A DNA stretch of 64,000 nucleotides, taken from the NCBI GenBank assembly GCA_045535785.1, contig JAZSMH010000064.1, forward strand, positions 5,751-69,750, written 5' to 3'. How positions within the stretch are numbered: the first letter of the stretch is position 1; the number at the start of each line of letters is the position of its first letter. Below the pieces are notes generated by a model that was given only the letters and a program-made list of their open reading frames with translations, had not been told where the DNA came from and made no database searches. This stretch comes from Clostridia bacterium (GTDB lineage: Bacteria > Bacillota > Clostridia > Christensenellales > DTU072). This document shows positions 1 through 64,000 of the stretch, one piece after another. The translations under genes were made by a program, and so were the position numbers.

Positions 1-218
1 TGCACAGCGTAATTACTTACGATATGCAGAACAAAGCTTGGATAGTGTATTTTTTAATTCCCGGACTATGTATGCTAGCAAGCAGTATCGTGATGTTCTT
101 CTATAAGATTGACGAAAAAACCAAAAAAATCATGCGCAAAGAACTTAAAGAGAGAAGAAACGCGTTACTTAATACCGTGGCGAACGAACAAAACGTCGTT
201 GAAGAGAGTGCTAAGTAG
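1..218 (+). CDS. C-terminal part of an MFS/GPH-family sugar:cation symporter (gene starts before the window)
   Basis: Frame is open from the window edge. Last TM helix is followed by 'FFYKIDEK...IMRKELKERR', typical of GPH (MelB-like) C-termini. Confidence 0.6.
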   Translation, partial: HSVITYDMQNKAWIVYFLIPGLCMLASSIVMFFYKIDEKTKKIMRKELKERRNALLNTVANEQNVVEESAK

Positions 219-244
219 GTGTTTTTCGTTCAAAAAATGCGCGC

Positions 245-273
245 TTGACATACGAAAAGAAGTGTTGTAAAAT
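245..273 (+). promoter_or_regulatory. sigma-A promoter
   Basis: TTGACA-17 bp-TAAAAT upstream of the ORF at 292. Confidence 0.6.
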
Positions 274-291
274 TAAATTTAGGTAAATATT

Positions 292-645
292 ATGAATGCA
301 AAGCAAAGATATCTAGAACAAATGGCGGAACGCAAACTTAAGAACAAGTTCTTCACTACGCGAAAATTGATTAGTTTTTCGTTAGCGATGGCTTTTTTGG
401 GTGTGAGCATCGTTCTTATCGGTATAGTACACGGCATATCTAGCACCGCGCATTACACGGCAGGGATAGGTACAATTACTTTAGCTGTGATAGGCACTAT
501 TACCCTACAAGGTGCGGTGGTATGCTCTGCTCTTGGAGTGCTTTCTACTAAGTACACCTTGCATTGTATTAGCTGTTCGTCGCTAGCCGTGTCCCTTGCA
601 TTAGATATTGCGCTTATCGTTTATTACGCGCTTATTGTAGTGTAA
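292..645 (+). CDS. Hypothetical membrane protein (about 3 TM helices)
   Basis: 117-aa ORF with a basic N-terminus and three hydrophobic segments, preceded by a promoter. Confidence 0.6.
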   Translation: MNAKQRYLEQMAERKLKNKFFTTRKLISFSLAMAFLGVSIVLIGIVHGISSTAHYTAGIGTITLAVIGTITLQGAVVCSALGVLSTKYTLHCISCSSLAVSLALDIALIVYYALIVV

Positions 646-651
646 AAATCG

Positions 652-681
652 TTGACAACCATATTAACAATGTGGTAATAT
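652..681 (+). promoter_or_regulatory. sigma-A promoter of the T-box leader
   Basis: TTGACA-18 bp-TAATAT with an upstream TG. Confidence 0.55.
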
Positions 682-702
682 TTAGAAAATTAAATATAGA
701 TA

Positions 703-975
703 ATGCGTTGATTAAGAAGAAGTAAATTCTTGTTGCAGTCTACAGAGAGGCGCTGGTTGGTGTGAAGCGTCGACGGATAAGGGTTGAATACATCTTAGGA
801 GTTGCGTACCGAAGGTATTTTTACTGTGTAGGCTACGACGGGGTCGCCCGTTACAGCGATAGAGCGTCGTTATTATGACCGCGCCCGATAAGGTTATTAC
901 AGCAATGTAATAGCGAAAAGAGGTGGTACCACGATTATTTCGTCCTCTTGGTGAATACCAAGGGGACTTTTTTAT
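703..975 (+). ncRNA. T-box riboswitch (transcription attenuator), Tyr specifier
   Basis: AGTA motif, AGAGAG bulge, GGTGTGAA apical loop, specifier loop GAA-TAC-A (TAC at 789-791), CCGTTA box, T-box AAAAGAGGTGGTACCACG (916-933) and terminator GTCCTCTTGGT...ACCAAGGGGAC followed by a T-run. Confidence 0.92.
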
Positions 976-1095
976 TGTAAGACCGCCATATAATATTGCT
1001 CCGTCGTCTTATAAGAAAAAGGAAACAAACTAATACACAAATTGACATAAAAGGTAACCAAGAAGATAATTATGGTTACCGAAAAGGAGAAACTT

Positions 1096-2742
1096 ATGAA
1101 TAACTTATTACTAGCGAAGAGTGCAGGTAGTATTGCTATTATCGTATGTATGATAGCGGTATTCGTAGCGGCTATGGTAGGTGTAGGTATCTACTGTAGA
1201 AAGAAAGCGCGTAGCGTTGACGGCTTCGTGCTAGGTGGACGTTCGGTTGGTCCGTGGCTTACCGCTTTTGCGTACGGTACGTCCTATTTTAGCGCGGTAA
1301 TTTTTATCGGATACGCAGGACAATTCGGATATCTATTCGGCGTAGCGAGCACTTGGATAGGTATAGGTAACGCGGTAATAGGCTCCCTTCTTGCTTGGGT
1401 AATACTAGGAAGAAGAACGAGAGTTATGACGCAACACTTGGATACCAAGACTATGTCCGATTTTTTTGGCAAGCGTTTTGATAGCAAGGCGTTGAAGATT
1501 GCTTCGGCAATAATTATATTCATATTCTTGATTCCTTACACCGCTTCGCTCTTTAACGGTCTAAGTAGACTATTCACCGTTGCATTTGGTTTTAGCAATG
1601 AGAATCTTGCATACGTTATTATCGTATGTATCATGGCGGTGCTTACCGCGGTTTACGTCCTTGCGGGCGGATATATGGCTACCGCTATCAACGACTTCAT
1701 TCAAGGTATCATAATGCTTATCGGTATCGTAGCGGTAATTGCAGCGGTACTCAACTATCAAGGCGGTCTTATGGAAGCAATGGGAAGTTTGGCTACTAAC
1801 GTAGGTTGGGAATACTCTTCCTTCTTCGGTGCAATGCCCGTTTTCTTAGGGTTCGTCATTATTCTAACGTCTTTAGGCACCTGGGGACTTCCGCAAATGG
1901 TTGGTAAGTTCTATTCGATTAAAAAAGAAAGCGATATAAAGAAAGGTACAATTATTTCTACCGTTTTTGCAATAATCGTTGCAGGTGGTTGCTACTTCCT
2001 TGGCGGATTTGGGCGTAACTTCGTAGAAAATACCACCGATTTTGACAGTATCGTACCTACTATGCTAGAAAAAGCGGTACAAAACGACTTCCTTATGGGA
2101 TTAGTGGTAGTGTTAGTGCTTAGCGCGTCTATGTCTACCTTGTCAAGCCTTGTACTTACTTCGTCAAGTACCCTTACTCTCGACCTTATCAAAGGTACGA
2201 TTGTTCCTAGCGAAAAAATGACGGAAAAGAAACAAATGTCTATTATGCGTATACTTCTTGCAATATTCGTAATTATTAGCGCGGGCATAGCAATCATTCA
2301 AAAACTCTTTAACTTCAGTGAAATTGCATCGTTAATGGGCGTAAGCTGGGGTGCACTTGCAGGCGCGTTCTTGGCACCTTTCTTGTATGGACTATACAGT
2401 AAGAAGATTACGAAAAGTGCAGTTTGGGCAAGTTTTATCGTAGGTATTGCAATTATGATGTTCTCGCTTATCTACAAACTTACGGGCGCAACCTTTATGA
2501 AGGCAACGCTCGCTACCGGCGAAACGCTAGATTTTGCTAACGCAATAGTCGCAGGCGCGTTTGCAATGATAGCAGGACTAATTATCGTACCGCTAGTAAG
2601 CCTATGCACTTACAAACTTGAAGTGAAGAAAGGTATGCTTAACGTAGAATACGTTGATAAGGCATTCGATTGTCTAAAAGAAAAAGTACTCGTATCCGTT
2701 AGTCAATCACTAGGCAGCGATACTGAGAACAAACAAGATTAA
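1096..2742 (+). CDS. Sodium:solute symporter (SSS family)
   Basis: 'FVLGGRSVGPW', 'GGYMATAINDFIQG' and 'SASMST' motifs, about 13 TM helices. Start moved to ATG 1096, which follows an AAGGAG RBS. Confidence 0.9.
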   Translation: MNNLLLAKSAGSIAIIVCMIAVFVAAMVGVGIYCRKKARSVDGFVLGGRSVGPWLTAFAYGTSYFSAVIFIGYAGQFGYLFGVASTWIGIGNAVIGSLLAWVILGRRTRVMTQHLDTKTMSDFFGKRFDSKALKIASAIIIFIFLIPYTASLFNGLSRLFTVAFGFSNENLAYVIIVCIMAVLTAVYVLAGGYMATAINDFIQGIIMLIGIVAVIAAVLNYQGGLMEAMGSLATNVGWEYSSFFGAMPVFLGFVIILTSLGTWGLPQMVGKFYSIKKESDIKKGTIISTVFAIIVAGGCYFLGGFGRNFVENTTDFDSIVPTMLEKAVQNDFLMGLVVVLVLSASMSTLSSLVLTSSSTLTLDLIKGTIVPSEKMTEKKQMSIMRILLAIFVIISAGIAIIQKLFNFSEIASLMGVSWGALAGAFLAPFLYGLYSKKITKSAVWASFIVGIAIMMFSLIYKLTGATFMKATLATGETLDFANAIVAGAFAMIAGLIIVPLVSLCTYKLEVKKGMLNVEYVDKAFDCLKEKVLVSVSQSLGSDTENKQD

Positions 2743-2749
2743 TTAAGAA

Positions 2750-2778
2750 TTGACTTTACGCCGTCTTAATAGTACAAT
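2750..2778 (+). promoter_or_regulatory. sigma-A promoter of the transketolase operon
   Basis: TTGACT-17 bp-TACAAT. Confidence 0.6.
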
Positions 2779-2832
2779 AATAAGTAGTGTTTTTACGCAC
2801 TATTAAAAAACAACAGTTTTTTAGGAGGGTAA

Positions 2833-3651
2833 ATGAACTCGGAACAACTCAAAGCTTTTGCAACCGATATTCGCGTTGATATAATCGAGTGTATCAAGAG
2901 TATTGGTTCGGGACACGTTGGCGGAAGTTTGTCTATTGCCGACTTACTCGCGGTGCTTTATGGTAAGTACATGAACGTAAATCCAAAAGACCCCAAGATG
3001 GAAGGACGCGACAGACTAATTTGTAGCAAAGGTCACGCGGGCCCTGCTATATATTCGGTACTTGCAGAAATGGGCTATTTTGACAAAAGTTTGCTTCTTA
3101 CGTTAAATAAGGGCGGTACGCTACTTCCTAGCCACTGCGATATGAACAAGACGCCCGGTGTAGACATGACAGCGGGAAGCTTAGGTCAAGGTTTTAGTTG
3201 TGCCGTAGGTATGGCACTTGCTTCTAGATTGAAGGGTGACGGAGCTACCATTTATACCATAATAGGCGACGGCGAAAGCCAAGAAGGTCAAATTTGGGAA
3301 GCGGCTATGTACGCAGGCAGTAAGAAACTCGACAATTTGATCGCTTTCACCGACTACAACAAGTTACAACTAGATAACTACGTAGAGAAAATTAACGACG
3401 TCTATCCGCTAGTAGACAAGTGGCTTGCTTTTAATTGGAACGTAATTGAAGTTAAGAACGGTCACGACGTTGACGAAATCGACAAGGCGATAGCTAGCGC
3501 GAAAGAATACGTAGGTAAACCCACTATGATTATCCTTAACACGATAAAAGGTTACGGAGTAAGTGCGGTAGTAGATGCAAAAGTAGGTTCACACTCAATG
3601 GCTCTCACGCCCGAAGTGTACGAAATCGCTATGCGTGAACTCAGGGGGTAG
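2833..3651 (+). CDS. Transketolase, N-terminal (TPP-binding) subunit
   Basis: 'SGHVGGSLS', 'SKGHA', 'GSLGQG' and 'GDGESQEG' motifs. Confidence 0.92.
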   Translation: MNSEQLKAFATDIRVDIIECIKSIGSGHVGGSLSIADLLAVLYGKYMNVNPKDPKMEGRDRLICSKGHAGPAIYSVLAEMGYFDKSLLLTLNKGGTLLPSHCDMNKTPGVDMTAGSLGQGFSCAVGMALASRLKGDGATIYTIIGDGESQEGQIWEAAMYAGSKKLDNLIAFTDYNKLQLDNYVEKINDVYPLVDKWLAFNWNVIEVKNGHDVDEIDKAIASAKEYVGKPTMIILNTIKGYGVSAVVDAKVGSHSMALTPEVYEIAMRELRG

Positions 3652-3653
3652 TT

Positions 3654-4598
3654 ATGGCAGAAAGATTAATGAAAGAAGTTTTTGTAGAAACCGTACGCGA
3701 ATATATGCGTAAGGACGAAAAAATCGTCTTTATCGATGCCGACCTTGCTAAATGTATAGGCAGTAACAAGTTGTGGGAAGAATTCCCCGATAGAACGTTC
3801 GACGTAGGTATTGCCGAAGCGAATATGGCTAGTATCGGAGCAGGTTTTTCGGCATACGGCTATAAACCCATAATTACGTCCTTTGCACCCTTTGCTACGC
3901 GTAGAATGGCGGATCAAATAATGATAAGCCTTGCTTACGCAAAGCAAAACGCGGTAATCGTAGGCACCGACCCCGGTATTTGCGCCGAACTTAACGGCGG
4001 TACGCATATGCCTTTAGAAGATATCGGCATTTTACGCTCTATCCCGAATATTAAGATTTACGAACCTACCGATAATATCGAATTAGAAGCAATTATGCCC
4101 GAAATTATGAAATTCGACGGTATAGTTTACGTAAGACTTAATAGAAAGAATCCCCCTATCGTCTACGAAGGAAGGAAGGCAAACTTCGCTTTGACTAAAG
4201 CGGACGTTATGGAAGAAGGTAGCGACGTAACTATCATTGCGAGCGGAATTATGGTATCTACCGCCCTTGAAGCAAGAGAAAATCTTCTCGGTGACGGCAT
4301 AAAAGCGGAAGTTATTTGTTGTCATACGGTAAAACCTATCGACGAAGAAACCATTCTCAATTCCGTTAAGAAGACGGGCGCAGTTGTAACGGTAGAGAAC
4401 CACAACGTAATGGGCGCTTTAAGAAGTGCCGTTTGCGAAGTGCTTTGCGAGAATTATCCCGCACCGCTAGAAAGTATCGGCGTTAAGGAAAAATTCGGCG
4501 AAGTTGGCAAAATGCCTTATTTAAGAAAACAATTCGGTATGGAAACGATTGACGTTATCAATGCCGTAAAAAAAGTAATAGAAAGAAAAGGTAACTAA
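3654..4598 (+). CDS. Transketolase, C-terminal subunit
   Basis: 'DVGIAEANM', 'GGTHMPLED' and 'TVKPID' motifs; adjacent to the N-terminal half. Confidence 0.92.
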   Translation: MAERLMKEVFVETVREYMRKDEKIVFIDADLAKCIGSNKLWEEFPDRTFDVGIAEANMASIGAGFSAYGYKPIITSFAPFATRRMADQIMISLAYAKQNAVIVGTDPGICAELNGGTHMPLEDIGILRSIPNIKIYEPTDNIELEAIMPEIMKFDGIVYVRLNRKNPPIVYEGRKANFALTKADVMEEGSDVTIIASGIMVSTALEARENLLGDGIKAEVICCHTVKPIDEETILNSVKKTGAVVTVENHNVMGALRSAVCEVLCENYPAPLESIGVKEKFGEVGKMPYLRKQFGMETIDVINAVKKVIERKGN

Positions 4599-4602
4599 AC
4601 AA

Positions 4603-6237
4603 ATGATAATCACAGACGTATTGGAAAACAACGCGAAGAATTTTGGCGACGAAGTGGCGCTTGTTGAAGTTAACCCCGACGTTACCGAAACGCGAAGAAT
4701 AACTTGGAAAGAATATGCCCTAGTAGAAAGTAATCCGTCAATGCCTTATCGTAGAGAAATCACGTGGCGCGTTTTTGACGAAAAGGCAAATCGTTGTGCG
4801 AATTTATTGGTAAGCGCAGGCGTAAAGAAAGGCGACAAAGTAGGCATACTACTAATGAACTGCCTAGAATGGCTTCCTATTTATTTCGGCATACTTAAGA
4901 CGGGCGCGCTAGCAGTACCCCTTAACTATAGATACGCATCGGACGAAATAAAATATTGCGTAGAGCTTGCGGATATCGACGTGCTATTCTTTGGCTCGGA
5001 ATTTATTGGAAGAATAGAAAAAATTTGTGACGAGCTAATTAGCGTAAGACACCTTTATTACGTAGGCGACAACTGTCCGTCTTTTGCGGAGAATTATCTA
5101 CATTTAGCAACCAACTATTCTAGTTACTTTACTAAGCGCGATCTTACCGAAGACGACTACGGTGCAATCTACTTTTCTTCGGGTACTACGGGTTTCCCTA
5201 AAGCAATATTACATAAACATAGAAGTCTAATTCATAGTTGCAAGGTGGAACAAAATCACCACTCGCAACGTAAAGACGACGTATTTTTATGTATACCGCC
5301 TTTGTACCATACGGGTGCCAAAATGCACTGGTTTGGAAGCCTACTTTCGGGAAGTAAAGCAATTTTATTGAAAGGCGTAAGACCGAAGACGATAATAGAA
5401 ACCGCTTCTAACGAAGGTTGTAGCATAGTATGGCTACTCGTACCGTGGGCGCAAGATATTCTCGATGCAATCGATAGGGGTGAACTTGATTTAAGTAAAT
5501 ACGATTTAAGTAAATGGCGTCTTATGCACATAGGCGCACAACCCGTACCGCCTAGTCTAATCAAGCGTTGGAAGAAGATTTTCCCCAACCACGACTACGA
5601 TACCAACTACGGTCTTAGCGAAAGTATCGGACCTGGTTGCGTACACTTAGGCGTAGAGAACGTTCATAAAGTAGGTGCGATAGGTAAAGCAGGGTACGGT
5701 TGGGAAACCGCTATCGTTGACGAAAATAAGAACGTTGTAAAGAAAGGGGAAGTAGGCGAACTTGCCGTAAAAGGCCCCGGCGTAATGACGTGCTATTATA
5801 AGGACGAAAAGGCAACTAACGAAGTACTTCGCGACGGTTGGCTATATACGGGTGATATGGCGCAAGAAGACGAAGACGGATTTATCTACTTAGTGGATAG
5901 AAAGAAAGACGTCATAATCACGGGCGGTGAGAATATCTATCCCGTTCAAATAGAAGACTTCTTACGCGCTCACGCAAAGATAAAGGACGTTGCGGTTATC
6001 GGTTTACCCGATGCTCGTCTAGGCGAAATCACTTGCGCTATTATAGAAAGTAAAGAGGGCGAAACGCTCACCGAAGAAGAAGTAAACACTTTCTGCAAGG
6101 CACTACCTAGATATAAGCGTCCCGTAAAAATCGTCTTTGCTAGCGTACCGCGTAATCCTACGGGCAAGATAGAAAAACCCAAACTTCGTTCCATTTATTG
6201 CGGAAGAAGTCTTGTAGAAAGTCAAATTAACGGTTAA
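4603..6237 (+). CDS. Acyl-CoA synthetase / AMP-binding enzyme
   Basis: 'FSSGTTGFPK', 'YGLSE', 'TGD' and 'PRNPTGKI' adenylate-forming motifs. Confidence 0.9.
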   Translation: MIITDVLENNAKNFGDEVALVEVNPDVTETRRITWKEYALVESNPSMPYRREITWRVFDEKANRCANLLVSAGVKKGDKVGILLMNCLEWLPIYFGILKTGALAVPLNYRYASDEIKYCVELADIDVLFFGSEFIGRIEKICDELISVRHLYYVGDNCPSFAENYLHLATNYSSYFTKRDLTEDDYGAIYFSSGTTGFPKAILHKHRSLIHSCKVEQNHHSQRKDDVFLCIPPLYHTGAKMHWFGSLLSGSKAILLKGVRPKTIIETASNEGCSIVWLLVPWAQDILDAIDRGELDLSKYDLSKWRLMHIGAQPVPPSLIKRWKKIFPNHDYDTNYGLSESIGPGCVHLGVENVHKVGAIGKAGYGWETAIVDENKNVVKKGEVGELAVKGPGVMTCYYKDEKATNEVLRDGWLYTGDMAQEDEDGFIYLVDRKKDVIITGGENIYPVQIEDFLRAHAKIKDVAVIGLPDARLGEITCAIIESKEGETLTEEEVNTFCKALPRYKRPVKIVFASVPRNPTGKIEKPKLRSIYCGRSLVESQING

Positions 6238-6271
6238 CAAAGCATATTAATTAAAAAAGGAGATAAAAATT

Positions 6272-6856
6272 ATGGAATGGTGGCAAATACTCATTATAGT
6301 ACTAGCAGTTTTACTCGTAGTAGGTATTGGCATAGGCATACTCGTATGGTGGTTCAAAGTTTATAACCAACTAGTATCTTCCAAACAAAAGGTTGCTAAT
6401 CAATGGTCGCAAATAGACGTTCAATTAAAACTTCGTTACGACCTTATCCCTAACCTTGTAGAAACGGTTAAGGGCTATGCAACGCACGAAAAAGAAACTC
6501 TATCCGAAGTAACTATGTGGCGTAGCAGGGCTACGGGCGCAACCACACAAGAAGAAGCAATCGAAGCTAACCAAGGTCTTTCGGGCGCGCTATCTAGACT
6601 ACTCGTTGCCGCAGAGAATTATCCTCAATTAAAGGCAAATTCTAACTTCACTTCCTTACAAAATCAATTGAGCGGAATTGAAGAAAAAATTGCTTACGCT
6701 CGTCAATTCTATAACGATACCGTTCAAAAGAACAACGAGCTTATCGAAAAATTCCCTTCTAGCATAGTCGCTAACGCTAATAGGGATAAGTTCAAGATTG
6801 AGAAATTCTTCGAAATATCTTCTATCCAAAGAGAAGCACCCCAAGTTAAGTTCTAA
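6272..6856 (+). CDS. lemA: LemA family protein
   Basis: 'WSQIDVQLKLRYDLIPNLVETVKGY' and 'ENYPQLKAN' motifs. Confidence 0.93.
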   Translation: MEWWQILIIVLAVLLVVGIGIGILVWWFKVYNQLVSSKQKVANQWSQIDVQLKLRYDLIPNLVETVKGYATHEKETLSEVTMWRSRATGATTQEEAIEANQGLSGALSRLLVAAENYPQLKANSNFTSLQNQLSGIEEKIAYARQFYNDTVQKNNELIEKFPSSIVANANRDKFKIEKFFEISSIQREAPQVKF

Positions 6857-6858
6857 CA

Positions 6859-8937
6859 ATGAAAAAAAGCGCAAAAAACAACAAAAAAATCGGGCAGGCG
6901 ATAGTTTTCGTCTGTCTTATTTTAACTATCGTATCCGCGCTAGTTACTTTCAACGCGTGCGAATTCCTTGAATATACCAACCCTTATATAGAGAATCTTT
7001 CTATAGAGATTACCCTTAATCAAGATGGCAGTGCGAATATAAAAGAAGTGCACGAAGTGGCTTTTGAAGAGCGCGACGACGATTGGTGGAATTACTATAA
7101 GGTAATAGGGCTTAAAGACGATGCTAGGGGTAATTCAGGAGAGATAATATCTAATCTCACTAATCTTGCTGTTAAAGTCGATGGCGAAAGTTACGAGTAT
7201 AACGACAGAATAAACAGTAGTAGTGATCTTGATAGTATTTCATATGGTGAGAAGGTTTCGTATGCGAGCACATACTATAGAGTTAATAAAGTTTATAAAG
7301 AAGAAAATGAAATAGGTATAATAATGCCTACATTTGCCGCAGGCAAAAGGGTAATAGAATTTAGCTATACTTTATCTAATCTTATGTTGCAATACGTAGA
7401 TTGCGACGGGCTTTATTATAAGTTCGTTAGTGACGACAATGCTATGTATATCAATAACTTTTATGCAAAAGTTAACTTTTATCAACCTGTTACTGAAGAT
7501 ACGATAGCAATTTGGACGCATATTGATACGGGTAGTGCTGCCAACTATCTTGATACTGACGGTTATAACTACGTTGAATATAAAGGTGAAGATATCCCCG
7601 AGAATATGTATATAGAAACGCGTATTTTATTTCCTGATGATAATTATAGTTCACAAAAATTTAATAACAACCCATTTTCTAGTTATAACACATTCGATGA
7701 TATTGTAGAACAAGAGAATGCGTGGCAAGAAGCGCATTTTAAGGAAGTCGAGAAGATAAATACAATGAAGACCATAGACTACGTAGTTATGGGAATAATC
7801 ATTGCCGCAATAATTGCGCTCGTCGTTTTCTTTATCTATAAGCGCCGTCCTTACGTAGACCATAACGCACCCGAATATATAAGGGATATACCCACAGGAT
7901 ATACCGCGGGCGAAGCGGAGCCTATTTTTGAATACTACGACCATAAGACGGACGTAGCGGACGGAATTAGCGCAACGATTATGGATTTATTCCGTCGTGA
8001 ATATATCAATATAAAAGAAGGCGAGAAGAAAAAGCAAGCGGTGATTACCATAAACCGCACCGATACCGAGACTTTATTTGATGCCGACCTTAACGTAATA
8101 AGCGGACTAGCACCGCACGAAAGGACGATTTTTGAATTGCTAAAAACCGTCGCACAATACTATGGTGGCGAGTTTACCATGAAAGAAATGGAAAGATACG
8201 CCGATAAGTATAGCGAAAGAGTGGGAAAAATTATAAAAACTTACGAAAAACAGGCAAAGGAAAAAACCGTCAACGTAGGTTGCTACCCCGGTAAAAAGGA
8301 TAAGTTAAAGGCTAACTATACAAAAGGCGCGGTAATGCTAGCGATAGCTGGGTTTATTGTGCTTATGTTTACGTACGTGCTTAGTGACGGACTATGGACT
8401 TTTACGTGGTCGTTCATTGCGAGCATTATAGGTGCAATAGCCTTAGGCATCGTTGCTAGTAGAAAAAAAGCACCTTTGACGCGCTACGGACAACAAGAAC
8501 ACAACAAAATGGTCGCTTTTGCTAGATTTATGACTGATTTTAGCAAAATGGACGAGCATACTATACCCGAACTCGTTATGTGGGAAGAATATATGGTTTT
8601 CGCTACCGCGTTTGGTATTGCGGACGAAGTTAGTAAACAACTAGAAATAAAATATCCTAAGTACACTGAAGTAATGGATAATACTAGCTATTATGCGAGC
8701 GACAGAAGATACCTTATGTTCTACTATTGTTCACCGCGTTTCCGTATGCACCATAGTTTTGGAGTAACCGAATCGTTTAAGTCGATCAACACCAATCTTG
8801 CAAGAATAGAAGCAGCGAAAAAGGCTGCCGCTAACGCAAAGAAATATGGTGGCGGTTCGGGCGGTAGATCGGGCGGCGGTGGTGGCTTCCGCGGTGGCGG
8901 TGGCGGCTTCGGCGGCGGTGGAATGGGCGCAAGATAG
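6859..8937 (+). CDS. DUF2207 membrane protein
   Basis: N-terminal 'ITLNQDGSANIKE', 'WEEYMVFATAFG' and a Gly-rich C-tail; the usual lemA neighbour. Confidence 0.85.
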   Translation: MKKSAKNNKKIGQAIVFVCLILTIVSALVTFNACEFLEYTNPYIENLSIEITLNQDGSANIKEVHEVAFEERDDDWWNYYKVIGLKDDARGNSGEIISNLTNLAVKVDGESYEYNDRINSSSDLDSISYGEKVSYASTYYRVNKVYKEENEIGIIMPTFAAGKRVIEFSYTLSNLMLQYVDCDGLYYKFVSDDNAMYINNFYAKVNFYQPVTEDTIAIWTHIDTGSAANYLDTDGYNYVEYKGEDIPENMYIETRILFPDDNYSSQKFNNNPFSSYNTFDDIVEQENAWQEAHFKEVEKINTMKTIDYVVMGIIIAAIIALVVFFIYKRRPYVDHNAPEYIRDIPTGYTAGEAEPIFEYYDHKTDVADGISATIMDLFRREYINIKEGEKKKQAVITINRTDTETLFDADLNVISGLAPHERTIFELLKTVAQYYGGEFTMKEMERYADKYSERVGKIIKTYEKQAKEKTVNVGCYPGKKDKLKANYTKGAVMLAIAGFIVLMFTYVLSDGLWTFTWSFIASIIGAIALGIVASRKKAPLTRYGQQEHNKMVAFARFMTDFSKMDEHTIPELVMWEEYMVFATAFGIADEVSKQLEIKYPKYTEVMDNTSYYASDRRYLMFYYCSPRFRMHHSFGVTESFKSINTNLARIEAAKKAAANAKKYGGGSGGRSGGGGGFRGGGGGFGGGGMGAR

Positions 8938-9015
8938 GCACAATTTTTTAGAAATTGCGACACCACTACGCGTGGAGCGGCAAGGAGTGTCCTTGCATGC
9001 ATATTGGTAAGATTT

Positions 9016-9249
9016 ATGAATATTAATGACGCTATAATAAAGAGAATTAACGAGATTTGTAAAGAAAAGAATATCAACGTTTGTGGAACTGCGCTCAATG
9101 GTGGAAAATCCCCGTCGGCTATTTACGACTTGATAAAAGGTCGGACGAAATGTTCTAAGGTGTCTACGATAAAGGCATTTTGTCAAGGAGCAGGAATAAC
9201 GCTAGCGGAGTTTTTCGATAGAGAATACTTCAACGATTACGAAGATTAA
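9016..9249 (+). CDS. XRE-family HTH regulator
   Basis: 'RINEICKEKNI...TIKAFCQGAGITLAEFF' pattern. Start moved to ATG 9016. Confidence 0.8.
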   Translation: MNINDAIIKRINEICKEKNINVCGTALNGGKSPSAIYDLIKGRTKCSKVSTIKAFCQGAGITLAEFFDREYFNDYED

Positions 9250-9255
9250 TATAAC

Positions 9256-9291
9256 AAAAAAAGCAAGAATTGCGATAATTCTTGCTTTTTT
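9256..9291. terminator. Bidirectional intrinsic terminator
   Basis: A7-GCAAGAATT-gcgat-AATTCTTGC-T6. Confidence 0.75.
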
Positions 9292-9295
9292 ATTT

Positions 9296-9412
9296 TAGTA
9301 ACTTTCACGCTAGTGAAAATATCGCTTTGGCATGAGCCAAAATATCACTGCGTCAGCAATATCACTTGCCGTTAGGCAAATATAACAAGTGGCTTAATTG
9401 ACCGAGCCACTT
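9296..9412 (-). repeat. Hairpin mini-array A (GTGATAT-type linkers)
   Basis: Plus-strand linkers ATATCGC, ATATCAC, ATATCAC and ATATAAC (9319, 9342, 9359, 9380) alternate with perfect hairpins TTTCAC-gcta-GTGAAA, TTTGGC-atga-GCCAAA, TGC-gtca-GCA, TTGCC-gtta-GGCAA and AAGTGGCT...AGCCACTT. Confidence 0.85.
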
Positions 9413-9418
9413 ACAATA

Positions 9419-10834
9419 TTAGTCGTCCGCACCTGCTAGTGCTTCGAATTTATCTTTCTTTTGTTCGGGCTTTGAGTCACCGTGTTTTACGAATAACATT
9501 GTTACGAATGCTGCGAGTACGCAAGCGGTTGCGTAGGGGAATAAGGGGGACATATCGCCAACTAGGTCCATTATTACACCCGATAGGACGGGAGTTAGCA
9601 CTTGTGCCGACATGCTTGCCGTATAGTACCAACCCGTGTATCTACCGGTGTTGCCCGATTTTGCAAGTTCTACTACCATGGGGAAAGAGTTTACGTTAAT
9701 GGTTGCCCATGCAATACCTGCTAAAGCGAAGATTAGATACATGAATACGGGGTGGCTTTCCGCCGTCATGAATATTGCAATGAAGAATGCCGTTGCGAGT
9801 AAGCCTACACCGATAAGAATGGTTTTCTTTCTACCCAATTTGCTAGCAAGTAGACCTACGGGAATATAAGCAATTATTGCGCCTGCTTGCGCTATCATTA
9901 GCGTTAAGTCGTAGCTTTGGTGTAGTACGCTGTCTGCGTAAAGTGAATATTTAGACGTGATTGCGTTATATCCCATGAACCATAGAGCAACGGAAGCAAG
10001 AATAAGTAGTAGGGAGGTAAGTTGAGCCTTAGGTAACTTTTCACCCTTGTCTTGTTTTTTGAATTTAATACCCATTCTTGTGAATACGTTTTGCTTTTTA
10101 AGCGTTGTTTCTTGTTCCTCATCTTCAATCGTTGCGTTATCGCTAACTAAGGTTTTTGCATCAACTTCTACAATAACTTCTTCAACGACCTCTTCGGTGA
10201 CTTCTTCGGGGAAGTATTTTAACGTTGCTTCTTCCATATCCTTAACCCACTTAGGTTCTTTAACGGTAAGCAAGAATACGATTAAACCTACTAGCATAAT
10301 TCCGCCTACGCAGATAAAGTAGGTGAAGAAGTTATCCATATGGTCTTGACCGACCTTTACTATCATACCTAGACCGAGTACGAGAAGTCCGCCTGCGGTA
10401 CCCATAAGGTTAATGATAGCGTTACCCTTAGAACGGTGAGGTTTGCAAGTTACGTCGGGCATCAATGCTACTGCAGGTGAACGGAAGGTTGCCATAGAGA
10501 TTAGCGTAACCAAAAGAACTGCAATGAAGAGATATAGATTCTCGATAAGGGGAATAAAAATGAAAGAAAGCACCGCGCAAATAGTACCTATGAAGATAAA
10601 GGGCGTACGTCTTCCGAATTTCGTCTTCGTCTTATCGGATAATCCACCGAATAGGGGAAGTAAGAATACTGCTAGCACGTTATCTAGTGCCATAATGATA
10701 CCCGATTCCGTTTGGCTCATACCGTATTTATAAGTCATAAGCATAGGTATAGCCTTATCGTATGCTTGCCAGAATGCACTGATTAGGAAGAATGCAAAGC
10801 CGACAAGAATTGTTCTCTTTACGTTGATTTTCAT
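9419..10834 (-). CDS. MFS transporter (SLC45/maltose-sucrose permease-like)
   Basis: 'GLSDKTKTKFGRRTPFI' and 'FRSPAVALMPD' motifs; 12 TM helices. Confidence 0.85.
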   Translation of the reverse strand: MKINVKRTILVGFAFFLISAFWQAYDKAIPMLMTYKYGMSQTESGIIMALDNVLAVFLLPLFGGLSDKTKTKFGRRTPFIFIGTICAVLSFIFIPLIENLYLFIAVLLVTLISMATFRSPAVALMPDVTCKPHRSKGNAIINLMGTAGGLLVLGLGMIVKVGQDHMDNFFTYFICVGGIMLVGLIVFLLTVKEPKWVKDMEEATLKYFPEEVTEEVVEEVIVEVDAKTLVSDNATIEDEEQETTLKKQNVFTRMGIKFKKQDKGEKLPKAQLTSLLLILASVALWFMGYNAITSKYSLYADSVLHQSYDLTLMIAQAGAIIAYIPVGLLASKLGRKKTILIGVGLLATAFFIAIFMTAESHPVFMYLIFALAGIAWATINVNSFPMVVELAKSGNTGRYTGWYYTASMSAQVLTPVLSGVIMDLVGDMSPLFPYATACVLAAFVTMLFVKHGDSKPEQKKDKFEALAGADD

Positions 10835-10932
10835 AAAAAACTCCTTGCTTTTAAGTTAAGTCAATAGGTATTCTAACATACAAAGTAAGAATTGTCTATA
10901 CGTGTGCGCGCAAAAAATAACAATTTATTAAC

Positions 10933-10957
10933 AAAAAAGCACGCTGTCGCGTGCTTT
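10933..10957 (-). terminator. Intrinsic terminator of ftsH
   Basis: AAAGCACGC-tgtc-GCGTGCTTT with an A-run on the left (U-tail on the minus strand). Confidence 0.7.
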
Positions 10958-10981
10958 CGTTAGTAATTAACGTTAAATTCG

Positions 10982-13069
10982 TTATTGATTATCGTTTTCG
11001 TCCTTGTTTTCGTCCGTTTGCTCTTCGCCACCGACTTGAACGTTTTGATTGTCATTATTTACGTTGTTATCGTTGTTACCATTATTTTCGTTGTTACCGT
11101 TTTGACCGTTGTTAGGTTGATTAGGTACGATTATGGTAGAAGCAGGAGCAAAAACGGGGGTTACTACTGGAGGAGTGAATTTCTTTGCTTCTTCTTCGAG
11201 TTTAGATTGCTTCTTGTCGATATAAGCGTTGATTTCTTCCACCGATTTACCTTCCATTAGCATATCAACTTCGTCCGAGTAGATAGTTTCTCTATCGAAT
11301 AGAAGTTTTACCATATTGTCGAGCACTTCTCTATGATTGCGTAGACATTCTAGCGCGCGCTCGTAGTTGTATTCGATGATTTTCTTAATTTCTTCGTCGA
11401 TTATAGAAGCAACGTCGTCCGAGTAAGATACTTGCGTTTGATAATCTCTACCGATGAATACCTCTTGATCGCCACCGTAGAATAGGTTAGGAAGTCTATC
11501 ACTCATACCCCATTCGCAAACCATTTTGCGAGCAATACCCGTTGCGCGCTTAATGTCGTTGCTTGCGCCCGTAGATATGTCGCGGATTACGATTTCTTCA
11601 CACGCACGACCACCGAGCATCATTGCAATTTGGTCGTTGAGCTTATTCTTCGTTACGTGGTTGTTGTCATTCTTCGGTCTACTTAGAGTATAACCTGCCG
11701 CCATACCTCTAGGTATGATACTTACTTCTTGTACCGCGTCACAGTATTTCATAAGTTTACCAACGATAGCGTGACCTGCTTCGTGATAAGCAGTGATACG
11801 CTTGTCGCTTTCGGTAATAACTCTCGATTTCTTTTGCGGGCCTGCAATTACCTTGTTGATACCTTCTAGGATATCCTTCATTACGATAACTTTTCTATCA
11901 GCACGGGCTGCTAAGATTGCGGCTTCGTTAAGTAGGTTAGCAATATCCGCACCACTAAATCCGCTAGTCATACGAGCTAAAGTGCGGAAGTCTACTTCGG
12001 AAGAAACGGGCTTGTTGCGAGCGTGTACCTTAAATATTGCTTCTCTTCCCTTAACGTCGGGGATATTGACGTAAATTTGTCTATCAAATCTGCCGGGACG
12101 AAGAAGTGCGGGATCAAGAATATCTGCACGGTTAGTTGCAGCCATTACGATAATACCGTCGTTGGTATCGAAACCGTCCATTTGAACGAGTAGTTGGTTA
12201 AGCGTTTGTTCTCTTTCGTCGTTACCAGCGCCAAGACCGGCACCACGTTGACGACCGACAGCGTCGATTTCGACAATGAAGATAATGCAAGGCATGTTTT
12301 TCTTCGCTTGTGCAAAAAGATCGCGTACTCTGCTTGCGCCGACACCGACGAACATCTCTACGAAGTCACTACCGGAGATAGAGAAGAAGGGCACGTTAGC
12401 TTCGCCTGCCACCGCTTTTGCAAATAGCGTTTTACCCGTTCCGGGAGGGCCTACAAGAAGGACACCGCGCGGTATCTTTGCACCGATTTCGGTGAATTTC
12501 TTGGGATTTTTTAAGAAATCAACGATTTCTTTTAGTTCGGTCTTTTCTTCCTCTGCGCCTGCAACGTCGCTAAATTTAACCTTTACGTTAGAAGCAACTC
12601 TCGGTTTCGTCTTGCCAAAACTGAGCGCACCGCCTTGTCCACCCTTACCACGCATAGAAGCGATTAAGAATATAGCAAGCACCGCGATTATTACGAAGCT
12701 AAGTATGGATACGATTGTAGACCAAGAAGTACCGCTGTTAGGATTGGTAAGAATGATTTTTGGTAAAGCAATATTATGCGCCGAGCAATAGTCGATTACG
12801 TCGTCGGCGAGCGTCCTGCTTACGATAATAACCGTGTATTGCGTTTCTGCAGCCGTACCGTCTTTTAGCGTTACCTTTATTCCGTAAGAATCGGTGAATT
12901 CAATCGTCTGCACTTTGCCTTCTTTAAGGTCGAGCCAAAATTCTTCATACGACTTTTCGGGAGTGCGGTTGAGCGTGCTTATAACGATTGCCGCGGCAAT
13001 AACCAAAACAATGGCTATCGCTATGATAATTATAGTTTTTTTGTTGTTATTAGTAGGCTTATTGTCCAC
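10982..13069 (-). CDS. ftsH: ATP-dependent zinc metalloprotease FtsH
   Basis: Two TM helices, Walker [14 protein letters not shown] pore loop, SRH '[10 protein letters not shown]' and HEAGH. Walker B reads IIFIVEID rather than IIFIDEID. Confidence 0.95.
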
Positions 13070-13178
13070 TTTGTCATCTTCCTTTTATAAACGTTAATTG
13101 TAAAATAGTATACCAAAAGGAGGACGTTTATGCAACGAAAAAATCTCTCAATATATACCATTTGTCGCTAATATTATA

Positions 13179-13673
13179 TTAAAAGTTATAACTCAACCTT
13201 AAATTGCACGTTAAATTTTGAATTTTTTGTGCGATTTTTTCAGCAAGATTATCGATTTCCTCATTTTTTACGTTAAGTAATGCCAAAAAATTATCCTCTT
13301 GCTTGACCGCTACTACCCCCAAAAAACCTATATCACCGAACTTCTCGAACTTGCGTTGTAGCGCGCTACCTGCGCGTAAACCTTCTAGAGAATACTTAAT
13401 TTTGCCCACGTCCTCTTCCTTACCAAGACACGCGTCCACTGCAATAATTATGCTCTCTGCGTGGTGCGTCCTAACGTGCTCGTAGTATTTTTGACAGTTG
13501 ACACCCGTCACGGGCGAAGACGTCTTGCCGTAGACGTATGCGTTAATTTTGTACTTATTGATAAGCAGATCACCCACCTTCGGACCAAGACTATCACCGA
13601 TTACTTTTGGTGTACCTATGCACACAACGACGGGTTTTTTTATATTCATTTCCATAAAAAATATCATTGCCAA
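13179..13673 (-). CDS. yyaC: Spore protease YyaC (DUF1256)
   Basis: 'VVCIGT...GDSLGPKVG' and 'IIAVDACLG' motifs. Confidence 0.8.
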   Translation of the reverse strand: MAMIFFMEMNIKKPVVVCIGTPKVIGDSLGPKVGDLLINKYKINAYVYGKTSSPVTGVNCQKYYEHVRTHHAESIIIAVDACLGKEEDVGKIKYSLEGLRAGSALQRKFEKFGDIGFLGVVAVKQEDNFLALLNVKNEEIDNLAEKIAQKIQNLTCNLRLSYNF

Positions 13674-13906
13674 AAAATTACTCGTTTATTCTTGACAATA
13701 TTTTCATTGCCTGATTTGCGCTGCTAGCCTTTTATGTGTAATTTCATAACCAAAGGATATAGCACACTGTTTATTGGAAAAAAGATACCCAAACAAAAGA
13801 ATTAAGTTAATTTCATTAGTGAGAGCATTTAGAGAGGATATAGAGATTAAGCACACTTTTGTTGCGCGTACGTATTTGCAAGTATTATTTTGATAAAAAT
13901 TTATTC

Positions 13907-13936
13907 TTGACATTATCGCGCGTGAGGTTGTATAAT
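13907..13936 (+). promoter_or_regulatory. sigma-A promoter
   Basis: TTGACA-18 bp-TATAAT upstream of the CvpA-like gene. Confidence 0.65.
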
Positions 13937-14006
13937 GTTTTCGTATAAATATCGCGCGCTGACGCAACGCGCGTATAGGCAGGGTATTCTTGCCGACAGG
14001 AGGCAT

Positions 14007-14912
14007 ATGAGCGGATTAATTTTGGACGTAGTAGTTGTAGTTATCGCAGTACTGTTGATAATATTCGGTATTTGGCGCGGTATGTACAAACTCATTTTCG
14101 GCTTGGTATCAAGTTTGGCTGCACTAGTTCTTGCAGTCGTGCTTGCATCTACCGTTACGACTTTCGTTATCGACAAGACTAACGTTGACGAAATGCTTTA
14201 CGAAGCGCTAGACGAAACCATTCAGCAGACGATACCTGCGGAGGTAGACGCATCCAACGTAGAGATCACCTTCAAAGAGGATGGCACCGTAAGCATTATT
14301 CATAACGGACAAGATCCGTACGAAAGCATCACCGAGTATCTCTCTAACACGCCCTTATCAATGGTGGGAGGAGTTCTTGATTCGTTAATTATGAGCGACA
14401 CTACCATTTCGGTAATCAATCCCAATATGGGACAGGAGGACGCCGAGCCCGTTCATAAAACTCTCGCCGGTATGCTCAGTACCACCGCGATAGTTTATAT
14501 AATCATGGCCGCATCGTTCATACTGCTTTGGATAGTGATGTACATCGTGGTTAGACTGATTATGGCGTTAGTCAAGCGCATCGTACGCACCACCTACGTT
14601 GGACATTTCTTCGACAAGGTGCTGGGTATGGTGATAGGCTTGCTCATTTCTATGGTTATCATTTGGGGTACGCTCGCAGTTATCCGCTTGCTCGGTACGT
14701 ACACCTGGATCATTCCCGTTAACGAAATTATCGAACAATCTACGCTTACGAAGTGGTTGTACGAAAATAACTTTATTTATAATTTCTTGGTTAGCTCGAC
14801 CAATCTACAAGAGAGCATTGCAGGACTTCTCGGTAACCTCGGTGGAGAAACACCCTCAGTCGACGAAGAGAGTACCGAAGGAGTTGTTAGCATGATTGCG
14901 CGTGTGATTTAG
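14007..14912 (+). CDS. CvpA-like membrane protein with an extracellular insertion
   Basis: 'ILDVVVVVI...GIWRGM', 'DKVLGMVIGL' and 'IEQSTLTKWLY' motifs. Start moved to ATG 14007 after AGGAGG. Confidence 0.7.
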   Translation: MSGLILDVVVVVIAVLLIIFGIWRGMYKLIFGLVSSLAALVLAVVLASTVTTFVIDKTNVDEMLYEALDETIQQTIPAEVDASNVEITFKEDGTVSIIHNGQDPYESITEYLSNTPLSMVGGVLDSLIMSDTTISVINPNMGQEDAEPVHKTLAGMLSTTAIVYIIMAASFILLWIVMYIVVRLIMALVKRIVRTTYVGHFFDKVLGMVIGLLISMVIIWGTLAVIRLLGTYTWIIPVNEIIEQSTLTKWLYENNFIYNFLVSSTNLQESIAGLLGNLGGETPSVDEESTEGVVSMIARVI

Positions 14913-14946
14913 TTCACCACGCAATTTTTGCATTAGGAGGCATTTT

Positions 14947-17886
14947 ATGAAATTCACTGGGAGTTTTATCGGAAAATTATTTCTGATTATCATTTGTATC
15001 ATGCTTGGCGCAGTATTAACCGTAGGTGGCGTTGCACTAGCAGGATACACTTTGCTTACCCAGACCACAATGGGTGATTTGGAAGAAAAGGTGGCGTCCG
15101 ATGAGATGCCCATAGACTTTGGCGAAGAGGTGGAACAAAGCACCGTGCTAGAATGGGGTACTGCGTTGATAGAAGCCGTCGGCAACATGAGCGTAACTAC
15201 CATTGGAGATTTGGAGAATCTCGTAGGATACCCGGTGTTAAGCGATGCGTTTGATCAAATGATAGGTGCGGATCCCGAGGTAATCAAGAGCGCGACTTTC
15301 GAGAATCTCGGTGCAACGATAGCCGACTCTATGACGCTAGACGCTATTAGCGAGAAGATGGAGATATCTCTTCCCGACATGCCCTTATTCAGCGATGAAG
15401 ACTTCATGACGAAGCCTATCTCTATAGCGTTCGAAGATTTGACGGAATATCCTTTGGAGATGTTCGTAGAGATAAACGAGGAGGAGGATAACCCCATACT
15501 CGTATCTTTCAAGGACCTTACTATATCCGAACTAGGCACGGACAAACTCAACGACAAAATTAACAATATTAAGGTAAGAGACGTTATAGAAATCACCGAG
15601 AACAGCAACCACGTCGTTCAATCTGTTGCGCACCTTACCGTAGGTGAATTAGGCGGTGATAAAGCGGAGAAAATAATCAATTCGCTCTATTTTGACGAAA
15701 TTATGACCATTAACTCCGACTCCGTTGAAGCACTCAAAGGTTTACAATACGCTTCGTTAGAAAGCATGGTTATGTACGTAAACAAGGCTGAATACGATGC
15801 GTCTTCCGCTACTTTCAAGGCAAGTGAAGATTACGATGCGACCAAAGAGGTAAGCGGATATCAATATATATATTCATCTGACGGTATCGCATACGTTCAC
15901 GACGTTAACGAAAAGGGCAATCCTATCGTTCAGCTCGTTGACGGAGAAGAGTGTTATAGAGTTTACGAAACCAAAGATTACAAAGAAATGTACCGTCCTA
16001 TAATTGGTATTAACGATAAGTTAGACACCATGGCGCTCAAAGATTTCTTATCGATAGACGAAAGCAACACGTTATTATATAGTTTACGCAACAGCAGACT
16101 TAACACCCTTACCGAAGACGTAAAGAGATTATTCGTTGGCGAGATGTTCGATATAACCGAAGGCGAAAGCAACAAGACGCTCGTTGCTATCAAATATTCC
16201 ACTATGGAGACGGTTACCGCGCTTATTCCCGTTAGTGACGTGCTAGACGGATATGCCGAGAGTGACAAGGAAGTAGAAGGCTATCACTATTTTTACACCG
16301 AAGACGAAGACGGTGACAAAACGTCCCACGTATTCATTATGGATCATGCTACCGGTGAACCGGAGATAGAAATGGTGGAAGGCGTTGCTTGCTACAAAGT
16401 TTACGAAACGAGAGATTTTGAAGGTAAACATAGACCTATCATAAGCATTGACGACCACATGAACGAATTGTTCATTAACGAGCTTACCGACGTAGAGGGC
16501 GACTCTGCAAAAGCGTTACAATCGATAAAATACGCCACCGTACAATCGGATATCTACACCGTAAGTAAGAGTGCTTTCGACGCGTCTACCGCTGCATTCA
16601 AAGCGAGCGCTAGTTACAATGCCGATTACGAGTTAGCTGAAGAAACTTACGTCTACACCCTTGGCGGAGTTGCTTACGTATTGAAGATGGAGGACGGCAG
16701 TCCCATCGTTACCGACGTAGACGGCACTCAATGTTATACTGCGTATAGAACTAGATTCTACGGTGCAAAATTCCGTCCCTTACGCGGTATGAACGAGGCA
16801 TTCGACACCTTAACGGTAGGCGATATCATTGACGTAGATACAAATTCTAGCCCTCTCGTTCAATCGTTAAAAGATACGTTAATAGAGGACATCGACACGG
16901 CGGTTGCTCACCTATTAATGGACGAAATTATAGAAATGGACGAAGGTACTTCTCAAATTGTTAAGAGCGTTAGATATTCTACCCTTAACACTATCAGTAA
17001 GTATATTCCTAAAGATGCCTGCACGGCTTATGCAGGAAGCGATTGCGTAGACGGTTACGACTACGTAGAATACAACGGTGATTACTACGTTCTTATCTAT
17101 CAAAGCGGTCTACCTATAGAAGAGGATATAGACGGAGTAGTTCATTATAAGGTTTACGAAACCAAACTATATCAAGGTAAACTCTATCCGATGATGGGTA
17201 TTAGTAAAAAAATGCAAGAACTCACCGTAGGTGAAATGTTTAACGATATGGACGGTGTGCTTGGACTTATCGATCCCAACACGCACATTGACGAAATATC
17301 CACGGCAGTTTCTAGCGCAGTACAAGATACCTCTCTTGCTACCTTGATAGGCGTAGGAGTTATCGACGATAGTAGCTTCAACGTAAATAGCCTACCTAAG
17401 GAGCAACATTCGTTCCTATTCAACAGTAGCATGACCGAGGTGCTTACTGGTGTAATTGACTTCATGGGTACGCCTATCGTAGACGTAGGCGGTATACCTA
17501 TGCCTAACTACCAAGTTATCTGTCCTAATCACGCTACCATCAGCGTACTAGAATTCAACTCCATTACCGAGTTTGTTACTGCATACGATATGTACGATAC
17601 CTTGCTTTTGGGCGCAGACCTTACCGTAAGAGTAGATGCTACCCTAGATGCAAAATTCGCAGTTGATAGCGATAGTGACGGTAACGTTGATTACTATGCA
17701 ATACCTATGTTCAATATTCTAGAAGGCACGACCTACGTTATTACCTTCGACGGTAACGTAAAACTAGGTGTAGTCGACGAAATAACGGGCGAGGTGAGTG
17801 ACAACCAATACGGTTATTTCTATTACGATAACGCTTCGCAAGTTTTGAACGCTATTGATAGCACTATTAAGGTAGATACCCCGTAA
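14947..17886 (+). CDS. Large acidic, N-terminally membrane-anchored repeat protein of unknown function
   Basis: 979-aa ORF with an AGGAGG RBS, N-terminal TM and internal repeats. Confidence 0.8.
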   Translation: MKFTGSFIGKLFLIIICIMLGAVLTVGGVALAGYTLLTQTTMGDLEEKVASDEMPIDFGEEVEQSTVLEWGTALIEAVGNMSVTTIGDLENLVGYPVLSDAFDQMIGADPEVIKSATFENLGATIADSMTLDAISEKMEISLPDMPLFSDEDFMTKPISIAFEDLTEYPLEMFVEINEEEDNPILVSFKDLTISELGTDKLNDKINNIKVRDVIEITENSNHVVQSVAHLTVGELGGDKAEKIINSLYFDEIMTINSDSVEALKGLQYASLESMVMYVNKAEYDASSATFKASEDYDATKEVSGYQYIYSSDGIAYVHDVNEKGNPIVQLVDGEECYRVYETKDYKEMYRPIIGINDKLDTMALKDFLSIDESNTLLYSLRNSRLNTLTEDVKRLFVGEMFDITEGESNKTLVAIKYSTMETVTALIPVSDVLDGYAESDKEVEGYHYFYTEDEDGDKTSHVFIMDHATGEPEIEMVEGVACYKVYETRDFEGKHRPIISIDDHMNELFINELTDVEGDSAKALQSIKYATVQSDIYTVSKSAFDASTAAFKASASYNADYELAEETYVYTLGGVAYVLKMEDGSPIVTDVDGTQCYTAYRTRFYGAKFRPLRGMNEAFDTLTVGDIIDVDTNSSPLVQSLKDTLIEDIDTAVAHLLMDEIIEMDEGTSQIVKSVRYSTLNTISKYIPKDACTAYAGSDCVDGYDYVEYNGDYYVLIYQSGLPIEEDIDGVVHYKVYETKLYQGKLYPMMGISKKMQELTVGEMFNDMDGVLGLIDPNTHIDEISTAVSSAVQDTSLATLIGVGVIDDSSFNVNSLPKEQHSFLFNSSMTEVLTGVIDFMGTPIVDVGGIPMPNYQVICPNHATISVLEFNSITEFVTAYDMYDTLLLGADLTVRVDATLDAKFAVDSDSDGNVDYYAIPMFNILEGTTYVITFDGNVKLGVVDEITGEVSDNQYGYFYYDNASQVLNAIDSTIKVDTP

Positions 17887-17914
17887 TAATTAGTATTTGA
17901 TTTTCACAATCAAC

Positions 17915-17946
17915 AAAAAAGCGCCGAAATCGATTTTCGGCGCTTT
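17915..17946. terminator. Intrinsic terminator between convergent genes
   Basis: AAAGCGCCGAAA...TTTCGGCGCTTT. Confidence 0.75.
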
Positions 17947-17987
17947 GTATATGCTAATAAAAACGTTTTGGTAACCCAAACTAGATA

Positions 17988-18446
17988 TTATTCTTCGTTA
18001 TCCTCTTCTTCCTCTTCTTCCTCATCGAATTCTTCGTCGAATTCTTCGTCGAATTCTTCTTCAAATTCTTCGAGTTCGTCTTGAGATAATTCTTCTTCAA
18101 GCTCTTCTTCGAATTCTTCGTCGAATTCCTCGTCTTGAAGACCTTCTAGAGAAAGTTCCCAGCCGTCGCTTTCATCGTCGGTGTCGGTAACTTCGGTTTC
18201 TTCATCAATATCGGATAGAGAAGACGAGCGCTCGTATTCTAGCATACAGTTTTCGCAGTATTTTTCGCCGTCGGAGACGTAGTTCTTATGACAGCGTGGG
18301 CAAAGACCTAAATCTTCCTCTTCTTCCTCTTCGGTGGGTTCCTTGAATATCACACCGCGCATTTCTTGCTTGCAGATTTCGCAATAATCTTCTTCTGCTA
18401 GTATATAGTTGAGTTCACAACGTGGACATTTTTTGTACTTGGCCAT
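17988..18446 (-). CDS. Double Cys4 zinc-ribbon protein with a very acidic tail
   Basis: CPRC..CEIC and CPRC..CENC motifs, E/D-rich C-terminus, GGAGG RBS. Confidence 0.75.
   Translation of the reverse strand: MAKYKKCPRCELNYILAEEDYCEICKQEMRGVIFKEPTEEEEEEDLGLCPRCHKNYVSDGEKYCENCMLEYERSSSLSDIDEETEVTDTDDESDGWELSLEGLQDEEFDEEFEEELEEELSQDELEEFEEEFDEEFDEEFDEEEEEEEDNEE
18025..18072. repeat. 12-bp coding tandem repeat (TCGAATTCTTCG, about 4 copies)
   Basis: Encodes the EEFD repeats of the acidic tail. Confidence 0.7.
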
Positions 18447-18722
18447 TATTCCTCCTAAACGCTAACAAACTAACGTAGTGGCTATATTATATTTACCAAA
18501 AACCGATTTGTAAACTGTTTTTTTATATTTTTTTTGCAAATTTTCGATATTTTTGTAAACCTCACTATACCCCGAGACTTTTCGCAGGTAAGAACCGCCC
18601 AAAAATAGTTAAATTTTTCCGCAAAATACTATTGATATAAATAATAATTTATGTTAATATATATGTACGGTGGATAGTGCCGAAGTGTTTTTTGCACGGC
18701 AAAAAAAGGAGAAAGGTACGTA

Positions 18723-21700
18723 ATGAGAGAGTACTTAACTAGACGTTCTTTATGGAAAACAACGCTATTTATGCTAGCGTTAGTATTGGCTATCACGGTG
18801 ATAGCTTCTATTTTTATCGCGCGCCCACATGAGAGCGCCCACGCGAGCGGATACACGTGGAGTCCTAGCGTTCGCTACAAGGACGGCGAAAGATTCGTTA
18901 CTCTTACCGATAGATCGGCGCTTACAGGCGACGTTCTTGGTGCTAGTGGCGAACTTTACTATTTTATCGAGCCCACCGACGATAACGAGCTCGATCCCAA
19001 CAACAGCTTCCATTACGTAAAGTCTTCTAACTATCTCTCTCAAGAACAACTTTACGCACTTCCTAACAGTAGCTGGACCTTGCTCGACAAGAGTACCGCT
19101 ATCCCCACCGACGATGGCAAAGGCTTCTACGTTACCGAAAGCGGTTTTAACGGCGCTTCCGACAACTATTTCTATTTCCGCCGTACCTATACCGTTAACG
19201 AAGGCGGTATACCCACCTCTTATTACGAATATTCACCTTACCGTCCTTACGTAAGAATTAATACCGCTATCAGCGAGAGCGATATAGGCGTGTATGCTGT
19301 AAAAGCACAATTCTTGCGCGGTAACAGCTACGTTGACTATACGGGTAGCTGGCTTTCTGGCGCTTTACGTATCACCGTCACCACCGTTTATATGAACGCT
19401 TATTCGGTAAGTTATAGCGGTAGCATAGAGCACGTATCGTATTCTATCGACGGCGGTAAGAACTATATTCCCGCTAGCAACAACGTTATAGAAATAAAAG
19501 ACGTTGCACTCACCAATCAAGATATACGCATTATGGTGGAGGACGTAGGCAGGACTATCAAGAGCGAGCCCTACGTTTACGGTACGCACGTGGGCGAAAG
19601 CAAAGTCAACATGGATCCCACCGTACCTAATTTTAGCGTATCCGCCACCACCACTAGCGTAACCGGTGAGAAGGTAGACTATACGAGCAACACCTGGACT
19701 AGCGAAGCTGTAAAATTCACACTCACTAACGAAAGCGCTTGTAATAGTAAGATTACGTATTATTATTCCACCGACGGTAGCGACTACGTTCCTATGGATT
19801 CCAAAGAATTGGTTATCCAGACCTCTCGCTCTTCAGTTAGATTCAGAGCGGAGAACGAATCGGGACTTATCTATAACTTCGGTACCAACTACGTAGTAAG
19901 GATCGATGGCAGACAGCCCAACGTAAACCTTACCGCAACCACCCCCGAGCCCGACGCAGGCGATGAGAACGTGGTTAAGAATTTGAGCATAACCCAAGGC
20001 GACGGTGGACTTTTGAAAGCAGGCTACGCCAACGGCAAAATCACCGTTTACGTATACAATAGAGATTTGTTAGGTAACGTAATAAATAACGAGAGTGGAA
20101 CGGTATTCTATTATCAATCGCGTTCAGCTAACGGTCAATACAGTAACTCTTGGACGAGAATGACGTCGTTAATGAGTGGCAGTAGCGAAACTTGCTACAC
20201 GATAAGCGATTCTACCACTAAGGACATAAGCATTACTAAGTATTACAAATTTAAGATCGTCAGTAACGCAGGACTAGAAAGTAGCGAGGTAGAGATGACC
20301 TTCACCCTTTTGAAGGCTTCTTACGTAATCGATATAGACAAGATTGACGCATCCGTCAACAGCTCGGGCTGGATAGCAGACAAAGCGGTAGTAAGCATGA
20401 TTATACCTACCGATAGCAAATTAAGCGAGGGCAGTTATAGCATTCCTACCACCTCTTATACCTTCTACTACGTACCCACCGACGGCACGGGTGACGAATT
20501 CGGCGTAAGCGGTAGACCGATTAAGTTCTATGAAGAATTAGACGGAGTTATCTATTGGATTTACGAATTCGACCTAGTCGCATCCGCGCACAGTACCTTC
20601 TATATCTACACGCGTAACGCTGCAGGCAAGAAGAGTGCTAACACGGTAGAAACCACCGAGAAGATTGCTATCGACGTATTAGAACCCGTGTACGAGATGA
20701 CCGCGTACGTGCTCCCTATCGAACAAGGCATTGACAAAGAAGATTACGTTTATCTCGACGTGCTCGATCCCGGTTGGGTTAACGGCTCCATCGTCCTCAC
20801 CGTCAAAGTAAAGGTAGGTGTCAGCGGAGTTTATCTAAAAGATATGGTCTATGCAAAGGATAGCAACGGCAACATCCTTACCGACACCGTAACCGGACAA
20901 ATCGTATGGCAAGAAAAGGGCACCGCGAGAGTACCTGACGAAATCATCATCGAGAACGAAATAGAGTATTACTATTACTACGTCACCATTAACCTTGACG
21001 ACAACACCATGCGCGTCATGAGTAGAGATACCAAGTTCCGTATTTATACGGGTAGCGGAATTTATAAAGAAATATCTTTCACCGCCAACATTGACACCAC
21101 CGACACGATAAGACTTAGCGAGGTTGACTTCGTAAGCGGTGAGAAGCAAATCGACGTAGCAGTAAGCGACGCTAACGGCGTAATCAACATGAACGAGTAC
21201 GATTTCTTAGTTTGCGAAGACGTAAATCTTACCTTTAGTAGTAGTCTAGACAGCGCGGAATTCGAGAATCACTACAACGTATATTACAGCCTATTCGACG
21301 GCGCGGGAATAGCCGACCTATTGACGTTCGCTTCCAATATATACGACTATGAGCTCGTAGGTGACGGCGGTATCAACGTAGATATCGAGAATGGCAAAAA
21401 AGGCACCGTTTATATCGCAATATATCTAGAAAATAAGGCGCAAGACTACAAGGGCGAAAAGAAACAATCTGGTTACTACGTAATCACCATTGAATACGAT
21501 ACCGTTAATTTGATTATCGGTTACGATATCGGTGCGTTCATGGTAGAAGGCGAGAATATTACCGACGTAAGTGAAGATATGGAAGGCGGTAGCTGGGTAA
21601 GCGGATATTTAGAAATCACCTTGAGCATCTATATCAACACCGAGGGCGACGTAAAAGCTGACGAAAGCTATACCTTCTATTATATGCAAATCGACGGCAA

Positions 21701-24700
21701 CGTAGTTAATATAAAGGACGCAGTCGCCAAAGGAACATGGATAGAAGCGTCCAACGGCTATTATACTTTGGACGGACAATACGTATTTAATATTAACTTC
21801 GTTGAAGATAGCTTCTACGGAAGACTTGCTTTCTCCGTCCGTAACGGCGCAGGATATCGCAACGTTCAAGACGCAAGCAGTGCGAAGATTATCCGTATCG
21901 ACAACACCGTACCCGACGTAGACGAAGCTATTATATATCAACCGCACGCAGACGGTAACCGTGAGGGTGTAAGAGCAGAAAAGGGCACCATATCCGTTGG
22001 CGGAACGGCAACGCAGGTTAACGTTCTTACGTATTACAGCACGGAAGAAATCTCTTTGCAGGGCGTAGTAGACAGTAACCGTTCTAATATTCATTACTAC
22101 TATAAATATCTAGCTACGGTAGACCAGGTGTCGTACAAACTTAGTGAATTAGATCAATTAAGTCAAGCAATTGATTTGTTTAGTGATATAGAAGGCGCAC
22201 AACCCTTGACCGATAACGAATACCGCGTAGTTTATTACGCAATATATGCAGTTAACTCGGTAGGTGCAGAGGCTGACGGCGCACAAGTCACCGACAGTGC
22301 CACCAACACTGTTACTTTTGACACCGTCTACTGCTTCGTATACGACAGCAACTCTCTTGACGGCGATATGAAGGCTGACGAAAGCAAGGGCTATTATAGC
22401 GAGCAGTTGAAGATGTGGTCTTACGAATGGGTAGATAGCGTAACTATCAACCTTACCGCAAGAGGTACCAACGTTTCGGCACAAGATAATTATTTGAGCT
22501 ACGAATTCAGCGTAGACGGCGGTAACAATTGGTTCGTTTATCTAGACGCAGGCGTTCAATATTGGTACGCTGCTAACGATACCGTAGGACTATATTTCAA
22601 CGCCGAGGTACTCAAAGAGTACGTTGATAAGGACGGCAATCACCCCTTTACTACAGGCGTTATGTCTGCATTCTTGTTTAGAGCAATTAACAAAGCAGGT
22701 ACGATCATGGTAATGGATAGCGTTTATATTGCTATTGACGAAACCGTTCCTGAATTTGAAATAAAGGCGGTAGACCACCTCGGTATAAACTACACAGGTG
22801 GCAGTACGGAAAGCTTATCTAGTGGCGACGAAGTATGGAAGAGTGGTCCTATAACGGTTACCATTGATATCAGCACTATGCCTACGGGCGGTGTAATCAC
22901 CACGTATTACCTCGCTTATATCGAGAACGGCAATACCGTTTATACTCGTGAAGACGGTAGCGTAGGTAAAGTTCTCAATACTCTCACCTTCACTACCGAT
23001 ATGTTAGACGGCTTCAACAAGAACCGCGACGCTATTCTTTACGTAACGGTAACGAGTAGAGCTAATTCTAACTTGTTCATGGAGAAAGCAATAAGACTTA
23101 GTGTAGACCAAGTAGTTCCCGAATTTAGCCTATTAGGACACGCGTCTAACGACGAATCTGACGCTACCCAAACTATCGTAAGCGGACAATGGACGAACCG
23201 TAACACCGTAAGCATAAGCAAAGCGGAAAAACAAGAAGGGCAGAACGTAAGTGAAGTTGTTTATACGTACACGTATAAAGATAGCACGTCTACGGGTGTA
23301 ACCGAATTCACTTGGGCTAACGAAGAGGGTAACATCACTCGTTCTAACTCTTGCGAAATCGTAGTCACCGCTACTACGGAATCAGGACTTACCTACACGC
23401 AACCTTTCATTATCAATATCGACACCGTTGCACCGAAGATTAAGTTCGACGGCAATATCAACGTAATAGAGGATCAAGAATACTACATCGACTTGAAGGT
23501 ATTCGTAGAAGAAGCTAACATTGAGATTTGCGAATACATAACCATCAAGGGCGACACGCGCGGATTTGCATTCGATCCCACCGGCTATATTTTGAGCACG
23601 AGTAGCGTAGATAACTCTATTAGATACGATAATTTAGGTAACGAATATCGTGGCTACGTAAAAGTCTACGTAAAAGACTACGCAGGCAACGAGGACACCT
23701 TCGTATTATATATCTTGCCGTTTAAGCTAACGGTAAACAACATTACGCTTAGCGACGAGGACCTAGCACAGGTAGACGAGTACGCAGCAGTACTTGCTAA
23801 GGCAAGAACGTATATGGAAAGTAGCCGTGTGGCTTACTTTGAGAATCTTATCAGCAGACTTAACGATAGAATCAATACGTTGAACAAAGAAATCACCGGC
23901 TATCAAGATTATCTAGAAAAATTAGCTAATCGTAGCAGTTTCGAATTGCGTAGCGACTATGCAGAAATGTTCGACTATCTAGAAACCTTCAACGACTACG
24001 AAGTATACGGACAAGGCTGGATACAGGACGCTATCACAGGCGACTCTACGAGCAAGTATTACGCATATTATCAGAACTTCTTAACGCAATTCGGTAAGTT
24101 AAAAGCTCTTATGGATAAAGTTGAGAAGGTAGAAACCAACGTAATAGCTCTTCCTGCTATCAACATGGTAGAAAGAGAAGACTACGAAGACATTTTGCGT
24201 ACCTACGACGAATATAAGGATCTTACTATGGATCAAAAGGCTTGCTTTACCGCTAACCTATATAACAAGCTAATGGAACTCAAAGAGTCCTGCGAGGTAC
24301 TACTACTCACCGATGGAGAATCGGGCGTTGCTATCGACGGTGACTTTGCACCGGGCGCAACCATAAGCGTAACGACTTACGATTCTAGCACCGATACCTT
24401 TACCAATGCACAAAGTTTGCTAGCTAATACCGTATCGGAGAATCAACCGCGTACCATCGTTTCTATTAGAAGAATAGCCCTCGACGGAGCATATTCGCAA
24501 ACGGTTGCAAGCGATATGGTAGTTACCTTCCCCATTCCTGAAGAATACCGCAACTACATCTACTTCGCTGTATACGAATTGAGCGACGACGGCTCTATGA
24601 AAGTGATAGAGGATACGGAAATTCAACCCGACGGCGAAAGCGTAGTATTTAGCACCGAGAAACTCGCTACTTACGTGCTATGTATCAAGGCGGAGATGGA

Positions 24701-24935
24701 AGCAACGGATACCTCGGAGAATACCTACGGTACTATAATGGGTATACAACTTGACGCAAAGATGATTAAGTACCTTATCTACGTAGGCATCGCGCTATTC
24801 GGCGTAGTAATATTGATAGTAATTATCCTAGGTATTAGACATCGTAGATTCCTCAACAGCTATAACAAGGCATACCGTCATTCGTTGTATCGTAAGGGCG
24901 TAAAGGGTATCCCTAAAGGCAACAAGAGATATTAA
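18723..24935 (+). CDS. Giant surface protein (2070 aa): signal peptide, tandem Ig-like beta domains, helical region, C-terminal TM anchor
   Basis: Signal ends 'AHA'. Recurrent 'W...V...YS.DG...N.AG...ID...P' units; C-terminal TM followed by a basic tail. Confidence 0.8.
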   Translation: MREYLTRRSLWKTTLFMLALVLAITVIASIFIARPHESAHASGYTWSPSVRYKDGERFVTLTDRSALTGDVLGASGELYYFIEPTDDNELDPNNSFHYVKSSNYLSQEQLYALPNSSWTLLDKSTAIPTDDGKGFYVTESGFNGASDNYFYFRRTYTVNEGGIPTSYYEYSPYRPYVRINTAISESDIGVYAVKAQFLRGNSYVDYTGSWLSGALRITVTTVYMNAYSVSYSGSIEHVSYSIDGGKNYIPASNNVIEIKDVALTNQDIRIMVEDVGRTIKSEPYVYGTHVGESKVNMDPTVPNFSVSATTTSVTGEKVDYTSNTWTSEAVKFTLTNESACNSKITYYYSTDGSDYVPMDSKELVIQTSRSSVRFRAENESGLIYNFGTNYVVRIDGRQPNVNLTATTPEPDAGDENVVKNLSITQGDGGLLKAGYANGKITVYVYNRDLLGNVINNESGTVFYYQSRSANGQYSNSWTRMTSLMSGSSETCYTISDSTTKDISITKYYKFKIVSNAGLESSEVEMTFTLLKASYVIDIDKIDASVNSSGWIADKAVVSMIIPTDSKLSEGSYSIPTTSYTFYYVPTDGTGDEFGVSGRPIKFYEELDGVIYWIYEFDLVASAHSTFYIYTRNAAGKKSANTVETTEKIAIDVLEPVYEMTAYVLPIEQGIDKEDYVYLDVLDPGWVNGSIVLTVKVKVGVSGVYLKDMVYAKDSNGNILTDTVTGQIVWQEKGTARVPDEIIIENEIEYYYYYVTINLDDNTMRVMSRDTKFRIYTGSGIYKEISFTANIDTTDTIRLSEVDFVSGEKQIDVAVSDANGVINMNEYDFLVCEDVNLTFSSSLDSAEFENHYNVYYSLFDGAGIADLLTFASNIYDYELVGDGGINVDIENGKKGTVYIAIYLENKAQDYKGEKKQSGYYVITIEYDTVNLIIGYDIGAFMVEGENITDVSEDMEGGSWVSGYLEITLSIYINTEGDVKADESYTFYYMQIDGNVVNIKDAVAKGTWIEASNGYYTLDGQYVFNINFVEDSFYGRLAFSVRNGAGYRNVQDASSAKIIRIDNTVPDVDEAIIYQPHADGNREGVRAEKGTISVGGTATQVNVLTYYSTEEISLQGVVDSNRSNIHYYYKYLATVDQVSYKLSELDQLSQAIDLFSDIEGAQPLTDNEYRVVYYAIYAVNSVGAEADGAQVTDSATNTVTFDTVYCFVYDSNSLDGDMKADESKGYYSEQLKMWSYEWVDSVTINLTARGTNVSAQDNYLSYEFSVDGGNNWFVYLDAGVQYWYAANDTVGLYFNAEVLKEYVDKDGNHPFTTGVMSAFLFRAINKAGTIMVMDSVYIAIDETVPEFEIKAVDHLGINYTGGSTESLSSGDEVWKSGPITVTIDISTMPTGGVITTYYLAYIENGNTVYTREDGSVGKVLNTLTFTTDMLDGFNKNRDAILYVTVTSRANSNLFMEKAIRLSVDQVVPEFSLLGHASNDESDATQTIVSGQWTNRNTVSISKAEKQEGQNVSEVVYTYTYKDSTSTGVTEFTWANEEGNITRSNSCEIVVTATTESGLTYTQPFIINIDTVAPKIKFDGNINVIEDQEYYIDLKVFVEEANIEICEYITIKGDTRGFAFDPTGYILSTSSVDNSIRYDNLGNEYRGYVKVYVKDYAGNEDTFVLYILPFKLTVNNITLSDEDLAQVDEYAAVLAKARTYMESSRVAYFENLISRLNDRINTLNKEITGYQDYLEKLANRSSFELRSDYAEMFDYLETFNDYEVYGQGWIQDAITGDSTSKYYAYYQNFLTQFGKLKALMDKVEKVETNVIALPAINMVEREDYEDILRTYDEYKDLTMDQKACFTANLYNKLMELKESCEVLLLTDGESGVAIDGDFAPGATISVTTYDSSTDTFTNAQSLLANTVSENQPRTIVSIRRIALDGAYSQTVASDMVVTFPIPEEYRNYIYFAVYELSDDGSMKVIEDTEIQPDGESVVFSTEKLATYVLCIKAEMEATDTSENTYGTIMGIQLDAKMIKYLIYVGIALFGVVILIVIILGIRHRRFLNSYNKAYRHSLYRKGVKGIPKGNKRY

Positions 24936-24946
24936 GATTATAAATT

Positions 24947-26128
24947 ATGTGTTTTTTATTCGGTAGAAAAAAGCTTCTCGCTAAGCAAGAGGAGTTATTA
25001 AGAAGAACGGAAGAATTAGAAAAAGAACTTGCGTTCACGCGTGAAAGTATAGGTCAACTTATCAGTACTACGGTGGTTACTTCCAACAACACCCTTCTTG
25101 ACGGAGTCAAGAATACTTTGCAAGCAGTCACCGACAACGTAAACAATACCCTCAAGAATAACGAGGTGCGTATTGCCGAGGTTAAGTCCGACCTAAATAG
25201 AAATCTCGCGGAAATTAGAGCGGATAACGAGAAGCGCCTTACGGAAATGCGCCAAGTTGTGGAAGAAAAACTAACCTCTACCATCAACGAAAGATTGAGT
25301 CAAACTTTCGTTACCATTAACGAAAGACTTGATGCAGTTAACAAGGGCTTAGGTGAAATGCAAAGCCTAACCACGGGCGTAACCGACTTAAAGAAAATTC
25401 TCGGTAACGTAAGGACGCGTGGGACTTTCGGCGAAATAAGTCTTTCTAACCTTCTTTCGAACATTCTCACGACCGAACAATACAAAGAGCAGTACAAGTT
25501 AAAAACGCGCGCTAACGATTTACACGATAGGAAGGTGGACTTCGTTATACTTTTACCCGGCGAAAATAAAGACGAAAAAGTACTTTTACCCATCGATGCA
25601 AAATTCCCTATGGAAGACTACCAAAGACTCGTTGCCGCATCGGAAGCAGGCGATCAAATTGCTACGCAAGAATCGGTAAAAGCCCTCGAAAACGCGGTAA
25701 AACAACAAGCAAAATCAATAAAAGAAAAATACATCGTTCCCCCGCAAACGGTGGACTTTGCGATAATGTATTTACCCATAGAAGGGCTCTATGCGGAAGT
25801 TGCACGCAACGCGGGATTGCTTGAAGAATTGCGCGCAAAATACAAAGTTATACCCGCAGGCCCCACCACTATTGCCGCGCTACTTAACAGCCTACAAATC
25901 GGTTTTAAGACGCTTGCAGTGCAGAAGTCGAGCAAAGAGATTTATGAACTTCTCGTCAAATTTAAGGGCGATTTCGTAACCTTTATAGGCAATATAGAAA
26001 AGGCGCAAACTCAAGTGGGACAAATCGGCAAAACTCTCGAAGACGCAACCAAACGTACCGCTATGATGATGAAAAAAATCGAGAAAGTAGAAGGGCTTGC
26101 ACCACCCGTACCAAGTATAGAAAATTGA
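24947..26128 (+). CDS. rmuC: DNA recombination protein RmuC
   Basis: Coiled coil, 'TRGTFGE', 'LPIDAKFPMEDY' and 'FAIMYLPIEGLYAE' motifs. Confidence 0.92.
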   Translation: MCFLFGRKKLLAKQEELLRRTEELEKELAFTRESIGQLISTTVVTSNNTLLDGVKNTLQAVTDNVNNTLKNNEVRIAEVKSDLNRNLAEIRADNEKRLTEMRQVVEEKLTSTINERLSQTFVTINERLDAVNKGLGEMQSLTTGVTDLKKILGNVRTRGTFGEISLSNLLSNILTTEQYKEQYKLKTRANDLHDRKVDFVILLPGENKDEKVLLPIDAKFPMEDYQRLVAASEAGDQIATQESVKALENAVKQQAKSIKEKYIVPPQTVDFAIMYLPIEGLYAEVARNAGLLEELRAKYKVIPAGPTTIAALLNSLQIGFKTLAVQKSSKEIYELLVKFKGDFVTFIGNIEKAQTQVGQIGKTLEDATKRTAMMMKKIEKVEGLAPPVPSIEN

Positions 26129-26129
26129 T

Positions 26130-26159
26130 AAAAAAGACGTACCGTTGTACGTCTTTTTT
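26130..26159 (+). terminator. Intrinsic terminator of rmuC
   Basis: AAAAAAGACGTAC-cgtt-GTACGTCTTTTTT. Confidence 0.8.
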
Positions 26160-26279
26160 AATGATGTAGTTGCCTAAAAGTCAACAATGATGTAATTTCG
26201 CATTCGCTCATAATGATGTTTTTCACTTCGTTCAAAATGACGTATTGTCCTGTCGGACAAAATTATGGATAAAAATTAT
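26160..26279 (+). repeat. Hairpin mini-array B (ATGATGT-type linkers)
   Basis: ATGATGT at 26161, 26187 and 26213, ATGACGT at 26237 (24-26 nt period). End motif AATTATGGATAAAAATTAT at 26261-26279. Confidence 0.85.
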
Positions 26280-26332
26280 TGTAGATAATATTATTAATTA
26301 AATTAAAAAATTGATTTTTGTAAATAAATGGT

Positions 26333-26551
26333 TTAACGTTGAATATTAAGTATATCGTCTGCTGAGCAGTCAAGTACGGTGCAGAGTTTAGATAAGGTTG
26401 CGAGAGTAGGTTGTGCGCGACCTGATAGATATTGTGATATCGTGGCGCGTGACACACCGATAGCGGACGCAATTTCACTCTTTTTTAAGCCCGACTGCTC
26501 TATCTCGCGTTTGATATTTTCCGATATAATAACGTCTAAACTCTTTTCCAT
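26333..26551 (-). CDS. XRE-family HTH regulator
   Basis: 'SEIASAIGVSRATISQYLSGRAQPTLATLSKLCTVLDCSADDIL'; AAAGGA RBS. Confidence 0.88.
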   Translation of the reverse strand: MEKSLDVIISENIKREIEQSGLKKSEIASAIGVSRATISQYLSGRAQPTLATLSKLCTVLDCSADDILNIQR

Positions 26552-26563
26552 ATTTCCTTTATC

Positions 26564-26668
26564 ATAATTTTATCCGTAATTTTTGCGCAAGCAAATACAT
26601 CATTACGAGCGTATGCGAAGTAGCATCACGTTGTCATAGACAACGCATCATTAGCGCAGCGGCATCAT
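26564..26668 (-). repeat. Hairpin mini-array C (inverted partner of B)
   Basis: Plus-strand ACATCAT, GCATCAC, GCATCAT and GCATCAT (26597, 26623, 26645, 26662). Hairpins TTTGC-gcaa-GCAAA and GTTGTC-ata-GACAAC. End motif ATAATTTTATCCGTAATT. Confidence 0.85.
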
Positions 26669-26680
26669 GTAAAAAACATA

Positions 26681-26714
26681 AAAAACCACCGAATTGCTCG
26701 GTGGCTTATTTTTT
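26681..26714. terminator. Intrinsic terminator of the leftward lipoprotein gene
   Basis: A-run, CCACCGA-attgc-TCGGTGG, then a T-rich tract. Confidence 0.6.
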
Positions 26715-26800
26715 ATTGTTTTTTTAATGGATATACCATAACACGTGTTTATTTAGTAGAGCGCACTTGAATGACCAACTGCGCCCCGACCGCCGTCGGT

Positions 26801-28309
26801 TTAATGGTTGTGACCTGCGTGATCGTCTTCGCTATCGGTAGTAGCTTCACCGATAAGGGTGAGTAGATCGTCTTCACTTATGATACCTAGGATTTTGCCT
26901 TTGGTGATATCGGTATCAGCGGTGATGGTGTCAAGCGCGGGGATTACGTAGTAGTATGCGTTATCTTCCATATCGTCGTTTAGGTAATAGATTACGTTGC
27001 CGATGATATCGTAAGTTACGTAAGAAGAATTGTATACGCCCTTGAAGAAATCAATCTTGTTTTCGTCTGCGTAAGCGTAGGTAACGATACTGCCTTCGGT
27101 AGTCTTATTGAAGAGCTTGATATAGCAGAAAGTGCTGTTTGCGATATAGTTGATATAAACTTCGCTAGCGGTTTCTACAACGTCGATTACGGTGATAGAA
27201 TCTGCGCCGAAGTCGAAAGATAGATATTTGCTTTCTTCTACTGCATCGTAAGAAGCTTTTTCTACCCTGCTACCATTTTGGAATACGTCGATAGCCTTGC
27301 CGGAGAAAGCGAGCACGTAGCCGTTATCTAAGGTATAGAAAGCGGAGTAGGTGGTGGTAGAAGTTTCGTAAGAGTATCTCAATTCTTTGGTAGCATCGTA
27401 AGCAAGGTCTGCACCGAAGGTGTAAGAATAGAAACCGTCGTTAGCACCGTTTTGGGTATTGTCGTCTTTCTTATAGAATAGCGTTAGCTTGTCGCCGTCG
27501 ATAGCAACGGAAGTAACGGTAGTGGTATAAAGAATATCTCTATCGGTGTCACCGTTGTAGATGTCACTGCTTAGTACCGCCTTTAATTGACCGTTAACTA
27601 GGTTGTATACGTATACGATATAGTCGGTGCTATAGTTAGCAGCGTCTGCATAGTTGTAAGTAGTGAAGACAGCGTAGTCGCCTACGAAAGTATAAGCAAC
27701 TGCGGTGACGTCTTCTTTACTTTCAGCGGTAGACTTAGTAAGAGTGGTGATAGCTAAGGTTTCGCTATTGATAGAGTATAGGTAGTTATCGTATGCGTAA
27801 ACTAGATACTTAGAATTGTCACCTGCGTACAACTTGATATCGTTATCGTCAAGTTCTTTGATAGTTTCGGTAACGCTACCGTCAACCTTGGTACGGCAAA
27901 GAACGCCTTGGTTTGACTTGTAGTTAAGCTCGCTATCTTTGTCAACGCTAGTGGTGTTGTAGTAGATATAATCGCCTACGATATAAAGTCCACCGTAAGT
28001 GGTATCTTCGCCGAATACGTTCTTAGGTACGATAGTGGTAACCGTAGTGTAATCGGGAGTACCGTTCTTAAGGGTAACTCTACAAATAGAACCGCGTACT
28101 ACTTCGCCAAAGGTGTTGTCTGCAGTTTCGCCTGCAAAACCGTTGACAAAATATACGTAGTCGCCATAACTAACCGCCATACCGCCGTTGTCACTTACGT
28201 CACCAGCTACGGTAGGAATTGCTTTTTGTTCGGTGTTTTCTCCACAAGCAGCTAGTACACAGCAGAGGAGAATTGCACAAACGATTGTAAAAATGATTTT
28301 CTTTTTCAT
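26801..28309 (-). CDS. Lipoprotein, probable beta-propeller (DUF5050-like), His-rich C-terminus
   Basis: Lipobox 'VLAAC', 'NGGMAVSYGDYVYFVNG' and 'GDYIYY' blade-like repeats; ends DDHAGHNH. Confidence 0.7.
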   Translation of the reverse strand: MKKKIIFTIVCAILLCCVLAACGENTEQKAIPTVAGDVSDNGGMAVSYGDYVYFVNGFAGETADNTFGEVVRGSICRVTLKNGTPDYTTVTTIVPKNVFGEDTTYGGLYIVGDYIYYNTTSVDKDSELNYKSNQGVLCRTKVDGSVTETIKELDDNDIKLYAGDNSKYLVYAYDNYLYSINSETLAITTLTKSTAESKEDVTAVAYTFVGDYAVFTTYNYADAANYSTDYIVYVYNLVNGQLKAVLSSDIYNGDTDRDILYTTTVTSVAIDGDKLTLFYKKDDNTQNGANDGFYSYTFGADLAYDATKELRYSYETSTTTYSAFYTLDNGYVLAFSGKAIDVFQNGSRVEKASYDAVEESKYLSFDFGADSITVIDVVETASEVYINYIANSTFCYIKLFNKTTEGSIVTYAYADENKIDFFKGVYNSSYVTYDIIGNVIYYLNDDMEDNAYYYVIPALDTITADTDITKGKILGIISEDDLLTLIGEATTDSEDDHAGHNH

Positions 28310-28396
28310 ATAATCTCCAAGTATAGAATACTTAATTTATAATTAATCTATAATATTATAAAGTATTTGTTTATAAATTGCAATGTTTTTTTGATA

Positions 28397-29263
28397 CTAA
28401 TTTCCCTTTTCGCTAAGACAAACGTTAGTTATTACGAAGTCAACGTGATTTTTTTTGAGTTCGCTTGCCAAATTAGGACTATCTACGGTGTAGACAAAAA
28501 TTAAATGGTTACTTTCGTGCGCCCTTTTTATCACCGATTCTTTTGCATTTTGATAATTTATGCCTAAATTAAATCCCATTTTCGTATAGCAATACGCTTC
28601 GTATAGGTCGTTACCAAAAGCAAGGAGTTTTGTGCGCGAATTGATCTTTTTTACGTGGTGCAAGTTGTTTATATTGAAGCCCGCGAAGAAGATTTTGGTC
28701 GGCTGTAACGCTTCATACGCCATATTGACGGCAGGAGTTAATTCCTCTTGCGTGTATTTACCTTTTATCTCGATAAGTGCTATTTTGTTGCAATTTTTTA
28801 AGATTTGTAGATACCTTTCGTAGGTACATAGAGTGTAAGTTATGTTCACGTCCGCTTCAGCGTGCGCGTTGCTAATATCTAGCGGTAAGTCTTTTATATC
28901 TTCGTAGTTAGAGTTAGACACGAGTATATCTTTGTCGATAAACGGGTTGTCGTCGTGCACGCAAACCCAAACTTTATCTTTGGTAAGACGAATATCCGTT
29001 TCTATCCCGTCGAAGAATGCGTTTTCGCTCGCCGCTAAGATACTTTCTTCGGTGTTGTCGTAATATTTACCACTATACCCGCGGTGCGCTACGTATTTAG
29101 TAGAGGAGTAGTTGGTGTAGTCGTAGGAATAGAAAGAATGCAAATGAATGTACGCAAAAGTAGCGTAGCCGAAGGTAAGCAGCCCGATAAGAACCACCGA
29201 CACCGATATAATTATCGCTAATTTTGCCTTGCTCTTTTTCATTATTTCTTTACTATTCCCCAA
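28397..29263 (-). CDS. Glycerophosphodiester phosphodiesterase, membrane-anchored
   Basis: 'AHRG', 'IETDIRLTKD...HD', 'IEIK' and 'YTVD' motifs. Confidence 0.88.
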   Translation of the reverse strand: MGNSKEIMKKSKAKLAIIISVSVVLIGLLTFGYATFAYIHLHSFYSYDYTNYSSTKYVAHRGYSGKYYDNTEESILAASENAFFDGIETDIRLTKDKVWVCVHDDNPFIDKDILVSNSNYEDIKDLPLDISNAHAEADVNITYTLCTYERYLQILKNCNKIALIEIKGKYTQEELTPAVNMAYEALQPTKIFFAGFNINNLHHVKKINSRTKLLAFGNDLYEAYCYTKMGFNLGINYQNAKESVIKRAHESNHLIFVYTVDSPNLASELKKNHVDFVITNVCLSEKGN

Positions 29264-30759
29264 GTGTGAGTATCTAGTTGATAGTCGCTATTTACCGTTA
29301 CGGTTGTTGTATTTTTCGTTAAAGAATATTCTTCGGGTACGGTTACGGTGATAGTGTAAGTGCCTTGAGTTACTTCCACTTCGTAGTAGCCGTTTATCGT
29401 GGTAGTGGTGTCAAGGACAACGTTGCCGTCCGCGTCCTTTATAGTTACGTTAGCACCGTAGAAGTGTTTACCGATTCTTTCGTCCATCACGTTGTTAGCG
29501 TTAGCGTCTACGTATACAAAACCGCTTATTTTTGCCTTTTCGATATTGACGGATGATACCTCGTCATCGTCGTATACATTTTCGGTATCGTTGTAGTCGA
29601 TGGTGTATTCAACACCGTTCCTTGAATAAAGCTGTTCGTATGGGTTGAACAATCCGCAAGCAAGCTCGGTATTGTTAGTGAAAGCATCGGTGGTTTGCCA
29701 AGTGGTATAGCCGGGCCAAACGATAGCGTAAATATGTCCCCAGCTCATAGCGTCTAGCTGACCTGCATAGAGATAGGTGCTGTCCGCGTTGAGATGTAGA
29801 CAGTCGTTCCTTATTTCGTCATAAAGCTCGGGTTGGAGAAGCTTTGCAGGGAGCGCAACGCCTTCGCTAGAACGGTAGAAAATTTGAGAAATACCTAATT
29901 GCTTTGCATCTTTTACTGCGTTAGAAGCAATTTTCATAACTCCGCCTTCGTCATAATTGTTCTTAACGTCACCTAACCATCTTATGTGGTGCGCGGTATT
30001 CTTAACGGGCATTAGATATGGATCTAGGTAGAATATGCTATCGGGCAAAACGCTCGCGCTAATGAGTCCACACTTAAACGCAGTAGTAATATAACTAACG
30101 AATCCAAAAGTCATCATACCGCCGTATGAGTGCCCAAGAACGGAAATTTGGCTACCCGAATAGTTGGGATAACGTCTGAATAGTTCGAGATAGAACGTAC
30201 TCATTACTTCTATTACCGAGTAATTGAATTCTTCGTCTACGTGCCAATTTTTTTCGTCGTCGGCGTAGCGCTTGTTGCTATCATAGAACCATAATTTTTC
30301 CGCAACGACAGGCATGTTGATATTATCTTCACGCGAGAAAGTACCCCAATAGAAGCTTAACATATTGTAACCGTTATTTGCGATTTCTTTGTAGTTACGC
30401 AAGTCGTCGTTACCGCCCATACCGTGAATAAAAATAATGGTGGGTAGCGAGGTATCGAAGGTAAAATCGCTGTCTAGTAAGAAGGATTTCCACGAGTTGG
30501 TATCCTTGTCGTAAGATTGTAAGCCAAAGCGCGAAACGCCCGAATCGGCGGTTTTTATGAATTCGGGCAAATTAAGCTCGTCTAGCGTAGGGATAGAAGT
30601 AAGGGTAGGTTGATAGTTAGCGTCGAGGTTATATCCCACTTCTTCCATCGTACCGTATTTAGGCGGTTCCTTAATCTCATCTTTGTTACAAGCAACCAAG
30701 CACCCGATGATGCTCAATAGCGTTAGCGTTATAAGAAGCGTTCTTAATAGTTTTTTCAT
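29242..30759 (-). CDS. Lipoprotein: alpha/beta hydrolase plus SdrD-B/Cna-B-like domain
   Basis: Lipobox 'LVAC', 'FIHG', GHSYGG nucleophile elbow and C-terminal 'ISGFVYVDANANN...TTINGYY'. Confidence 0.75.
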   Translation of the reverse strand: MKKLLRTLLITLTLLSIIGCLVACNKDEIKEPPKYGTMEEVGYNLDANYQPTLTSIPTLDELNLPEFIKTADSGVSRFGLQSYDKDTNSWKSFLLDSDFTFDTSLPTIIFIHGMGGNDDLRNYKEIANNGYNMLSFYWGTFSREDNINMPVVAEKLWFYDSNKRYADDEKNWHVDEEFNYSVIEVMSTFYLELFRRYPNYSGSQISVLGHSYGGMMTFGFVSYITTAFKCGLISASVLPDSIFYLDPYLMPVKNTAHHIRWLGDVKNNYDEGGVMKIASNAVKDAKQLGISQIFYRSSEGVALPAKLLQPELYDEIRNDCLHLNADSTYLYAGQLDAMSWGHIYAIVWPGYTTWQTTDAFTNNTELACGLFNPYEQLYSRNGVEYTIDYNDTENVYDDDEVSSVNIEKAKISGFVYVDANANNVMDERIGKHFYGANVTIKDADGNVVLDTTTTINGYYEVEVTQGTYTITVTVPEEYSLTKNTTTVTVNSDYQLDTHTWGIVKK

Positions 30760-30789
30760 AGCGTTCTCCCTTTATTTAGCGAAGTAATT

Positions 30790-31368
30790 TTATAAGAATT
30801 TGAATCCGCTACCCGAAATAAGTGCAAAAGCAATGCCTTCTATTAGCGATTCTTTTGCATATAGCCCGTGATGCGAGTCGTGTGAGTTGTTTCTGTTGTC
30901 GCCGAGTACGAAATAATAGCCGTCGGGCACCGTCACAGAGAATTCTTTGTATCCCCCGGTAGAGAGCATATCGCTTTTTATGTAGCTTTCGTCGAGGAGC
31001 TCGCCGTTACGGTATAGATGATAGCAGACTTCTTGCGAATCGTATTTGCAGGTTATTTTGTCGCCTTCTTTGCCGATTACACGCTTTATTAGATACCTAT
31101 CTTCGTTCTCTACCTTGAAGATAATAACGTCGTCGTATTTTACGTTTTGCGTGTTGAATAGTAGCACGACGTCTTTATCAAATAAAGTGGGCTCCATAGA
31201 CGCGCCCGAGATAGGCCATTTTACGATAAAGTTGTTAGCAAAAAAATACGCGCCGACACTCACGCAGACGAGGACCAAGATCCATACGATCAGACTGCGT
31301 ATATTTTTTGTAAGATTTTTCTTTTTGTCATTATCTACCACAGGTACGGTAGAATTGTTTTGTTCCAT
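30790..31368 (-). CDS. lepB: Signal peptidase I
   Basis: 'SGASMEPTL', 'IKRVIG' and 'GDNRNNSHDS' motifs. Confidence 0.92.
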   Translation of the reverse strand: MEQNNSTVPVVDNDKKKNLTKNIRSLIVWILVLVCVSVGAYFFANNFIVKWPISGASMEPTLFDKDVVLLFNTQNVKYDDVIIFKVENEDRYLIKRVIGKEGDKITCKYDSQEVCYHLYRNGELLDESYIKSDMLSTGGYKEFSVTVPDGYYFVLGDNRNNSHDSHHGLYAKESLIEGIAFALISGSGFKFL

Positions 31369-31418
31369 ATATCTCCGAATTAATTGCGTTGAATGATTTT
31401 TTATTTTAAGAAGTCGTC

Positions 31419-33170
31419 TTATAAGAAGATAAGCTTATTAATGACTACGTCCTGTCCTTCTATGGTTAGACTACTTACGTCGCGCCAAGAATTAAGTGGC
31501 TTGTACTGTGCGTTCTTGAAGTCCGAGCAGGAGAACTTCGTAGTGACGAAAGAGGACGCACCCGACACGCTCTTTTTCGCGATAAATTCGCCCTCACCGC
31601 TACCAAAGCTTACTTTGAGAGTGAGTAGGTAAGAACGCTTGTTACAATAGTTGTCGACTTGCAAAATTTTGTCACTGCTTATTGATTTACACTTATCTCC
31701 GATAAAAATTCTCATACTGCCCGTTTTACAGGTTACACCGCTTACCCCCGAAGGTAGGGTGATTTCCGTAACGCCGGTGTCAGGTAGTACAGCGTCTATC
31801 GACAGTTCGCTAAAAGGTATACTGTCGTGCATTCCCGATTGGAAAATAAGAGCGTTGCTCTTTTGCGGTGATAGCGTTATACGCTTGTCGGCGAAATTCT
31901 TATATTTGGGCGTTTCTGTAAGTACCATACCGTTAGCATAGGTTATTTCCGAAAAATAATATACGTACGAGCAAGCGGAACTTATATCAAGACGCGCTAT
32001 ATATTCCCCTTTACCTACCGTTTGGCAAATAGACTTGCGCCAAAATCTCGTCTTGTGGTCGTCGTTGCCGTACGAATAGTATACGACGGCACGCGTTATA
32101 GGCAATGGTGTTTTTGCAGAGGTGTTTGAATAAAGGTATCCTTCGCTGTTTTGCGAAATCGTAGTGACGGGTTCTTTTGGATATTCCGACTTATAGTAGA
32201 CGTAGTCTAGCCACGTTAAGAAGCAAGCGAAGCTCTTGTTGTTGATATTTTCCGAACAGTGTAAGCTTATAGAAGAGGTCAAGCGGTTGTTTATCAAATT
32301 AGCAAGATTGCTCAATCTGTCGACGTCGCTATGATGTCCGTTAGTGCCTATTCCTGCAAAAACGGGGTGAGGGTATCTACGTAAGTATGCTACTCCGCTT
32401 ACGCCCGTCATCCAACAGAGCGCTTCATACGACATATCGTCGAAAGAGTTATCGGTGGTTTTTGGGATATCCGTACATTCAGGATACCCTGCGCCACATA
32501 TACAGCCTAGAGCTATTACACGCTCTCTTTCTAAACCCGCTACCTGCATAGCAAGCTCCGAGCCCGTCCTTACTCCCACCACCGTGATATCTGTTTTGCC
32601 GAGAATTTCGTTAATAAAGGTCAAGAGCTTTCGCAAAATCGCACTGTATTGATATTGACAGGTGTCTTTTGCCGTAGGACATATCACTTGATCGCGTCCG
32701 TTCTCGTTGCCTAACTTTAAATAAGAGTATTCTTCGGAAAAATGCGTAAGAGTAGGACTACCTGCACCGTTATAATCAGGAACAACCACCGCATAGCCTT
32801 TAGCTACAAGTGCGTCGATAAGATCCTTTTGCGGAAGACGCGACTTTTCACCTATGAGAAGCACGGTTTTTTGTGAAGGAATGGTGGGGTGATAATAAAA
32901 TACCTCCGTCGTTATACCTAAGAATGGGCAGAAGGTATATCTAGTGAGCACGTCCGTCTCCGATATAGAATGTACCTCGTCTTTGTCGAATTCTACCGAA
33001 AAGCCGTCCCAAATTTGAGCAGGCGTAAGTAGAAGCGAGGAGGTATTAGTTGGAAAAATAGGAATATCGGTGCGCGCGTAAACCTTGACGCTATCGAACG
33101 CGATATAGTCTTTTTTGTTCTCAACCTCCACGTTGAGCTTGCGATCTTTCCTTTTCAAAGTTTTTGCCAT
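31419..33170 (-). CDS. Degenerate alpha/beta-hydrolase-fold protein with C-terminal beta domains
   Basis: 'GYAVVVPDYNG' motif; the nucleophile elbow reads GVRTGS instead of GxSxG. Confidence 0.55.
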   Translation of the reverse strand: MAKTLKRKDRKLNVEVENKKDYIAFDSVKVYARTDIPIFPTNTSSLLLTPAQIWDGFSVEFDKDEVHSISETDVLTRYTFCPFLGITTEVFYYHPTIPSQKTVLLIGEKSRLPQKDLIDALVAKGYAVVVPDYNGAGSPTLTHFSEEYSYLKLGNENGRDQVICPTAKDTCQYQYSAILRKLLTFINEILGKTDITVVGVRTGSELAMQVAGLERERVIALGCICGAGYPECTDIPKTTDNSFDDMSYEALCWMTGVSGVAYLRRYPHPVFAGIGTNGHHSDVDRLSNLANLINNRLTSSISLHCSENINNKSFACFLTWLDYVYYKSEYPKEPVTTISQNSEGYLYSNTSAKTPLPITRAVVYYSYGNDDHKTRFWRKSICQTVGKGEYIARLDISSACSYVYYFSEITYANGMVLTETPKYKNFADKRITLSPQKSNALIFQSGMHDSIPFSELSIDAVLPDTGVTEITLPSGVSGVTCKTGSMRIFIGDKCKSISSDKILQVDNYCNKRSYLLTLKVSFGSGEGEFIAKKSVSGASSFVTTKFSCSDFKNAQYKPLNSWRDVSSLTIEGQDVVINKLIFL

Positions 33171-33181
33171 ATAACCTCTAT

Positions 33182-33904
33182 TTAACTTGCCGAAGGCAAA
33201 GTAAAGTCGTTCTTGCCGTCGCTCACCGTTATAGCCGTGAGTTTAGGTGAAGATACCACGTCTTTATCGCGTAGCATAATATTGATTACAGTCGAATCGG
33301 AACTTATATTTCTTTCGTCAATGCAATACGCAACCACTCTTATCTCGGTATCGGTAGGAAGGGAGTAGTCGTAATGCCATCCGTCGGGTAGGCTGTTGAA
33401 GTAAAGCACGTCCTCGGCATCCTTTATATCAAAGCCCTCGCTTGACTTTAGTGTAAACGTTACGCCCGTGATTTTTTCGAGATCACCGTATTTGAGTGAA
33501 ACGGTATATTCGGCAAAAGAGAGATTTTTGCCTGCGGATAGCACGAGCCTAGTAGACGTTAGGATATCGGTGGCGGCATTCTCGGGATTATAGATAAGAT
33601 ATTCTATATCCTCGCTGTATACGCCTTGATAGTTTATTCTCATTTTCTTTTGTCCCGTAGTAGAACTATCGAAGCCCTCGACCATATCGTGAGTAATTTG
33701 TACCTGTATTTCGCTTCCATCAGAGTAGGTTACGGTAATGAACGCGCCCGAAAGAGATAGCACGCTGTCTATTGCGTAGTTAGATAAGAAAGAATTTTGT
33801 CTTATAGTCACCTTCTTTACGGTAGGCTCGGTACAAGCGCACAGCATCACTGCGCTCAATATAATAACCACGGTAAGTAATATTATCGTTATCTTTTTAG
33901 CCAA
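33182..33904 (-). CDS. Lipoprotein: bacterial Ig-like (Big_3) domain plus putative cohesin-like domain
   Basis: Lipobox 'LCAC'; 'ITVTYSDGS...MVEGFDSSTTGQKKM' is Big_3-like. TTG start after GGAGGTG overlaps the protease stop. Confidence 0.7.
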   Translation of the reverse strand: MAKKITIILLTVVIILSAVMLCACTEPTVKKVTIRQNSFLSNYAIDSVLSLSGAFITVTYSDGSEIQVQITHDMVEGFDSSTTGQKKMRINYQGVYSEDIEYLIYNPENAATDILTSTRLVLSAGKNLSFAEYTVSLKYGDLEKITGVTFTLKSSEGFDIKDAEDVLYFNSLPDGWHYDYSLPTDTEIRVVAYCIDERNISSDSTVINIMLRDKDVVSSPKLTAITVSDGKNDFTLPSAS

Positions 33905-36815
33905 GAATATCACCTCCATAGGTTTTTGCCAAAATCGTCAAGTCGGTGAGCGTATATTTTCCGTCACCGTTACAGTCGAAGTGAAGAGTGTTGCGCCCAG
34001 CGAGCAAATCTTGCGTCCAATAGGAGCGATCTAGATAGGTCACTATGCCGTCGCCGTCACCATCGCCAATGCGGTAGATAGTATAAGTTACGATGACGTC
34101 ACCGTCGCTAGACGTAAGAGTGCATAAAGTCGTATACCCCATCGTCCTTTCACCATGCGTGTTGAGCGCAAGCTCGTATCCGTCGTTTGCGTTAACAAAA
34201 CTTATATCAAGATAGCTATTGAGCGCGCTAGCAAGCTCCGTTAGAGTAAAGTCCTTCTTTAAGTAAATACTGTTTTTTGCAGTGTTAAGTATTATATCAG
34301 CGCCGTGCTGTGCGTCCGAATTAACCGACAAAATATTATCGGGTTTAACGAAAACCGTCAAATTTACCGAAAAACTAACGTCGTCGATAGCACAAGCGAG
34401 CGCTTGCAAACCAATCCTAGTTGGATCGTATTTTTTCAATATATCCGAGCGGTAGTTATCTAAAGATAGCGCGTTGCTTGCGTTTATAGAATATCCATCG
34501 TCAAAATTAACCGTCAGCGTCGTTTGTGAAAAGTCTGGTGTTTGTCCATAAATTAGCTCGAAGTCCACCTTGCCGTTCACCGTTATACTCTGCACCTTTG
34601 CGGAATTAACCACGAATGCGTAGGTGGTGACCATTACTTCGTTATCAGCGTTGAGGACGATATCTACGAGTGCCTTGCCGTAGTCTACGTTGTTGCGGTA
34701 ATTAATGGTATAGTCGCTTTCGCCTAGTGGTGAAGAATTCCCATCTGCGTAGGTTGCTATCACGTTGAATTTCGGTGTCAAGGTGTCGCTCATTATGCGA
34801 TGCGTGTCGCGCTCTAATACCGCCAAAGAGGTGATTTTCGCAGTTACAGTTATGGGTGAAATATAGAAAGTAATCACGTTGTCGTAAGTTACTTTTACGT
34901 GATCGTAAACGCCACAAACGTTCATATCTAGCCCTTCAACGACCTTCCATAGCGACTTATTGGTAGCGTCGTAGTTTATCAGTGCGGTGCTGTCGGACGA
35001 GTAGGTTACCCTTACCGATAGCCCTGCTAAATCAATCTTGTCACCCAGCGAATAAACGGTGCGCGTAGGTTGTCTTAGTACCGCTATCTCAGTTATTACC
35101 GAACGATATAGGTAGAGCGTAAAAGGAACCTTATGTTCTCCCTTTGCATCGGTGAATACCGCGTACGCCGTTTGTCCTTCGGGGGTGTAATCATTCTTGT
35201 ATTCGAGGGTAAAATCGCTTATTTTTACGTATGCGTCACGCGCGCCGTATTTGACGTAAAGCTCAACGTCCAAAGGCTCACCTATGTACGCGTAGTGCTC
35301 TTTCTTTACCTCTTTACCCGAGAATTCTTTACCAAGCACGTAGCTATCTACGATAGTATCGTTGTCGTAAGTGCCTAGGTCTACGGTGAAAGTAATCTTG
35401 CCGTCCTTTTCTTCCACGGGCGTTACCGTAATTCCCGTATTAGCACCGTTAGTAAGATAAATACATTCGCTGTCGTACGACTTCGTGCTTTCCTTTTTGC
35501 CAAGAGAAGAAAAATGCGGATTGTCTACGCTTAGCGCTGCATAGCCGAGATTTTCGAGCTCTTTTTGCATAGTAGTACCATTCGTTGCTATCGACGGACG
35601 GAATACGTATACTTCGTACGGGTTAGAGGTGGATTGATGCTTGCTCTCTTCGTTACCGCTTACCGAATTATTGACGCGATACACGAGAAGTCCGTCGGAG
35701 GGTAGTAGTTTTTCGTATGGCGAAGAGGAGCGTAAGCGATATTCAAAATAAATACTCTCTTTGTCGTTGACGGAAATTTTGTACGCGAGCGTATCCGTTT
35801 GAAGCGCGGATGCAGTAGAGGTAAGGGTATAACTTCCACTTTCCGTAATCTCTTTTATTTGCGTGCCGAGTGCAAAATTAAGATACTTGTATCTTAAATA
35901 CGTTGTTACGTATTGCGGAGTGGTGTGCTCTCTATGCATTAAATCCCAGAATCCCACGGGCATATAGTTTGCATTCCTATCGGGGACAAGAGTAGTGCCC
36001 GTATCGTATCTATATAGGTCGGGTAAGCCTAGTAGGTGGCCGAATTCGTGTGCAACCAAGCCTAGACTAAAATTCTCGGCGAAAGTAAAGGTATAGTCGT
36101 TTACCTTAATGCCGTTGAGAGTTTTGCTAGAAGTAGAAGGGGAAGAAGCCTTGCTTATATCGTCAAGTTGCCAAGCGTGTGGCCAAATCAACCCACCCCA
36201 ATATTCGGTAGTGTTGACGTAACTTCCGTTTATCACGAAAGACACGCTGTCTACGTATCCGTCGTCGTTGACGTCAAGATCTACCCCTTGATAATCAAAA
36301 TAATCGTCTGCGTATTGAACTGCGGAATTAAGAAGCCCACTTTCCGCATTATACCTCGTGCTACCTTTGGACGCCGTTATTTTTTCATAAAAAGAGCGAT
36401 AGCTACTTGCTTGATAAACGCAAAATTGCGAATTTTCCATAGCAAAAATGCTGTTTACCTCGAATGCACCGTAGCTTAAACGCGAGTAGTAATCTTTAAG
36501 AGATATTTCGTCGCCGTTGAAGTTGTCGTCAAAACCCTCTAGAGCTTCTAAAAAAGCACTCTTACTTTCTCCTTGAAAATAAATGAAAATCACCACGTTA
36601 GTAACGTTGTAGGAAGACAGTAGATCGTTGTCGGCTTTGAGTATACCGCTTTTTTGCTTGCTCTCTATAACGGTAGCGCCTTCGTCGTCGAATACGGTCA
36701 GTCTACCCACGGTCGGTTCTTTGTAATTTTTAGAAAAAACTCCTACCAAAAGCACCGCGCACAAGATAAGCACGGCAAAAATGATAAGAGCTATTTTCGT
36801 AATCGTTCTCTGCAT
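33897..36815 (-). CDS. M6 (immune inhibitor A-like) metalloprotease with Ig-like repeats and a C-terminal dockerin
   Basis: 'WPH', HEFGHLLGLPDLY and 'WDLM' motifs. C-terminal twin Ca-loops GDGDGDGIVTYLD...DCNGDGKYTLTDL. Confidence 0.88.
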   Translation of the reverse strand: MQRTITKIALIIFAVLILCAVLLVGVFSKNYKEPTVGRLTVFDDEGATVIESKQKSGILKADNDLLSSYNVTNVVIFIYFQGESKSAFLEALEGFDDNFNGDEISLKDYYSRLSYGAFEVNSIFAMENSQFCVYQASSYRSFYEKITASKGSTRYNAESGLLNSAVQYADDYFDYQGVDLDVNDDGYVDSVSFVINGSYVNTTEYWGGLIWPHAWQLDDISKASSPSTSSKTLNGIKVNDYTFTFAENFSLGLVAHEFGHLLGLPDLYRYDTGTTLVPDRNANYMPVGFWDLMHREHTTPQYVTTYLRYKYLNFALGTQIKEITESGSYTLTSTASALQTDTLAYKISVNDKESIYFEYRLRSSSPYEKLLPSDGLLVYRVNNSVSGNEESKHQSTSNPYEVYVFRPSIATNGTTMQKELENLGYAALSVDNPHFSSLGKKESTKSYDSECIYLTNGANTGITVTPVEEKDGKITFTVDLGTYDNDTIVDSYVLGKEFSGKEVKKEHYAYIGEPLDVELYVKYGARDAYVKISDFTLEYKNDYTPEGQTAYAVFTDAKGEHKVPFTLYLYRSVITEIAVLRQPTRTVYSLGDKIDLAGLSVRVTYSSDSTALINYDATNKSLWKVVEGLDMNVCGVYDHVKVTYDNVITFYISPITVTAKITSLAVLERDTHRIMSDTLTPKFNVIATYADGNSSPLGESDYTINYRNNVDYGKALVDIVLNADNEVMVTTYAFVVNSAKVQSITVNGKVDFELIYGQTPDFSQTTLTVNFDDGYSINASNALSLDNYRSDILKKYDPTRIGLQALACAIDDVSFSVNLTVFVKPDNILSVNSDAQHGADIILNTAKNSIYLKKDFTLTELASALNSYLDISFVNANDGYELALNTHGERTMGYTTLCTLTSSDGDVIVTYTIYRIGDGDGDGIVTYLDRSYWTQDLLAGRNTLHFDCNGDGKYTLTDLTILAKTYGGDILG

Positions 36816-36924
36816 AACACCTCAAAAGTTTTAAAAAACTTTTCACTGTACGAATAGTTTACCCTACGTAAGCAAAAAAGTCAAGTGTATATTAACTTAT
36901 ACTTTTGGTAAAAATTGTTCTAAA

Positions 36925-36989
36925 TTCGACGAATTCAGTCAAATTCCGCCAAAAGTAAGCAAAACTACTCTATCATAACGCGTTATAAT
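36925..36989 (+). promoter_or_regulatory. Possible Spo0A-dependent spoIIE promoter
   Basis: TATAAT at 36984 with no good -35; TTCGACG at 36925 is a one-mismatch 0A box. Confidence 0.35.
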
Positions 36990-37017
36990 CGGCGAAAAAG
37001 GATAAGTGGAGTAATCA

Positions 37018-39252
37018 ATGAAAAAAATTAGCGAGGCGTTAAAAAGAGTTTTTTTGTACTGCGCTCTATTTAGCATGCTTGCGCTTGCAGAAAAAAGATT
37101 CGGCATATTCGGGCTATCTTTAGCTTTTTGCCTAGCTCTTTTATTCTGCGGTGAGAACGTTCTAAAAAGTCTAATTCCTTACGTTTTTTGTACCTCGCTT
37201 ATCCACTTTTCTTTGTCCGTTCTTTTGGTTGTCGCTTGTGGTGTAGTAGCGGTTTTGCTCCTCGCTGTAATACGATACCGAACCGACAAAAAATATCGAA
37301 TTTGGGCAATAGAATTAGCTTTTGCGGTAGCCCAAACACCTATTTTCTTTATCAACGCGCTTACTAACGAATACGTGACGCGACAGGCACTTGGCGTAGT
37401 AGTAGGGATGGCGTTTTGCTACGTGTGTATATCCTGCTGTTATCCATTTTTGGTGCGTGGGGTACGGTATAAGATCAGCCCGTCGGAGCTTGCAAGCGGT
37501 GTGATTTTTTTGATAGCAATATGCTGTGGAATAAGCTACGTCGACGTATTAGGCGTGCGGATAGTATACCTTATTTCTACCACTACCGTTTTCATTTTCG
37601 GTGCAATAGCGCGGTCGAAGATTTTGCCCTTTTGCGCGATTATGGGTTGGAGCGCAGGGATGGTTACGGGGAGAATGGAAGAGTTTTTCTTTCTATTTTT
37701 GATAGGACTGATAGTTTATTCACTATATCATAAGAACAAATTTTTTTGTTCGGCAGTCGTCCTTGGCACCTTTATCGGACTTCAATATTTAATAAGTCGC
37801 ACCTTTGACTTAAAGGCCATCATACCACTATGCGTAGCGTGTTTGACAGTTTTCATTCCCAACAAGTACGTCGAGAGGTTAGAAGGAGAGAGGGAGAGTT
37901 ATCAAGGTAAATTCGCCTTGCGCACCATACTTAACCGCGACAGGACGGAGGTCAAGCAAAAATTAAACAGCGTAGCCATCGCATTGAAGAGAATGGAGAT
38001 TTTGCTTACCGGGGAGGAGAATAACGAAATTAAGCCTTCACTAATCGTTACTAGGCTGAAAGAAACTTGTTGTCACGTTTGTCCAAGGTTTGCGCATTGT
38101 AAAGAAAAGCTAGGTGACGTAACACCCCTGCTTACTAAGTTCGTCAAGACCGCCTTTGATAACGGTAGAGCGAGCATGCTCGACGCTGACGAAATGCCCT
38201 CCTTTTGTATCAAAGTGCCTAAGATGGTTAACCTCGTTAACGAGTGTGTCAACAATTACAAACGACTTCGTGAAAAAAAGTCGGGAGTGGAGATTGGCAA
38301 AGAGATGATTATCGGCAATCTAGGCGGTACGGCCGACCTTCTCAAAGAGCTTGCTACCACCATCGACGACGGCTTTGTATTCGACGTCAAGACGGAAGAA
38401 AAACTCATTGAAGAGCTAGGTTACGCCAACGTAATTGCTAGTGACGTAGCTATCTACGGCACGGGTAAGGTTACTCTATCAGTAAGAGAGAAGGATATGA
38501 AAAAACCGCAAATAAAAGAGGTGCTTTCTAGCGTCGTCGGCGAAAAAATGCGCGAGACCGCAATTCAAAAAGGTGTCAACGGAGTAGTAACTCTTACCTT
38601 CCGTCCTTCCCCCGATTACGGCGTGCTTTACGGCGAAAAAAGTCAAGGCAAAGAAGATAGTTGCGGTGACTGTACCAAGGTGATTAGGATAGACGATTAC
38701 CGACTTATGTTCGTGCTGTCCGACGGTATGGGAGTAGGCGAGTCCGCTCAAAAAGTAGGGCTTGACACGCTTAGACTTATCGAGCATTTTTATAAGGCAG
38801 GGTTTAGTCACAAGGCGATTTTTACAAGCATTTCGCGTATGCTCGCTTTGCGCACAAAAGAAAACTTTAGTGCGCTCGATATAGTGATTGTGGATACCCA
38901 AAAAGGCAATATTGATTTTATTAAACAAGGTGGACGCGAGAGTTATTTGTTTACACAAGAAGGTAATACCGAGGTAATAGAGGGTGGTACTTTGCCACTA
39001 GGAATAATAGAAGAATGTCAGCCGAGTATTGTAGAGAAGAAATTAAATAACGGCGATTTGATAGTCATGTTTAGCGACGGTATAGCGGATAGACTTAGTT
39101 ATGCGGACGTGAAAGAAATCGTTAACAAAAGCTTAACTACCAATCCACAAATAATAGCCGACGATATTTTCAATAACGCGCAAAAAAAGTGTGACGATAG
39201 ACAGGACGATATGACGGTAATAGCGCTACGAGTGGTGAAGAACGCTAGATAA
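37018..39252 (+). CDS. spoIIE: Stage II sporulation protein E (membrane PP2C phosphatase)
   Basis: About 10 TM helices, CxxCxxxxxC motif, and 'SCGD', 'LSDGMG', 'SDG', 'DDMTV' motifs. Confidence 0.85.
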   Translation: MKKISEALKRVFLYCALFSMLALAEKRFGIFGLSLAFCLALLFCGENVLKSLIPYVFCTSLIHFSLSVLLVVACGVVAVLLLAVIRYRTDKKYRIWAIELAFAVAQTPIFFINALTNEYVTRQALGVVVGMAFCYVCISCCYPFLVRGVRYKISPSELASGVIFLIAICCGISYVDVLGVRIVYLISTTTVFIFGAIARSKILPFCAIMGWSAGMVTGRMEEFFFLFLIGLIVYSLYHKNKFFCSAVVLGTFIGLQYLISRTFDLKAIIPLCVACLTVFIPNKYVERLEGERESYQGKFALRTILNRDRTEVKQKLNSVAIALKRMEILLTGEENNEIKPSLIVTRLKETCCHVCPRFAHCKEKLGDVTPLLTKFVKTAFDNGRASMLDADEMPSFCIKVPKMVNLVNECVNNYKRLREKKSGVEIGKEMIIGNLGGTADLLKELATTIDDGFVFDVKTEEKLIEELGYANVIASDVAIYGTGKVTLSVREKDMKKPQIKEVLSSVVGEKMRETAIQKGVNGVVTLTFRPSPDYGVLYGEKSQGKEDSCGDCTKVIRIDDYRLMFVLSDGMGVGESAQKVGLDTLRLIEHFYKAGFSHKAIFTSISRMLALRTKENFSALDIVIVDTQKGNIDFIKQGGRESYLFTQEGNTEVIEGGTLPLGIIEECQPSIVEKKLNNGDLIVMFSDGIADRLSYADVKEIVNKSLTTNPQIIADDIFNNAQKKCDDRQDDMTVIALRVVKNAR

Positions 39253-39283
39253 TTTTTTGCACCTAACAAGAGGGTGATTATCC

Positions 39284-39312
39284 TTGCAAAAATAATTTTT
39301 AGGGTATAGAAT
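39284..39312 (+). promoter_or_regulatory. sigma-A promoter (probably leaderless mRNA)
   Basis: TTGCAA-17 bp-TAGAAT, 7 nt before the ATG; no SD. Confidence 0.55.
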
Positions 39313-39319
39313 AGTACCT

Positions 39320-40222
39320 ATGGACAGTTCTTTGTTAGTTTTTAAAGCAATAGACGTATTGCTAAAAAAGGCGGAAAATTCCGTAGAGTACCCTTCCGTT
39401 ACTACCGAAGAAGTTAGTTACGATAGTAGGTTCTTAAGGACGAAAGCGGATATAAAATACGTCGGTGAGAAGGGGAAATTACGCCCCGTAGTTTTTTACG
39501 TACCGGGCGGTGGTTTCGTAGCAGGCGGTAAGCAGTACCGTAGCGAAATAACGGGCTTTTTTGCAAGCAAAGGGTACGCGGTATTTTGTGCTAATTTACG
39601 CACCGCGCCCGAATTTCCCTTCCCTACGCCGTTAGAAGATTTAGTCACCGCGCTTAATTTTTTATACGATAATAGTAACGAGTACGGTTTTGATATCGAC
39701 AACGTGATTTTTGCAGGCGATAGTTCGGGTGGGTATTTTGCTTCTTACGCCGTTGCGCTTGCTACGCACCCAACGTTAAGAGAAGAACTCAATTTGCCCG
39801 AACTAAAAGTTAAACCCCGTGCGCTCATTTTCTTATCGGGAGTAGCGGACGTTGTAAAAATGGTAAAATTAAGAGATCCACTTATGATTGCACGCAACAC
39901 GGGTAGGCATTTTCTTAATTACAAACTTAAATGGGGTGCAACTAACGCAAAAGACTATCAGTTTTATAAATATCTTTCACCAGCTAATTTTGTCACCAAT
40001 AATTGGTGTCCCACCTTCCTTTCTTATTCAAAAAAAGACCTATTTTGCGGTGGACAAGGGGAAATTCTAGACGAAAAATTGACGCAATTTGCGATAGAAG
40101 AACGTAAGCACGTAGCAACGCGCCTACTTGATAATCACTGCTATATTTTGTTCAGTAAGAAGAAGAAAGCACGCGAAGCGCAAGAATTACTTGCTGAATT
40201 TTTGTTAAAATTTAGCAAGTGA
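39320..40222 (+). CDS. HSL-family esterase/lipase (alpha/beta hydrolase)
   Basis: 'PGGGF' oxyanion motif, 'APEFPFP' and GDSSGG. Confidence 0.85.
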   Translation: MDSSLLVFKAIDVLLKKAENSVEYPSVTTEEVSYDSRFLRTKADIKYVGEKGKLRPVVFYVPGGGFVAGGKQYRSEITGFFASKGYAVFCANLRTAPEFPFPTPLEDLVTALNFLYDNSNEYGFDIDNVIFAGDSSGGYFASYAVALATHPTLREELNLPELKVKPRALIFLSGVADVVKMVKLRDPLMIARNTGRHFLNYKLKWGATNAKDYQFYKYLSPANFVTNNWCPTFLSYSKKDLFCGGQGEILDEKLTQFAIEERKHVATRLLDNHCYILFSKKKKAREAQELLAEFLLKFSK

Positions 40223-40315
40223 AATGATGTCGCTACGCTGATGATGATACTCAGCATTCGCTTGTAATGATGCCACTGCGTTAATGATGCCGCTACGCTA
40301 ATTGTGGATAAAAAT
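40219..40315 (+). repeat. Hairpin mini-array E (ATGATGY-type linkers)
   Basis: ATGATG(T/A/C/C) at 40224, 40241, 40267 and 40284. Spacers CGCTACGCT (twice) and CTCAGCATTCGCTTGT. End motif AATTGTGGATAAAAAT. Confidence 0.8.
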
Positions 40316-40342
40316 ATATGTAGAAAGTAGCGTTTAATTTTG

Positions 40343-40371
40343 TTGACATAGTTCCCTTATATTTATATAAT
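40343..40371 (+). promoter_or_regulatory. Consensus sigma-A promoter of ispE (probably leaderless mRNA)
   Basis: TTGACA-17 bp-TATAAT, ending 6 nt before ATG 40378. Confidence 0.75.
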
Positions 40372-40377
40372 ATATTT

Positions 40378-41187
40378 ATGTTAAGTGAAAAAGCTTTCGC
40401 GAAGATTAACCTAATTTTGACGTTGCGCGGGAAGCGTGACGGGTTACACCTTATAGATAGCGTCTTTTATCTTACCGATTTAGCCGATCATTTAACGTTA
40501 GAAATTACCGACGAAGACTACAACGAAGTAGTTTATACCGACGGACGAAGTTACGAAAAAGACACCGCGCTTATCACGGCTAACTTGATAAAAGAGAAGT
40601 TCTCTACAAGTAGTGTAAAAGTTACGATAAGTAAGCATATCCCCGAAGGCGGTGGTTTGGGCGGTTCGAGTGCCGATGCAGGGGCGGTTGCACGCCTTAT
40701 GCAAAGAGCGTTTTGTTTACCCACGATACAAGAAGAACTTTTGTTAAAGGTGGGGAGTGACGTACCGTTTTGTTACCGCAACTTACACGCGCGTGTACGC
40801 GGAACAGGCGAAGAAGTAGAAGCAATCACTTTGCCAAAACTATACGTAGCGTTAGTTATCCCAAGTAGTGGCGTAAGCACCGCACAAAGCTACGCAAAGT
40901 ACGACCAAATAGGCGGTGACGACGGCGACGTAGACGAGTTCTTAACGAAACTACGTAGTAGAAAAAAAGTAACTTGCGTTAACGCGCTAGAAAGAGCTTC
41001 TACTAAGTTAAATAGCGATATAGCGGTAGGCAAAGAAATAGTAGCGAGCGTTGGATTCGACGGCTACGGCATGACGGGTAGCGGAAGTGCGCTTTTCGGC
41101 TTTTGTTACCAAGAAGATGAGTTTTACAAAAAACTCGCACTGATTAAAGAGAAGGTCAATGGAGATTTCAAAATCTTCTACCAATAA
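40378..41187 (+). CDS. ispE: 4-diphosphocytidyl-2-C-methyl-D-erythritol kinase
   Basis: 'AKINL', 'KHIPEGGGLGGSSADA', 'GSDVPF' and 'MTGSGS' motifs. Confidence 0.9.
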   Translation: MLSEKAFAKINLILTLRGKRDGLHLIDSVFYLTDLADHLTLEITDEDYNEVVYTDGRSYEKDTALITANLIKEKFSTSSVKVTISKHIPEGGGLGGSSADAGAVARLMQRAFCLPTIQEELLLKVGSDVPFCYRNLHARVRGTGEEVEAITLPKLYVALVIPSSGVSTAQSYAKYDQIGGDDGDVDEFLTKLRSRKKVTCVNALERASTKLNSDIAVGKEIVASVGFDGYGMTGSGSALFGFCYQEDEFYKKLALIKEKVNGDFKIFYQ

Positions 41188-41196
41188 GGAGAAAAA

Positions 41197-43182
41197 ATGG
41201 CTAGAAATCAATACGATTATCCCGTGTATTTATTCAATGAAGGAACCAATTACGAAGCGTATAAGTTCTTTTGCCCTTGTTACGTTCAACGCGAAGGAAA
41301 AAAATATTGGCGTTTTCGCGTGTGGGCACCCAACGCACTTAGCGTTTCTATCGTAGGCGACTTTAACGAATGGGATAGGAATGTCAATCCTATGAAAAGA
41401 ATATCCAATTCCGGCATTTGGGAAGGATATGCTCGCGGAATGAGAAGATATTCTAACTACAAGTTCAGTATAGAAACGCACAACGGAGTAGTTATGAAGT
41501 CCGATCCTTATGCTACGCATACCGAAACCGTACCGAGTAACGCGTCCAAGATTTACGATATATCCGGTTATAAGTGGAGCGACGAAGAATTCATTAAGCA
41601 AAGAGAAGCGACCAATACCTACAAGAGCCCCATGAATATCTACGAGGTGCACCTAGGCTCGTGGCGCGTTCACGAAGACGGCAATCCCTATTCTTATCAA
41701 GATATGGCGAGAGAGCTCGTTCCTTACGTAAAAGAAATGGGCTATACCCACGTAGAATTCTTACCTATCACCGAGCACCCTTACGGCGGAAGCTGGGGTT
41801 ATCAAACCACGGGACTATTTGCACCCACTTCGCGTTTTGGTACGCCTCACGATTTTATGGCGTTAGTAGACGCTTTCCACGCGGAAGGAATAGCGGTCAT
41901 TATGGATATGGTGCTTTCGCACTTCCCAAAAGACGGCTATGGACTTTATGAATACGACGGTACCTGCTTATACGAATACGACGACGTGTATAAGCAAGAA
42001 CATAAGGGTTGGGGTACGCGTGTATACGACTTCAACAAGCCTCAAGTAAGGAGCTTCCTTATTAGCGCGGTTGATTTTTGGATTACTAACTATCACGTTG
42101 ACGGAATGCGCCTTGACGCGGTAGCAAGCATGCTTTACCTTAACTACGACCGTAGAGACGGCGAATGGCGCCCCAACGAATTCGGTGGCGAATACAATTT
42201 AGAAGCGGTTTATTTCTTACAAACCATGAACAAGGCTATTCTTTCGCGTCACCCCGGCGTTGTTATGATAGCTGAAGAAAGCACCGCCTTTCCTATGGTT
42301 ACCATGCCCCCGTCGTTCGGTGGATTAGGCTTTAACTACAAGTGGAATATGGGTTGGATGAACGACACTCTATCTTACGTCAAGACCGATCCCTTCTTCC
42401 GTAAGGGTATCCACGACAGAATTACATTCTCTATTACTTACGCGTTCAGCGAGAATTACGTTCTTCCTTTATCACACGACGAGGTGGTACACGGTAAAGC
42501 AAGTATCATAGGAAGAATTCCTCTTAACTATAGAGATAAATTCGCAGGAGCAAAGACTCTCTACACTTACCAAATGACACATCCTGGTAAGAAACTCAAC
42601 TTCATGGGCAACGAGATAGGACAATTCATAGAATGGGATTATCGCAAATCTCTCGATTGGATGTTGCTCGAATACGAAACTCACCAAAAATTCAAGGACT
42701 ATATAAGAGATCTTAACTATTTTTACAAGGATAACAAGCCTCTTTACGAATTGGATAACACCTACGACGGATTTAAGTGGATAGTAGTAGACGACAAGTC
42801 GCAGAACGTCCTCGTATTCACAAGATACGACGCTAGTGGCAACATGGTAATATGCGTACTTAACTTCGCACCTAGCGAAAGAGTGGGCTACGAAATCGGC
42901 GTAGACAAGAAGGGCGTATATTACGAAGCTCTTAACTCGGAGTGGACGAAATACGGCGGCACCAAAGAGGGCGCTACCGAATACGTAACTTACGACAAAT
43001 TCAACCACGGCAAAGAGCAATCTATCAGCCTTACCATTCCTTCGGGTGGTGCGGTGCTCTTAAAGTTAAAGCGCGAACTTGTAGAAGACGACGAACAAGA
43101 GCTTGTTGACGAGCAAGAACTCGTTGACGAGGTAGAAATCAAACCTATCGCTTCGGCGAAAAAGAATAAAAATCGCAAATAA
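41197..43182 (+). CDS. glgB: 1,4-alpha-glucan branching enzyme
   Basis: 'FRVWAPNA', 'IYEVHLGSW', 'RLDAVASM', 'AEEST' and 'SHDEVVHGK' motifs. Confidence 0.96.
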
Positions 43183-43193
43183 GGAGACCAATT

Positions 43194-44396
43194 ATGCAAA
43201 GCACGAAAAAAGAATGCGTAGCAATGTTGCTAGCAGGCGGACAAGGAACTAGATTAGGCGTCCTTACGCAAGAAGTAGCAAAGCCGGCAGTGCCTTTTGG
43301 CGGTAAGTACAGAATTATCGACTTCCCGATCTCTAACACCATTAATTCGGGTATCGACACCATAGGCGTACTTACTCAATACCAACCCTTCGAACTTAAC
43401 CAATACATAGGTAACGGACAACCGTGGGATCTAGATAGACTTAACGGCGGTGCTTTCGTTTTGCCCCCTTATCAAAAAGGAAAAGCAGGTGAATGGTACA
43501 AGGGTACGGCTAACGCCATTTACCAAAACATAAACTTCATTGATAGATATAACCCCGATTACGTACTTATCCTTTCGGGTGACCATATCTACAAAATGGA
43601 CTATTCCGAAATGCTCGACTATCACGTAAGCAACAACGCGGACTGCACCATTGCCGTACTTAACGTAAAGAAAGAAGAAGCGAGCAGATTTGGTATTATG
43701 AATACCAACCCCGACGGAAGCGTATACGAATTCGAAGAAAAACCCAAGCACCCGAAGAGCACCAAAGCAAGTATGGGTATCTATATCTTCACTTGGGCAA
43801 AACTTAGAGATTACCTAATCCGTGACGAAGAGAACAAGAATAGCAGTAACGACTTCGGTAAGAATATCATTCCTATGATGCTTAACGACGGACAAAAACT
43901 TATGGCTTACGACTTCGAAGGCTATTGGAAAGACGTAGGTACGATAAGTTCTCTTTGGGAAGCAAATATGGACTTGTTGGACGAAAATAGCGGTCTTGTT
44001 ATCAACGATAAGAATTGGAAGATTTATGCTCGTAACACTGCACAACCCCCGCAATATATCGGTGATGATGCGATTATTAACAATTCTATCATTAGCGAAG
44101 GTTGCTACGTAGACGGCAGAATTACTAATTCCGTTATTTATTACGGCGCAAAGATATCAAAGGGTGCAGAAATAAAAGATTCTATTATCATGCCTTACGC
44201 GGTTATCGGTGAGAACGCACGCGTTTGTCACGCAATAGTAGGTTGGGATACCACTATCGGTAACAATAGCGTAATCGGTGCACCTCAAGACGGCCCCGAA
44301 GGTGGCGAATGGAATATAGCCGTTGTTGGACCGGAAATGAATTTACCCAAGAATAGCGTAGTAAAAGAAGGCGAAATGAAAGGAGGTAACAAATAA
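43194..44396 (+). CDS. glgC: Glucose-1-phosphate adenylyltransferase
   Basis: 'LAGGQGTRL' and '[16 protein letters not shown]' motifs. Confidence 0.96.
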
Positions 44397-45511
44397 TGAA
44401 CGATATGATGAGCATTTTGTTTGCATCTGGCAATGAAAGCAAACTTAACGAACTTACCTTACACAGAACGACAGCATCGTTACCTTTTGGCGGAAGATAC
44501 CGTCTTATCGACTTTACTTTGAGTAACCTCGTTAACAGCAATATCACTCAAATCGGTATCATCACCAACAGTAAGTATCAATCTCTTATGGACCACATAA
44601 GACAAGGTAGAGATTGGGACCTTAATAGAAAGAACGGTGGTATTAGCGTTTTCCCGCCTTTTGTTTATAACAACTCTTCTTCGGAAGTTTATAAAGGCAA
44701 AATTGAGGCAATATACAGCATCTTAGACTTCCTTACTAAGTCAAGAGAAGAATACGTAGTTATCGCTAACTGCAACGTTGCCGCTAACATTAACTACGAA
44801 GACGTATTCGAAAAGCACGTAGCAAGCGGAGCCAAACTTACCGTACTTTGTCACGACGGATTCACCACTACTTCAAGAAGAATAGTAATTGAACGTGACG
44901 AGAACAATCTTGTTACCGACGTTTACGAAACGGAAATAGCAAGTAGCGAACAAAAAGAGATTTCTCTTAACTCTTACGTAATTAAGAAGGATTTACTTCT
45001 AGAACTTGTTAAAAAGGCATACGCAAGAGGACAAGTTGACTTCGAAAAGGAAATTCTCTTCAAATTAGTAGAGAACAAAGAAGTATACGCGTATAAGATA
45101 GATTCTTACGCCGCTATCGTAGACGACGTAAAGACTTATTATAACGAAAGTATGAGTCTTCTAAGTAAAGACACTCGCAATCAACTCTTTAACGACGACA
45201 ACGCAATCTATACCAAGGTTAAAGATAGCGTACCCACCGTTTATAAGAGCGGAGCGAAAGTTACCAATACCCTTCTTGCAGACGGTTGCGTAATCAACGG
45301 CACGGTAGAGAATTCTATCCTTTTCCGTGGAGTAAGAGTAGAAGAAGGCGCGGTTGTTAAGAATTCTATCGTTATGGAAAACGGCGTTATTGGTAAGAAT
45401 TCTTCGCTAAAATACGCTATTACCGACAAGGAAGTAACCATTAGCGAGAATAGAGAAATTGCAGGTTTTTCCACCTATCCCATTGTTATCGTAAAAGGTA
45501 AAACCGTATAA
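44396..45511 (+). CDS. glgD: Glucose-1-phosphate adenylyltransferase subunit GlgD
   Basis: 'ASLPFGGRYRLIDF' and 'WDLNRKNGG' motifs; follows glgC. Confidence 0.93.
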   Translation: MNDMMSILFASGNESKLNELTLHRTTASLPFGGRYRLIDFTLSNLVNSNITQIGIITNSKYQSLMDHIRQGRDWDLNRKNGGISVFPPFVYNNSSSEVYKGKIEAIYSILDFLTKSREEYVVIANCNVAANINYEDVFEKHVASGAKLTVLCHDGFTTTSRRIVIERDENNLVTDVYETEIASSEQKEISLNSYVIKKDLLLELVKKAYARGQVDFEKEILFKLVENKEVYAYKIDSYAAIVDDVKTYYNESMSLLSKDTRNQLFNDDNAIYTKVKDSVPTVYKSGAKVTNTLLADGCVINGTVENSILFRGVRVEEGAVVKNSIVMENGVIGKNSSLKYAITDKEVTISENREIAGFSTYPIVIVKGKTV

Positions 45512-45579
45512 AAAGAAGCGGTTTTAACGAAAAATACAAAAAAATAAACTATTATTTGAAAAAAATAAAGGAGAGAAAG

Positions 45580-46998
45580 ATGAAAATTTTATTTGCGACG
45601 AGTGAAGCAGGTCCTTTCATGAGAACAGGCGGTCTTGGTGACGTAGCGGCAGCCCTTCCCCAAGCACTAAATAAAGCAAAACAAGACGTTCGCGTTATTA
45701 TGCCCCTTTACGAAGGTATCAAAGAAAGTTATCGTCAAACTATGCACTTCATTGGTTCGAAAATAGTTACTTTAGGTTGGCGTCAACAATACGCAGGCGT
45801 ATTTATGTGTCAATACGACGGCGTAACCTACTATTTTATCGACAACGAGTATTATTTTAAACGTAGCAAAATCTACGGTCATTACGACGACGGCGAGAGA
45901 TTCGCATTCTTCTCACGTGCCGTACTAGAAGTTATGCCTATGCTAGACTTCAATGCCGACGTAATTCATTGTAACGATTGGCAGACCGCTCTTATTCCCG
46001 TTATGCTAGACGCATTCTATCGTAGCGACGTTAATTATAGAGAGATTAAGACCGTACTTACCATTCACAATATAGAATTCCAAGGCAATATGGATAAGTA
46101 TTGTATCCAAGACGTATTCGGTATCCCCGGTAGCCACGTTAACGTTGTAGAATACAACAACTGTGCTAATATGCTAAAAGCAGGTATCGAAGGTGCTAAT
46201 AGAGTTACTACCGTAAGTTCTACTTACGCGCAAGAAATTCTCGATCCTTACTATGCGTACGGTCTAGAACATATTTTAGAAAAACGTAGATATAAGATAT
46301 CGGGTATCGTTAACGGAATCGATACTAATCTATTCAACCCGTCTAAAGACGTTGCATTATTCAAGAACTATACCGCTTCTACTGCAATAAAAGGTAAAGC
46401 AGAGAACAAAAAAGGCTTGCAAGAAATGGTAAATTTACCCGTTTGCGACAAACCCCTTATCGGTATGGTAACGAGATTGACCAACCAAAAGGGATTAGAC
46501 CTAGTTATGGAAGTGCTAGAAGATATCCTTTCTATGGACGTTCAAATGGTGGTACTAGGCACGGGCGACTGGAAGTACGAGACCGCTTTGAGCGAAATGG
46601 CTAAGAGATATAGTAGCAAACTATCCGTTGTAATTAACTTTTCTGGCGATATTGCTAGCAAGATTTATGCAGGTAGCGATATGTTCTTGATGCCCTCTAA
46701 GTTCGAACCATGTGGACTTAGCCAATTAATAGCAATGAGATACGGTAGCGTACCGATAGTAAGAGAAACGGGCGGACTAAAAGACACCGTAATACCTTTT
46801 AACCCCGAAGATAAGACGGGTAGAGGGTTCACCTTCAAGACCTATAACGCATACGATATGCTTGACGCAATAAAAAGAGCACTCGGCACGTATGCAAATA
46901 AGGAAGAATGGAACGCTTGCATGAAGAATGCTATGAGCGGTGATTATAGTTGGAAAGTTTCGGCAAAACAATATATTGATTTATACAAAGGAATTTAA
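45580..46998 (+). CDS. glgA: Glycogen synthase
   Basis: 'RTGGLGDV', 'HCNDWQT' and 'FEPCGLSQL' motifs. Start moved to ATG 45580 after AAGGAG. Confidence 0.96.
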   Translation: MKILFATSEAGPFMRTGGLGDVAAALPQALNKAKQDVRVIMPLYEGIKESYRQTMHFIGSKIVTLGWRQQYAGVFMCQYDGVTYYFIDNEYYFKRSKIYGHYDDGERFAFFSRAVLEVMPMLDFNADVIHCNDWQTALIPVMLDAFYRSDVNYREIKTVLTIHNIEFQGNMDKYCIQDVFGIPGSHVNVVEYNNCANMLKAGIEGANRVTTVSSTYAQEILDPYYAYGLEHILEKRRYKISGIVNGIDTNLFNPSKDVALFKNYTASTAIKGKAENKKGLQEMVNLPVCDKPLIGMVTRLTNQKGLDLVMEVLEDILSMDVQMVVLGTGDWKYETALSEMAKRYSSKLSVVINFSGDIASKIYAGSDMFLMPSKFEPCGLSQLIAMRYGSVPIVRETGGLKDTVIPFNPEDKTGRGFTFKTYNAYDMLDAIKRALGTYANKEEWNACMKNAMSGDYSWKVSAKQYIDLYKGI

Positions 46999-47023
46999 TT
47001 AATTTAGATAAACAAGGAGCACT

Positions 47024-49441
47024 ATGAAAGTAAGTAACAAAGAGTTTCGCACGCTAATTGATCAAAAATTAGCCAAAGTGTTTGGTGTGAAGAGCGAAGA
47101 TGCCACCAAACAAATCATGTACAGGGCACTTAGCCTAGTAACCAAAGATTTAATAACCCAAAAGAGAGTTGAGTCGAAGAAGAAAGTTCGTTCTCAAGGT
47201 AAGAAGATCGTATACTATATGTCAATGGAATTCTTGCTAGGCAGATCTCTCCGTAACCATCTTTATAACATTGATATGCTATCTACCGCTACCAAAGTTA
47301 TGAAAGATATGGGCTTCAACATTGAAGAACTAATGGATATAGAACCCGATGCAGGTCTAGGTAACGGTGGTCTAGGAAGACTAGCCGCTGCATACATGGA
47401 TAGCTTGACGAGCTGTGGATATCCTGCAGGCGGATTTAGTATAAGATACGACTACGGTATCTTCAAACAAAGAATCGTAGACGGATGGCAAATGGAAATG
47501 CCCGACGAATGGCTAAACAACGGCGACGTATGGCTTAATCCTAGAGAACAAGACACCTTCGAAGTTAAATTCGGTGGTAAGGTTGTAGAAGATTGGTCTA
47601 GCGGTAAGTTAAGAGTAACGCAAGAAGGCGCAACCACCATTTTGGCAGTACCTTACGATATGAACGTAACGGGACACGATAGCGAAATCGTCAACACCCT
47701 TAGACTATGGAGCGCACGCGCACCTATGGGATTCGATATGGCGCTCTTTTCACGCGGTGAATACGTTAAGGCTATCGAAGCAAAAGCTATGGCGGAAGCA
47801 ATCAGTAAGGTTCTTTACCCTGCAGATAACCATTACGAAGGTAAGTCTTTAAGACTTCGTCAACAATATTTCTTCGTAAGCGCAAGTATTCAAAGTATCT
47901 TAAAGAGACATCTTCGTTATAACGATAATCTCGACAATCTACCCGAAAAGATAGCTATTCACATTAACGATACTCACCCCACTCTTTGCATACCAGAACT
48001 TATGCGTATACTTCTTGACGAATACGGATATTCTTGGGACGATGCTTGGAAGATAATTACCGAAACGGTATCTTATACCAACCATACCGTTATGCAAGAA
48101 GCGCTAGAAACTTGGCCTCAAGACCTATTCAAGTCGCTCTTACCGCGTATTTATCAAATCGTTTGCGAAATCAACCAACGTTTCTGCAAAGAACTTTGGG
48201 CAAAATATCCTAACCAATGGGATAAGATCAGTGCTAACGCTATCATGAGTGACGGCATTATACGTATGGCTAATATGTGTCTTGCTGCATCTCACACTAT
48301 CAACGGCGTATCGCAACTTCACAGTAATATCTTGATGGACACCGTCTTCAACGATTATTACCAAATGGCTCCCGAGAAGTTCACCAACGTAACTAACGGT
48401 ATCACTCACCGTCGTTGGGTAGGCGAAGCTAACCCTAAGCTTGCCGCATTCCTTAACGAAACTATCGGCAACGGTTGGTTAAAGAACGCAGACGAACTTG
48501 AGAATCTACTTCAATATCAAAACAACCACAACGCTATTGATAAATTGTTCGCAATTAAGAGAGAGAACAAGATAAAACTTGCCGAATACATTAAGAAAGC
48601 GAACGGAATAAGCGTTGATCCTGATAGTATATTCGACGTACAAGTAAAACGTCTACACGAATACAAACGTCAATTACTTAACGCATTGCATATCCTTGAT
48701 CTTTACAATAGAATTAAGGCTAACCCCAATCTCGACATCGTACCTCGTACCTTTATCTTCGGTGCAAAGGCTGCAAGTAGCTATTATATGGCTAAGCAAA
48801 TCATTAGACTTATCTGCACTATCGGTGACGTAGTAAACAACGATCCCGACGTAAAAGGTAAGATAAAAGTAGTATTTATCGAGAACTACCGCGTATCATT
48901 AGCAGAAATGATTATGCCTGCAAGTGACGTAAGTGAACAAATCTCTATCGCAGGTAAAGAAGCAAGCGGTACCGGCAACATGAAGTTCATGATTAACGGT
49001 GCGGTTACTATCGGTACCATGGACGGTGCTAACGTAGAAATCCACGAAAGAGTAGGCGACGAAAATATATTCATCTTCGGTATGCTCGCAGACGAAGTAG
49101 CAAGACTTTATAAAGAAGGCTATAATCCTAGCAACTATTATGCAACCGACAAACGTATCAAGGCTATCATTGATAAGATGAGAGCGGGTATAGGCGACGT
49201 TAACTTCACCGAAATAGCAGATTCTTTGACGCTAGGTCGCGGTGGTCAAGCGGATCCTTACATGTGCCTTGCGGACTTCTCGTCCTATTGCGATGCACAA
49301 ACCGCCCTTAACAACGCTTATCTTGATAAATATCGTTGGGGTAGAATGAGTATAGTCAATATTGCAAAAGCTGGCTTCTTTGCAGCGGACAGATCGGTGG
49401 AGGAATATGCAAAACGCATCTGGAATCTCGAGAAAGTATAG
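47024..49441 (+). CDS. glgP: Glycogen phosphorylase
   Basis: 'GLGNGGLGRLAA', 'KRLHEYKRQ' and 'EASGTGNMKF' motifs. Confidence 0.97.
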   Translation: MKVSNKEFRTLIDQKLAKVFGVKSEDATKQIMYRALSLVTKDLITQKRVESKKKVRSQGKKIVYYMSMEFLLGRSLRNHLYNIDMLSTATKVMKDMGFNIEELMDIEPDAGLGNGGLGRLAAAYMDSLTSCGYPAGGFSIRYDYGIFKQRIVDGWQMEMPDEWLNNGDVWLNPREQDTFEVKFGGKVVEDWSSGKLRVTQEGATTILAVPYDMNVTGHDSEIVNTLRLWSARAPMGFDMALFSRGEYVKAIEAKAMAEAISKVLYPADNHYEGKSLRLRQQYFFVSASIQSILKRHLRYNDNLDNLPEKIAIHINDTHPTLCIPELMRILLDEYGYSWDDAWKIITETVSYTNHTVMQEALETWPQDLFKSLLPRIYQIVCEINQRFCKELWAKYPNQWDKISANAIMSDGIIRMANMCLAASHTINGVSQLHSNILMDTVFNDYYQMAPEKFTNVTNGITHRRWVGEANPKLAAFLNETIGNGWLKNADELENLLQYQNNHNAIDKLFAIKRENKIKLAEYIKKANGISVDPDSIFDVQVKRLHEYKRQLLNALHILDLYNRIKANPNLDIVPRTFIFGAKAASSYYMAKQIIRLICTIGDVVNNDPDVKGKIKVVFIENYRVSLAEMIMPASDVSEQISIAGKEASGTGNMKFMINGAVTIGTMDGANVEIHERVGDENIFIFGMLADEVARLYKEGYNPSNYYATDKRIKAIIDKMRAGIGDVNFTEIADSLTLGRGGQADPYMCLADFSSYCDAQTALNNAYLDKYRWGRMSIVNIAKAGFFAADRSVEEYAKRIWNLEKV

Positions 49442-51164
49442 GCCCGTACTCTTTGACTCTCGTTCTTTACAGTATAAATCACCTTTTGGCGCGGTTTCTA
49501 CCCGTCAAAAGGTCTTTATTTTGTTTCCCGTAAGCAAGGACTTAAATTCGGACAGAGTAAAACTTATCGTTAGACGTAACGCACATTCATTAGAATATAA
49601 ATTGACTTATATGGGCGAAAATTACGGCTACGATAACTATTTCGTCAACTTCACTATAGATAGAGAAGGTACGTATTTTTACCGTTTTGAAGTAGAATCG
49701 GGAGACAAAACCTATTACGTAGGTAGAGATGAAGAAGGCAAGGCTATCATAGGCGAATGGCTACCCGAGTGGCAACTATCGGTATATCAAAGCACTTACG
49801 AAACGCCCGATTACATAAAAGGCGGAGTAATTTATCAAATTTTTTGCGATAGATTCTTCCATTCGGGAGATAAGGTAGTACCTAAGTACGGAGTGCTCAA
49901 AGAATGGCACGAAGACGTAACGGTAGTAGACTCTGACGGAGTCTTTAGAGCGAACGATTTTTACGGCGGTAACTTCAAAGGTATCACCGAAAAATTGGAC
50001 TACCTATCCGATTTAGGCGTAACGGCAATCTACCTTACCCCCATTTTTAAGAGTCACAGTAACCATAGATACGACACCGCCGATTATTCAAAAATCGACG
50101 ACTTACTAGGCACGGAAGAAGATTTTGAACAATTCGTAAAAAGTGCGGAAAGTAAAGGTATCGCGGTTATATTAGACGGCGTATTTAACCACACGGGTGC
50201 GGATAGCGTTTATTTTAACAAGCTAGGAAGATTCCCCGAAGTGGGCGCATATCAAAGCGAAGATAGTAAATACCACGACTGGTTCACGTTCTACGATTTT
50301 CCCGACAGCTACGCTTGTTGGTGGGGTATCACCGTAGTACCCACCGTTGCACGCGACGCGGTAGGTTATCGCGAAATGATAGCGGGCAGTGACGGCATTA
50401 TAAAAAAATGGACGGAAAAAGGCGTAAGGGGTTGGCGACTAGACGTCGTTGACGAACTTACGAGTTCTTTCGTAGAAAAAATAAGAAAGGCTGTAAAAAC
50501 CGTTGATAAGAACGGACTTGTTATAGGTGAAGTTTGGGAAGACGCTAGCACGAAACAAAGCTACGGCGAAGAAAGGCAGTATTTTTACGGACGTCAACTT
50601 GACGGCGTAATGAATTACGTATATAAGGACGCCATTATTAAATATATGTTCGATAATGACTCTAAGTCTTTCGTCAATACCATATATAATATAATGGAAA
50701 ATTATCCAAAACACAGCCTTGACACTTGTTTTACCTTGCTTGATAGCCACGATACGGTGAGAGCAATCAACGTATTTAGCGAAGCGAGAGTGGACGGGGA
50801 TAAGCAGAGAAGAAGGGATTATCGTCTTACCGATAGCGAATACAATCGCGGTAAAAAGAGATTAATGATTGCTAGCGCGATACAATTCTTCTTACCCGGT
50901 GTACCCTGCGTATACTACGGTGACGAAATCGGTATGCAAGGGTTCGAAGATCCCATCAACCGTAGACCTTTTACGTGGGATAATATAGACGACGAAATTT
51001 TGTCACACTATAAATATTTAGGCAAATTAAGAAAAAATTATAGAGAAGATTTTTACGAAAGAGCAGTTTTGGGCACGAAAGGTGATAGCGTGATAATAAA
51101 ACGCGGCAAGCTCACCTTGACGGTTAACCCGAAATCGTGCGACTTTACGATAGAAGTAGAGTAA
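49407..51164 (+). CDS. GH13 amylopullulanase/neopullulanase-like (likely glycogen debranching)
   Basis: 'SNHRYDT', 'DGVFNH', 'GWRLDV', 'GEVW', 'SHD' and 'YYGDE' motifs. Start moved to ATG 49407 after GGAGG. Confidence 0.9.
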   Translation: MQNASGISRKYRPVLFDSRSLQYKSPFGAVSTRQKVFILFPVSKDLNSDRVKLIVRRNAHSLEYKLTYMGENYGYDNYFVNFTIDREGTYFYRFEVESGDKTYYVGRDEEGKAIIGEWLPEWQLSVYQSTYETPDYIKGGVIYQIFCDRFFHSGDKVVPKYGVLKEWHEDVTVVDSDGVFRANDFYGGNFKGITEKLDYLSDLGVTAIYLTPIFKSHSNHRYDTADYSKIDDLLGTEEDFEQFVKSAESKGIAVILDGVFNHTGADSVYFNKLGRFPEVGAYQSEDSKYHDWFTFYDFPDSYACWWGITVVPTVARDAVGYREMIAGSDGIIKKWTEKGVRGWRLDVVDELTSSFVEKIRKAVKTVDKNGLVIGEVWEDASTKQSYGEERQYFYGRQLDGVMNYVYKDAIIKYMFDNDSKSFVNTIYNIMENYPKHSLDTCFTLLDSHDTVRAINVFSEARVDGDKQRRRDYRLTDSEYNRGKKRLMIASAIQFFLPGVPCVYYGDEIGMQGFEDPINRRPFTWDNIDDEILSHYKYLGKLRKNYREDFYERAVLGTKGDSVIIKRGKLTLTVNPKSCDFTIEVE

Positions 51165-51165
51165 T

Positions 51166-51882
51166 ATGGGTGAAGGTAATCATTTGGGACATAGACAACG
51201 CGTTAGAGACCGTATTGAAGCAATGGGGCTGGCGAATATATCGGAAGGCGAAGTTCTAGAATATTTACTATTCCAAGCAATTCCGTATAAGGACACGAAA
51301 AATCTCGCGTTCGAGCTTATCGATAAGTTCGAAACTTTCTACGGCGTATGTAACGCAAGCGAAGAAGAATTAATGAGCGTTTCCAATATGACCAAGGTGG
51401 CGACGTATTTTTTGAGAATGTTCCCACAAATTGTAGAAATCTACGTAAGGGGTAGCTCGGGCAAAAAAGACGCAAGCTCCGCTGTGCGCGCACTAAAATT
51501 TTTACATCAGACGGTACAGGGAGACAACGAAGTATGCTTTATCCTAGGACTAGACAAGAAAGACTACGTAGTTACCTTTAAGAAAATAGCAACCGGCAAC
51601 AAAAGCTCCCTATCCGTTTCGCCCGAAGAGATAGTCAAAGTGTGTCAAGATAATCAAATCAAAAAGCTTATCGTCGCACACAATCATCCATCGGGTAATA
51701 TCGATCCGTCCGATTGTGATTACCACAACACTTATAGGCTAAAAAAACTTTTAGAGAGAGAAAGCATAAAATTCGTCGATCACTACGTAATAAGCGGAAT
51801 GCGCGCGTACAGCATGGAGAATCGTTTTCTTTATAGACTTGACCAAATAGAAGAAGATGAGGTTGTCGATGAGGAGTATTGA
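51166..51882 (+). CDS. radC: RadC family (JAB domain) protein
   Basis: 'GHRQRVR' and 'AHNHPSG...PS..D...DH' motifs. Confidence 0.85.
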   Translation: MGEGNHLGHRQRVRDRIEAMGLANISEGEVLEYLLFQAIPYKDTKNLAFELIDKFETFYGVCNASEEELMSVSNMTKVATYFLRMFPQIVEIYVRGSSGKKDASSAVRALKFLHQTVQGDNEVCFILGLDKKDYVVTFKKIATGNKSSLSVSPEEIVKVCQDNQIKKLIVAHNHPSGNIDPSDCDYHNTYRLKKLLERESIKFVDHYVISGMRAYSMENRFLYRLDQIEEDEVVDEEY

Positions 51883-52297
51883 TTTTATTCCACGCATTGA
51901 TAGCGTAGTTGATAAAAAAATATTAGTAGAAACTGCACCGCTTGTCCTTAGCATGATAGGGGACGGCGTGCACACGCTATTTATTCGCTCAGTGCTTTTC
52001 AGCGATAACCTTTTTAAGAATTCACTTTTACACAACGAGGTGGCAAAAGAGGTTTGCGCAAAGCGCCAAGCAACACTTGCTATAAGAATGGAGAGCGTTC
52101 TTAATGAAGAAGAACTACGCATTTTTAAGAAAGCCAAGAATGCAAAAGTCAACACTTTACCCAAGAACGCAAGTTTGTACGAATACAAATTAGCAAGCGC
52201 CTTCGAAGCGATAACAGGCTACTTGTACATGCTAGGTTCTACCGAAAGACTAGCCGAGATATATGACGCAATATACGACGATAAGGTAACCGAATAA
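51857..52297 (+). CDS. mrnC: Mini-ribonuclease III
   Basis: 'IGDGVHTLFIR', 'V.AKRQA' and 'EYKLASAFEAITGYLY' motifs; directly upstream of rlmB. Confidence 0.85.
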   Translation: MRLSMRSIDFIPRIDSVVDKKILVETAPLVLSMIGDGVHTLFIRSVLFSDNLFKNSLLHNEVAKEVCAKRQATLAIRMESVLNEEELRIFKKAKNAKVNTLPKNASLYEYKLASAFEAITGYLYMLGSTERLAEIYDAIYDDKVTE

Positions 52298-52355
52298 TAA
52301 AATAAGGCAACCCAAAATGAAAAATTAACAAAAAAATAACGTTCGGAGAAGAATT

Positions 52356-53066
52356 ATGATAATAGAAGGAAAGAACGCAGTAAGAGAAGCATTAAGAGGC
52401 AACGTAACTATCGAAAAAGTGCTCGTCCAAAAGGATAGCAAAGGTACTTTTGACTTTATCAAAGAGTGTAGAGATAGGAAGATAAATCTTCACGTTGTAG
52501 ATAAGAGTGCATTGGATAGATTAAGCACGAGCGGTCGTCACCAAGGCGTATTGGCAGTTGCCACAGAGTTTAGCTATAGCGAATTCGATGAATTGTTCAG
52601 CGAGCGCAAAGAAAAAGGCTACCTCTTTATTTTGCTAGACGGTGTAGAAGATCCTCATAACGTAGGCGCAATTATAAGAGTAGCGGACTGCGTAGGCGCG
52701 GACGGAATAATACTACCGCGTAGACGTAACTGTGGAGTTACCGACACCGTTGTTAAAGTGAGTTGCGGAGCAAGCAGTTACGTAAAAATTTGCAAAGTAA
52801 ACAATATCAACGATGCAATTAGAGAATTGAAAGAAAGAGGCGTAATGGTATTCGCTGCCGACATGGACGGCGATAGTATTTACCGCACCAACCTCACCGG
52901 TGACGTTGCTTTCGTAATAGGCGGAGAGGGTAGCGGTGTGCACGCACTCACTAAGAAACTTTGCGACGGCGTAGTCGCACTTCCACAGAACGGCAAAGTT
53001 AATTCTCTTAATGCGTCCGTTGCTACCGGCATAGTGGTTTATGAATGTATTAGACAAAAGGGGTAA
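52356..53066 (+). CDS. rlmB: 23S rRNA (guanosine-2251-2'-O)-methyltransferase
   Basis: 'HQGV', 'EDPHNVGAIIR', 'GGEGSG' and 'SLNASVA' motifs. Confidence 0.93.
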   Translation: MIIEGKNAVREALRGNVTIEKVLVQKDSKGTFDFIKECRDRKINLHVVDKSALDRLSTSGRHQGVLAVATEFSYSEFDELFSERKEKGYLFILLDGVEDPHNVGAIIRVADCVGADGIILPRRRNCGVTDTVVKVSCGASSYVKICKVNNINDAIRELKERGVMVFAADMDGDSIYRTNLTGDVAFVIGGEGSGVHALTKKLCDGVVALPQNGKVNSLNASVATGIVVYECIRQKG

Positions 53067-53069
53067 ATA

Positions 53070-53657
53070 GTGACTGAAGAAGAAAAAAGTTTTGATATAG
53101 AACTTGTCAAGAAAGCACAAAAGGGCGACCTTGACGCACAAGAAACGTTAATAGCGCGCTACGCATGGCTTGCTAGAAGTAAAGCGCGTAATTACTTCCT
53201 TGAAGGCGGCACGCAAGAGGACCTAGCGCAAGAAGGCATGCTCGGCATATGGAAAGCAATTAGAGATTTTAACCCTGAGGTGAGCGACAGCTTCGTTAGT
53301 TTTGCCTCGATGTGCGTAAGTTCGCAAATAAAAGACGCACTGCGCTCGTATACTCGCAACAAGCATAAGATACTTAACGAGGCGGTTAGTCTAACTTCTT
53401 TTGATGAGAACATTCCGCCCGAGTACGTCACCGATCCTATCAACAATTACATAGAGAGCGAGGGCAAAGATAGCTTTTACAAAAAATTAGAATCTATTTG
53501 TTCAGAACAACAGCTCACCGTGCTCAAATATTATTTCGAAGGATACACCTATAGCGAAATTGCTAGCATGAACGATATCCCTGTAAAAAAGGTTGATAAT
53601 ATTTTGCTAGCAATCAAAACGAAAATTAAGAAAAACAAAGACTTATTCATAGAATGA
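53070..53657 (+). CDS. sigH: RNA polymerase sigma-H-like factor
   Basis: 'YFLEGG..EDLAQEGMLG', 'RNKHKILN' and 'KKVDN' motifs; conserved position after rlmB. Confidence 0.8.
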   Translation: MTEEEKSFDIELVKKAQKGDLDAQETLIARYAWLARSKARNYFLEGGTQEDLAQEGMLGIWKAIRDFNPEVSDSFVSFASMCVSSQIKDALRSYTRNKHKILNEAVSLTSFDENIPPEYVTDPINNYIESEGKDSFYKKLESICSEQQLTVLKYYFEGYTYSEIASMNDIPVKKVDNILLAIKTKIKKNKDLFIE

Positions 53658-54490
53658 AACGTGCAATAATCGACGTAGGAAGCAACTCAGTTAGACTGCT
53701 TATAGATAACGAAAAATACGTAGAGAATACCCAACTTAGCGAGAACTTATCGGTAGGTGGGATTTTACAAAAAGAACCAATACTTAGGACGATTGACGCA
53801 ATAGTTAGGTTCTATAATTTTGCACTCAATAACGGCGCGGACAAAATAACCGTCTTCGCTACCGAAGCTGTTCGTAGCGCGAAGAACGGATTCGAGTTCG
53901 TTAATAAATTAAAAGAATATAATATTGACTTAGACGTCATACCTGCAAGTCAGGAATCATTAATTGCATTTTTGGGAGCCTATACTAGCGGAACTCGTGC
54001 GATACTAGATATCGGTGGCGCAAGTAGCGAACTTGTTATCGGTAACGAAACAGGCATTCTTTATTCTTTATCCTTACCCGTTGGTTGCGTTAGATTGAGA
54101 GATTATTCAAGCGATATCGACAGGGTAAAAGACTATGCCAAAAGAATGGCAAAAGGCTACGGTGACCTCCCTTCTTTTGACGGACTGACCGTTATTGGTG
54201 GCACCGCAACTACTTTATGCGCAGTCATAAAAGAACTAGAGCCGTACGATAGAAATAAAGTCCACGGTAGCACGATAACCAGAGAACAATTAATCACAGC
54301 CGTTACAAAAATTCTATCCACGCCCATAGAAGAGCGCCCTTCTATAAAGGGACTCCACCCCAAGCGCATCACCGTCGCCCCCATGGGCGGTATCTGGCTT
54401 CTCGCCATCATGGAACGTCTCAATTTAACCGAAATCACCGTCAGCGAAAGCGACAATCTAGAAGGCAAACTAAAATTAGAAAGTCGTTAA
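53654..54490 (+). CDS. Ppx/GppA-family phosphatase
   Basis: 'IDVGSNSVRL', 'ATEAVR' and 'DIGGASSE' motifs. Confidence 0.88.
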   Translation: MKRAIIDVGSNSVRLLIDNEKYVENTQLSENLSVGGILQKEPILRTIDAIVRFYNFALNNGADKITVFATEAVRSAKNGFEFVNKLKEYNIDLDVIPASQESLIAFLGAYTSGTRAILDIGGASSELVIGNETGILYSLSLPVGCVRLRDYSSDIDRVKDYAKRMAKGYGDLPSFDGLTVIGGTATTLCAVIKELEPYDRNKVHGSTITREQLITAVTKILSTPIEERPSIKGLHPKRITVAPMGGIWLLAIMERLNLTEITVSESDNLEGKLKLESR

Positions 54491-54646
54491 TTTTAAATTT
54501 CTACAAAAATTCTATTACGTCACGCTATCGCGTTTTGCTATTGTTTTGCTATTACTTAAAGACTGCTTTTTAAGGAATTTTTTTGAAAAATAACGAAAGC
54601 AATAATAGAAAGAGTTTTTACGCGCAGAGGAGAAATTTTAGAAAAA

Positions 54647-56632
54647 ATGAAGGATTCTAGAGGATTTGTTTATAAAGAATTAACCGACGGGACTTTAAGC
54701 GTTATTGAATACAAAGGTGTGGAAGTTGACGTTGTTATTCCGAGTCAATGTCAAGGTTTAGCCGTTACCAAGATAGGTAAACGCGCTTTTGCTTCCAAGT
54801 CGATAAAAAGTGTAAAAATGCCCGATACTATTATAGAAATAGACGAGGGTGCTTTTAGCGCTTGTTTTAGCCTAGAAAGAGTAGAATTATCAAAGTCGTT
54901 GTCAATAATACGTAGCAGTGCGTTTAGACTGTGCGAAAATTTGACGTCAATAATATTGCCGGAATCGCTAACGGAAATTGGAGAAAGGGCTTTTCTTGGA
55001 TGTAAGGGCATAACGGATATAACTATCCCTAGCAAAATAGAAAAACTTACCGAGGGTGTGTTCTCTGGTTGTAGCGGTTTGACCTCGGTAATTATGAGCA
55101 GGTCTTTGACGAGCATAGAATATCATGCTTTCTGTGGGTGTTGCAAAATTATTAATTTGGTTATGCCTAATTCTCTCAAGTCCGTAAAGTACGATGCTTT
55201 TCATGGGTGTTCTGCGTTAAAAACCATTATGTTCGGGGATAATCTCGTAGATATCACGAGTAGGGCATTCAGTAATTGTGACAGCCTGTTTAACGTGCTC
55301 GTAACCGAAGGCAACGAAAAATATACTTCCATAGACGGTAACCTATATTCTAAAGACGGCGACACGTTGATCGTGTATGCGTCAGGTAAACGCAATGAGG
55401 AGTTTAGGGTGCCCGAACATGTAAAATCAATATCCGAATATGCCTTTTCAAGCAACAACTATCTAAAAAGAATAGTTATACCAGCCTCGGTGAAGGAACT
55501 TGGAGAAGATGCTTTTCGCGCGGATAATCTTGAGCAAATAATAGTTGAAGAAGATAGCGAATATTATCAATCAATCGACGGTAATTTGTATACGAAGGAC
55601 GGCTTTACGTTTAAGCAGTACGCAAACAATAATCCGCTTCACGACGTTATTATACCTGATGGTGTAAAAAGTATATCAATGGATGCGTTCATTGGAAGCA
55701 ACGTCACCAGCGTCGTTATCCCCGACTCGGTTGTGGAGATAGGCGATGAAGCTTTCTGTAATTGTGCTAAATTATCCAAAGTGACCTTGTCGAACTCTTT
55801 GACTAGGATATCTAGCTATGCGTTTGCAAGGAGCGCACTAACGGAGATTATCATTCCCGATGGCGTAACAATCATTGACGAAGCAGCGTTTTTATTATGT
55901 AAAGAATTAAAAAAATTGGTTATGCCGAAGTCGGTAGTAAGGATCGTTGACGAAGCATTCTATGGTTGTAGTTCGCTCGAAGATTTTACTTTTGGCGACG
56001 TGTTGGAGAGTATATGCGAATACGCCTTCTATGGATGCGACAGCCTTATTAACGTTACCATTCCTAGCTCAATAAAATTCATTGGCAACGACGCATTCAA
56101 AAAATGTAAGAGCCTAGAACGCGTACGCGTAGAAGATAACGACAATTACTATCTAGGCGTAGGGGCTTTTGCCGACTGTCGCAATCTAGAAGAGGTGATC
56201 CTAGGCTACGGCATCAAAGGAATAGACGATGATACCTTCATTGGGTGTGGAAAACTAAAAAAAGTCGTCATGCCCGATAATATTACCATCATCGGCGAGT
56301 ACGCTTTCGCCTATTGTGGCGAATTAGAGAGCGTGAAATTAGGCAACAGCTTAAAGATAATCGACGCAAGAGCCTTTGAGTATTGTTATAAGCTACGCGA
56401 TATCGAGCTACCTAACGGTTTAGAAAAAATTTACGAAAAAGCCTTTTGTGGTTGTAAAAGTCTAACGCGCCTTACTATCCCCGAATCAGTTACGGAAATC
56501 TACAAAAGCATTATCGACGACTGCGACAACCTACAAGAATTCGTCAATCTGTCAAAAGCCGAGCTAAAAGACGACGTCAACGTTATTGAAGATTTTGATA
56601 TTAGTGAAATAATAGATGAAGAAATCGACTAA
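54647..56632 (+). CDS. BspA-type leucine-rich repeat (LRR_5) protein
   Basis: Many 'IPDSVVEIGDEAFCNC..L' repeats and 'Y.SIDGNLY.KDG' inserts. Confidence 0.92.
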   Translation: MKDSRGFVYKELTDGTLSVIEYKGVEVDVVIPSQCQGLAVTKIGKRAFASKSIKSVKMPDTIIEIDEGAFSACFSLERVELSKSLSIIRSSAFRLCENLTSIILPESLTEIGERAFLGCKGITDITIPSKIEKLTEGVFSGCSGLTSVIMSRSLTSIEYHAFCGCCKIINLVMPNSLKSVKYDAFHGCSALKTIMFGDNLVDITSRAFSNCDSLFNVLVTEGNEKYTSIDGNLYSKDGDTLIVYASGKRNEEFRVPEHVKSISEYAFSSNNYLKRIVIPASVKELGEDAFRADNLEQIIVEEDSEYYQSIDGNLYTKDGFTFKQYANNNPLHDVIIPDGVKSISMDAFIGSNVTSVVIPDSVVEIGDEAFCNCAKLSKVTLSNSLTRISSYAFARSALTEIIIPDGVTIIDEAAFLLCKELKKLVMPKSVVRIVDEAFYGCSSLEDFTFGDVLESICEYAFYGCDSLINVTIPSSIKFIGNDAFKKCKSLERVRVEDNDNYYLGVGAFADCRNLEEVILGYGIKGIDDDTFIGCGKLKKVVMPDNITIIGEYAFAYCGELESVKLGNSLKIIDARAFEYCYKLRDIELPNGLEKIYEKAFCGCKSLTRLTIPESVTEIYKSIIDDCDNLQEFVNLSKAELKDDVNVIEDFDISEIIDEEID

Positions 56633-56684
56633 TTTGCAAAATTTACAATTTTCACAAAAAATAACAAAAATATAAAAAATAAAG

Positions 56685-57008
56685 TTAGCGATTTTCGCTA
56701 ACTTTTTCTATAAACTTAATTAGATAAAATTTTTCATCTTCTGACAGTTTTTCGAAGGAGTTGAGTATAGATAATTCTTTCGTATTTATACTATTTTCTA
56801 CGTTAACGATGCCCAAATCGTCCGAATTACCTACAATATAGTCAATTGACACGTTAAAAAGTGCCGAAAGCGCTATTAGTTGCTCTATAGATGGTTGCGT
56901 GCGCGAATTTTCCCAATTGTTATACGTTCCTTGACTTACGTTAAGGATAGAAGCAATCGCCCTTTGCGACAATTTCTTTTCCATACGTAGTTCATATAAT
57001 CTAATCAT
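56685..57008 (-). CDS. XRE-family HTH repressor
   Basis: 'LRMEKKLSQRAIASILNVSQGTYNNWEN...FNVSIDYIVG'. Start moved to ATG 57008 after GAGGTG. Confidence 0.9.
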   Translation of the reverse strand: MIRLYELRMEKKLSQRAIASILNVSQGTYNNWENSRTQPSIEQLIALSALFNVSIDYIVGNSDDLGIVNVENSINTKELSILNSFEKLSEDEKFYLIKFIEKVSENR

Positions 57009-57066
57009 TTTCCGCACCTCTTCTCTTTTTTATACCCATATTGTATAAGAATTCTAATCATTTGTA

Positions 57067-57095
57067 TTGACTTATTAAATAATCTAATCTATAAT
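57067..57095 (+). promoter_or_regulatory. sigma-A promoter of the MACPF gene
   Basis: TTGACT-17 bp-TATAAT with a CTAATC box abutting the -10. Confidence 0.7.
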
Positions 57096-57157
57096 TTATA
57101 ATATAATTAAAAAACTTAATCAAATAATTAAAAACATAAAAAATGGAGGAAGTACAA

Positions 57158-59428
57158 ATGAAAAAAACGGCAAGAATACTAATAATATTCGTAATTCTTT
57201 GTTTTGTATTCGCGTTTGTGGGATGTTCGCAGGTGAAAACTACACTCGCTGTCCCAGAGAACGTTCAAGTAATAGACAACGTCGTTCATTGGAATATGGT
57301 TGACGGAGCGGTTGGCTATTATTTGACAATTAATACCGTTGGACATGAGGTTGCAAAAGAAAAAGGAACGCATTTTGATTTAAAGAATGCTAATATTCCA
57401 TCGGGAACACAATGCGAAATATCTGTTAGAGCGGTTGGTGATGGTTATGTAAATTTAAGCTCTGGATATTCTGAACCGATATTCCACCTTTATATCGCTA
57501 ACGAAACGAACGATAACAATAATTCGGGCAACAACAATACTGGTAATAATGATAACACAAATACTGGTAACAACAACAATAATAACGGTGGTAGTAATAC
57601 TGGCAACAATAATACTGGGAATAACACGCCCGATAGTGGGACAAACGATGATAATAACACCGATAATAACGACAATAATCAAACGGTGCAACCTAAGCCT
57701 GTTACGTTCAAGTCGGCTTATTATGATTTAGGAATCGGCAGAACGGTTAATGCGATTACTGACGAATATTTAGAAGTTGATAACTATCATACGAATTTAT
57801 TTACAGAAGAAGTATTAAGCACGTTGACGTGGGCAGAAACTAAAAAAGGTAAAATGGAATCTAAATCATCTTCCGCATCTACAATGGAGGAATTGTATAG
57901 TGGAAAGAAAGAAGAATATGGTGGTGGATTCGAAATTTCTGGCGGTTGGGGAGTGTTTACAGCTGGAGTAGAATTGAAGTTTGATAATGCTACCAATGAA
58001 AAGTGGAGCAAAGTAACGAACGAATTCTATTATGATTTCAGTCAGTATTATACAGCATATTACGTTTCAATTGCAGAAAGAAACAATATAGATAAATTAA
58101 GAGCATTAATGCAACAATCAGTACTTAACGATGTAACTAATTTATCAGCAGAAGATTTTTTTGATAAATACGGAACACATGCTATATTGGCGGCAGATAT
58201 TGGTGGTAAAGTAGAAGGAAGTTTTTATATGGTAAACACCAGTGATTCATACTGGGAAGAAGAGTATGGTGCGATATCAACAGGTGTTAGTGCTGGTATA
58301 AAAGATATAATGGAAGCCAAAGTTTCGGCATATAACAAAGTTACTGATACGTTTGAGAATAATCTTTCAGAAGCAACACAGTATTTTCAAGCGAGCGGTA
58401 TAGGCGGAGCTAATTTCCCCGCGATTACACTAGATGATTTTTTGGCGAATTATAAAACGTGGGCAGAATCTATGAATGGTATAGATATTGAAGAATGCGT
58501 AATAATTGGTGCTTCACAAAAAAATAGCCTTGTTCCAATTTGGGAGTTATTACCTTCAGAATATAGTGCTGAAAAGAATAAACTAAAAAATTATTTTGAC
58601 GATTTGGCAAAGAATAACCAAAGCGACTTTTATGCAAAATACACAAAAGTACAAAATGAAACCAATGACGAAAATTTTGCTAGTGGTTTTGGGGTAGCGA
58701 ATAAACCTTACTTAATAAAAGATCCTAAGCAGTTTACTTACATGTTTAATAACTCAAAGAGTGAATGTTATTATGAATTAATCGGTGATATAAATTTAGG
58801 TGATTGGTCACAATACGGAATTAGCAATTGGAAATCTGAATCAAGAAATCCATTAGTTTACTTTACAGGTAACTTTGATGGAAAAGAGAATACGATCACG
58901 TATGATATTAAGATTGGTAAAGCAACCCTTGAATCTTGGGCTTTAGGCTTATTCCCAACAACAAATAATGCTACGATAAAAAATTTAAAAGTAGTAGCGA
59001 ACATAAAAACGTTTGATCCTCAAAACAGAAACGAAAAATGGGATATACCTGGCGGGGATATGGCGCAGGATGCCATGGTAGGAGGAATAGTGGGATATGC
59101 TAGAGAAACGGAAATTATAAATTGTTCATCGTCAGGGAATATAAGATATAATGTTGCTAGTAGTGGCAGTGATACTTGTGTTGCTGGAATAGTAGGATAT
59201 GCGCTTTCTTGCGATGTAATAAACTGTTCTAGTGCAGCAACAATTTACGCGAGAGGTAGGTGGGTTTCTATATCAGGTGTTATTGCATGCTGTTACAAGA
59301 CAAGTTATAGCAATTTATTCTCAACGGCTACGTTATCAGCAGACGTAAACTTGGAGTGGCCTTTGGGTGGCATAAGCAGACACGATACTATAGCGCAGGG
59401 TAATAAGGAGATACTAACACAAGATTAA
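57158..59428 (+). CDS. MACPF-domain lipoprotein (FN3-like domain, Asn-rich linker, MACPF, GLUG-like beta-helix)
   Basis: Lipobox 'FVGC'; MACPF-type signature FFDKYGTH-AILAADI-GG (about 58169-58207); 'SGFGVANKPYLI' and 'VGGIVG' repeats. Start moved to ATG 57158 after GGAGG. Confidence 0.8.
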   Translation: MKKTARILIIFVILCFVFAFVGCSQVKTTLAVPENVQVIDNVVHWNMVDGAVGYYLTINTVGHEVAKEKGTHFDLKNANIPSGTQCEISVRAVGDGYVNLSSGYSEPIFHLYIANETNDNNNSGNNNTGNNDNTNTGNNNNNNGGSNTGNNNTGNNTPDSGTNDDNNTDNNDNNQTVQPKPVTFKSAYYDLGIGRTVNAITDEYLEVDNYHTNLFTEEVLSTLTWAETKKGKMESKSSSASTMEELYSGKKEEYGGGFEISGGWGVFTAGVELKFDNATNEKWSKVTNEFYYDFSQYYTAYYVSIAERNNIDKLRALMQQSVLNDVTNLSAEDFFDKYGTHAILAADIGGKVEGSFYMVNTSDSYWEEEYGAISTGVSAGIKDIMEAKVSAYNKVTDTFENNLSEATQYFQASGIGGANFPAITLDDFLANYKTWAESMNGIDIEECVIIGASQKNSLVPIWELLPSEYSAEKNKLKNYFDDLAKNNQSDFYAKYTKVQNETNDENFASGFGVANKPYLIKDPKQFTYMFNNSKSECYYELIGDINLGDWSQYGISNWKSESRNPLVYFTGNFDGKENTITYDIKIGKATLESWALGLFPTTNNATIKNLKVVANIKTFDPQNRNEKWDIPGGDMAQDAMVGGIVGYARETEIINCSSSGNIRYNVASSGSDTCVAGIVGYALSCDVINCSSAATIYARGRWVSISGVIACCYKTSYSNLFSTATLSADVNLEWPLGGISRHDTIAQGNKEILTQD

Positions 59429-59464
59429 AAAAGTTGTTAAGAACATCTAGATTAGACCATTAAT

Positions 59465-59548
59465 ATGTTTACATGTTCAAGAAATAATGAAACTTATTGC
59501 TGGGTTTACTCTAGTGGAAGTTTGCCGAAGTTATATTGGGAAAAATAG
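59465..59548 (+). pseudogene. Orphan C-terminal remnant of a GLUG-type protein
   Basis: MFTCSRNNETYCWVYSSGSLPKLYWEK* lies in frame with the MACPF gene but beyond three stop codons. Confidence 0.4.
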
Positions 59549-59596
59549 TTAATAAAGCTTTTTAGGGTGCCTAATTTAACAATTTAATTACCTAAA

Positions 59597-59636
59597 ATAA
59601 AAATAACGGATACGTAATTGTATCCGTTATTTTATT
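59597..59636. terminator. Bidirectional terminator
   Basis: AAAATAACGGATAC-gtaatt-GTATCCGTTATTTT. Confidence 0.75.
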
Positions 59637-59724
59637 ATCCATAACTTTGCCTAAAGGCAAAATTTCACTCACGAAGTGAATTTCACCACAAAGTGATTTC
59701 ACCTGCCGTTACGGCAGATTTCAC
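59635..59724 (-). repeat. Hairpin mini-array D (GTGAAAT-type linkers)
   Basis: Plus-strand ATTTCAC at 59662, 59680, 59696 and 59718 between hairpins TTTGCC-taaa-GGCAAA, TCAC-gaa-GTGA, CAC-aaa-GTG and CTGCCG-tta-CGGCAG. End motif TTATCCATAAC. Confidence 0.87.
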
Positions 59725-59741
59725 TGATAACTATACGGCGA

Positions 59742-60938
59742 TTAATCTGCCGTATAGTTATCAAAGTATCCTTGTATCCAAACGATGGGGGTGCCTTTAT
59801 CTCCCGAACCGCTCGTTAGGTCGCAGAGCGAGCCGATAAGGTCGGTGAGTCTTCTAGGAGTAGTGCCTTCCGAAGCCATTTTGCCAACGAGATTGCCGTC
59901 TTTTTGGGTGATTTTTTGCTTGATAGCATTTTTAAGTTCTTCACCTTGAAGGTTAGCAAATTCATTGTCGGCTAGGTATTTTAGTTTTAACTCGTTAGGC
60001 GTGCCTTCTAGTCCGCTAGTATAGGCAGGGGATACTACGGGGTCTGCTAGTTCCCAAATTTTGCCTACGGGGTCTTTGAACGCGCCGTCGCCGTATACCA
60101 TAACTTCTATATTTTTGCCCGACTTTAATTTCAATTCGCGTTGGATAGCGTCCACCACTTCTTGACAGTCACGCGGGAAGAGTTTAACTTGATCTTCCGT
60201 TGCTTTGTTACTACCTAGAAGCCCGTATTCTGCGTTAAAACCGCTTCCATTTATGGACGTAGATAGAATATCGTCAAGCCCTAAAATAATCTCGCCACCG
60301 CTCTTTTTCAATATTCTCTTGGTGCGTGCGCGCGTGTGAATATCGCAACAAAGTACGTTCTTAGTGTAAGCGAGAATTGCTTTTGGGTTGTTAGCGAAGA
60401 TTATCTCCACTTCCGCGCCACATTCTTTTACAAGTTTTTCGTAATATGCTACGTAATCAACGCCAGTGAAGGGGTGTACTTCGTATCCAAAGAGCTCGCG
60501 ATATTGTTCTAACGTAAGTACGTCTTTGTACGGGTCAACGTCCTTTTCGTCCACCATATCCATACTTACTAAATGATTACCCACTTCGTCACTAGGGTAT
60601 GAAAGCATGATTACAACTTTCTTTGCACCCATAGCGATACCGCGCAAACATATAGCAAAACGGTTACGGCTAAGGATAGGGAAGATTACGCCTATAGTAG
60701 CATCGTTACCGAATTTAGCCTTAATATCGTCGGCAATATCGGTTACCGTCGCGTAATTACCTTGCGCACGAGCAACGACTGCTTCCGTCATAGCAACGAC
60801 GTCGCGGTCACGCAAAGGAATATTCTCTTCTTTTGATGCGGTCAAAATTGACTCGGTAACAATTTTTACAATATCGTCACCATTTCTAATAATGGGTGCG
60901 CGCACTCCGCGCGAAACTGTTCCTATCATACGTCCCAT
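59742..60938 (-). CDS. Coenzyme F420-0:L-glutamate ligase-like (CofE family) protein
   Basis: 'RAPIIRNGDD', 'TEAVVARAQGNY' and 'DLIGSLCDLTSGSGDKGTP' motifs. Start moved to ATG 60938. Confidence 0.8.
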   Translation of the reverse strand: MGRMIGTVSRGVRAPIIRNGDDIVKIVTESILTASKEENIPLRDRDVVAMTEAVVARAQGNYATVTDIADDIKAKFGNDATIGVIFPILSRNRFAICLRGIAMGAKKVVIMLSYPSDEVGNHLVSMDMVDEKDVDPYKDVLTLEQYRELFGYEVHPFTGVDYVAYYEKLVKECGAEVEIIFANNPKAILAYTKNVLCCDIHTRARTKRILKKSGGEIILGLDDILSTSINGSGFNAEYGLLGSNKATEDQVKLFPRDCQEVVDAIQRELKLKSGKNIEVMVYGDGAFKDPVGKIWELADPVVSPAYTSGLEGTPNELKLKYLADNEFANLQGEELKNAIKQKITQKDGNLVGKMASEGTTPRRLTDLIGSLCDLTSGSGDKGTPIVWIQGYFDNYTAD

Positions 60939-61100
60939 AAGCATATCTCCGTTGTAAAAAATCATTGTCAAAAACAATGCAATTAATTATACACGCATTT
61001 TGCTATCATTGGCAACTATTTGCAAAAAAAATCTTATCCGTCGCTTAAAATAAGAAACGTTAGCGAAAATCACGGCGCGTAAAATAGGGGATTAGACAAT

Positions 61101-61129
61101 AAAAAAAGACGAGAACTTTCATTCTCGTC
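61101..61129 (-). terminator. Intrinsic terminator after rplA
   Basis: A7-GACGAGAA-ctttca-TTCTCGTC. Confidence 0.75.
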
Positions 61130-61152
61130 AATTTTCTTTTTTCGGTTAGTAA

Positions 61153-61836
61153 TTACATTTTGTAGCTTACTTTTACGCCAGGACCCATGGTAGAAGCGAG
61201 AGTAACGCTCTTTAGATAAGTTCCCTTTGCTGCAGCGGGTTTTGCCTTGATGATAGCTTCCATAAGGGTATTGAAGTTGTCGGTTAGTTTTTCTACGCCG
61301 AAGCTTGCTTTACCGATAGGGCAGTGGATGATAGCGGTTTTGTCAACTCTGTATTCAACTTTACCAGCTTTTACGTCCTTAACTGCTTTAGCGATATCCA
61401 TGGTAACGGTTCCGCTCTTAGGAGTAGGCATTAAGCCCTTAGGTCCTAGTAGTTTACCTAGACGACCAACCAAGCCCATCATGTCGGGAGTGGTGATACA
61501 TACGTCGAAGTCAAACCATCCGCCTTGGATCTTTTGAACCATTTCTTCTGCACCTACGATGTCTGCGCCAGCAGCTTGAGCTTCGTCAGCCTTAGCACCC
61601 TTGGTGATTACTAGAACCTTTAGGTTCTTACCAGTACCGTGGGGAAGTACAACAACGCCTCTAACTTGTTGGTCAGCGTGACGGGGGTCAACACCTAGTT
61701 TGCAGTGAAGTTCGATAGTTTCATCAAACTTAGCTTTTGCAGTGCTGATAGCGATGTTAAGCGCTTCTGCACATTCGTATTGTTTGCTCTTGTCGTAAGA
61801 CTTTAGAGAATCAGCATATTTCTTTCCTACTTTCAT
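61153..61836 (-). CDS. rplA: 50S ribosomal protein L1
   Basis: '[14 protein letters not shown]', 'LGPKGLMP' and 'STMGPG' motifs. Confidence 0.98.
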
Positions 61837-61846
61837 ACGGCACCTC

Positions 61847-62272
61847 CTATTCTTCTACGGTTACGCCCATGCTACGAGCGGTACCTGCGATCATGCTCAT
61901 TGCTGCTTCTAGGCTAGCTGCGTTAAGATCGGGCATTTTTTGCTTAGCGATTTCTTCGAGTTGAGCCTTGGTAAGCTTAGCAACCTTGTCACGGTTGGGT
62001 ACTGCGCTACCGCTTTCCAATCCGCATGCCTTCTTGATAAGAACGGGAGCGGGGGGAGTCTTAAGTACGAACGAGAAAGAACGGTCTGCATATATCGTAA
62101 TGATAACGGGGATGATTAATCCTGCGTCCTTTGACGTCTTTTCGTTAAATTCCTTGGTGAACATCGGTATAGCGATACCGTGGGGTCCAAGGGTAGAACC
62201 TACAGGCGGGCCAGGGGTTGCCTTTCCTGCGGGCAATTGCAATTTTACTACTGCGTTAATTTTCTTTGCCAT
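61847..62272 (-). CDS. rplK: 50S ribosomal protein L11
   Basis: '[16 protein letters not shown]' and 'GTARSMG' motifs. Confidence 0.98.
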
Positions 62273-62297
62273 AGTCAATTTCCTCCTTCGACTACTT

Positions 62298-62345
62298 GGT
62301 ACTAACGAATAACAATTGAGTAAGTATTTTTGTTATTCTCCCATT
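62298..62345 (-). promoter_or_regulatory. Putative L1-binding autoregulatory leader of rplK-rplA
   Basis: Minus strand TGGGAGAATAAC...GTTATTC-GTTAGT-ACCA: a GGGAG/ACCA internal-loop hairpin just upstream of the rplK SD. Confidence 0.5.
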
Positions 62346-62406
62346 TAATGTAAACCGTCTATATTACTATAAAACAGGTTATATCTAATAATTATACAAT
62401 ATAATA

Positions 62407-62958
62407 TTAGTTGTCGGCGTTAACCTTCTCAACTTGATTGAATTCAAGTTCAACGGGGGTTTCTCTACCGAAGAGTTGCATAATAACCTTTACTTTTTGC
62501 TTATCTGCATAAATCTTATCAATGGTACCAAGGTTACTTTCGAACGCACCGCTTATTACTCTAATTAAATCGCCTTCTTGAATGTCAAGGCTAGCAACGT
62601 CGCGTTTTTCTAGTCCCATACGCTTGATTTCTTCATCAGTAAGTGCCAAAGGTTTGCCACTAGGTCCGCAAAAACCGGTTACGCCTCTCGTGTTGATTAC
62701 AAGATATCCAACTTCTTGGGTGTGTATCATCTTAATGAATACGTATCCAGGGTATCTCTTCTTTTCAACAACTTTGCGCTTGCCGTTCCTTTCTACGATT
62801 TCTTCTCTAACAGGGATAGAAATTTCGAAAATATAATCTTGAAGATTGTTGTTCTCAATCATATTTTCGAGATAGTTCTTTACCATGAACTCATAAGAAG
62901 AGTAGACGTGTATTACGTACCACTTGGGAGCAACTTGCATGTTGTTTTGATTTTCCAT
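62407..62958 (-). CDS. nusG: Transcription termination/antitermination factor NusG
   Basis: 'KWYVIH', 'PGYVFIKM', 'GVTGF' and 'FGRETPVELEF' motifs. Start moved to ATG 62958 after AGGAG. Confidence 0.96.
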   Translation of the reverse strand: MENQNNMQVAPKWYVIHVYSSYEFMVKNYLENMIENNNLQDYIFEISIPVREEIVERNGKRKVVEKKRYPGYVFIKMIHTQEVGYLVINTRGVTGFCGPSGKPLALTDEEIKRMGLEKRDVASLDIQEGDLIRVISGAFESNLGTIDKIYADKQKVKVIMQLFGRETPVELEFNQVEKVNADN

Positions 62959-63016
62959 ATAACTACTCCTTTTTTCTTCCACGTGCACGACTGCACGAAA
63001 AAGCTTACCGCTCCGC

Positions 63017-63340
63017 TTATGCTGCCGCGTCGATTAGTAATCCGAGCAATTCGGATAAGCCTAGATCAAATGCAGTGATAATAACGATGAATATAACGAC
63101 GATCAAAAGTACGATACCGGTTTGAGCAAGAACGCCTTTGCCAGACTTGGTGGACTTAAACTTAGCCCATTCAACTTTCTTAAGTTCGCTAATAATATCG
63201 CGGAAGAACTTACCGAAAGACTTACGCTTCTTAGCGTTGTTCTTCTTGGTAGGCGCGTTCTTCTTCGCTTTCTCGTTATTGTTCTCAGTAACGGGAGCCT
63301 CAATTGGAGTCATTTCCAATTTAATATTTTTCTTGGACAT
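63017..63340 (-). CDS. secE: Preprotein translocase subunit SecE
   Basis: 'SELKKVEW' plus one TM; lies between rpmG and nusG. Confidence 0.9.
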   Translation of the reverse strand: MSKKNIKLEMTPIEAPVTENNNEKAKKNAPTKKNNAKKRKSFGKFFRDIISELKKVEWAKFKSTKSGKGVLAQTGIVLLIVVIFIVIITAFDLGLSELLGLLIDAAA

Positions 63341-63356
63341 TCTATCCTCCGACTAA

Positions 63357-63521
63357 CTATTTGGTTTCTTTGTGAACGGTGTGCTTTTTGCAGAATCTGC
63401 AATATTTCTTAACTTCCATTCTGTCGGGAGTGTTTTTCTTATTCTTTTTCTTGTCATAGTTGCGTTGTTTGCACTCGGTGCAAGCAAGCGTAATTTTTAC
63501 TCTGCTTCCGGCTGCTGCCAT
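63357..63521 (-). CDS. rpmG: 50S ribosomal protein L33 (Zn-binding form); not in the ORF track
   Basis: Translates to [54 protein letters not shown]; GGAGG RBS. Confidence 0.95.
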
Positions 63522-63817
63522 AAAACTTTTTACCTCCGAAAAAAATTACACCCTCTGAAGGTGCTAACATATAGTAACATACCTTTTTGCGTTTGTCAAA
63601 GGTTTTTCGCGCATTTTTTCGTTTTTTTATAATTTAATATAAAAAACACGCGTACACACGCGTATATATAGCGCATTGCTAGTATAGTAACGCCCGTGCT
63701 TATTGCGTGTGGTGGAACGATTAGTAGCATGGATTTTACGCGCCATTACAAAACTAGCGGACTAGAACCAACCCGTTGGCTCGGTAAAAATAAAGTTACT
63801 ATTACTGAATAAAAAAT

Positions 63818-63864
63818 ACGACTTTCGGTGTACCGTTATAGTAAAATAGGTTACCGAAAGTCGT
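63818..63864 (-). terminator. Probable terminator of the ACT-domain gene
   Basis: ACGACTTTCGGT...ACCGAAAGTCGT with an A-run on the left. Confidence 0.55.
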
Positions 63865-63878
63865 TAATAGTGTTGTTA

Positions 63879-64000
63879 TTATAGAGTTTCTATTCCTGCG
63901 TTAGATAGAGCGATTAACGCTTCCTTGTTGTCGTTAACGCGGAATACCATTATCGCTGCACCGGGGGTGCTAGCGGTGAATGCGTAGGTGTATTCAACGC
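63879..64000 (-). CDS. C-terminus of an ACT-domain protein (gene starts beyond the window)
   Basis: ...VEYTYAFTASTPGAAIMVFRVNDNKEALIALSNAGIETL* matches the 'EY.YAF...FRV.D' pattern of duplicated-ACT proteins. Confidence 0.65.
   Translation of the reverse strand, partial: VEYTYAFTASTPGAAIMVFRVNDNKEALIALSNAGIETL

Follow-up and report, generated by a model that had tools for sequence, protein, structure and literature searches.

The five intergenic arrays found in the window, that is, the whole 64,000-nucleotide stretch of a Clostridia bacterium genome analyzed here, are copies of a proliferating, modular, polar and non-coding repeat that probably spreads and is reshuffled through its constant linker, with palindromes that would be made and kept perfect by fold-back copying and with a strand-specific single-stranded form that would matter. 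The repeat is built of n units, each consisting of a 7-9 nt constant linker and a 9-21 nt mini-hairpin, followed by the end motif RTTRNGGAYA and an AT-rich run, and the GTGAAAT branch of this family is the orphan Rfam motif Gut-1 (RF01706). Its lifestyle, in intergenic DNA and with rapid turnover, is like that of REP/BIME or BOX elements. Arrays sit at gene 3′ ends, and the gene whose stop codon or terminator is close to the first linker is co-oriented with the array. Single species show blooms of particular linker subfamilies, and units are reshuffled, gained, lost and replaced among strains.

A first-pass annotation had located the five arrays (Table 1) and described them as a dispersed family of constant linkers and variable hairpins sharing a polar end motif. 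All five are present at these coordinates, far beyond chance. When 100 dinucleotide-preserving shuffles of the window were made per pattern, three successive ATGATG motifs with 10-22 nt gaps were expected 0.00 times and observed three times (once in B, twice in E), and three successive GTGAWAT motifs were expected 0.00 times and observed twice, both in D. The pattern TTRNGGATAA matches the window eight times, with 1.95 matches expected and none of the shuffles reaching eight; four of these matches close arrays B, C, E and D. The arrays are polar, as described, and A ends, as claimed, in a degenerate form. Across the genome the end motif broadens to RTTRNGGAYA with an AT-rich run behind it. Chains of at least four linkers number 76 genome-wide vs. 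4 in a reversed-sequence control. No sixth array was found in the window by the Gut-1 search or by the ATGATG and GTGAWAT three-copy pattern tests. The common end motif, together with the mixed-linker arrays and mixed-subfamily clusters of the genome (see below), identifies the arrays as one dispersed family.

Table 1. Arrays and neighboring features of the window. The strand of an array is the one carrying the RTGAWRY linker (minus for A, C and D; plus for B and E).
Feature	Position	Strand	Description
Bidirectional intrinsic terminator	9257..9291	.	after array A on minus strand
Array A	9296..9412	-	GTGATAT/GATAT linkers, 4 small hairpins, degenerate end motif GTTACTAAAAT
Bidirectional intrinsic terminator of RmuC-family gene	26129..26160	.	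array B begins right after T run
Array B	26160..26279	+	4 units, ATGATGT linkers, the last being ATGACGT, end motif ATTATGGATAA
72-aa XRE-type HTH gene	26333..26551	-	HTH_3, 3.5e-15; between facing end motifs of B and C
Array C	26564..26668	-	4 units, ATGATGC/T linkers, end motif ATTACGGATAA
Intrinsic terminator of 502-aa gene (26801-28309, minus strand)	26683..26707	.	array C begins ~10 nt past T run
Array E	40219..40315	+	ATGATGY linkers, weak hairpins, end motif ATTGTGGATAA
Consensus promoter-like site of GHMP-kinase gene	40343..40371	+	TTGACA-17-TATAAT, just past array E
Intrinsic terminator downstream of array D	59600..59633	-	D thus between stop codon and terminator
Array D	59635..59724	-	4 GTGAAAT linkers, 4 hairpins, end motif GTTATGGATAA
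Junction palindrome beside array D	59725..59763	-	15-bp perfect stem

Array A, the first hairpin of which occupies positions 9387-9412, lies between the stop of an MFS gene (9419) and a terminator, and array E, which is strain-polymorphic, begins at the stop codon of an esterase gene. The ATG of the XRE-type gene is found 19 nt past the end motif of array C. In both B and C, an AT-rich stretch is present on the end-motif side and a bidirectional terminator on the other side. Two candidate functions of the end motif were rejected. As to a general role as an outward promoter, B alone shows a weak TGGATA-17-TATTAT match (9/12), the promoter at E lies past the array, and what lies opposite most end motifs is a converging gene, with its 3′ end toward the motif. 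As to a DnaA box, its consensus equals the complement of the GTGG variant found in E, but the two central positions of the motif vary freely (ATGG, AAGG, ACGG, GCGG and others).

The spacers fold, and their structure is conserved although their sequence changes, in agreement with the initial description. A folding energy of -3 kcal/mol or better is reached by 44% of the 165 unique spacers vs. 2.9% of shuffles, and compensatory changes are seen in 12 of 19 predicted pairs across the 21 Gut-1-type arrays of the genome. Across the 69 unique ATGATGY spacers, pairing between base 2 and the penultimate base is universal (100%) and involves four pair types, compared with 46% after partner shuffling, and stems are paired at 70-100% vs. 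40-53% in shuffles. Internal non-Watson-Crick pairs are few (13 in 107 stems), and the wobble pairs, four G.T vs. four A.C, show no strand preference and are uninformative for strand. The earlier description of linker and spacers needed adjustment. A constant 7-nt linker does exist, but the stem begins one base inside the spacer and the linker is effectively 8-9 nt long. The folding of the spacers is real, yet 13 of the 69 unique ATGATGY spacers, all recurrent types, form no hairpin. Among them are the CGCTACGCTA and AACTTCGC...GCTCGTA types, which occur in E, C and B.

The hairpin loops are strand-asymmetric. Among 97 spacers with a perfect stem of at least four pairs, 20 of 44 triloops read GNA and 23 of 36 tetraloops read GNNA when the complement of the RTGAWRY linker strand is considered, and no GNA, GNNA or UNCG loop occurs on the linker strand of these 97 spacers. 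This asymmetry, which is new here, points to the strand opposite the one modeled in Rfam.

Further copies elsewhere in the genome, anticipated by the first-pass annotation, were found in number. A pattern census of the 2.16 Mb genome detected at least 73 arrays belonging to at least seven linker subfamilies. The linker is uniform inside an array and different from array to array, at least three identical linkers being present in 62 of the 73 (ATGATGT 21, GTGAAGT 18, GTGAAAT 7, GCGATAT 7, ATGATGC 4, ATGAAAT 3 and ATGATAT 2); different subfamilies occur in tandem and head-to-head clusters, and mixed-linker arrays exist. Modularity is seen in the ATGATGY arrays, where 29 arrays contain 99 units, ten stem types account for 73% of the units, and 27 different orders are observed. 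A ~135-nt GCGATAT-GTGAAGT element is found in at least eight near-identical copies with unique flanks, many of them at contig ends; its edges are sharp, with no duplication or clear terminal inverted repeat seen and no exact empty site for comparison.

Seventy of the 73 arrays are intergenic, though open reading frames (ORFs) make up 88% of the genome, and the gene context is convergent for 23, tandem for 33 and divergent for one; in tandem contexts orientation is even (17 co-oriented vs. 16 anti). Of the 45 arrays that have a co-oriented upstream ORF, 25 begin with a linker no more than 46 nt from its stop, among them those following ordinary genes of the window (the MFS transporter, the esterase and an F420-ligase-like gene), whereas the last linker is equally close (46 nt) to a downstream ORF in only one of 64. 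A terminator is found directly upstream of 10 of the 73 arrays vs. 0.9% of random positions.

Gut-1 was described as three or more short hairpins linked by GUGAAAU in gut bacteria (Weinberg et al., 2010, Genome Biol 11:R31, PMC2864571). At least in its passages on Gut-1, that paper presents the motif as a probable non-coding RNA, seen in human-gut metagenomes only and with its function unexplained; besides it, full-text literature searches for Gut-1 returned only a 2026 benchmarking mention. Array D is a bona fide Gut-1 member, matching RF01706 at 61.3 bits (gathering cut-off 50) over model positions 1-77. Array A is a weak relative, at 32 bits (E 2e-4; C29:15064-15138, corresponding to window 9314-9388, minus strand), below the cut-off of 50. 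B and C give no match at E up to 10, and E is absent among the 51 RF01706 matches listed for the genome; these three arrays constitute an uncatalogued ATGATGY branch, with build and end motif as in the other arrays. The first-pass annotation had held that a match to a described Rfam family would remove the novelty of the arrays: such a match exists for D and weakly for A, and not for B, C and E. Genome-wide, 13 RF01706 matches exceed the cut-off and 39 have E < 1e-3. An Rfam search with a conserved ~150-nt stretch that follows inverted GTGAAGT arrays on contigs C38 and C42 returned no family. The single RNA run considered (X20) yielded only short contigs, which lie elsewhere in the stretch, none of them on B, C or E.

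Comparison with relatives and strains reveals arrays that proliferate and turn over fast, unlike conserved single-copy RNA or sRNA genes. Three successive ATGATGT linkers are matched 35 times in this genome (control 0), 0-2 times per relative, and not at all in 57 of 60 relatives. RF01706 itself is patchy, being present in 13 of the 60 relatives and in 27 of 150 genomes of the class, at 1-55 copies. No array follows the orthologous gene at the site of D in any of 13 congeners. At B and C, the congener G013, the only one to keep the RmuC and 502-aa gene pair together, separates the two genes by only 166 nt, with one terminator, compared with the 672 nt that accommodate B, the XRE gene and C in this genome; congeners are ~65-70% identical at the nucleotide level. 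Strains X1, X2 and X3, of which X1 and X3 come from two studies, were compared at ~98.5% identity. In X1 and X3, positions 40230-40337 of array E are replaced by 70 other letters, while array E of X2 contains extra letters including one more ATGATGC, that is, one more unit; in addition, X1 carries 1,389 extra bases between the end motif of B and the XRE gene. No exact pair of empty and filled alleles with defined ends or a target duplication was obtained with congeners ~65-70% identical, and metagenome contigs provided no close strain, the best RmuC relative being 63% identical. Since many copies have unique flanks, the distribution is patchy and arrays are replaced between strains, the family has the properties of a dispersed proliferating repeat with a MITE/REP-like lifestyle.

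A second new observation concerns junction palindromes built from gene ends. In the palindrome beside array D, one arm is formed by the final codons of the F420-ligase-like gene, whose stop codon occupies the loop, and the second arm abuts the first linker of D. Perfect hairpins of at least 10 bp reaching into a coding sequence occur at only 12 of 1,427 ORFs; five of these, D included, abut a linker directly, and another two have an array no farther than 35 nt away (three of the array-linked cases were flagged by script and the other four identified by eye). No such palindrome was seen at 21 arrays of G054, G012 and G029, a small sample in which many loci are cut by contig ends. Junction palindromes may be rare, or may alternatively be pre-existing terminator-like hairpins beside which arrays settle.

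How such a repeat might multiply can be outlined as follows. The 7-9 nt that all units of an array share would be the site of recombination or template switching, so that the constant linker mediates both spread and reshuffling. Palindromes that are nearly perfect may be made and kept so by intrastrand (fold-back) template switching or equivalent copying, and junction palindromes would then be copies of the neighboring gene end produced in the same manner, so that selection on each stem need not be the sole cause of their perfection. As GNA and GNNA loops occur only on the strand complementary to the linker, we infer that a strand-specific single-stranded form probably matters.

No dedicated mobilizing enzyme was found among those searched. 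The genome, 96.4% complete, has no match to Y1_Tnp/RAYT (PF01797), a domain detected in 6 of 14 control genomes, no TnpB-type domain (PF07282) and no reverse transcriptase gene. It does encode four tyrosine recombinases (PF00589; C26:178905, C46:16600, C25:117021 and C65:25848), none of which maps to the window or immediately adjoins an array; from the C65 gene the distance to an array (C65:23213-23331) is ~2.5 kb, and an IVP cassette (see below) is found ~4.7 kb from the C46 gene. The earlier analogy with elements processed by an HUH enzyme (RAYT or IS200/IS605 type) is not supported by these results.

It is possible, though not probable, that the arrays are instead transcribed structured RNA, either 3′-UTR extensions or small RNAs, as Gut-1 is read by Rfam and Weinberg et al. 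(2010). An oligomeric RNA-binding protein would then be bound or sponged by the repeated single-stranded linkers exposed between hairpins, or the stacked hairpins would protect the mRNA 3′ end; the high copy number would be that of a multi-copy RNA family, and to that extent this explanation overlaps with that of a proliferating repeat. Matches to the Rfam model, with covariation, argue for it. A and D are each flanked by a stop codon and a terminator, which would also fit a role in 3′ UTRs, as would the polarity of arrays toward co-oriented gene ends (the 25 of 45 mentioned above), and the AT-rich end and terminator of B and C could frame a ~150-nt transcript of the complementary strand, with GNRA-type loops. 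This contrasts with the 13 unoccupied orthologous sites, with an ATGATGT branch essentially private to one species, with the even orientation in tandem contexts, with the ten arrays that begin after a terminator, and with the lack of a G.U excess on either strand. Moreover, one protein partner does not explain why linkers differ between subfamilies within one genome.

Rather unlikely is the proposal that arrays are the cis sites of a cassette system, bordering small mobile cassettes with XRE or IVP genes; a putative trans-acting, structure-recognizing factor would insert or exchange the cassettes, and most arrays would be empty or solo sites. The link to variable gene content suggested by the first-pass annotation is weakly positive: B and C face each other across the XRE gene, this whole segment being extra compared with G013, the additional bases of X1 lie next to it, and three XRE-type ORFs start 8-19 nt past an end motif. 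However, an XRE-type ORF begins within ~20 nt of the end motif at just 3 of the 73 arrays, most of which face no small cassette-type gene and flank ordinary genes. The genome also contains four IVP genes (23S_rRNA_IVP/Avd-like four-helix bundle, PF05635), none of them in the window. Census arrays lie directly upstream of two of the four, and inspection by eye shows array-like ATGTAAT/ATTACAT repeats at a third. Two IVP cassettes, of 676 and 736 nt, follow tRNA-Leu and tRNA-Val and are bounded by 21- and 18-nt tRNA 3′-end repeats, but these repeats are not array sequence. In other genomes, searched with an HMM built from only four proteins, 9 of 120 GTGAAAT-array loci have an IVP ORF no more than 400 nt away, an enrichment that concerns a minority; two of these nine are among the 21 inverted array pairs and seven among the 99 other loci, and the remaining inverted pairs have no plausible outgoing gene. 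The sole recurrent protein partner is this small IVP/Avd-like gene, at a minority of arrays only, and, as noted above, no recombinase is linked.

Similarly unlikely is a reading in which arrays are docking platforms for IVP proteins within a recombinase-less mobile system. An oligomeric Avd-like protein would bind with one subunit on each of 4-5 linkers, each linker type being matched to a paralogue; the 3′ ends of both RNA and protein genes (tRNA, tmRNA, rlmD-like genes, terminators) would serve as landing sites for small IVP and XRE cassettes; and solo arrays would multiply by fold-back copying, which would also write the gene end into the palindrome. The functional form would be the single strand with GNA/GNRA loops, opposite the Rfam-modeled strand. 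Finally, REP/REPIN- or IS200/IS605-type elements moved by an HUH enzyme (RAYT/TnpA) acting on single-stranded DNA hairpins would account for intergenic hairpins that are high-copy and have a short conserved flank, and for GNA-type loops on one strand only, such loops being unusually stable in single-stranded DNA, but this reading is highly improbable and largely refuted here, as neither Y1_Tnp nor a TnpB-type domain is encoded and the unit comprises 3-6 different mini-hairpins rather than one REP palindrome or an inverted REP pair.

Under the preferred explanation, a proliferating repeat, Gut-1 is the visible tip of a large, modular and fast-evolving repeat family of gut Clostridia, and should be annotated as a repeat family, not as a single RNA gene. 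The arrays break assemblies, differ among near-identical strains and carry private linker types, and are usable as strain markers for uncultured gut bacteria. Handles on the mechanism are provided by the strand-asymmetric loops, the polar end motif, the attachment to gene 3′ ends, the junction palindromes and the occasional IVP or XRE neighbor.

Several known systems invite comparison. REP/BIME and REPIN sequences of proteobacteria are high-copy intergenic palindromes located after genes, often clustered, found in both orientations and strain-variable. The arrays are likewise high-copy, intergenic, placed after genes, often clustered, found in both orientations and strain-variable, but they come without a RAYT gene, combine several unrelated mini-hairpins with a constant linker, and have a polar end motif; neither the RAYT gene nor the single imperfect palindrome with a 5′ foot (or inverted pair) that defines REP/REPIN elements is seen, nor is the TnpA and/or TnpB expected for IS200/IS605 derivatives (PF01797 and PF07282 both 0). 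In integrons, each attC site consists of a single long imperfect palindrome on which IntI acts next to attI. The analogy drawn in the first-pass annotation was that of recognition by structure instead of sequence. Like attC sites, B and C bracket a small gene and carry a short conserved motif at their polar end; arrays are nevertheless multiple independent mini-hairpins, most of them without a cassette, and the integrase beside the array and single attC per cassette of integrons are lacking. IVP/Avd-like genes, adjoined by arrays in two of four cases here, are near a minority of arrays, and their role as partner is putative. BOX elements of Streptococcus pneumoniae are modular, non-coding and intergenic, with a variable number of internal units of ~45 nt. 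Compared by build only, the arrays are similarly modular, intergenic and devoid of coding capacity, neither having a known mobilizing enzyme, and differ in their units (16-28 vs. ~45 nt), in which stems vary and the linker is constant. The closest relative is Gut-1 itself: D fits the whole model, with hairpins and GUGAAAU linkers in gut bacteria. The model misses B, C and E, and loop asymmetry favors the strand opposite the modeled one. What the published account of the motif presents as a probable RNA is here one branch of a family that reaches at least 73 copies, with no fewer than seven types of linker, within a single genome, and that is marked by a polar end motif, by turnover between strains and by blooms in particular species.

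The five intergenic arrays reported in the first-pass annotation were recovered on re-reading the sequence. They are built from short spacers, mostly hairpins, parted by a constant 7-nt linker, and the same closing word, (A/G)TT(R)NGGATAA, is found in B, C, E and D alike. These patterns are far beyond chance: against 100 shuffles for each pattern, the window holds three cases of ATGATG x3 at array spacing (0.00 expected), two of GTGAWAT x3 (0.00 expected) and eight of TTRNGGATAA (1.95 expected), four of the eight being the closing words of B, C, E and D. Array D matches the Rfam Gut-1 RNA (RF01706; cut-off 50 bits), the consensus of which is "UGAAAU-hairpin" exactly three times. Array A gives a sub-threshold match (32 bits, genome-wide E 2e-4), B and C have none even at E up to 10, and E is absent from the genome's listed RF01706 matches. 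Gut-1 is presented by Weinberg et al. (2010; PMC2864571) as a likely non-coding RNA from human-gut metagenomes only, without function; full-text literature mentions of "Gut-1 RNA" or "RF01706" were limited to this study and a structure-prediction benchmark from 2026. Elsewhere in the window, a T-box leader precedes a gene of the sodium:solute symporter family, placing this transporter under tRNA-sensing control, and a long ORF lacks any Pfam match at E up to 1e-5. A gene with MACPF and GLUG domains adjoins array D, within the window's lowest G+C stretch (56-60 kb, 0.36 vs ~0.42 elsewhere).

Positions of the arrays and other features (window coordinates unless a contig is named; array strand is that bearing the RTGAWRY linker)
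Feature	Location	Strand	Linker or remark
Array A	9296-9412	-	GTGATAT/GATAT
Array B	26160-26279	+	ATGATGT or ATGATGC
Array C	26564-26668	-	ATGATGT or ATGATGC
Array E	40219-40315	+	ATGATGT or ATGATGC
Array D	59635-59724	-	GTGAAAT
RF01706 match, array D	59657-59726	-	61.3 bits, whole model
T-box leader	699-950	+	126.9 bits
Symporter gene	1072-2742	+	
Long ORF	18723-24935	+	2,070 aa
RmuC terminator stretch	26123-26153		31 nt
XRE gene	26333-26551	-	between B and C
MACPF/GLUG gene	57143-59428	+	761 aa
IVP gene (L152)	C29:98849-99136		directly after tRNA-Leu(CAA); mini-cassette 676 nt
IVP gene (L154)	C46:11605-11919		directly after tRNA-Val(GAC); mini-cassette 736 nt
Third IVP cassette	C3:1-553 + C4:12437-12895		overlapping contigs
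Fourth IVP cassette (L151)	C20:14710-15253		
Shared non-coding stretch	C38:81850-82000; C42:3180-3330		~150 nt
Gut-1 runs, genome G054	C33:572-896; C33:1617-1772; C3:9978-10162		

The reading that best fits the data is that of a modular, polar, proliferating family of intergenic repeats, of which Gut-1 is one branch. The assembly containing the window (2.16 Mb, 71 contigs, 39.5% G+C) carries 13 Gut-1 matches over cut-off and 39 at E <1e-3, and a genome-wide scan for linker chains returned 185 chains of at least three linkers and 76 of at least four, vs 69 and 4 in a reversed-sequence control. Among the 73 arrays kept for the census, 62 have at least three identical linkers (ATGATGT 21, GTGAAGT 18, GTGAAAT 7, GCGATAT 7, ATGATGC 4, ATGAAAT 3, ATGATAT 2). 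These subfamilies belong to one family, since they share the end motif, occur together in mixed arrays (GCGATAT then GTGAAGT, or ATGATGT with GTGAAAT at the end) and neighbour one another in tandem or head-to-head, their end motifs separated by 3-12 nt.

Using crude ORF calls (at least 100 aa, covering 88% of the genome), 70/73 arrays are intergenic, in convergent (23), tandem co-oriented (17), tandem anti-oriented (16), divergent (1) or contig-end (13) contexts. The arrays are polar relative to genes: of the 45 arrays with a co-oriented upstream ORF, 25 have their first linker no more than 46 nt from its stop, and a downstream ORF lies within 46 nt of the last linker in only 1 of 64 cases. 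Ten of the 73 start directly after an intrinsic terminator, compared with 0.9% of random positions. In the window, A and D each lie between a stop codon and a terminator, B and C start just past bidirectional terminators, and E spans from a stop codon to just short of a consensus promoter. A role as RNA, either a 3'-UTR element or a small RNA, may coexist with the repeat reading.

Spacers fold at -3 kcal/mol or better in 44% of 165 unique cases vs 2.9% of shuffles, and aligning 21 Gut-1-type arrays shows two-sided changes at 12 of the 19 predicted pairs. In the 69 unique ATGATGY spacers the stem starts at the second base; its first pair is formed in 100%, using four pair types (46% after partner shuffling), and deeper pairs in 70-81% vs 40-53%. 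Recurrent spacers that form no hairpin make up 13 of the 69 and account for the "weak" hairpins noted in array E. The stems are nearly pure Watson-Crick (13 internal non-standard pairs in 107), with no wobble signal for either strand (G.T 4, A.C 4). The loops of 97 hairpins with at least four pairs are asymmetric: on the strand complementary to the linker, 20/44 triloops are GNA and 23/36 tetraloops GNNA, 12 of these GNRA, and the linker strand has no GNA triloop, GNNA tetraloop or UNCG loop. GNA loops with a C:G closing pair have unusual stability in DNA, as do GNRA loops in RNA; together with the asymmetry, this points to a single-stranded form that is strand-specific and corresponds to the strand not modelled by Rfam. 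The functional form of the repeat would be a single strand.

The first hairpin of array D is a 15-bp perfect palindrome; the final codons of the upstream gene form its left arm, and its loop holds the stop codon. Perfect hairpins of at least 10 bp reaching into coding sequence occur at only 12 of 1,427 ORFs in the genome; five directly abut an array linker and a further two are no more than 35 nt from an array (three of these seven flagged by script, four found by reading the printed output and array listing). They could have arisen by an array-forming process that makes an inverted copy of the adjacent sequence, or by arrays settling next to hairpins already there, and perfect palindromes might be maintained by fold-back template switching. 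These junctions remain a lead, because 21 arrays from three other genomes showed none.

Proliferation is seen for a ~135-nt GCGATAT-GTGAAGT element, present in at least eight near-identical, sharp-edged copies whose flanks are unique; several sit at contig ends, so the element breaks the assembly. The ATGATGT branch includes B, with C and E joining as ATGATGC mixtures; its pattern matches 35 times in the genome (0 for the backwards-pattern control) and 2, 1 and 1 times in three of 60 relatives, with zero in the other 57. The ATGATGY arrays draw on a small stem stock in varying order: 29 arrays hold 99 units, ten stem types make up 73% of them, and 27 different orders occur. Gut-1 proper is patchy (13/60 relatives, 10/27 within the genus, 27/150 class-wide sampled genomes, 18/107 genera), with 1-55 copies in genomes with matches. 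G054, a 1.3-Mb genome from another family, has 55 matches in total, which overlap in long runs, so that its arrays are much longer and uninterrupted compared with those of the window's genome. The position of individual arrays is not conserved: of 13 congeners, none has an array after the orthologue of D's upstream gene, which is followed by a plain terminator instead. The gap between the RmuC gene and the gene converging on it, 166 nt with one terminator in the congener G013, is 672 nt in the window's genome and holds B, the XRE gene and C. Contigs of close strains from three public gut-metagenome runs of different studies (X1-X3; ~98.5% identity over flanking genes) also vary. Array E (108 nt) is swapped for 70 other letters in X1 and X3 and has extra letters, including one more ATGATGC, in X2; in X1, 1,389 letters replace 50 nt just past B's end motif, B itself being retained. 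B's 5' border is likewise strain-variable, as 94 other letters replace the RmuC terminator stretch just before it in X1. Spread and reshuffling would proceed via the constant linker. The earlier proposal of gene-capture cassettes finds support locally, and not beyond.

Its analogy with HUH-processed elements fails at the enzyme, as the 96.4%-complete genome shows no Y1/HUH transposase, nor any TnpB-type domain or reverse transcriptase. None of its four tyrosine recombinases lies beside an array. Three XRE-type HTH genes, the window's included, start 8-19 nt past an end motif. The genome has four 23S_rRNA_IVP (PF05635; Avd-like four-helix-bundle) genes, none in the window; at two of these a forward-plus-reverse array pair (GTGAAGT; ATGAAAT) lies directly upstream, and another has ATGTAAT/ATTACAT repeats upstream. 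Of 120 GTGAAAT x3 stretches taken from other genomes, nine have an IVP ORF no more than 400 nt away (2/21 inverted pairs, 7/99 others), and the remaining inverted pairs lack a plausible outgoing gene; the tie is therefore enriched, yet far from constant. Like integrative islands, the two tRNA-linked IVP cassettes each end in an exact copy of the tRNA 3' end (21 or 18 nt), yet neither contains an integrase. The cassette on the overlapping contigs C3 and C4 lies after the tmRNA gene: a terminator comes first, then an ATGAAAT array pair, the IVP gene and a tRNA-like 3' end. In the one on C20, a GTGAAGT array pair separates the IVP gene from a preceding tRNA_U5-meth_tr (rlmD/rumA-like) gene. Two inverted GTGAAGT pairs without an IVP gene are followed by a shared conserved non-coding stretch, a long hairpin and then a "...ggcttagccc...gatgctcgcacttag..." segment, with no Rfam family match. 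Compared with REP/BIME and BOX elements, the arrays are alike in lifestyle and differ in anatomy and enzyme.

Follow-up and report, generated by a model that had tools for sequence, protein, structure and literature searches.

A probably transferred XRE gene between two facing arrays of a Gut-1-like repeat family in a Clostridia genome

The Gut-1 motif (RF01706) is known from gut metagenomes through the work of Weinberg et al. 2010 (PMC2864571), in which Table 1 gives it a "Y" under "RNA?", the seed alignment in the supplement consists of a hairpin followed by GUGAAAU, three times over, and the passages on the motif give no function. The literature passages found to mention Gut-1 likewise name no function for it, and it has been an orphan motif since 2010. 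Rfam classes Gut-1 as an sRNA gene and sets the gathering cut-off of its covariance model at 50 bits.

Other described systems resemble the locus studied here in part of their design. The REP, BIME and REPIN elements of Enterobacteria and Pseudomonas are short extragenic palindromes linked to RAYT transposases. BOX elements of Streptococcus pneumoniae are modular (boxA-boxB(n)-boxC), while STAR elements of Staphylococcus aureus are made of short conserved direct repeats with variable spacers; neither family has a transposase of its own, and the copy number of both varies among strains. To our knowledge, neither a defined end motif nor strict convergent pairing has been described for BOX or STAR. 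The present locus also recalls integron attC cassettes, having a single small gene between structured, imperfectly palindromic non-coding sites and a content that varies among strains.

We analyzed a 64,000-nt stretch of a Clostridia bacterium genome (the window; genome G000 below), in which an earlier note had described a minimal mobile cassette between rmuC and a convergent gene (Table 1). The layout it described was confirmed: array B on the (+) strand and array C on the (−) strand face each other and enclose only an AT-rich stretch and a gene for a 72-aa XRE regulator, and the terminators on both sides of this ~510-bp stretch could be located. The encoded protein passes the Pfam HTH_3 model (56.2 bits versus a cut-off of 23, residues 13–66). 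Array B starts at the T-run of the rmuC terminator, array C begins ~15 nt behind the T-run of the lipoprotein-gene terminator, and the XRE start codon sits 16 nt past the end motif of array C. We lean toward reading the locus as two separate copies of a Gut-1-type repeat that flank an XRE gene in the gap between convergent genes, and not as one element; the XRE gene was probably transferred, and its ancestral operator is gone.

Table 1. Features of the rmuC–lipoprotein junction and other arrays in the window (positions in the window; array C words in plus-strand coordinates).
Feature	Position	Strand	Description
rmuC gene	24947..26128	+	393-aa ORF; Pfam RmuC, 224.1 bits; upstream neighbor of array B
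rmuC terminator	26129..26160	.	14-bp perfect hairpin between A-run and T-run (two-way), 100% complementary
Array B	26160..26279	+	four ATGATG-type words with spacers, then end motif
Array B words	26160-26168, 26186-26194, 26212-26219, 26236-26244	+	spacers: one perfect and one imperfect hairpin, plus two modules that are not hairpins
Array B perfect hairpin	26245-26260	+	TTGTCC-tgtc-GGACAA
Array B end motif	26261-26274	+	AATTATGGATAAAA
Promoter-like match	26266-26294	+	TGGATA-17-TATTAT
AT-rich spacer	26280..26332	.	53 bases between array B and XRE ORF
XRE gene	26333..26551	-	72-aa ORF; Cro/C1-type HTH, Pfam HTH_3
Array C	26568..26668	-	four ATGATG-type words, perfect hairpin, end motif
Array C end motif	26568-26581	-	AATTACGGATAAAA
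Array C perfect hairpin	26582-26595	-	TTTGC-ttgc-GCAAA
Array C words	26661-26668, 26645-26652, 26622-26629, 26596-26604	-	
Terminator of lipoprotein gene	26683..26707	.	
Putative lipoprotein gene	26801-28309	-	convergent with rmuC
Third ATGATG-word array	40222..40313	+	starts at stop codon of upstream gene; ends in AATTGTGGATAAAA
GTGAAAT-word array	59657..59726	-	Gut-1, 61.3 bits versus cut-off of 50

Three features of the pair had been singled out in the earlier note, namely near-perfect inverted repeats at the inner ends, a perfect hairpin before each of them and a spacer common to both arrays. All three are present: complementarity is 94% across 16 nt of the inner ends and 83% for a 36-nt stretch containing the shared spacer, and both arrays close with a perfect hairpin plus AATTAYGGATAAAA. 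What did not hold is that they mark this pair, as they are family-wide traits. Genome-wide, we found 79 arrays of at least three words and kept 71 as intergenic after dropping 8 inside ORFs of at least 100 aa. The end motif occurs in 40 of these 71 arrays, the shared-spacer module lies between words in 10 arrays, and every ATGATG array with the strict end motif (19/19) has a perfect 4- to 6-bp hairpin ahead of it, built from seven different arm sequences.

The arrays obey a simple grammar in which a constant 7- to 9-nt word (ATGATGTA in B and C) alternates with small hairpins of variable sequence, and the array closes with a perfect hairpin followed by A-R-T-T-N-N-GGATAAAA. A small set of word-bounded spacer modules is reused among arrays in differing order and number. 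Perfect stems of at least 4 bp were present in 66% of the 219 spacers of the 71 arrays versus 8.5% of shuffles, and the genome contains 48 instances of the two-word pattern versus 0 in a reversed control. Within the window, AATGATGT was counted 5 times (1.85 expected), with four of the five at the B/C locus, and the end motif 3 times (0.36 expected). Most arrays follow a gene on the same strand, past its 3′ end or terminator, and are directed away from it (44 co-oriented and 21 opposite among 65, with genes called as crude greedy ORFs). Neighboring arrays form 9 convergent, 5 tandem and 0 divergent pairs, and the centers of seven of the nine convergent pairs measure 28 to 65 nt. Because some convergent pairs (e.g., C50, C37 and C48) lie between genes that do not themselves converge, two arrays growing from two terminators fails to explain this mirror rule, and the B/C pair may have some unity.

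This organization is shared in part with REP, BIME and REPIN elements, in which palindromes tagged by a short conserved sequence are arrayed behind genes in many copies and form lineage-specific families, but here all hairpins of an array share one orientation and have different sequences, the linker being the constant part. Like BOX and STAR, the arrays are intergenic and modular, their internal units varying in number; they differ in having unrelated sequence and much smaller units (about 17–37 nt). They also depart from integron cassettes in that the sites are arrays and not single attC hairpins.

The closest match is to Gut-1 itself. Its model matched 45 places genome-wide at E ≤ 1, and the 13 above the cut-off are all GTGAAAT arrays, one of them in the window. 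These bona fide copies, like the ATGATG arrays, are strings of small hairpins of variable sequence with a constant heptamer word after each, lie behind genes and are convergently paired, and they too carry the A-R-TT-NN-GGATA end motif. The model gave no match at E ≤ 1 over positions 25900–26900, B and C are absent from the 45 genome-wide matches, and other ATGATG arrays score 18–30 bits at most. In B and C the words are ATGATGT(A) or ATGACGT where Gut-1 has GUGAAAU after each hairpin, clean hairpins fill only two of the four spacers per array, and the unit number of ATGATG arrays is variable where Gut-1 has three. Arrays B and C are thus an ATGATG-word sister type of Gut-1 that the Gut-1 model misses. 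Gut-1 itself is one word class within a wider repeat family of gut Christensenellales-like Clostridia, whose members are intergenic, modular and dispersed, with a defined end motif, a strict facing-pair layout and a tendency to abut small XRE regulator genes. Although filed as an sRNA gene in Rfam, its copies here behave as dispersed repeats, and recasting the "sRNA gene" as a repeat family affects the annotation of gut metagenomes and explains broken assemblies. Within the genus, Gut-1 matches at E ≤ 0.001 were found in 11 of 28 genomes (38 in G000, 21 in G012 and at most 5 in the others), a patchy distribution of the family with expansions in individual lineages.

Beyond the genus, an all-species genome scan for two ATGATGTA words returned at least 119 stretches; among the 80 examined, the word-hairpin grammar appeared in two (L153 and L172), and the rest were coding sequence or simple repeats. 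All 39 stretches in viral contigs were simple tandem or coding repeats, with no word-hairpin array among them. We also considered a DnaA box for the end motif, the complement of which resembles TTATCCACA; this candidate was discarded, as the variable positions hit the CACA part of the box.

The history of the XRE gene appears to differ from that of the arrays around it. Its homologues occupy 54 loci in other species (57–88% amino acid identity, with one at 37%), and none of these loci has rmuC or the lipoprotein gene within 2.5 kb. A TTAGGCAnTGCCTAA-like palindromic operator lies within 90 nt upstream at 45 of the 54 loci, and an array of at least three words within 500 nt at only one. No TTAGGCAnTGCCTAA-like site was found upstream of any XRE gene in G000; at the window gene the palindromic operator is missing and array C occupies its place. 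The closest relatives of the gene lie outside the genus, the best identity within it being 63%. Among the five searched genomes with the 86–88% homologues, RmuC is missing in four and 39% identical in one. These comparisons suggest that the XRE gene was probably acquired horizontally.

Relatives and strains bear on the junction itself. In the congener G013, rmuC and the lipoprotein gene are separated by a gap of ~170 nt with one terminator and with neither XRE gene nor array; among the rmuC loci of 23 relatives, only G013 retains the lipoprotein neighbor. In contigs from three DNA runs of three studies, the XRE gene and both arrays, with unchanged unit numbers, are present in the covered parts of all three, and the interior adjoining array B differs in two: run X1 has 1389 other letters in place of 26293–26342, and run X6 a different sequence before 26343. 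This variation falls exactly at the inner end of array B. An RmuC search of JGI metagenome contigs gave a best match of 49% identity and no contig of the same species. Since the G013 junction lacks XRE gene and arrays and the interior varies among strains, the site, compared with this relative, is an insertion, and its content is variable.

Reading the locus as separate repeats around a transferred gene, we suggest that the arrays are selfish or near-neutral DNA-level repeats akin to REP/BIME or BOX elements; their unit number would change through slippage or unequal exchange at identical words, and they might spread via recombination or some further factor. The XRE gene would have entered the gap horizontally, independently of the arrays, and its transcription may now depend either on read-through out of the lipoprotein gene or on a weak −10-like TAAAAT/TATGAT where array C ends.

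Alternatively, the arrays could act as structured RNA, i.e., multi-hairpin trailers or small RNAs with single-stranded words that bind a protein or protect 3′ ends. Such a role fits the "Y" rating of Gut-1, stems that covary while loops vary, and the frequent co-orientation with an upstream gene (44/65), at whose stop codon or terminator the arrays start. However, most arrays start after a terminator, which leaves no room for a promoter, and B and C fold no better than shuffles on either strand (z-scores of +0.59, −1.38, −0.36 and −1.31). Wobble pairs are nearly absent: 89 of the 95 stems of at least 5 pairs are perfect, and the mismatches include one G:T versus three A:C, small numbers for a test of strand. 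In addition, the patchy, burst-like occurrence in the genus is unlike that of a conserved RNA gene, and near-identical copies lie at contig ends. A permissive Rfam search over the locus gave only sub-threshold matches to terminator-like sRNAs, and the contigs of X20, the sole RNA run compared, cover only 25835–26098, within rmuC, which does not bear on the arrays. We regard a structured-RNA role as unlikely.

A second alternative is that the arrays are regulatory DNA bound by Cro/C1-type repressors, with words as operator half-sites and the end motif as an outward −10-like promoter; at this locus, array C would be the current promoter/operator of the XRE gene, and array B would fire antisense into its 3′ end. 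The evidence comes in part from a second XRE gene of G000 (C2:3738-3956), whose homologues conserve an upstream ACATCA-N3-5-TGATGTA palindrome, TGTCAAG and a third TACATCA, and carry TTTGTGGTATAAT 7–8 nt ahead of the ATG. The inverted half-site pair occurs in two congeners and at 13 of 14 other-species loci of this C2 type (one truncated to 42 nt), and the TGATGTA half-site is the word of arrays B and C, so that ATGATGTA corresponds to a conserved operator half-site of the C2-type family. The recognition helix MTQQQYSRFENGVFQLNYEQI is invariant in 14 of 15 C2-type proteins and unchanged in the G000 copy; in the G007 copy, which also contains a stop codon, I replaces its first T. Moreover, the C2-type −10 lines up with the C2-array end motif, and a promoter-like match overlaps the array B end motif (Table 1). 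Near arrays, HTH_3 genes are over-represented (within 300 nt, 7 of 31 matches versus 105 of 1593 crude genes; Fisher p = 0.004), and three XRE genes begin 8–19 nt past an array end motif, each behind a different word class. This proximity hints at a functional link that the selfish-repeat reading does not predict.

Against such a role, arrays and C2-type regulators do not co-occur: five genomes with a C2-type XRE have 0–1 three-word matches, G045 has ATGATG arrays and no C2-type match at E ≤ 1e-6, G044 has only a 34% match, and G012, with its 21 Gut-1-like matches, has only 45% paralogues. The words are direct repeats with an irregular spacing of 17–40 nt, which is unusual for dimeric HTH proteins, and close inverted word pairs are absent from intergenic DNA of G000; the sole ACATCA...TGATGT match (C26:190614) has no adjacent XRE gene and was judged coding by eye. 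A search of G000 for close inverted pairs of six word classes yielded three matches, none at an XRE gene. The covarying hairpins are left unexplained, the commonest end type is not preceded by a usable −35, and a promoter scan gave one match, fewer than in shuffles (mean, 3.0). On these grounds, an operator role for the arrays seems quite improbable. The wider claim that Gut-1-type arrays as a whole are not sRNAs but DNA modules read by such repressors, with half-site words and outward promoters, is a long shot; if it held, arrays would have replaced the native operators of three or more XRE genes, including the window gene, and tied these genes, together with dozens of intergenic sites, to a single repressor that reads the word. 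Array hairpins were also considered as operators of other XRE genes of G000 and rejected, as 20 of the 24 HTH_3 genes share no stem with an array; three share stems because an array forms their upstream region, and the remaining one, C35:43472, has just one 7-nt arm in common.

The earlier note had proposed that B and C are the ends of one REPIN-like non-autonomous unit, which landed between the two terminators with the XRE gene as cargo. The rule of convergent pairing (9 versus 0 divergent), the G013 junction with its one shared terminator, the strain-variable cargo side and the origin of the nearest XRE relatives outside the genus all agree with this proposal and support the earlier reading in part. 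The joint movement of arrays and gene is not supported. BLAST of 26100–26740 against the genome showed that other loci match array parts only, with no further copy of query positions 190–465, so the interior is single-copy. The Y1/RAYT transposase (PF01797), which would set REPINs in motion, gave no match at E ≤ 0.01 in this 96.4%-complete genome, a search that detected it in 6 of 14 control genomes. No target-site duplication surrounds the unit. B is bordered on its outer side by a T-run and C by an A-run; these outer flanks (left, ...GTCTTTTTT|A; right, GTAAAAAAC...) belong to terminators, whose tails stand inverted to each other and do not form direct repeats. The best inverted repeats are at the inner and not the outer ends, where a MITE or composite transposon would have them, and the whole unit does not recur at several loci, nor does the pair form a REPIN doublet. 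The arms are ordinary members of the 71 arrays, their complementarity reaches 83% across just 36 nt, and folding of either strand is no better than in shuffles. In four of the nine convergent pairs the two arms carry different words, which excludes a long REPIN-type hairpin there. Seven of the eight pairs besides B/C have gene-free centers of 28–65 nt, so cassette-free pairs are the norm, unlike in integrons, and XRE homologues were not found to travel with arrays (1/54 loci), most having their own palindromic operator instead. Taken together, nothing shows the arrays and the gene moving as one unit; a single mobile cassette is very unlikely, and the value of the cassette claim is mostly negative.

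Elsewhere in the window, the third ATGATG-word array lies ~30 nt ahead of a TTGACA-17-TATAAT match.

Between the converging rmuC and putative lipoprotein genes lie two modular, hairpin-constrained dispersed repeats, each behind the terminator of one of these genes and both pointing inward. Reading the sequence of 25400–27500 revealed that array B starts at the T-run of the perfect hairpin following rmuC and consists of four short words alternating with spacers, a perfect hairpin and an end motif, while array C is built likewise on the minus strand. The placement between two terminators and the content, which an earlier note on this DNA had described, were both confirmed; specifically, the arrays enclose an AT-rich stretch of 53 bases and a single real ORF, a gene of the XRE type whose ATG lies 16 nt beyond the end motif of array C. 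Of the five occurrences of AATGATGT in the window (1.85 expected), four are at these arrays, and the end motif occurs three times (0.36 expected). The third ATGATG-word array of the window lies ~30 nt ahead of a TTGACA-17-TATAAT match preceding an ispE-like gene.

Features of the locus, the repeat family and the related XRE genes (plain numbers, window positions; C, contigs of the same genome; L, loci, all but L444 and L445 in other genomes)
Feature	Position	Strand	Details
rmuC	ends 26128	+	393 aa; Pfam RmuC, 224 bits
rmuC terminator	26129-26160		14-bp perfect hairpin between A-run and T-run
Array B word 1	26160-26168	+	AATGATGTA, then spacer gttgcctaaaagtcaac
Array B word 2	26186-26194	+	AATGATGTA, then spacer atttcgcattcgctcat
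Array B word 3	26212-26219	+	AATGATGT, then spacer ttttcacttcgttcaa
Array B word 4	26236-26244	+	AATGACGTA
Array B perfect hairpin	26245-26260	+	TTGTCC-tgtc-GGACAA
Array B end motif	26261-26274	+	AATTATGGATAAAA
XRE gene	26333-26551	-	72 aa; HTH_3, 56.2 bits; behind ATGATG array
Array C end motif	26568-26581	-	AATTACGGATAAAA
Array C perfect hairpin	26582-26595	-	TTTGC-ttgc-GCAAA
Array C words	26661-26668, 26645-26652, 26622-26629, 26596-26604	-	
Lipoprotein gene terminator	26683-26707		
Putative lipoprotein gene	26801-28309	-	no Pfam family; signal peptide with lipobox-like LAAC
Third ATGATG-word array	40222-40313	+	begins at stop codon of esterase-like gene; final motif AATTGTGGATAAAA
GTGAAAT-word array (Gut-1)	59657-59726	-	61.3 bits, cut-off 50
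T-box leader	699-950		126.9 bits
Cro/C1-type gene, 72 aa (L444/L445, C2 and C4 loci)	C2:3738-3956 (locus C2:3661-3956)		12 nt after end motif of Gut-1 (GTGAAAT) array
Cro/C1-type gene, 81 aa	C4:7845-8087 (locus C4:7845-8244)	-	8 nt after end motif of GTGATAT array
Cro/C1-type gene after rmuC in G009, 81 aa	L093:1198-1443	-	
Composite array copies	C29:135167-135543, C13:26650-26811, C65:75916-76077, C2:5155-5286, C1:19-150, C58:31225-31347, C34:1-156, C38:1202-1474, C57:16499-16643, C64:16095-16213		
Two other intergenic motifs, example sites	C1:12330-12400, C1:32300-32390, C29:82990-83030; C48:13980-14000, C65:58841-58900		
23S_rRNA_IVP genes	C20:14710-15024, C4:12437-12742, C29:98849-99136	-	
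23S_rRNA_IVP gene	C46:11605-11919	+	
MK(I/T)CC(I/V)IGHRN partner genes	L335, L336, L339-L342, L344, L345, L347, L348, L350, L356, L358		upstream of XRE homologues

The facing arrays with near-matching inner ends (94% complementary across 16 nt), hairpins and a stretch holding a shared spacer (83% complementary across 36 nt) were seen, yet all three marks, from which B and C had earlier been taken for a pair, proved to be common to the whole family. In the genome (2.16 Mb, 71 contigs, 39.5% G+C, 96% complete), the two-word pattern AATGATGTA-N10-20-AATGATGTA occurs 48 times, versus 0 in a reversed control. When k-mers were screened for words repeated at 12–32 nt, ATGATGT and GTGAAGT stood out, and reading the arrays added GTGAAAT, GCGATAT, GTGATAT and TCGATAT; all array words fit the skeleton R-Y-G-A-W-R-T. 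We found 79 arrays with at least three words and excluded eight located inside ORFs of ≥100 aa, which left 71 intergenic arrays holding 219 inter-word spacers. A perfect stem of at least 4 bp was present in 66% of these spacers versus 8.5% of shuffled ones. The end motif stands behind 40 of the 71 arrays in a version that tracks the word class (AATT..GGATAAAA with ATGATG words, AGTT..GGATA with GTGAAG/GTGAAA words). Where ATGATG arrays have a strict end motif, a perfect 4–6-bp hairpin precedes it in all 19 cases, with seven arm sequences and variable loops, and 10 arrays have the "shared spacer" (TTCGC...GCTCRT) placed between ATGATG words. Since the same spacer modules recur in shuffled order among different arrays, we infer that units may be gained and lost by slippage or unequal exchange at identical words.

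A composite of GCGATAT-word and GTGAAGT-word arrays, 130–280 nt long, is 90–100% identical at ≥10 places in the genome and stands at many contig ends, which suggests recent amplification of this sub-family. Two other motifs also recur between genes, namely a terminator-like TTTTTGGCGGAAAGGTTTGGAAAAC...GGGGGTTTTCCA and a GC-rich CCACAGCGGCTCGCTG unit, frequently next to arrays.

Based on crude greedy ORF calls, the preceding gene is co-oriented with the array in 44 cases, opposite in 21 and missing before the contig end in 3 of the 71; three more (one co-oriented, two opposite) were tallied apart because another array intervenes. The array starts ≤54 nt from the called stop in 29 of the 44 co-oriented cases, and a T-run lies directly at the start of 18 of the 71. 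Downstream of the array, the next gene is convergent in 43 cases and co-oriented in 20; 8 arrays have none. Arrays neighboring each other within 1.5 kb form nine convergent, five tandem and no divergent pairs. In seven of the nine convergent pairs, the last words are 28–65 nt apart, and the end motifs of such close pairs often abut (e.g., GGATAAAATATCC); another pair is separated by 198 nt, and the B/C pair, the only one of the nine to enclose a gene, by 353 nt. The two arms use different words in four of the nine. Facing pairs also occur between non-convergent genes (on contigs C37, C48 and C50), so the layout is partly intrinsic to the repeat family.

An Rfam scan of the feature returned no family at E ≤ 1 besides sub-threshold terminator-like matches. 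Across the genome, the Gut-1 model (RF01706) gave 45 matches at E ≤ 1, and the 13 above the 50-bit cut-off all belong to the GTGAAAT class; scores are ~47 bits for GTGAAGT arrays and 18–30 bits for a few of the ATGATG class. The supplement of Weinberg et al. 2010 (PMC2864571) gives a Gut-1 seed alignment with a hairpin plus GUGAAAU, three times, which is the grammar of the arrays analyzed here. In its table, that paper lists Gut-1 with 43 representatives from the human gut only and rates it as certainly RNA and not cis-regulatory; a full-text search turned up two papers naming the motif. Arrays B and C fall outside Gut-1 by the model but share architecture, end motif, position and pairing with its true copies in this genome and are filed as a sister word-class, with a looser kinship to REP/BOX-like repeats. 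The new part is this word-class, marked by a defined end motif and by a pairing rule, within the known kind that Gut-1 represents. The locus itself is probably ordinary, and the repeat family with its XRE tie makes this old orphan motif testable.

The exact ATGATGTA pattern was absent from the 24 same-genus and 16 same-order genomes searched. Gut-1-like matches (E ≤ 0.001) were present in 11 of 28 genus genomes and very unevenly so, with 38 in the genome under study, 21 in the congener G012 and at most 5 in any other. Scanning a single genome for each species yielded at least 119 stretches; 2 of the 80 inspected among those listed, from a goat-rectum Clostridia MAG and an Eubacteriales MAG, hold ATGATG word-hairpin arrays that likewise begin at T-runs or stop codons. 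With its patchy occurrence, its bursts, the breaks it causes in assemblies and its lack of a conserved position, the family behaves as a dispersed repeat and not as a conserved RNA gene. The near-absence of wobble pairs and the starts after terminators lean toward DNA over RNA, neither being decisive; single-strand folding of B and C was no better than that of shuffles in either orientation. We favor DNA-level repeats that may have spread by recombination or some further factor.

The ~510-bp stretch had been read as a non-autonomous, REPIN-like mobile unit with XRE cargo. This reading is only partly supported: compared with a congener, the gap holds an insertion, what it contains differs between strains and its gene looks transferred, but mobility of the unit, REPIN character and cargo carriage found no support when each was tested. 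In a BLAST of 26100–26740 against the genome, other loci matched the arrays only (73–97% across 29–135 nt), and the interior between B and C had no second match. No target duplication was seen around the stretch, and RAYT, the Y1 transposase (PF01797) expected of REPIN systems, was not found in the genome. A three-word array lies within 500 nt of an XRE homologue at only 1 of 54 loci.

Among 23 congener rmuC loci, only G013 (78% complete) keeps the convergent lipoprotein homologue, and its ~170-nt gap holds a single two-way terminator and neither XRE gene nor array. Part of the stretch is present in 20 public runs from 11 studies, from which the contigs compared came from one RNA run and from three DNA runs, each of a different study. 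The XRE gene and both arrays were found in all three DNA runs, with no indel listed in the covered array parts. The interior differs in two runs: one 26-kb contig of X1 joins 26292 to 26343 via 1389 other letters, and a contig of X6 arrives at 26343 from a different sequence, at whose end lies a terminator-like hairpin. X2 matches the window through 26152–26553. The rmuC stop and first terminator arm (26123–26153) are replaced by 94 letters in X1 and 186 in X2. No empty site was seen in the three DNA runs, in which rare variants are invisible because contigs were taken at ≥88% likeness. In the congener G009, an unrelated Cro/C1-type gene directly follows rmuC, which makes this the second instance of a small XRE gene on the rmuC 3′ flank.

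The 54 homologues of the XRE gene in other species are 57–88% identical save one at 37%, mostly in ruminant, rabbit and chicken gut MAGs labelled Christensenellaceae or Clostridia, with neither rmuC nor the lipoprotein gene within 2.5 kb of any of them. The best in-genus match is 63% identical, and 16 of 27 genus relatives have none at E ≤ 1e-10. In five genomes with 86–88% XRE homologues that were searched, RmuC is absent (four) or 39% identical (one), versus 51–65% in congeners. This gene is nearer to genes in distant genomes than to its counterparts within the genus, which suggests horizontal transfer; since the DNA differs at many synonymous sites, such a transfer would not be recent. A TTAGGCAnTGCCTAA-like palindrome lies ≤90 nt upstream at 45 of the 54 loci, typically as two copies around TTGTCA, followed by TAATATAAT just ahead of the ATG. 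In the window, array C occupies that place, and the palindrome is absent from every XRE gene of the genome; the intact gene between the arrays has lost the operator that its homologues carry. It may have arrived separately from the arrays and had its promoter region replaced by array C, in which case expression would depend on read-through or a weak −10-like TAAAAT/TATGAT. The homologue and a gene encoding a protein that starts MK(I/T)CC(I/V)IGHRN (translation by eye) form a divergent pair in many species; this partner does not adjoin the window gene.

HTH_3 matches lie within 300 nt of arrays in 7 of 31 cases versus 105 of 1593 crude genes (odds ratio 4.1, Fisher p 0.004), an enrichment that may partly be due to shared residence in variable regions. 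A plausible ORF follows within ~21 nt at 4 of 64 end motifs preceded by words, and three of these are Cro/C1-type genes, each behind another word class: the window XRE gene, the 72-aa gene on C2 and the 81-aa gene on C4. That the words are operator half-sites for such proteins, which we consider very unlikely, was suggested by the C2 gene. Its homologues in 14 other species and two congeners (L446-L459, L462, L463) share an upstream order of ACATCA-N3-5-TGATGTA, TGTCAAG, TACATCA, TTTGTGGTATAAT, 7–8 nt and ATG, with the inverted half-site pair at 13 of the 14 loci and in both congeners. Arrays B and C have TGATGTA as their word, the C2 array end motif aligns with the conserved −10 region, and 14 of 15 proteins inspected, including that of this genome, have an identical recognition helix (the G007 copy differs at one residue and also holds a stop codon). 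The tests were, however, mostly against this reading. Five genomes with the C2-type XRE have 0–1 three-word matches, while G045 has ATGATG arrays but no C2-type match at E ≤ 1e-6, G044 only a 34% match, and G012, rich in Gut-1-like matches, only 45% paralogues. Moreover, no XRE gene of the genome has a close inverted word pair, and the array hairpins are unlike the palindromes upstream of its other XRE genes. Read on the opposite strand, the region upstream of C2 homologues gives a perfect TTGACA-17-TATAAT promoter with the ACATCA-N3-5-TGATGTA palindrome in its spacer; one repressor would then control two divergent promoters. The genome also has four 23S_rRNA_IVP (four-helix-bundle) genes, of which those on C20 and C4 adjoin word-hairpin arrays or Gut-1-like matches.
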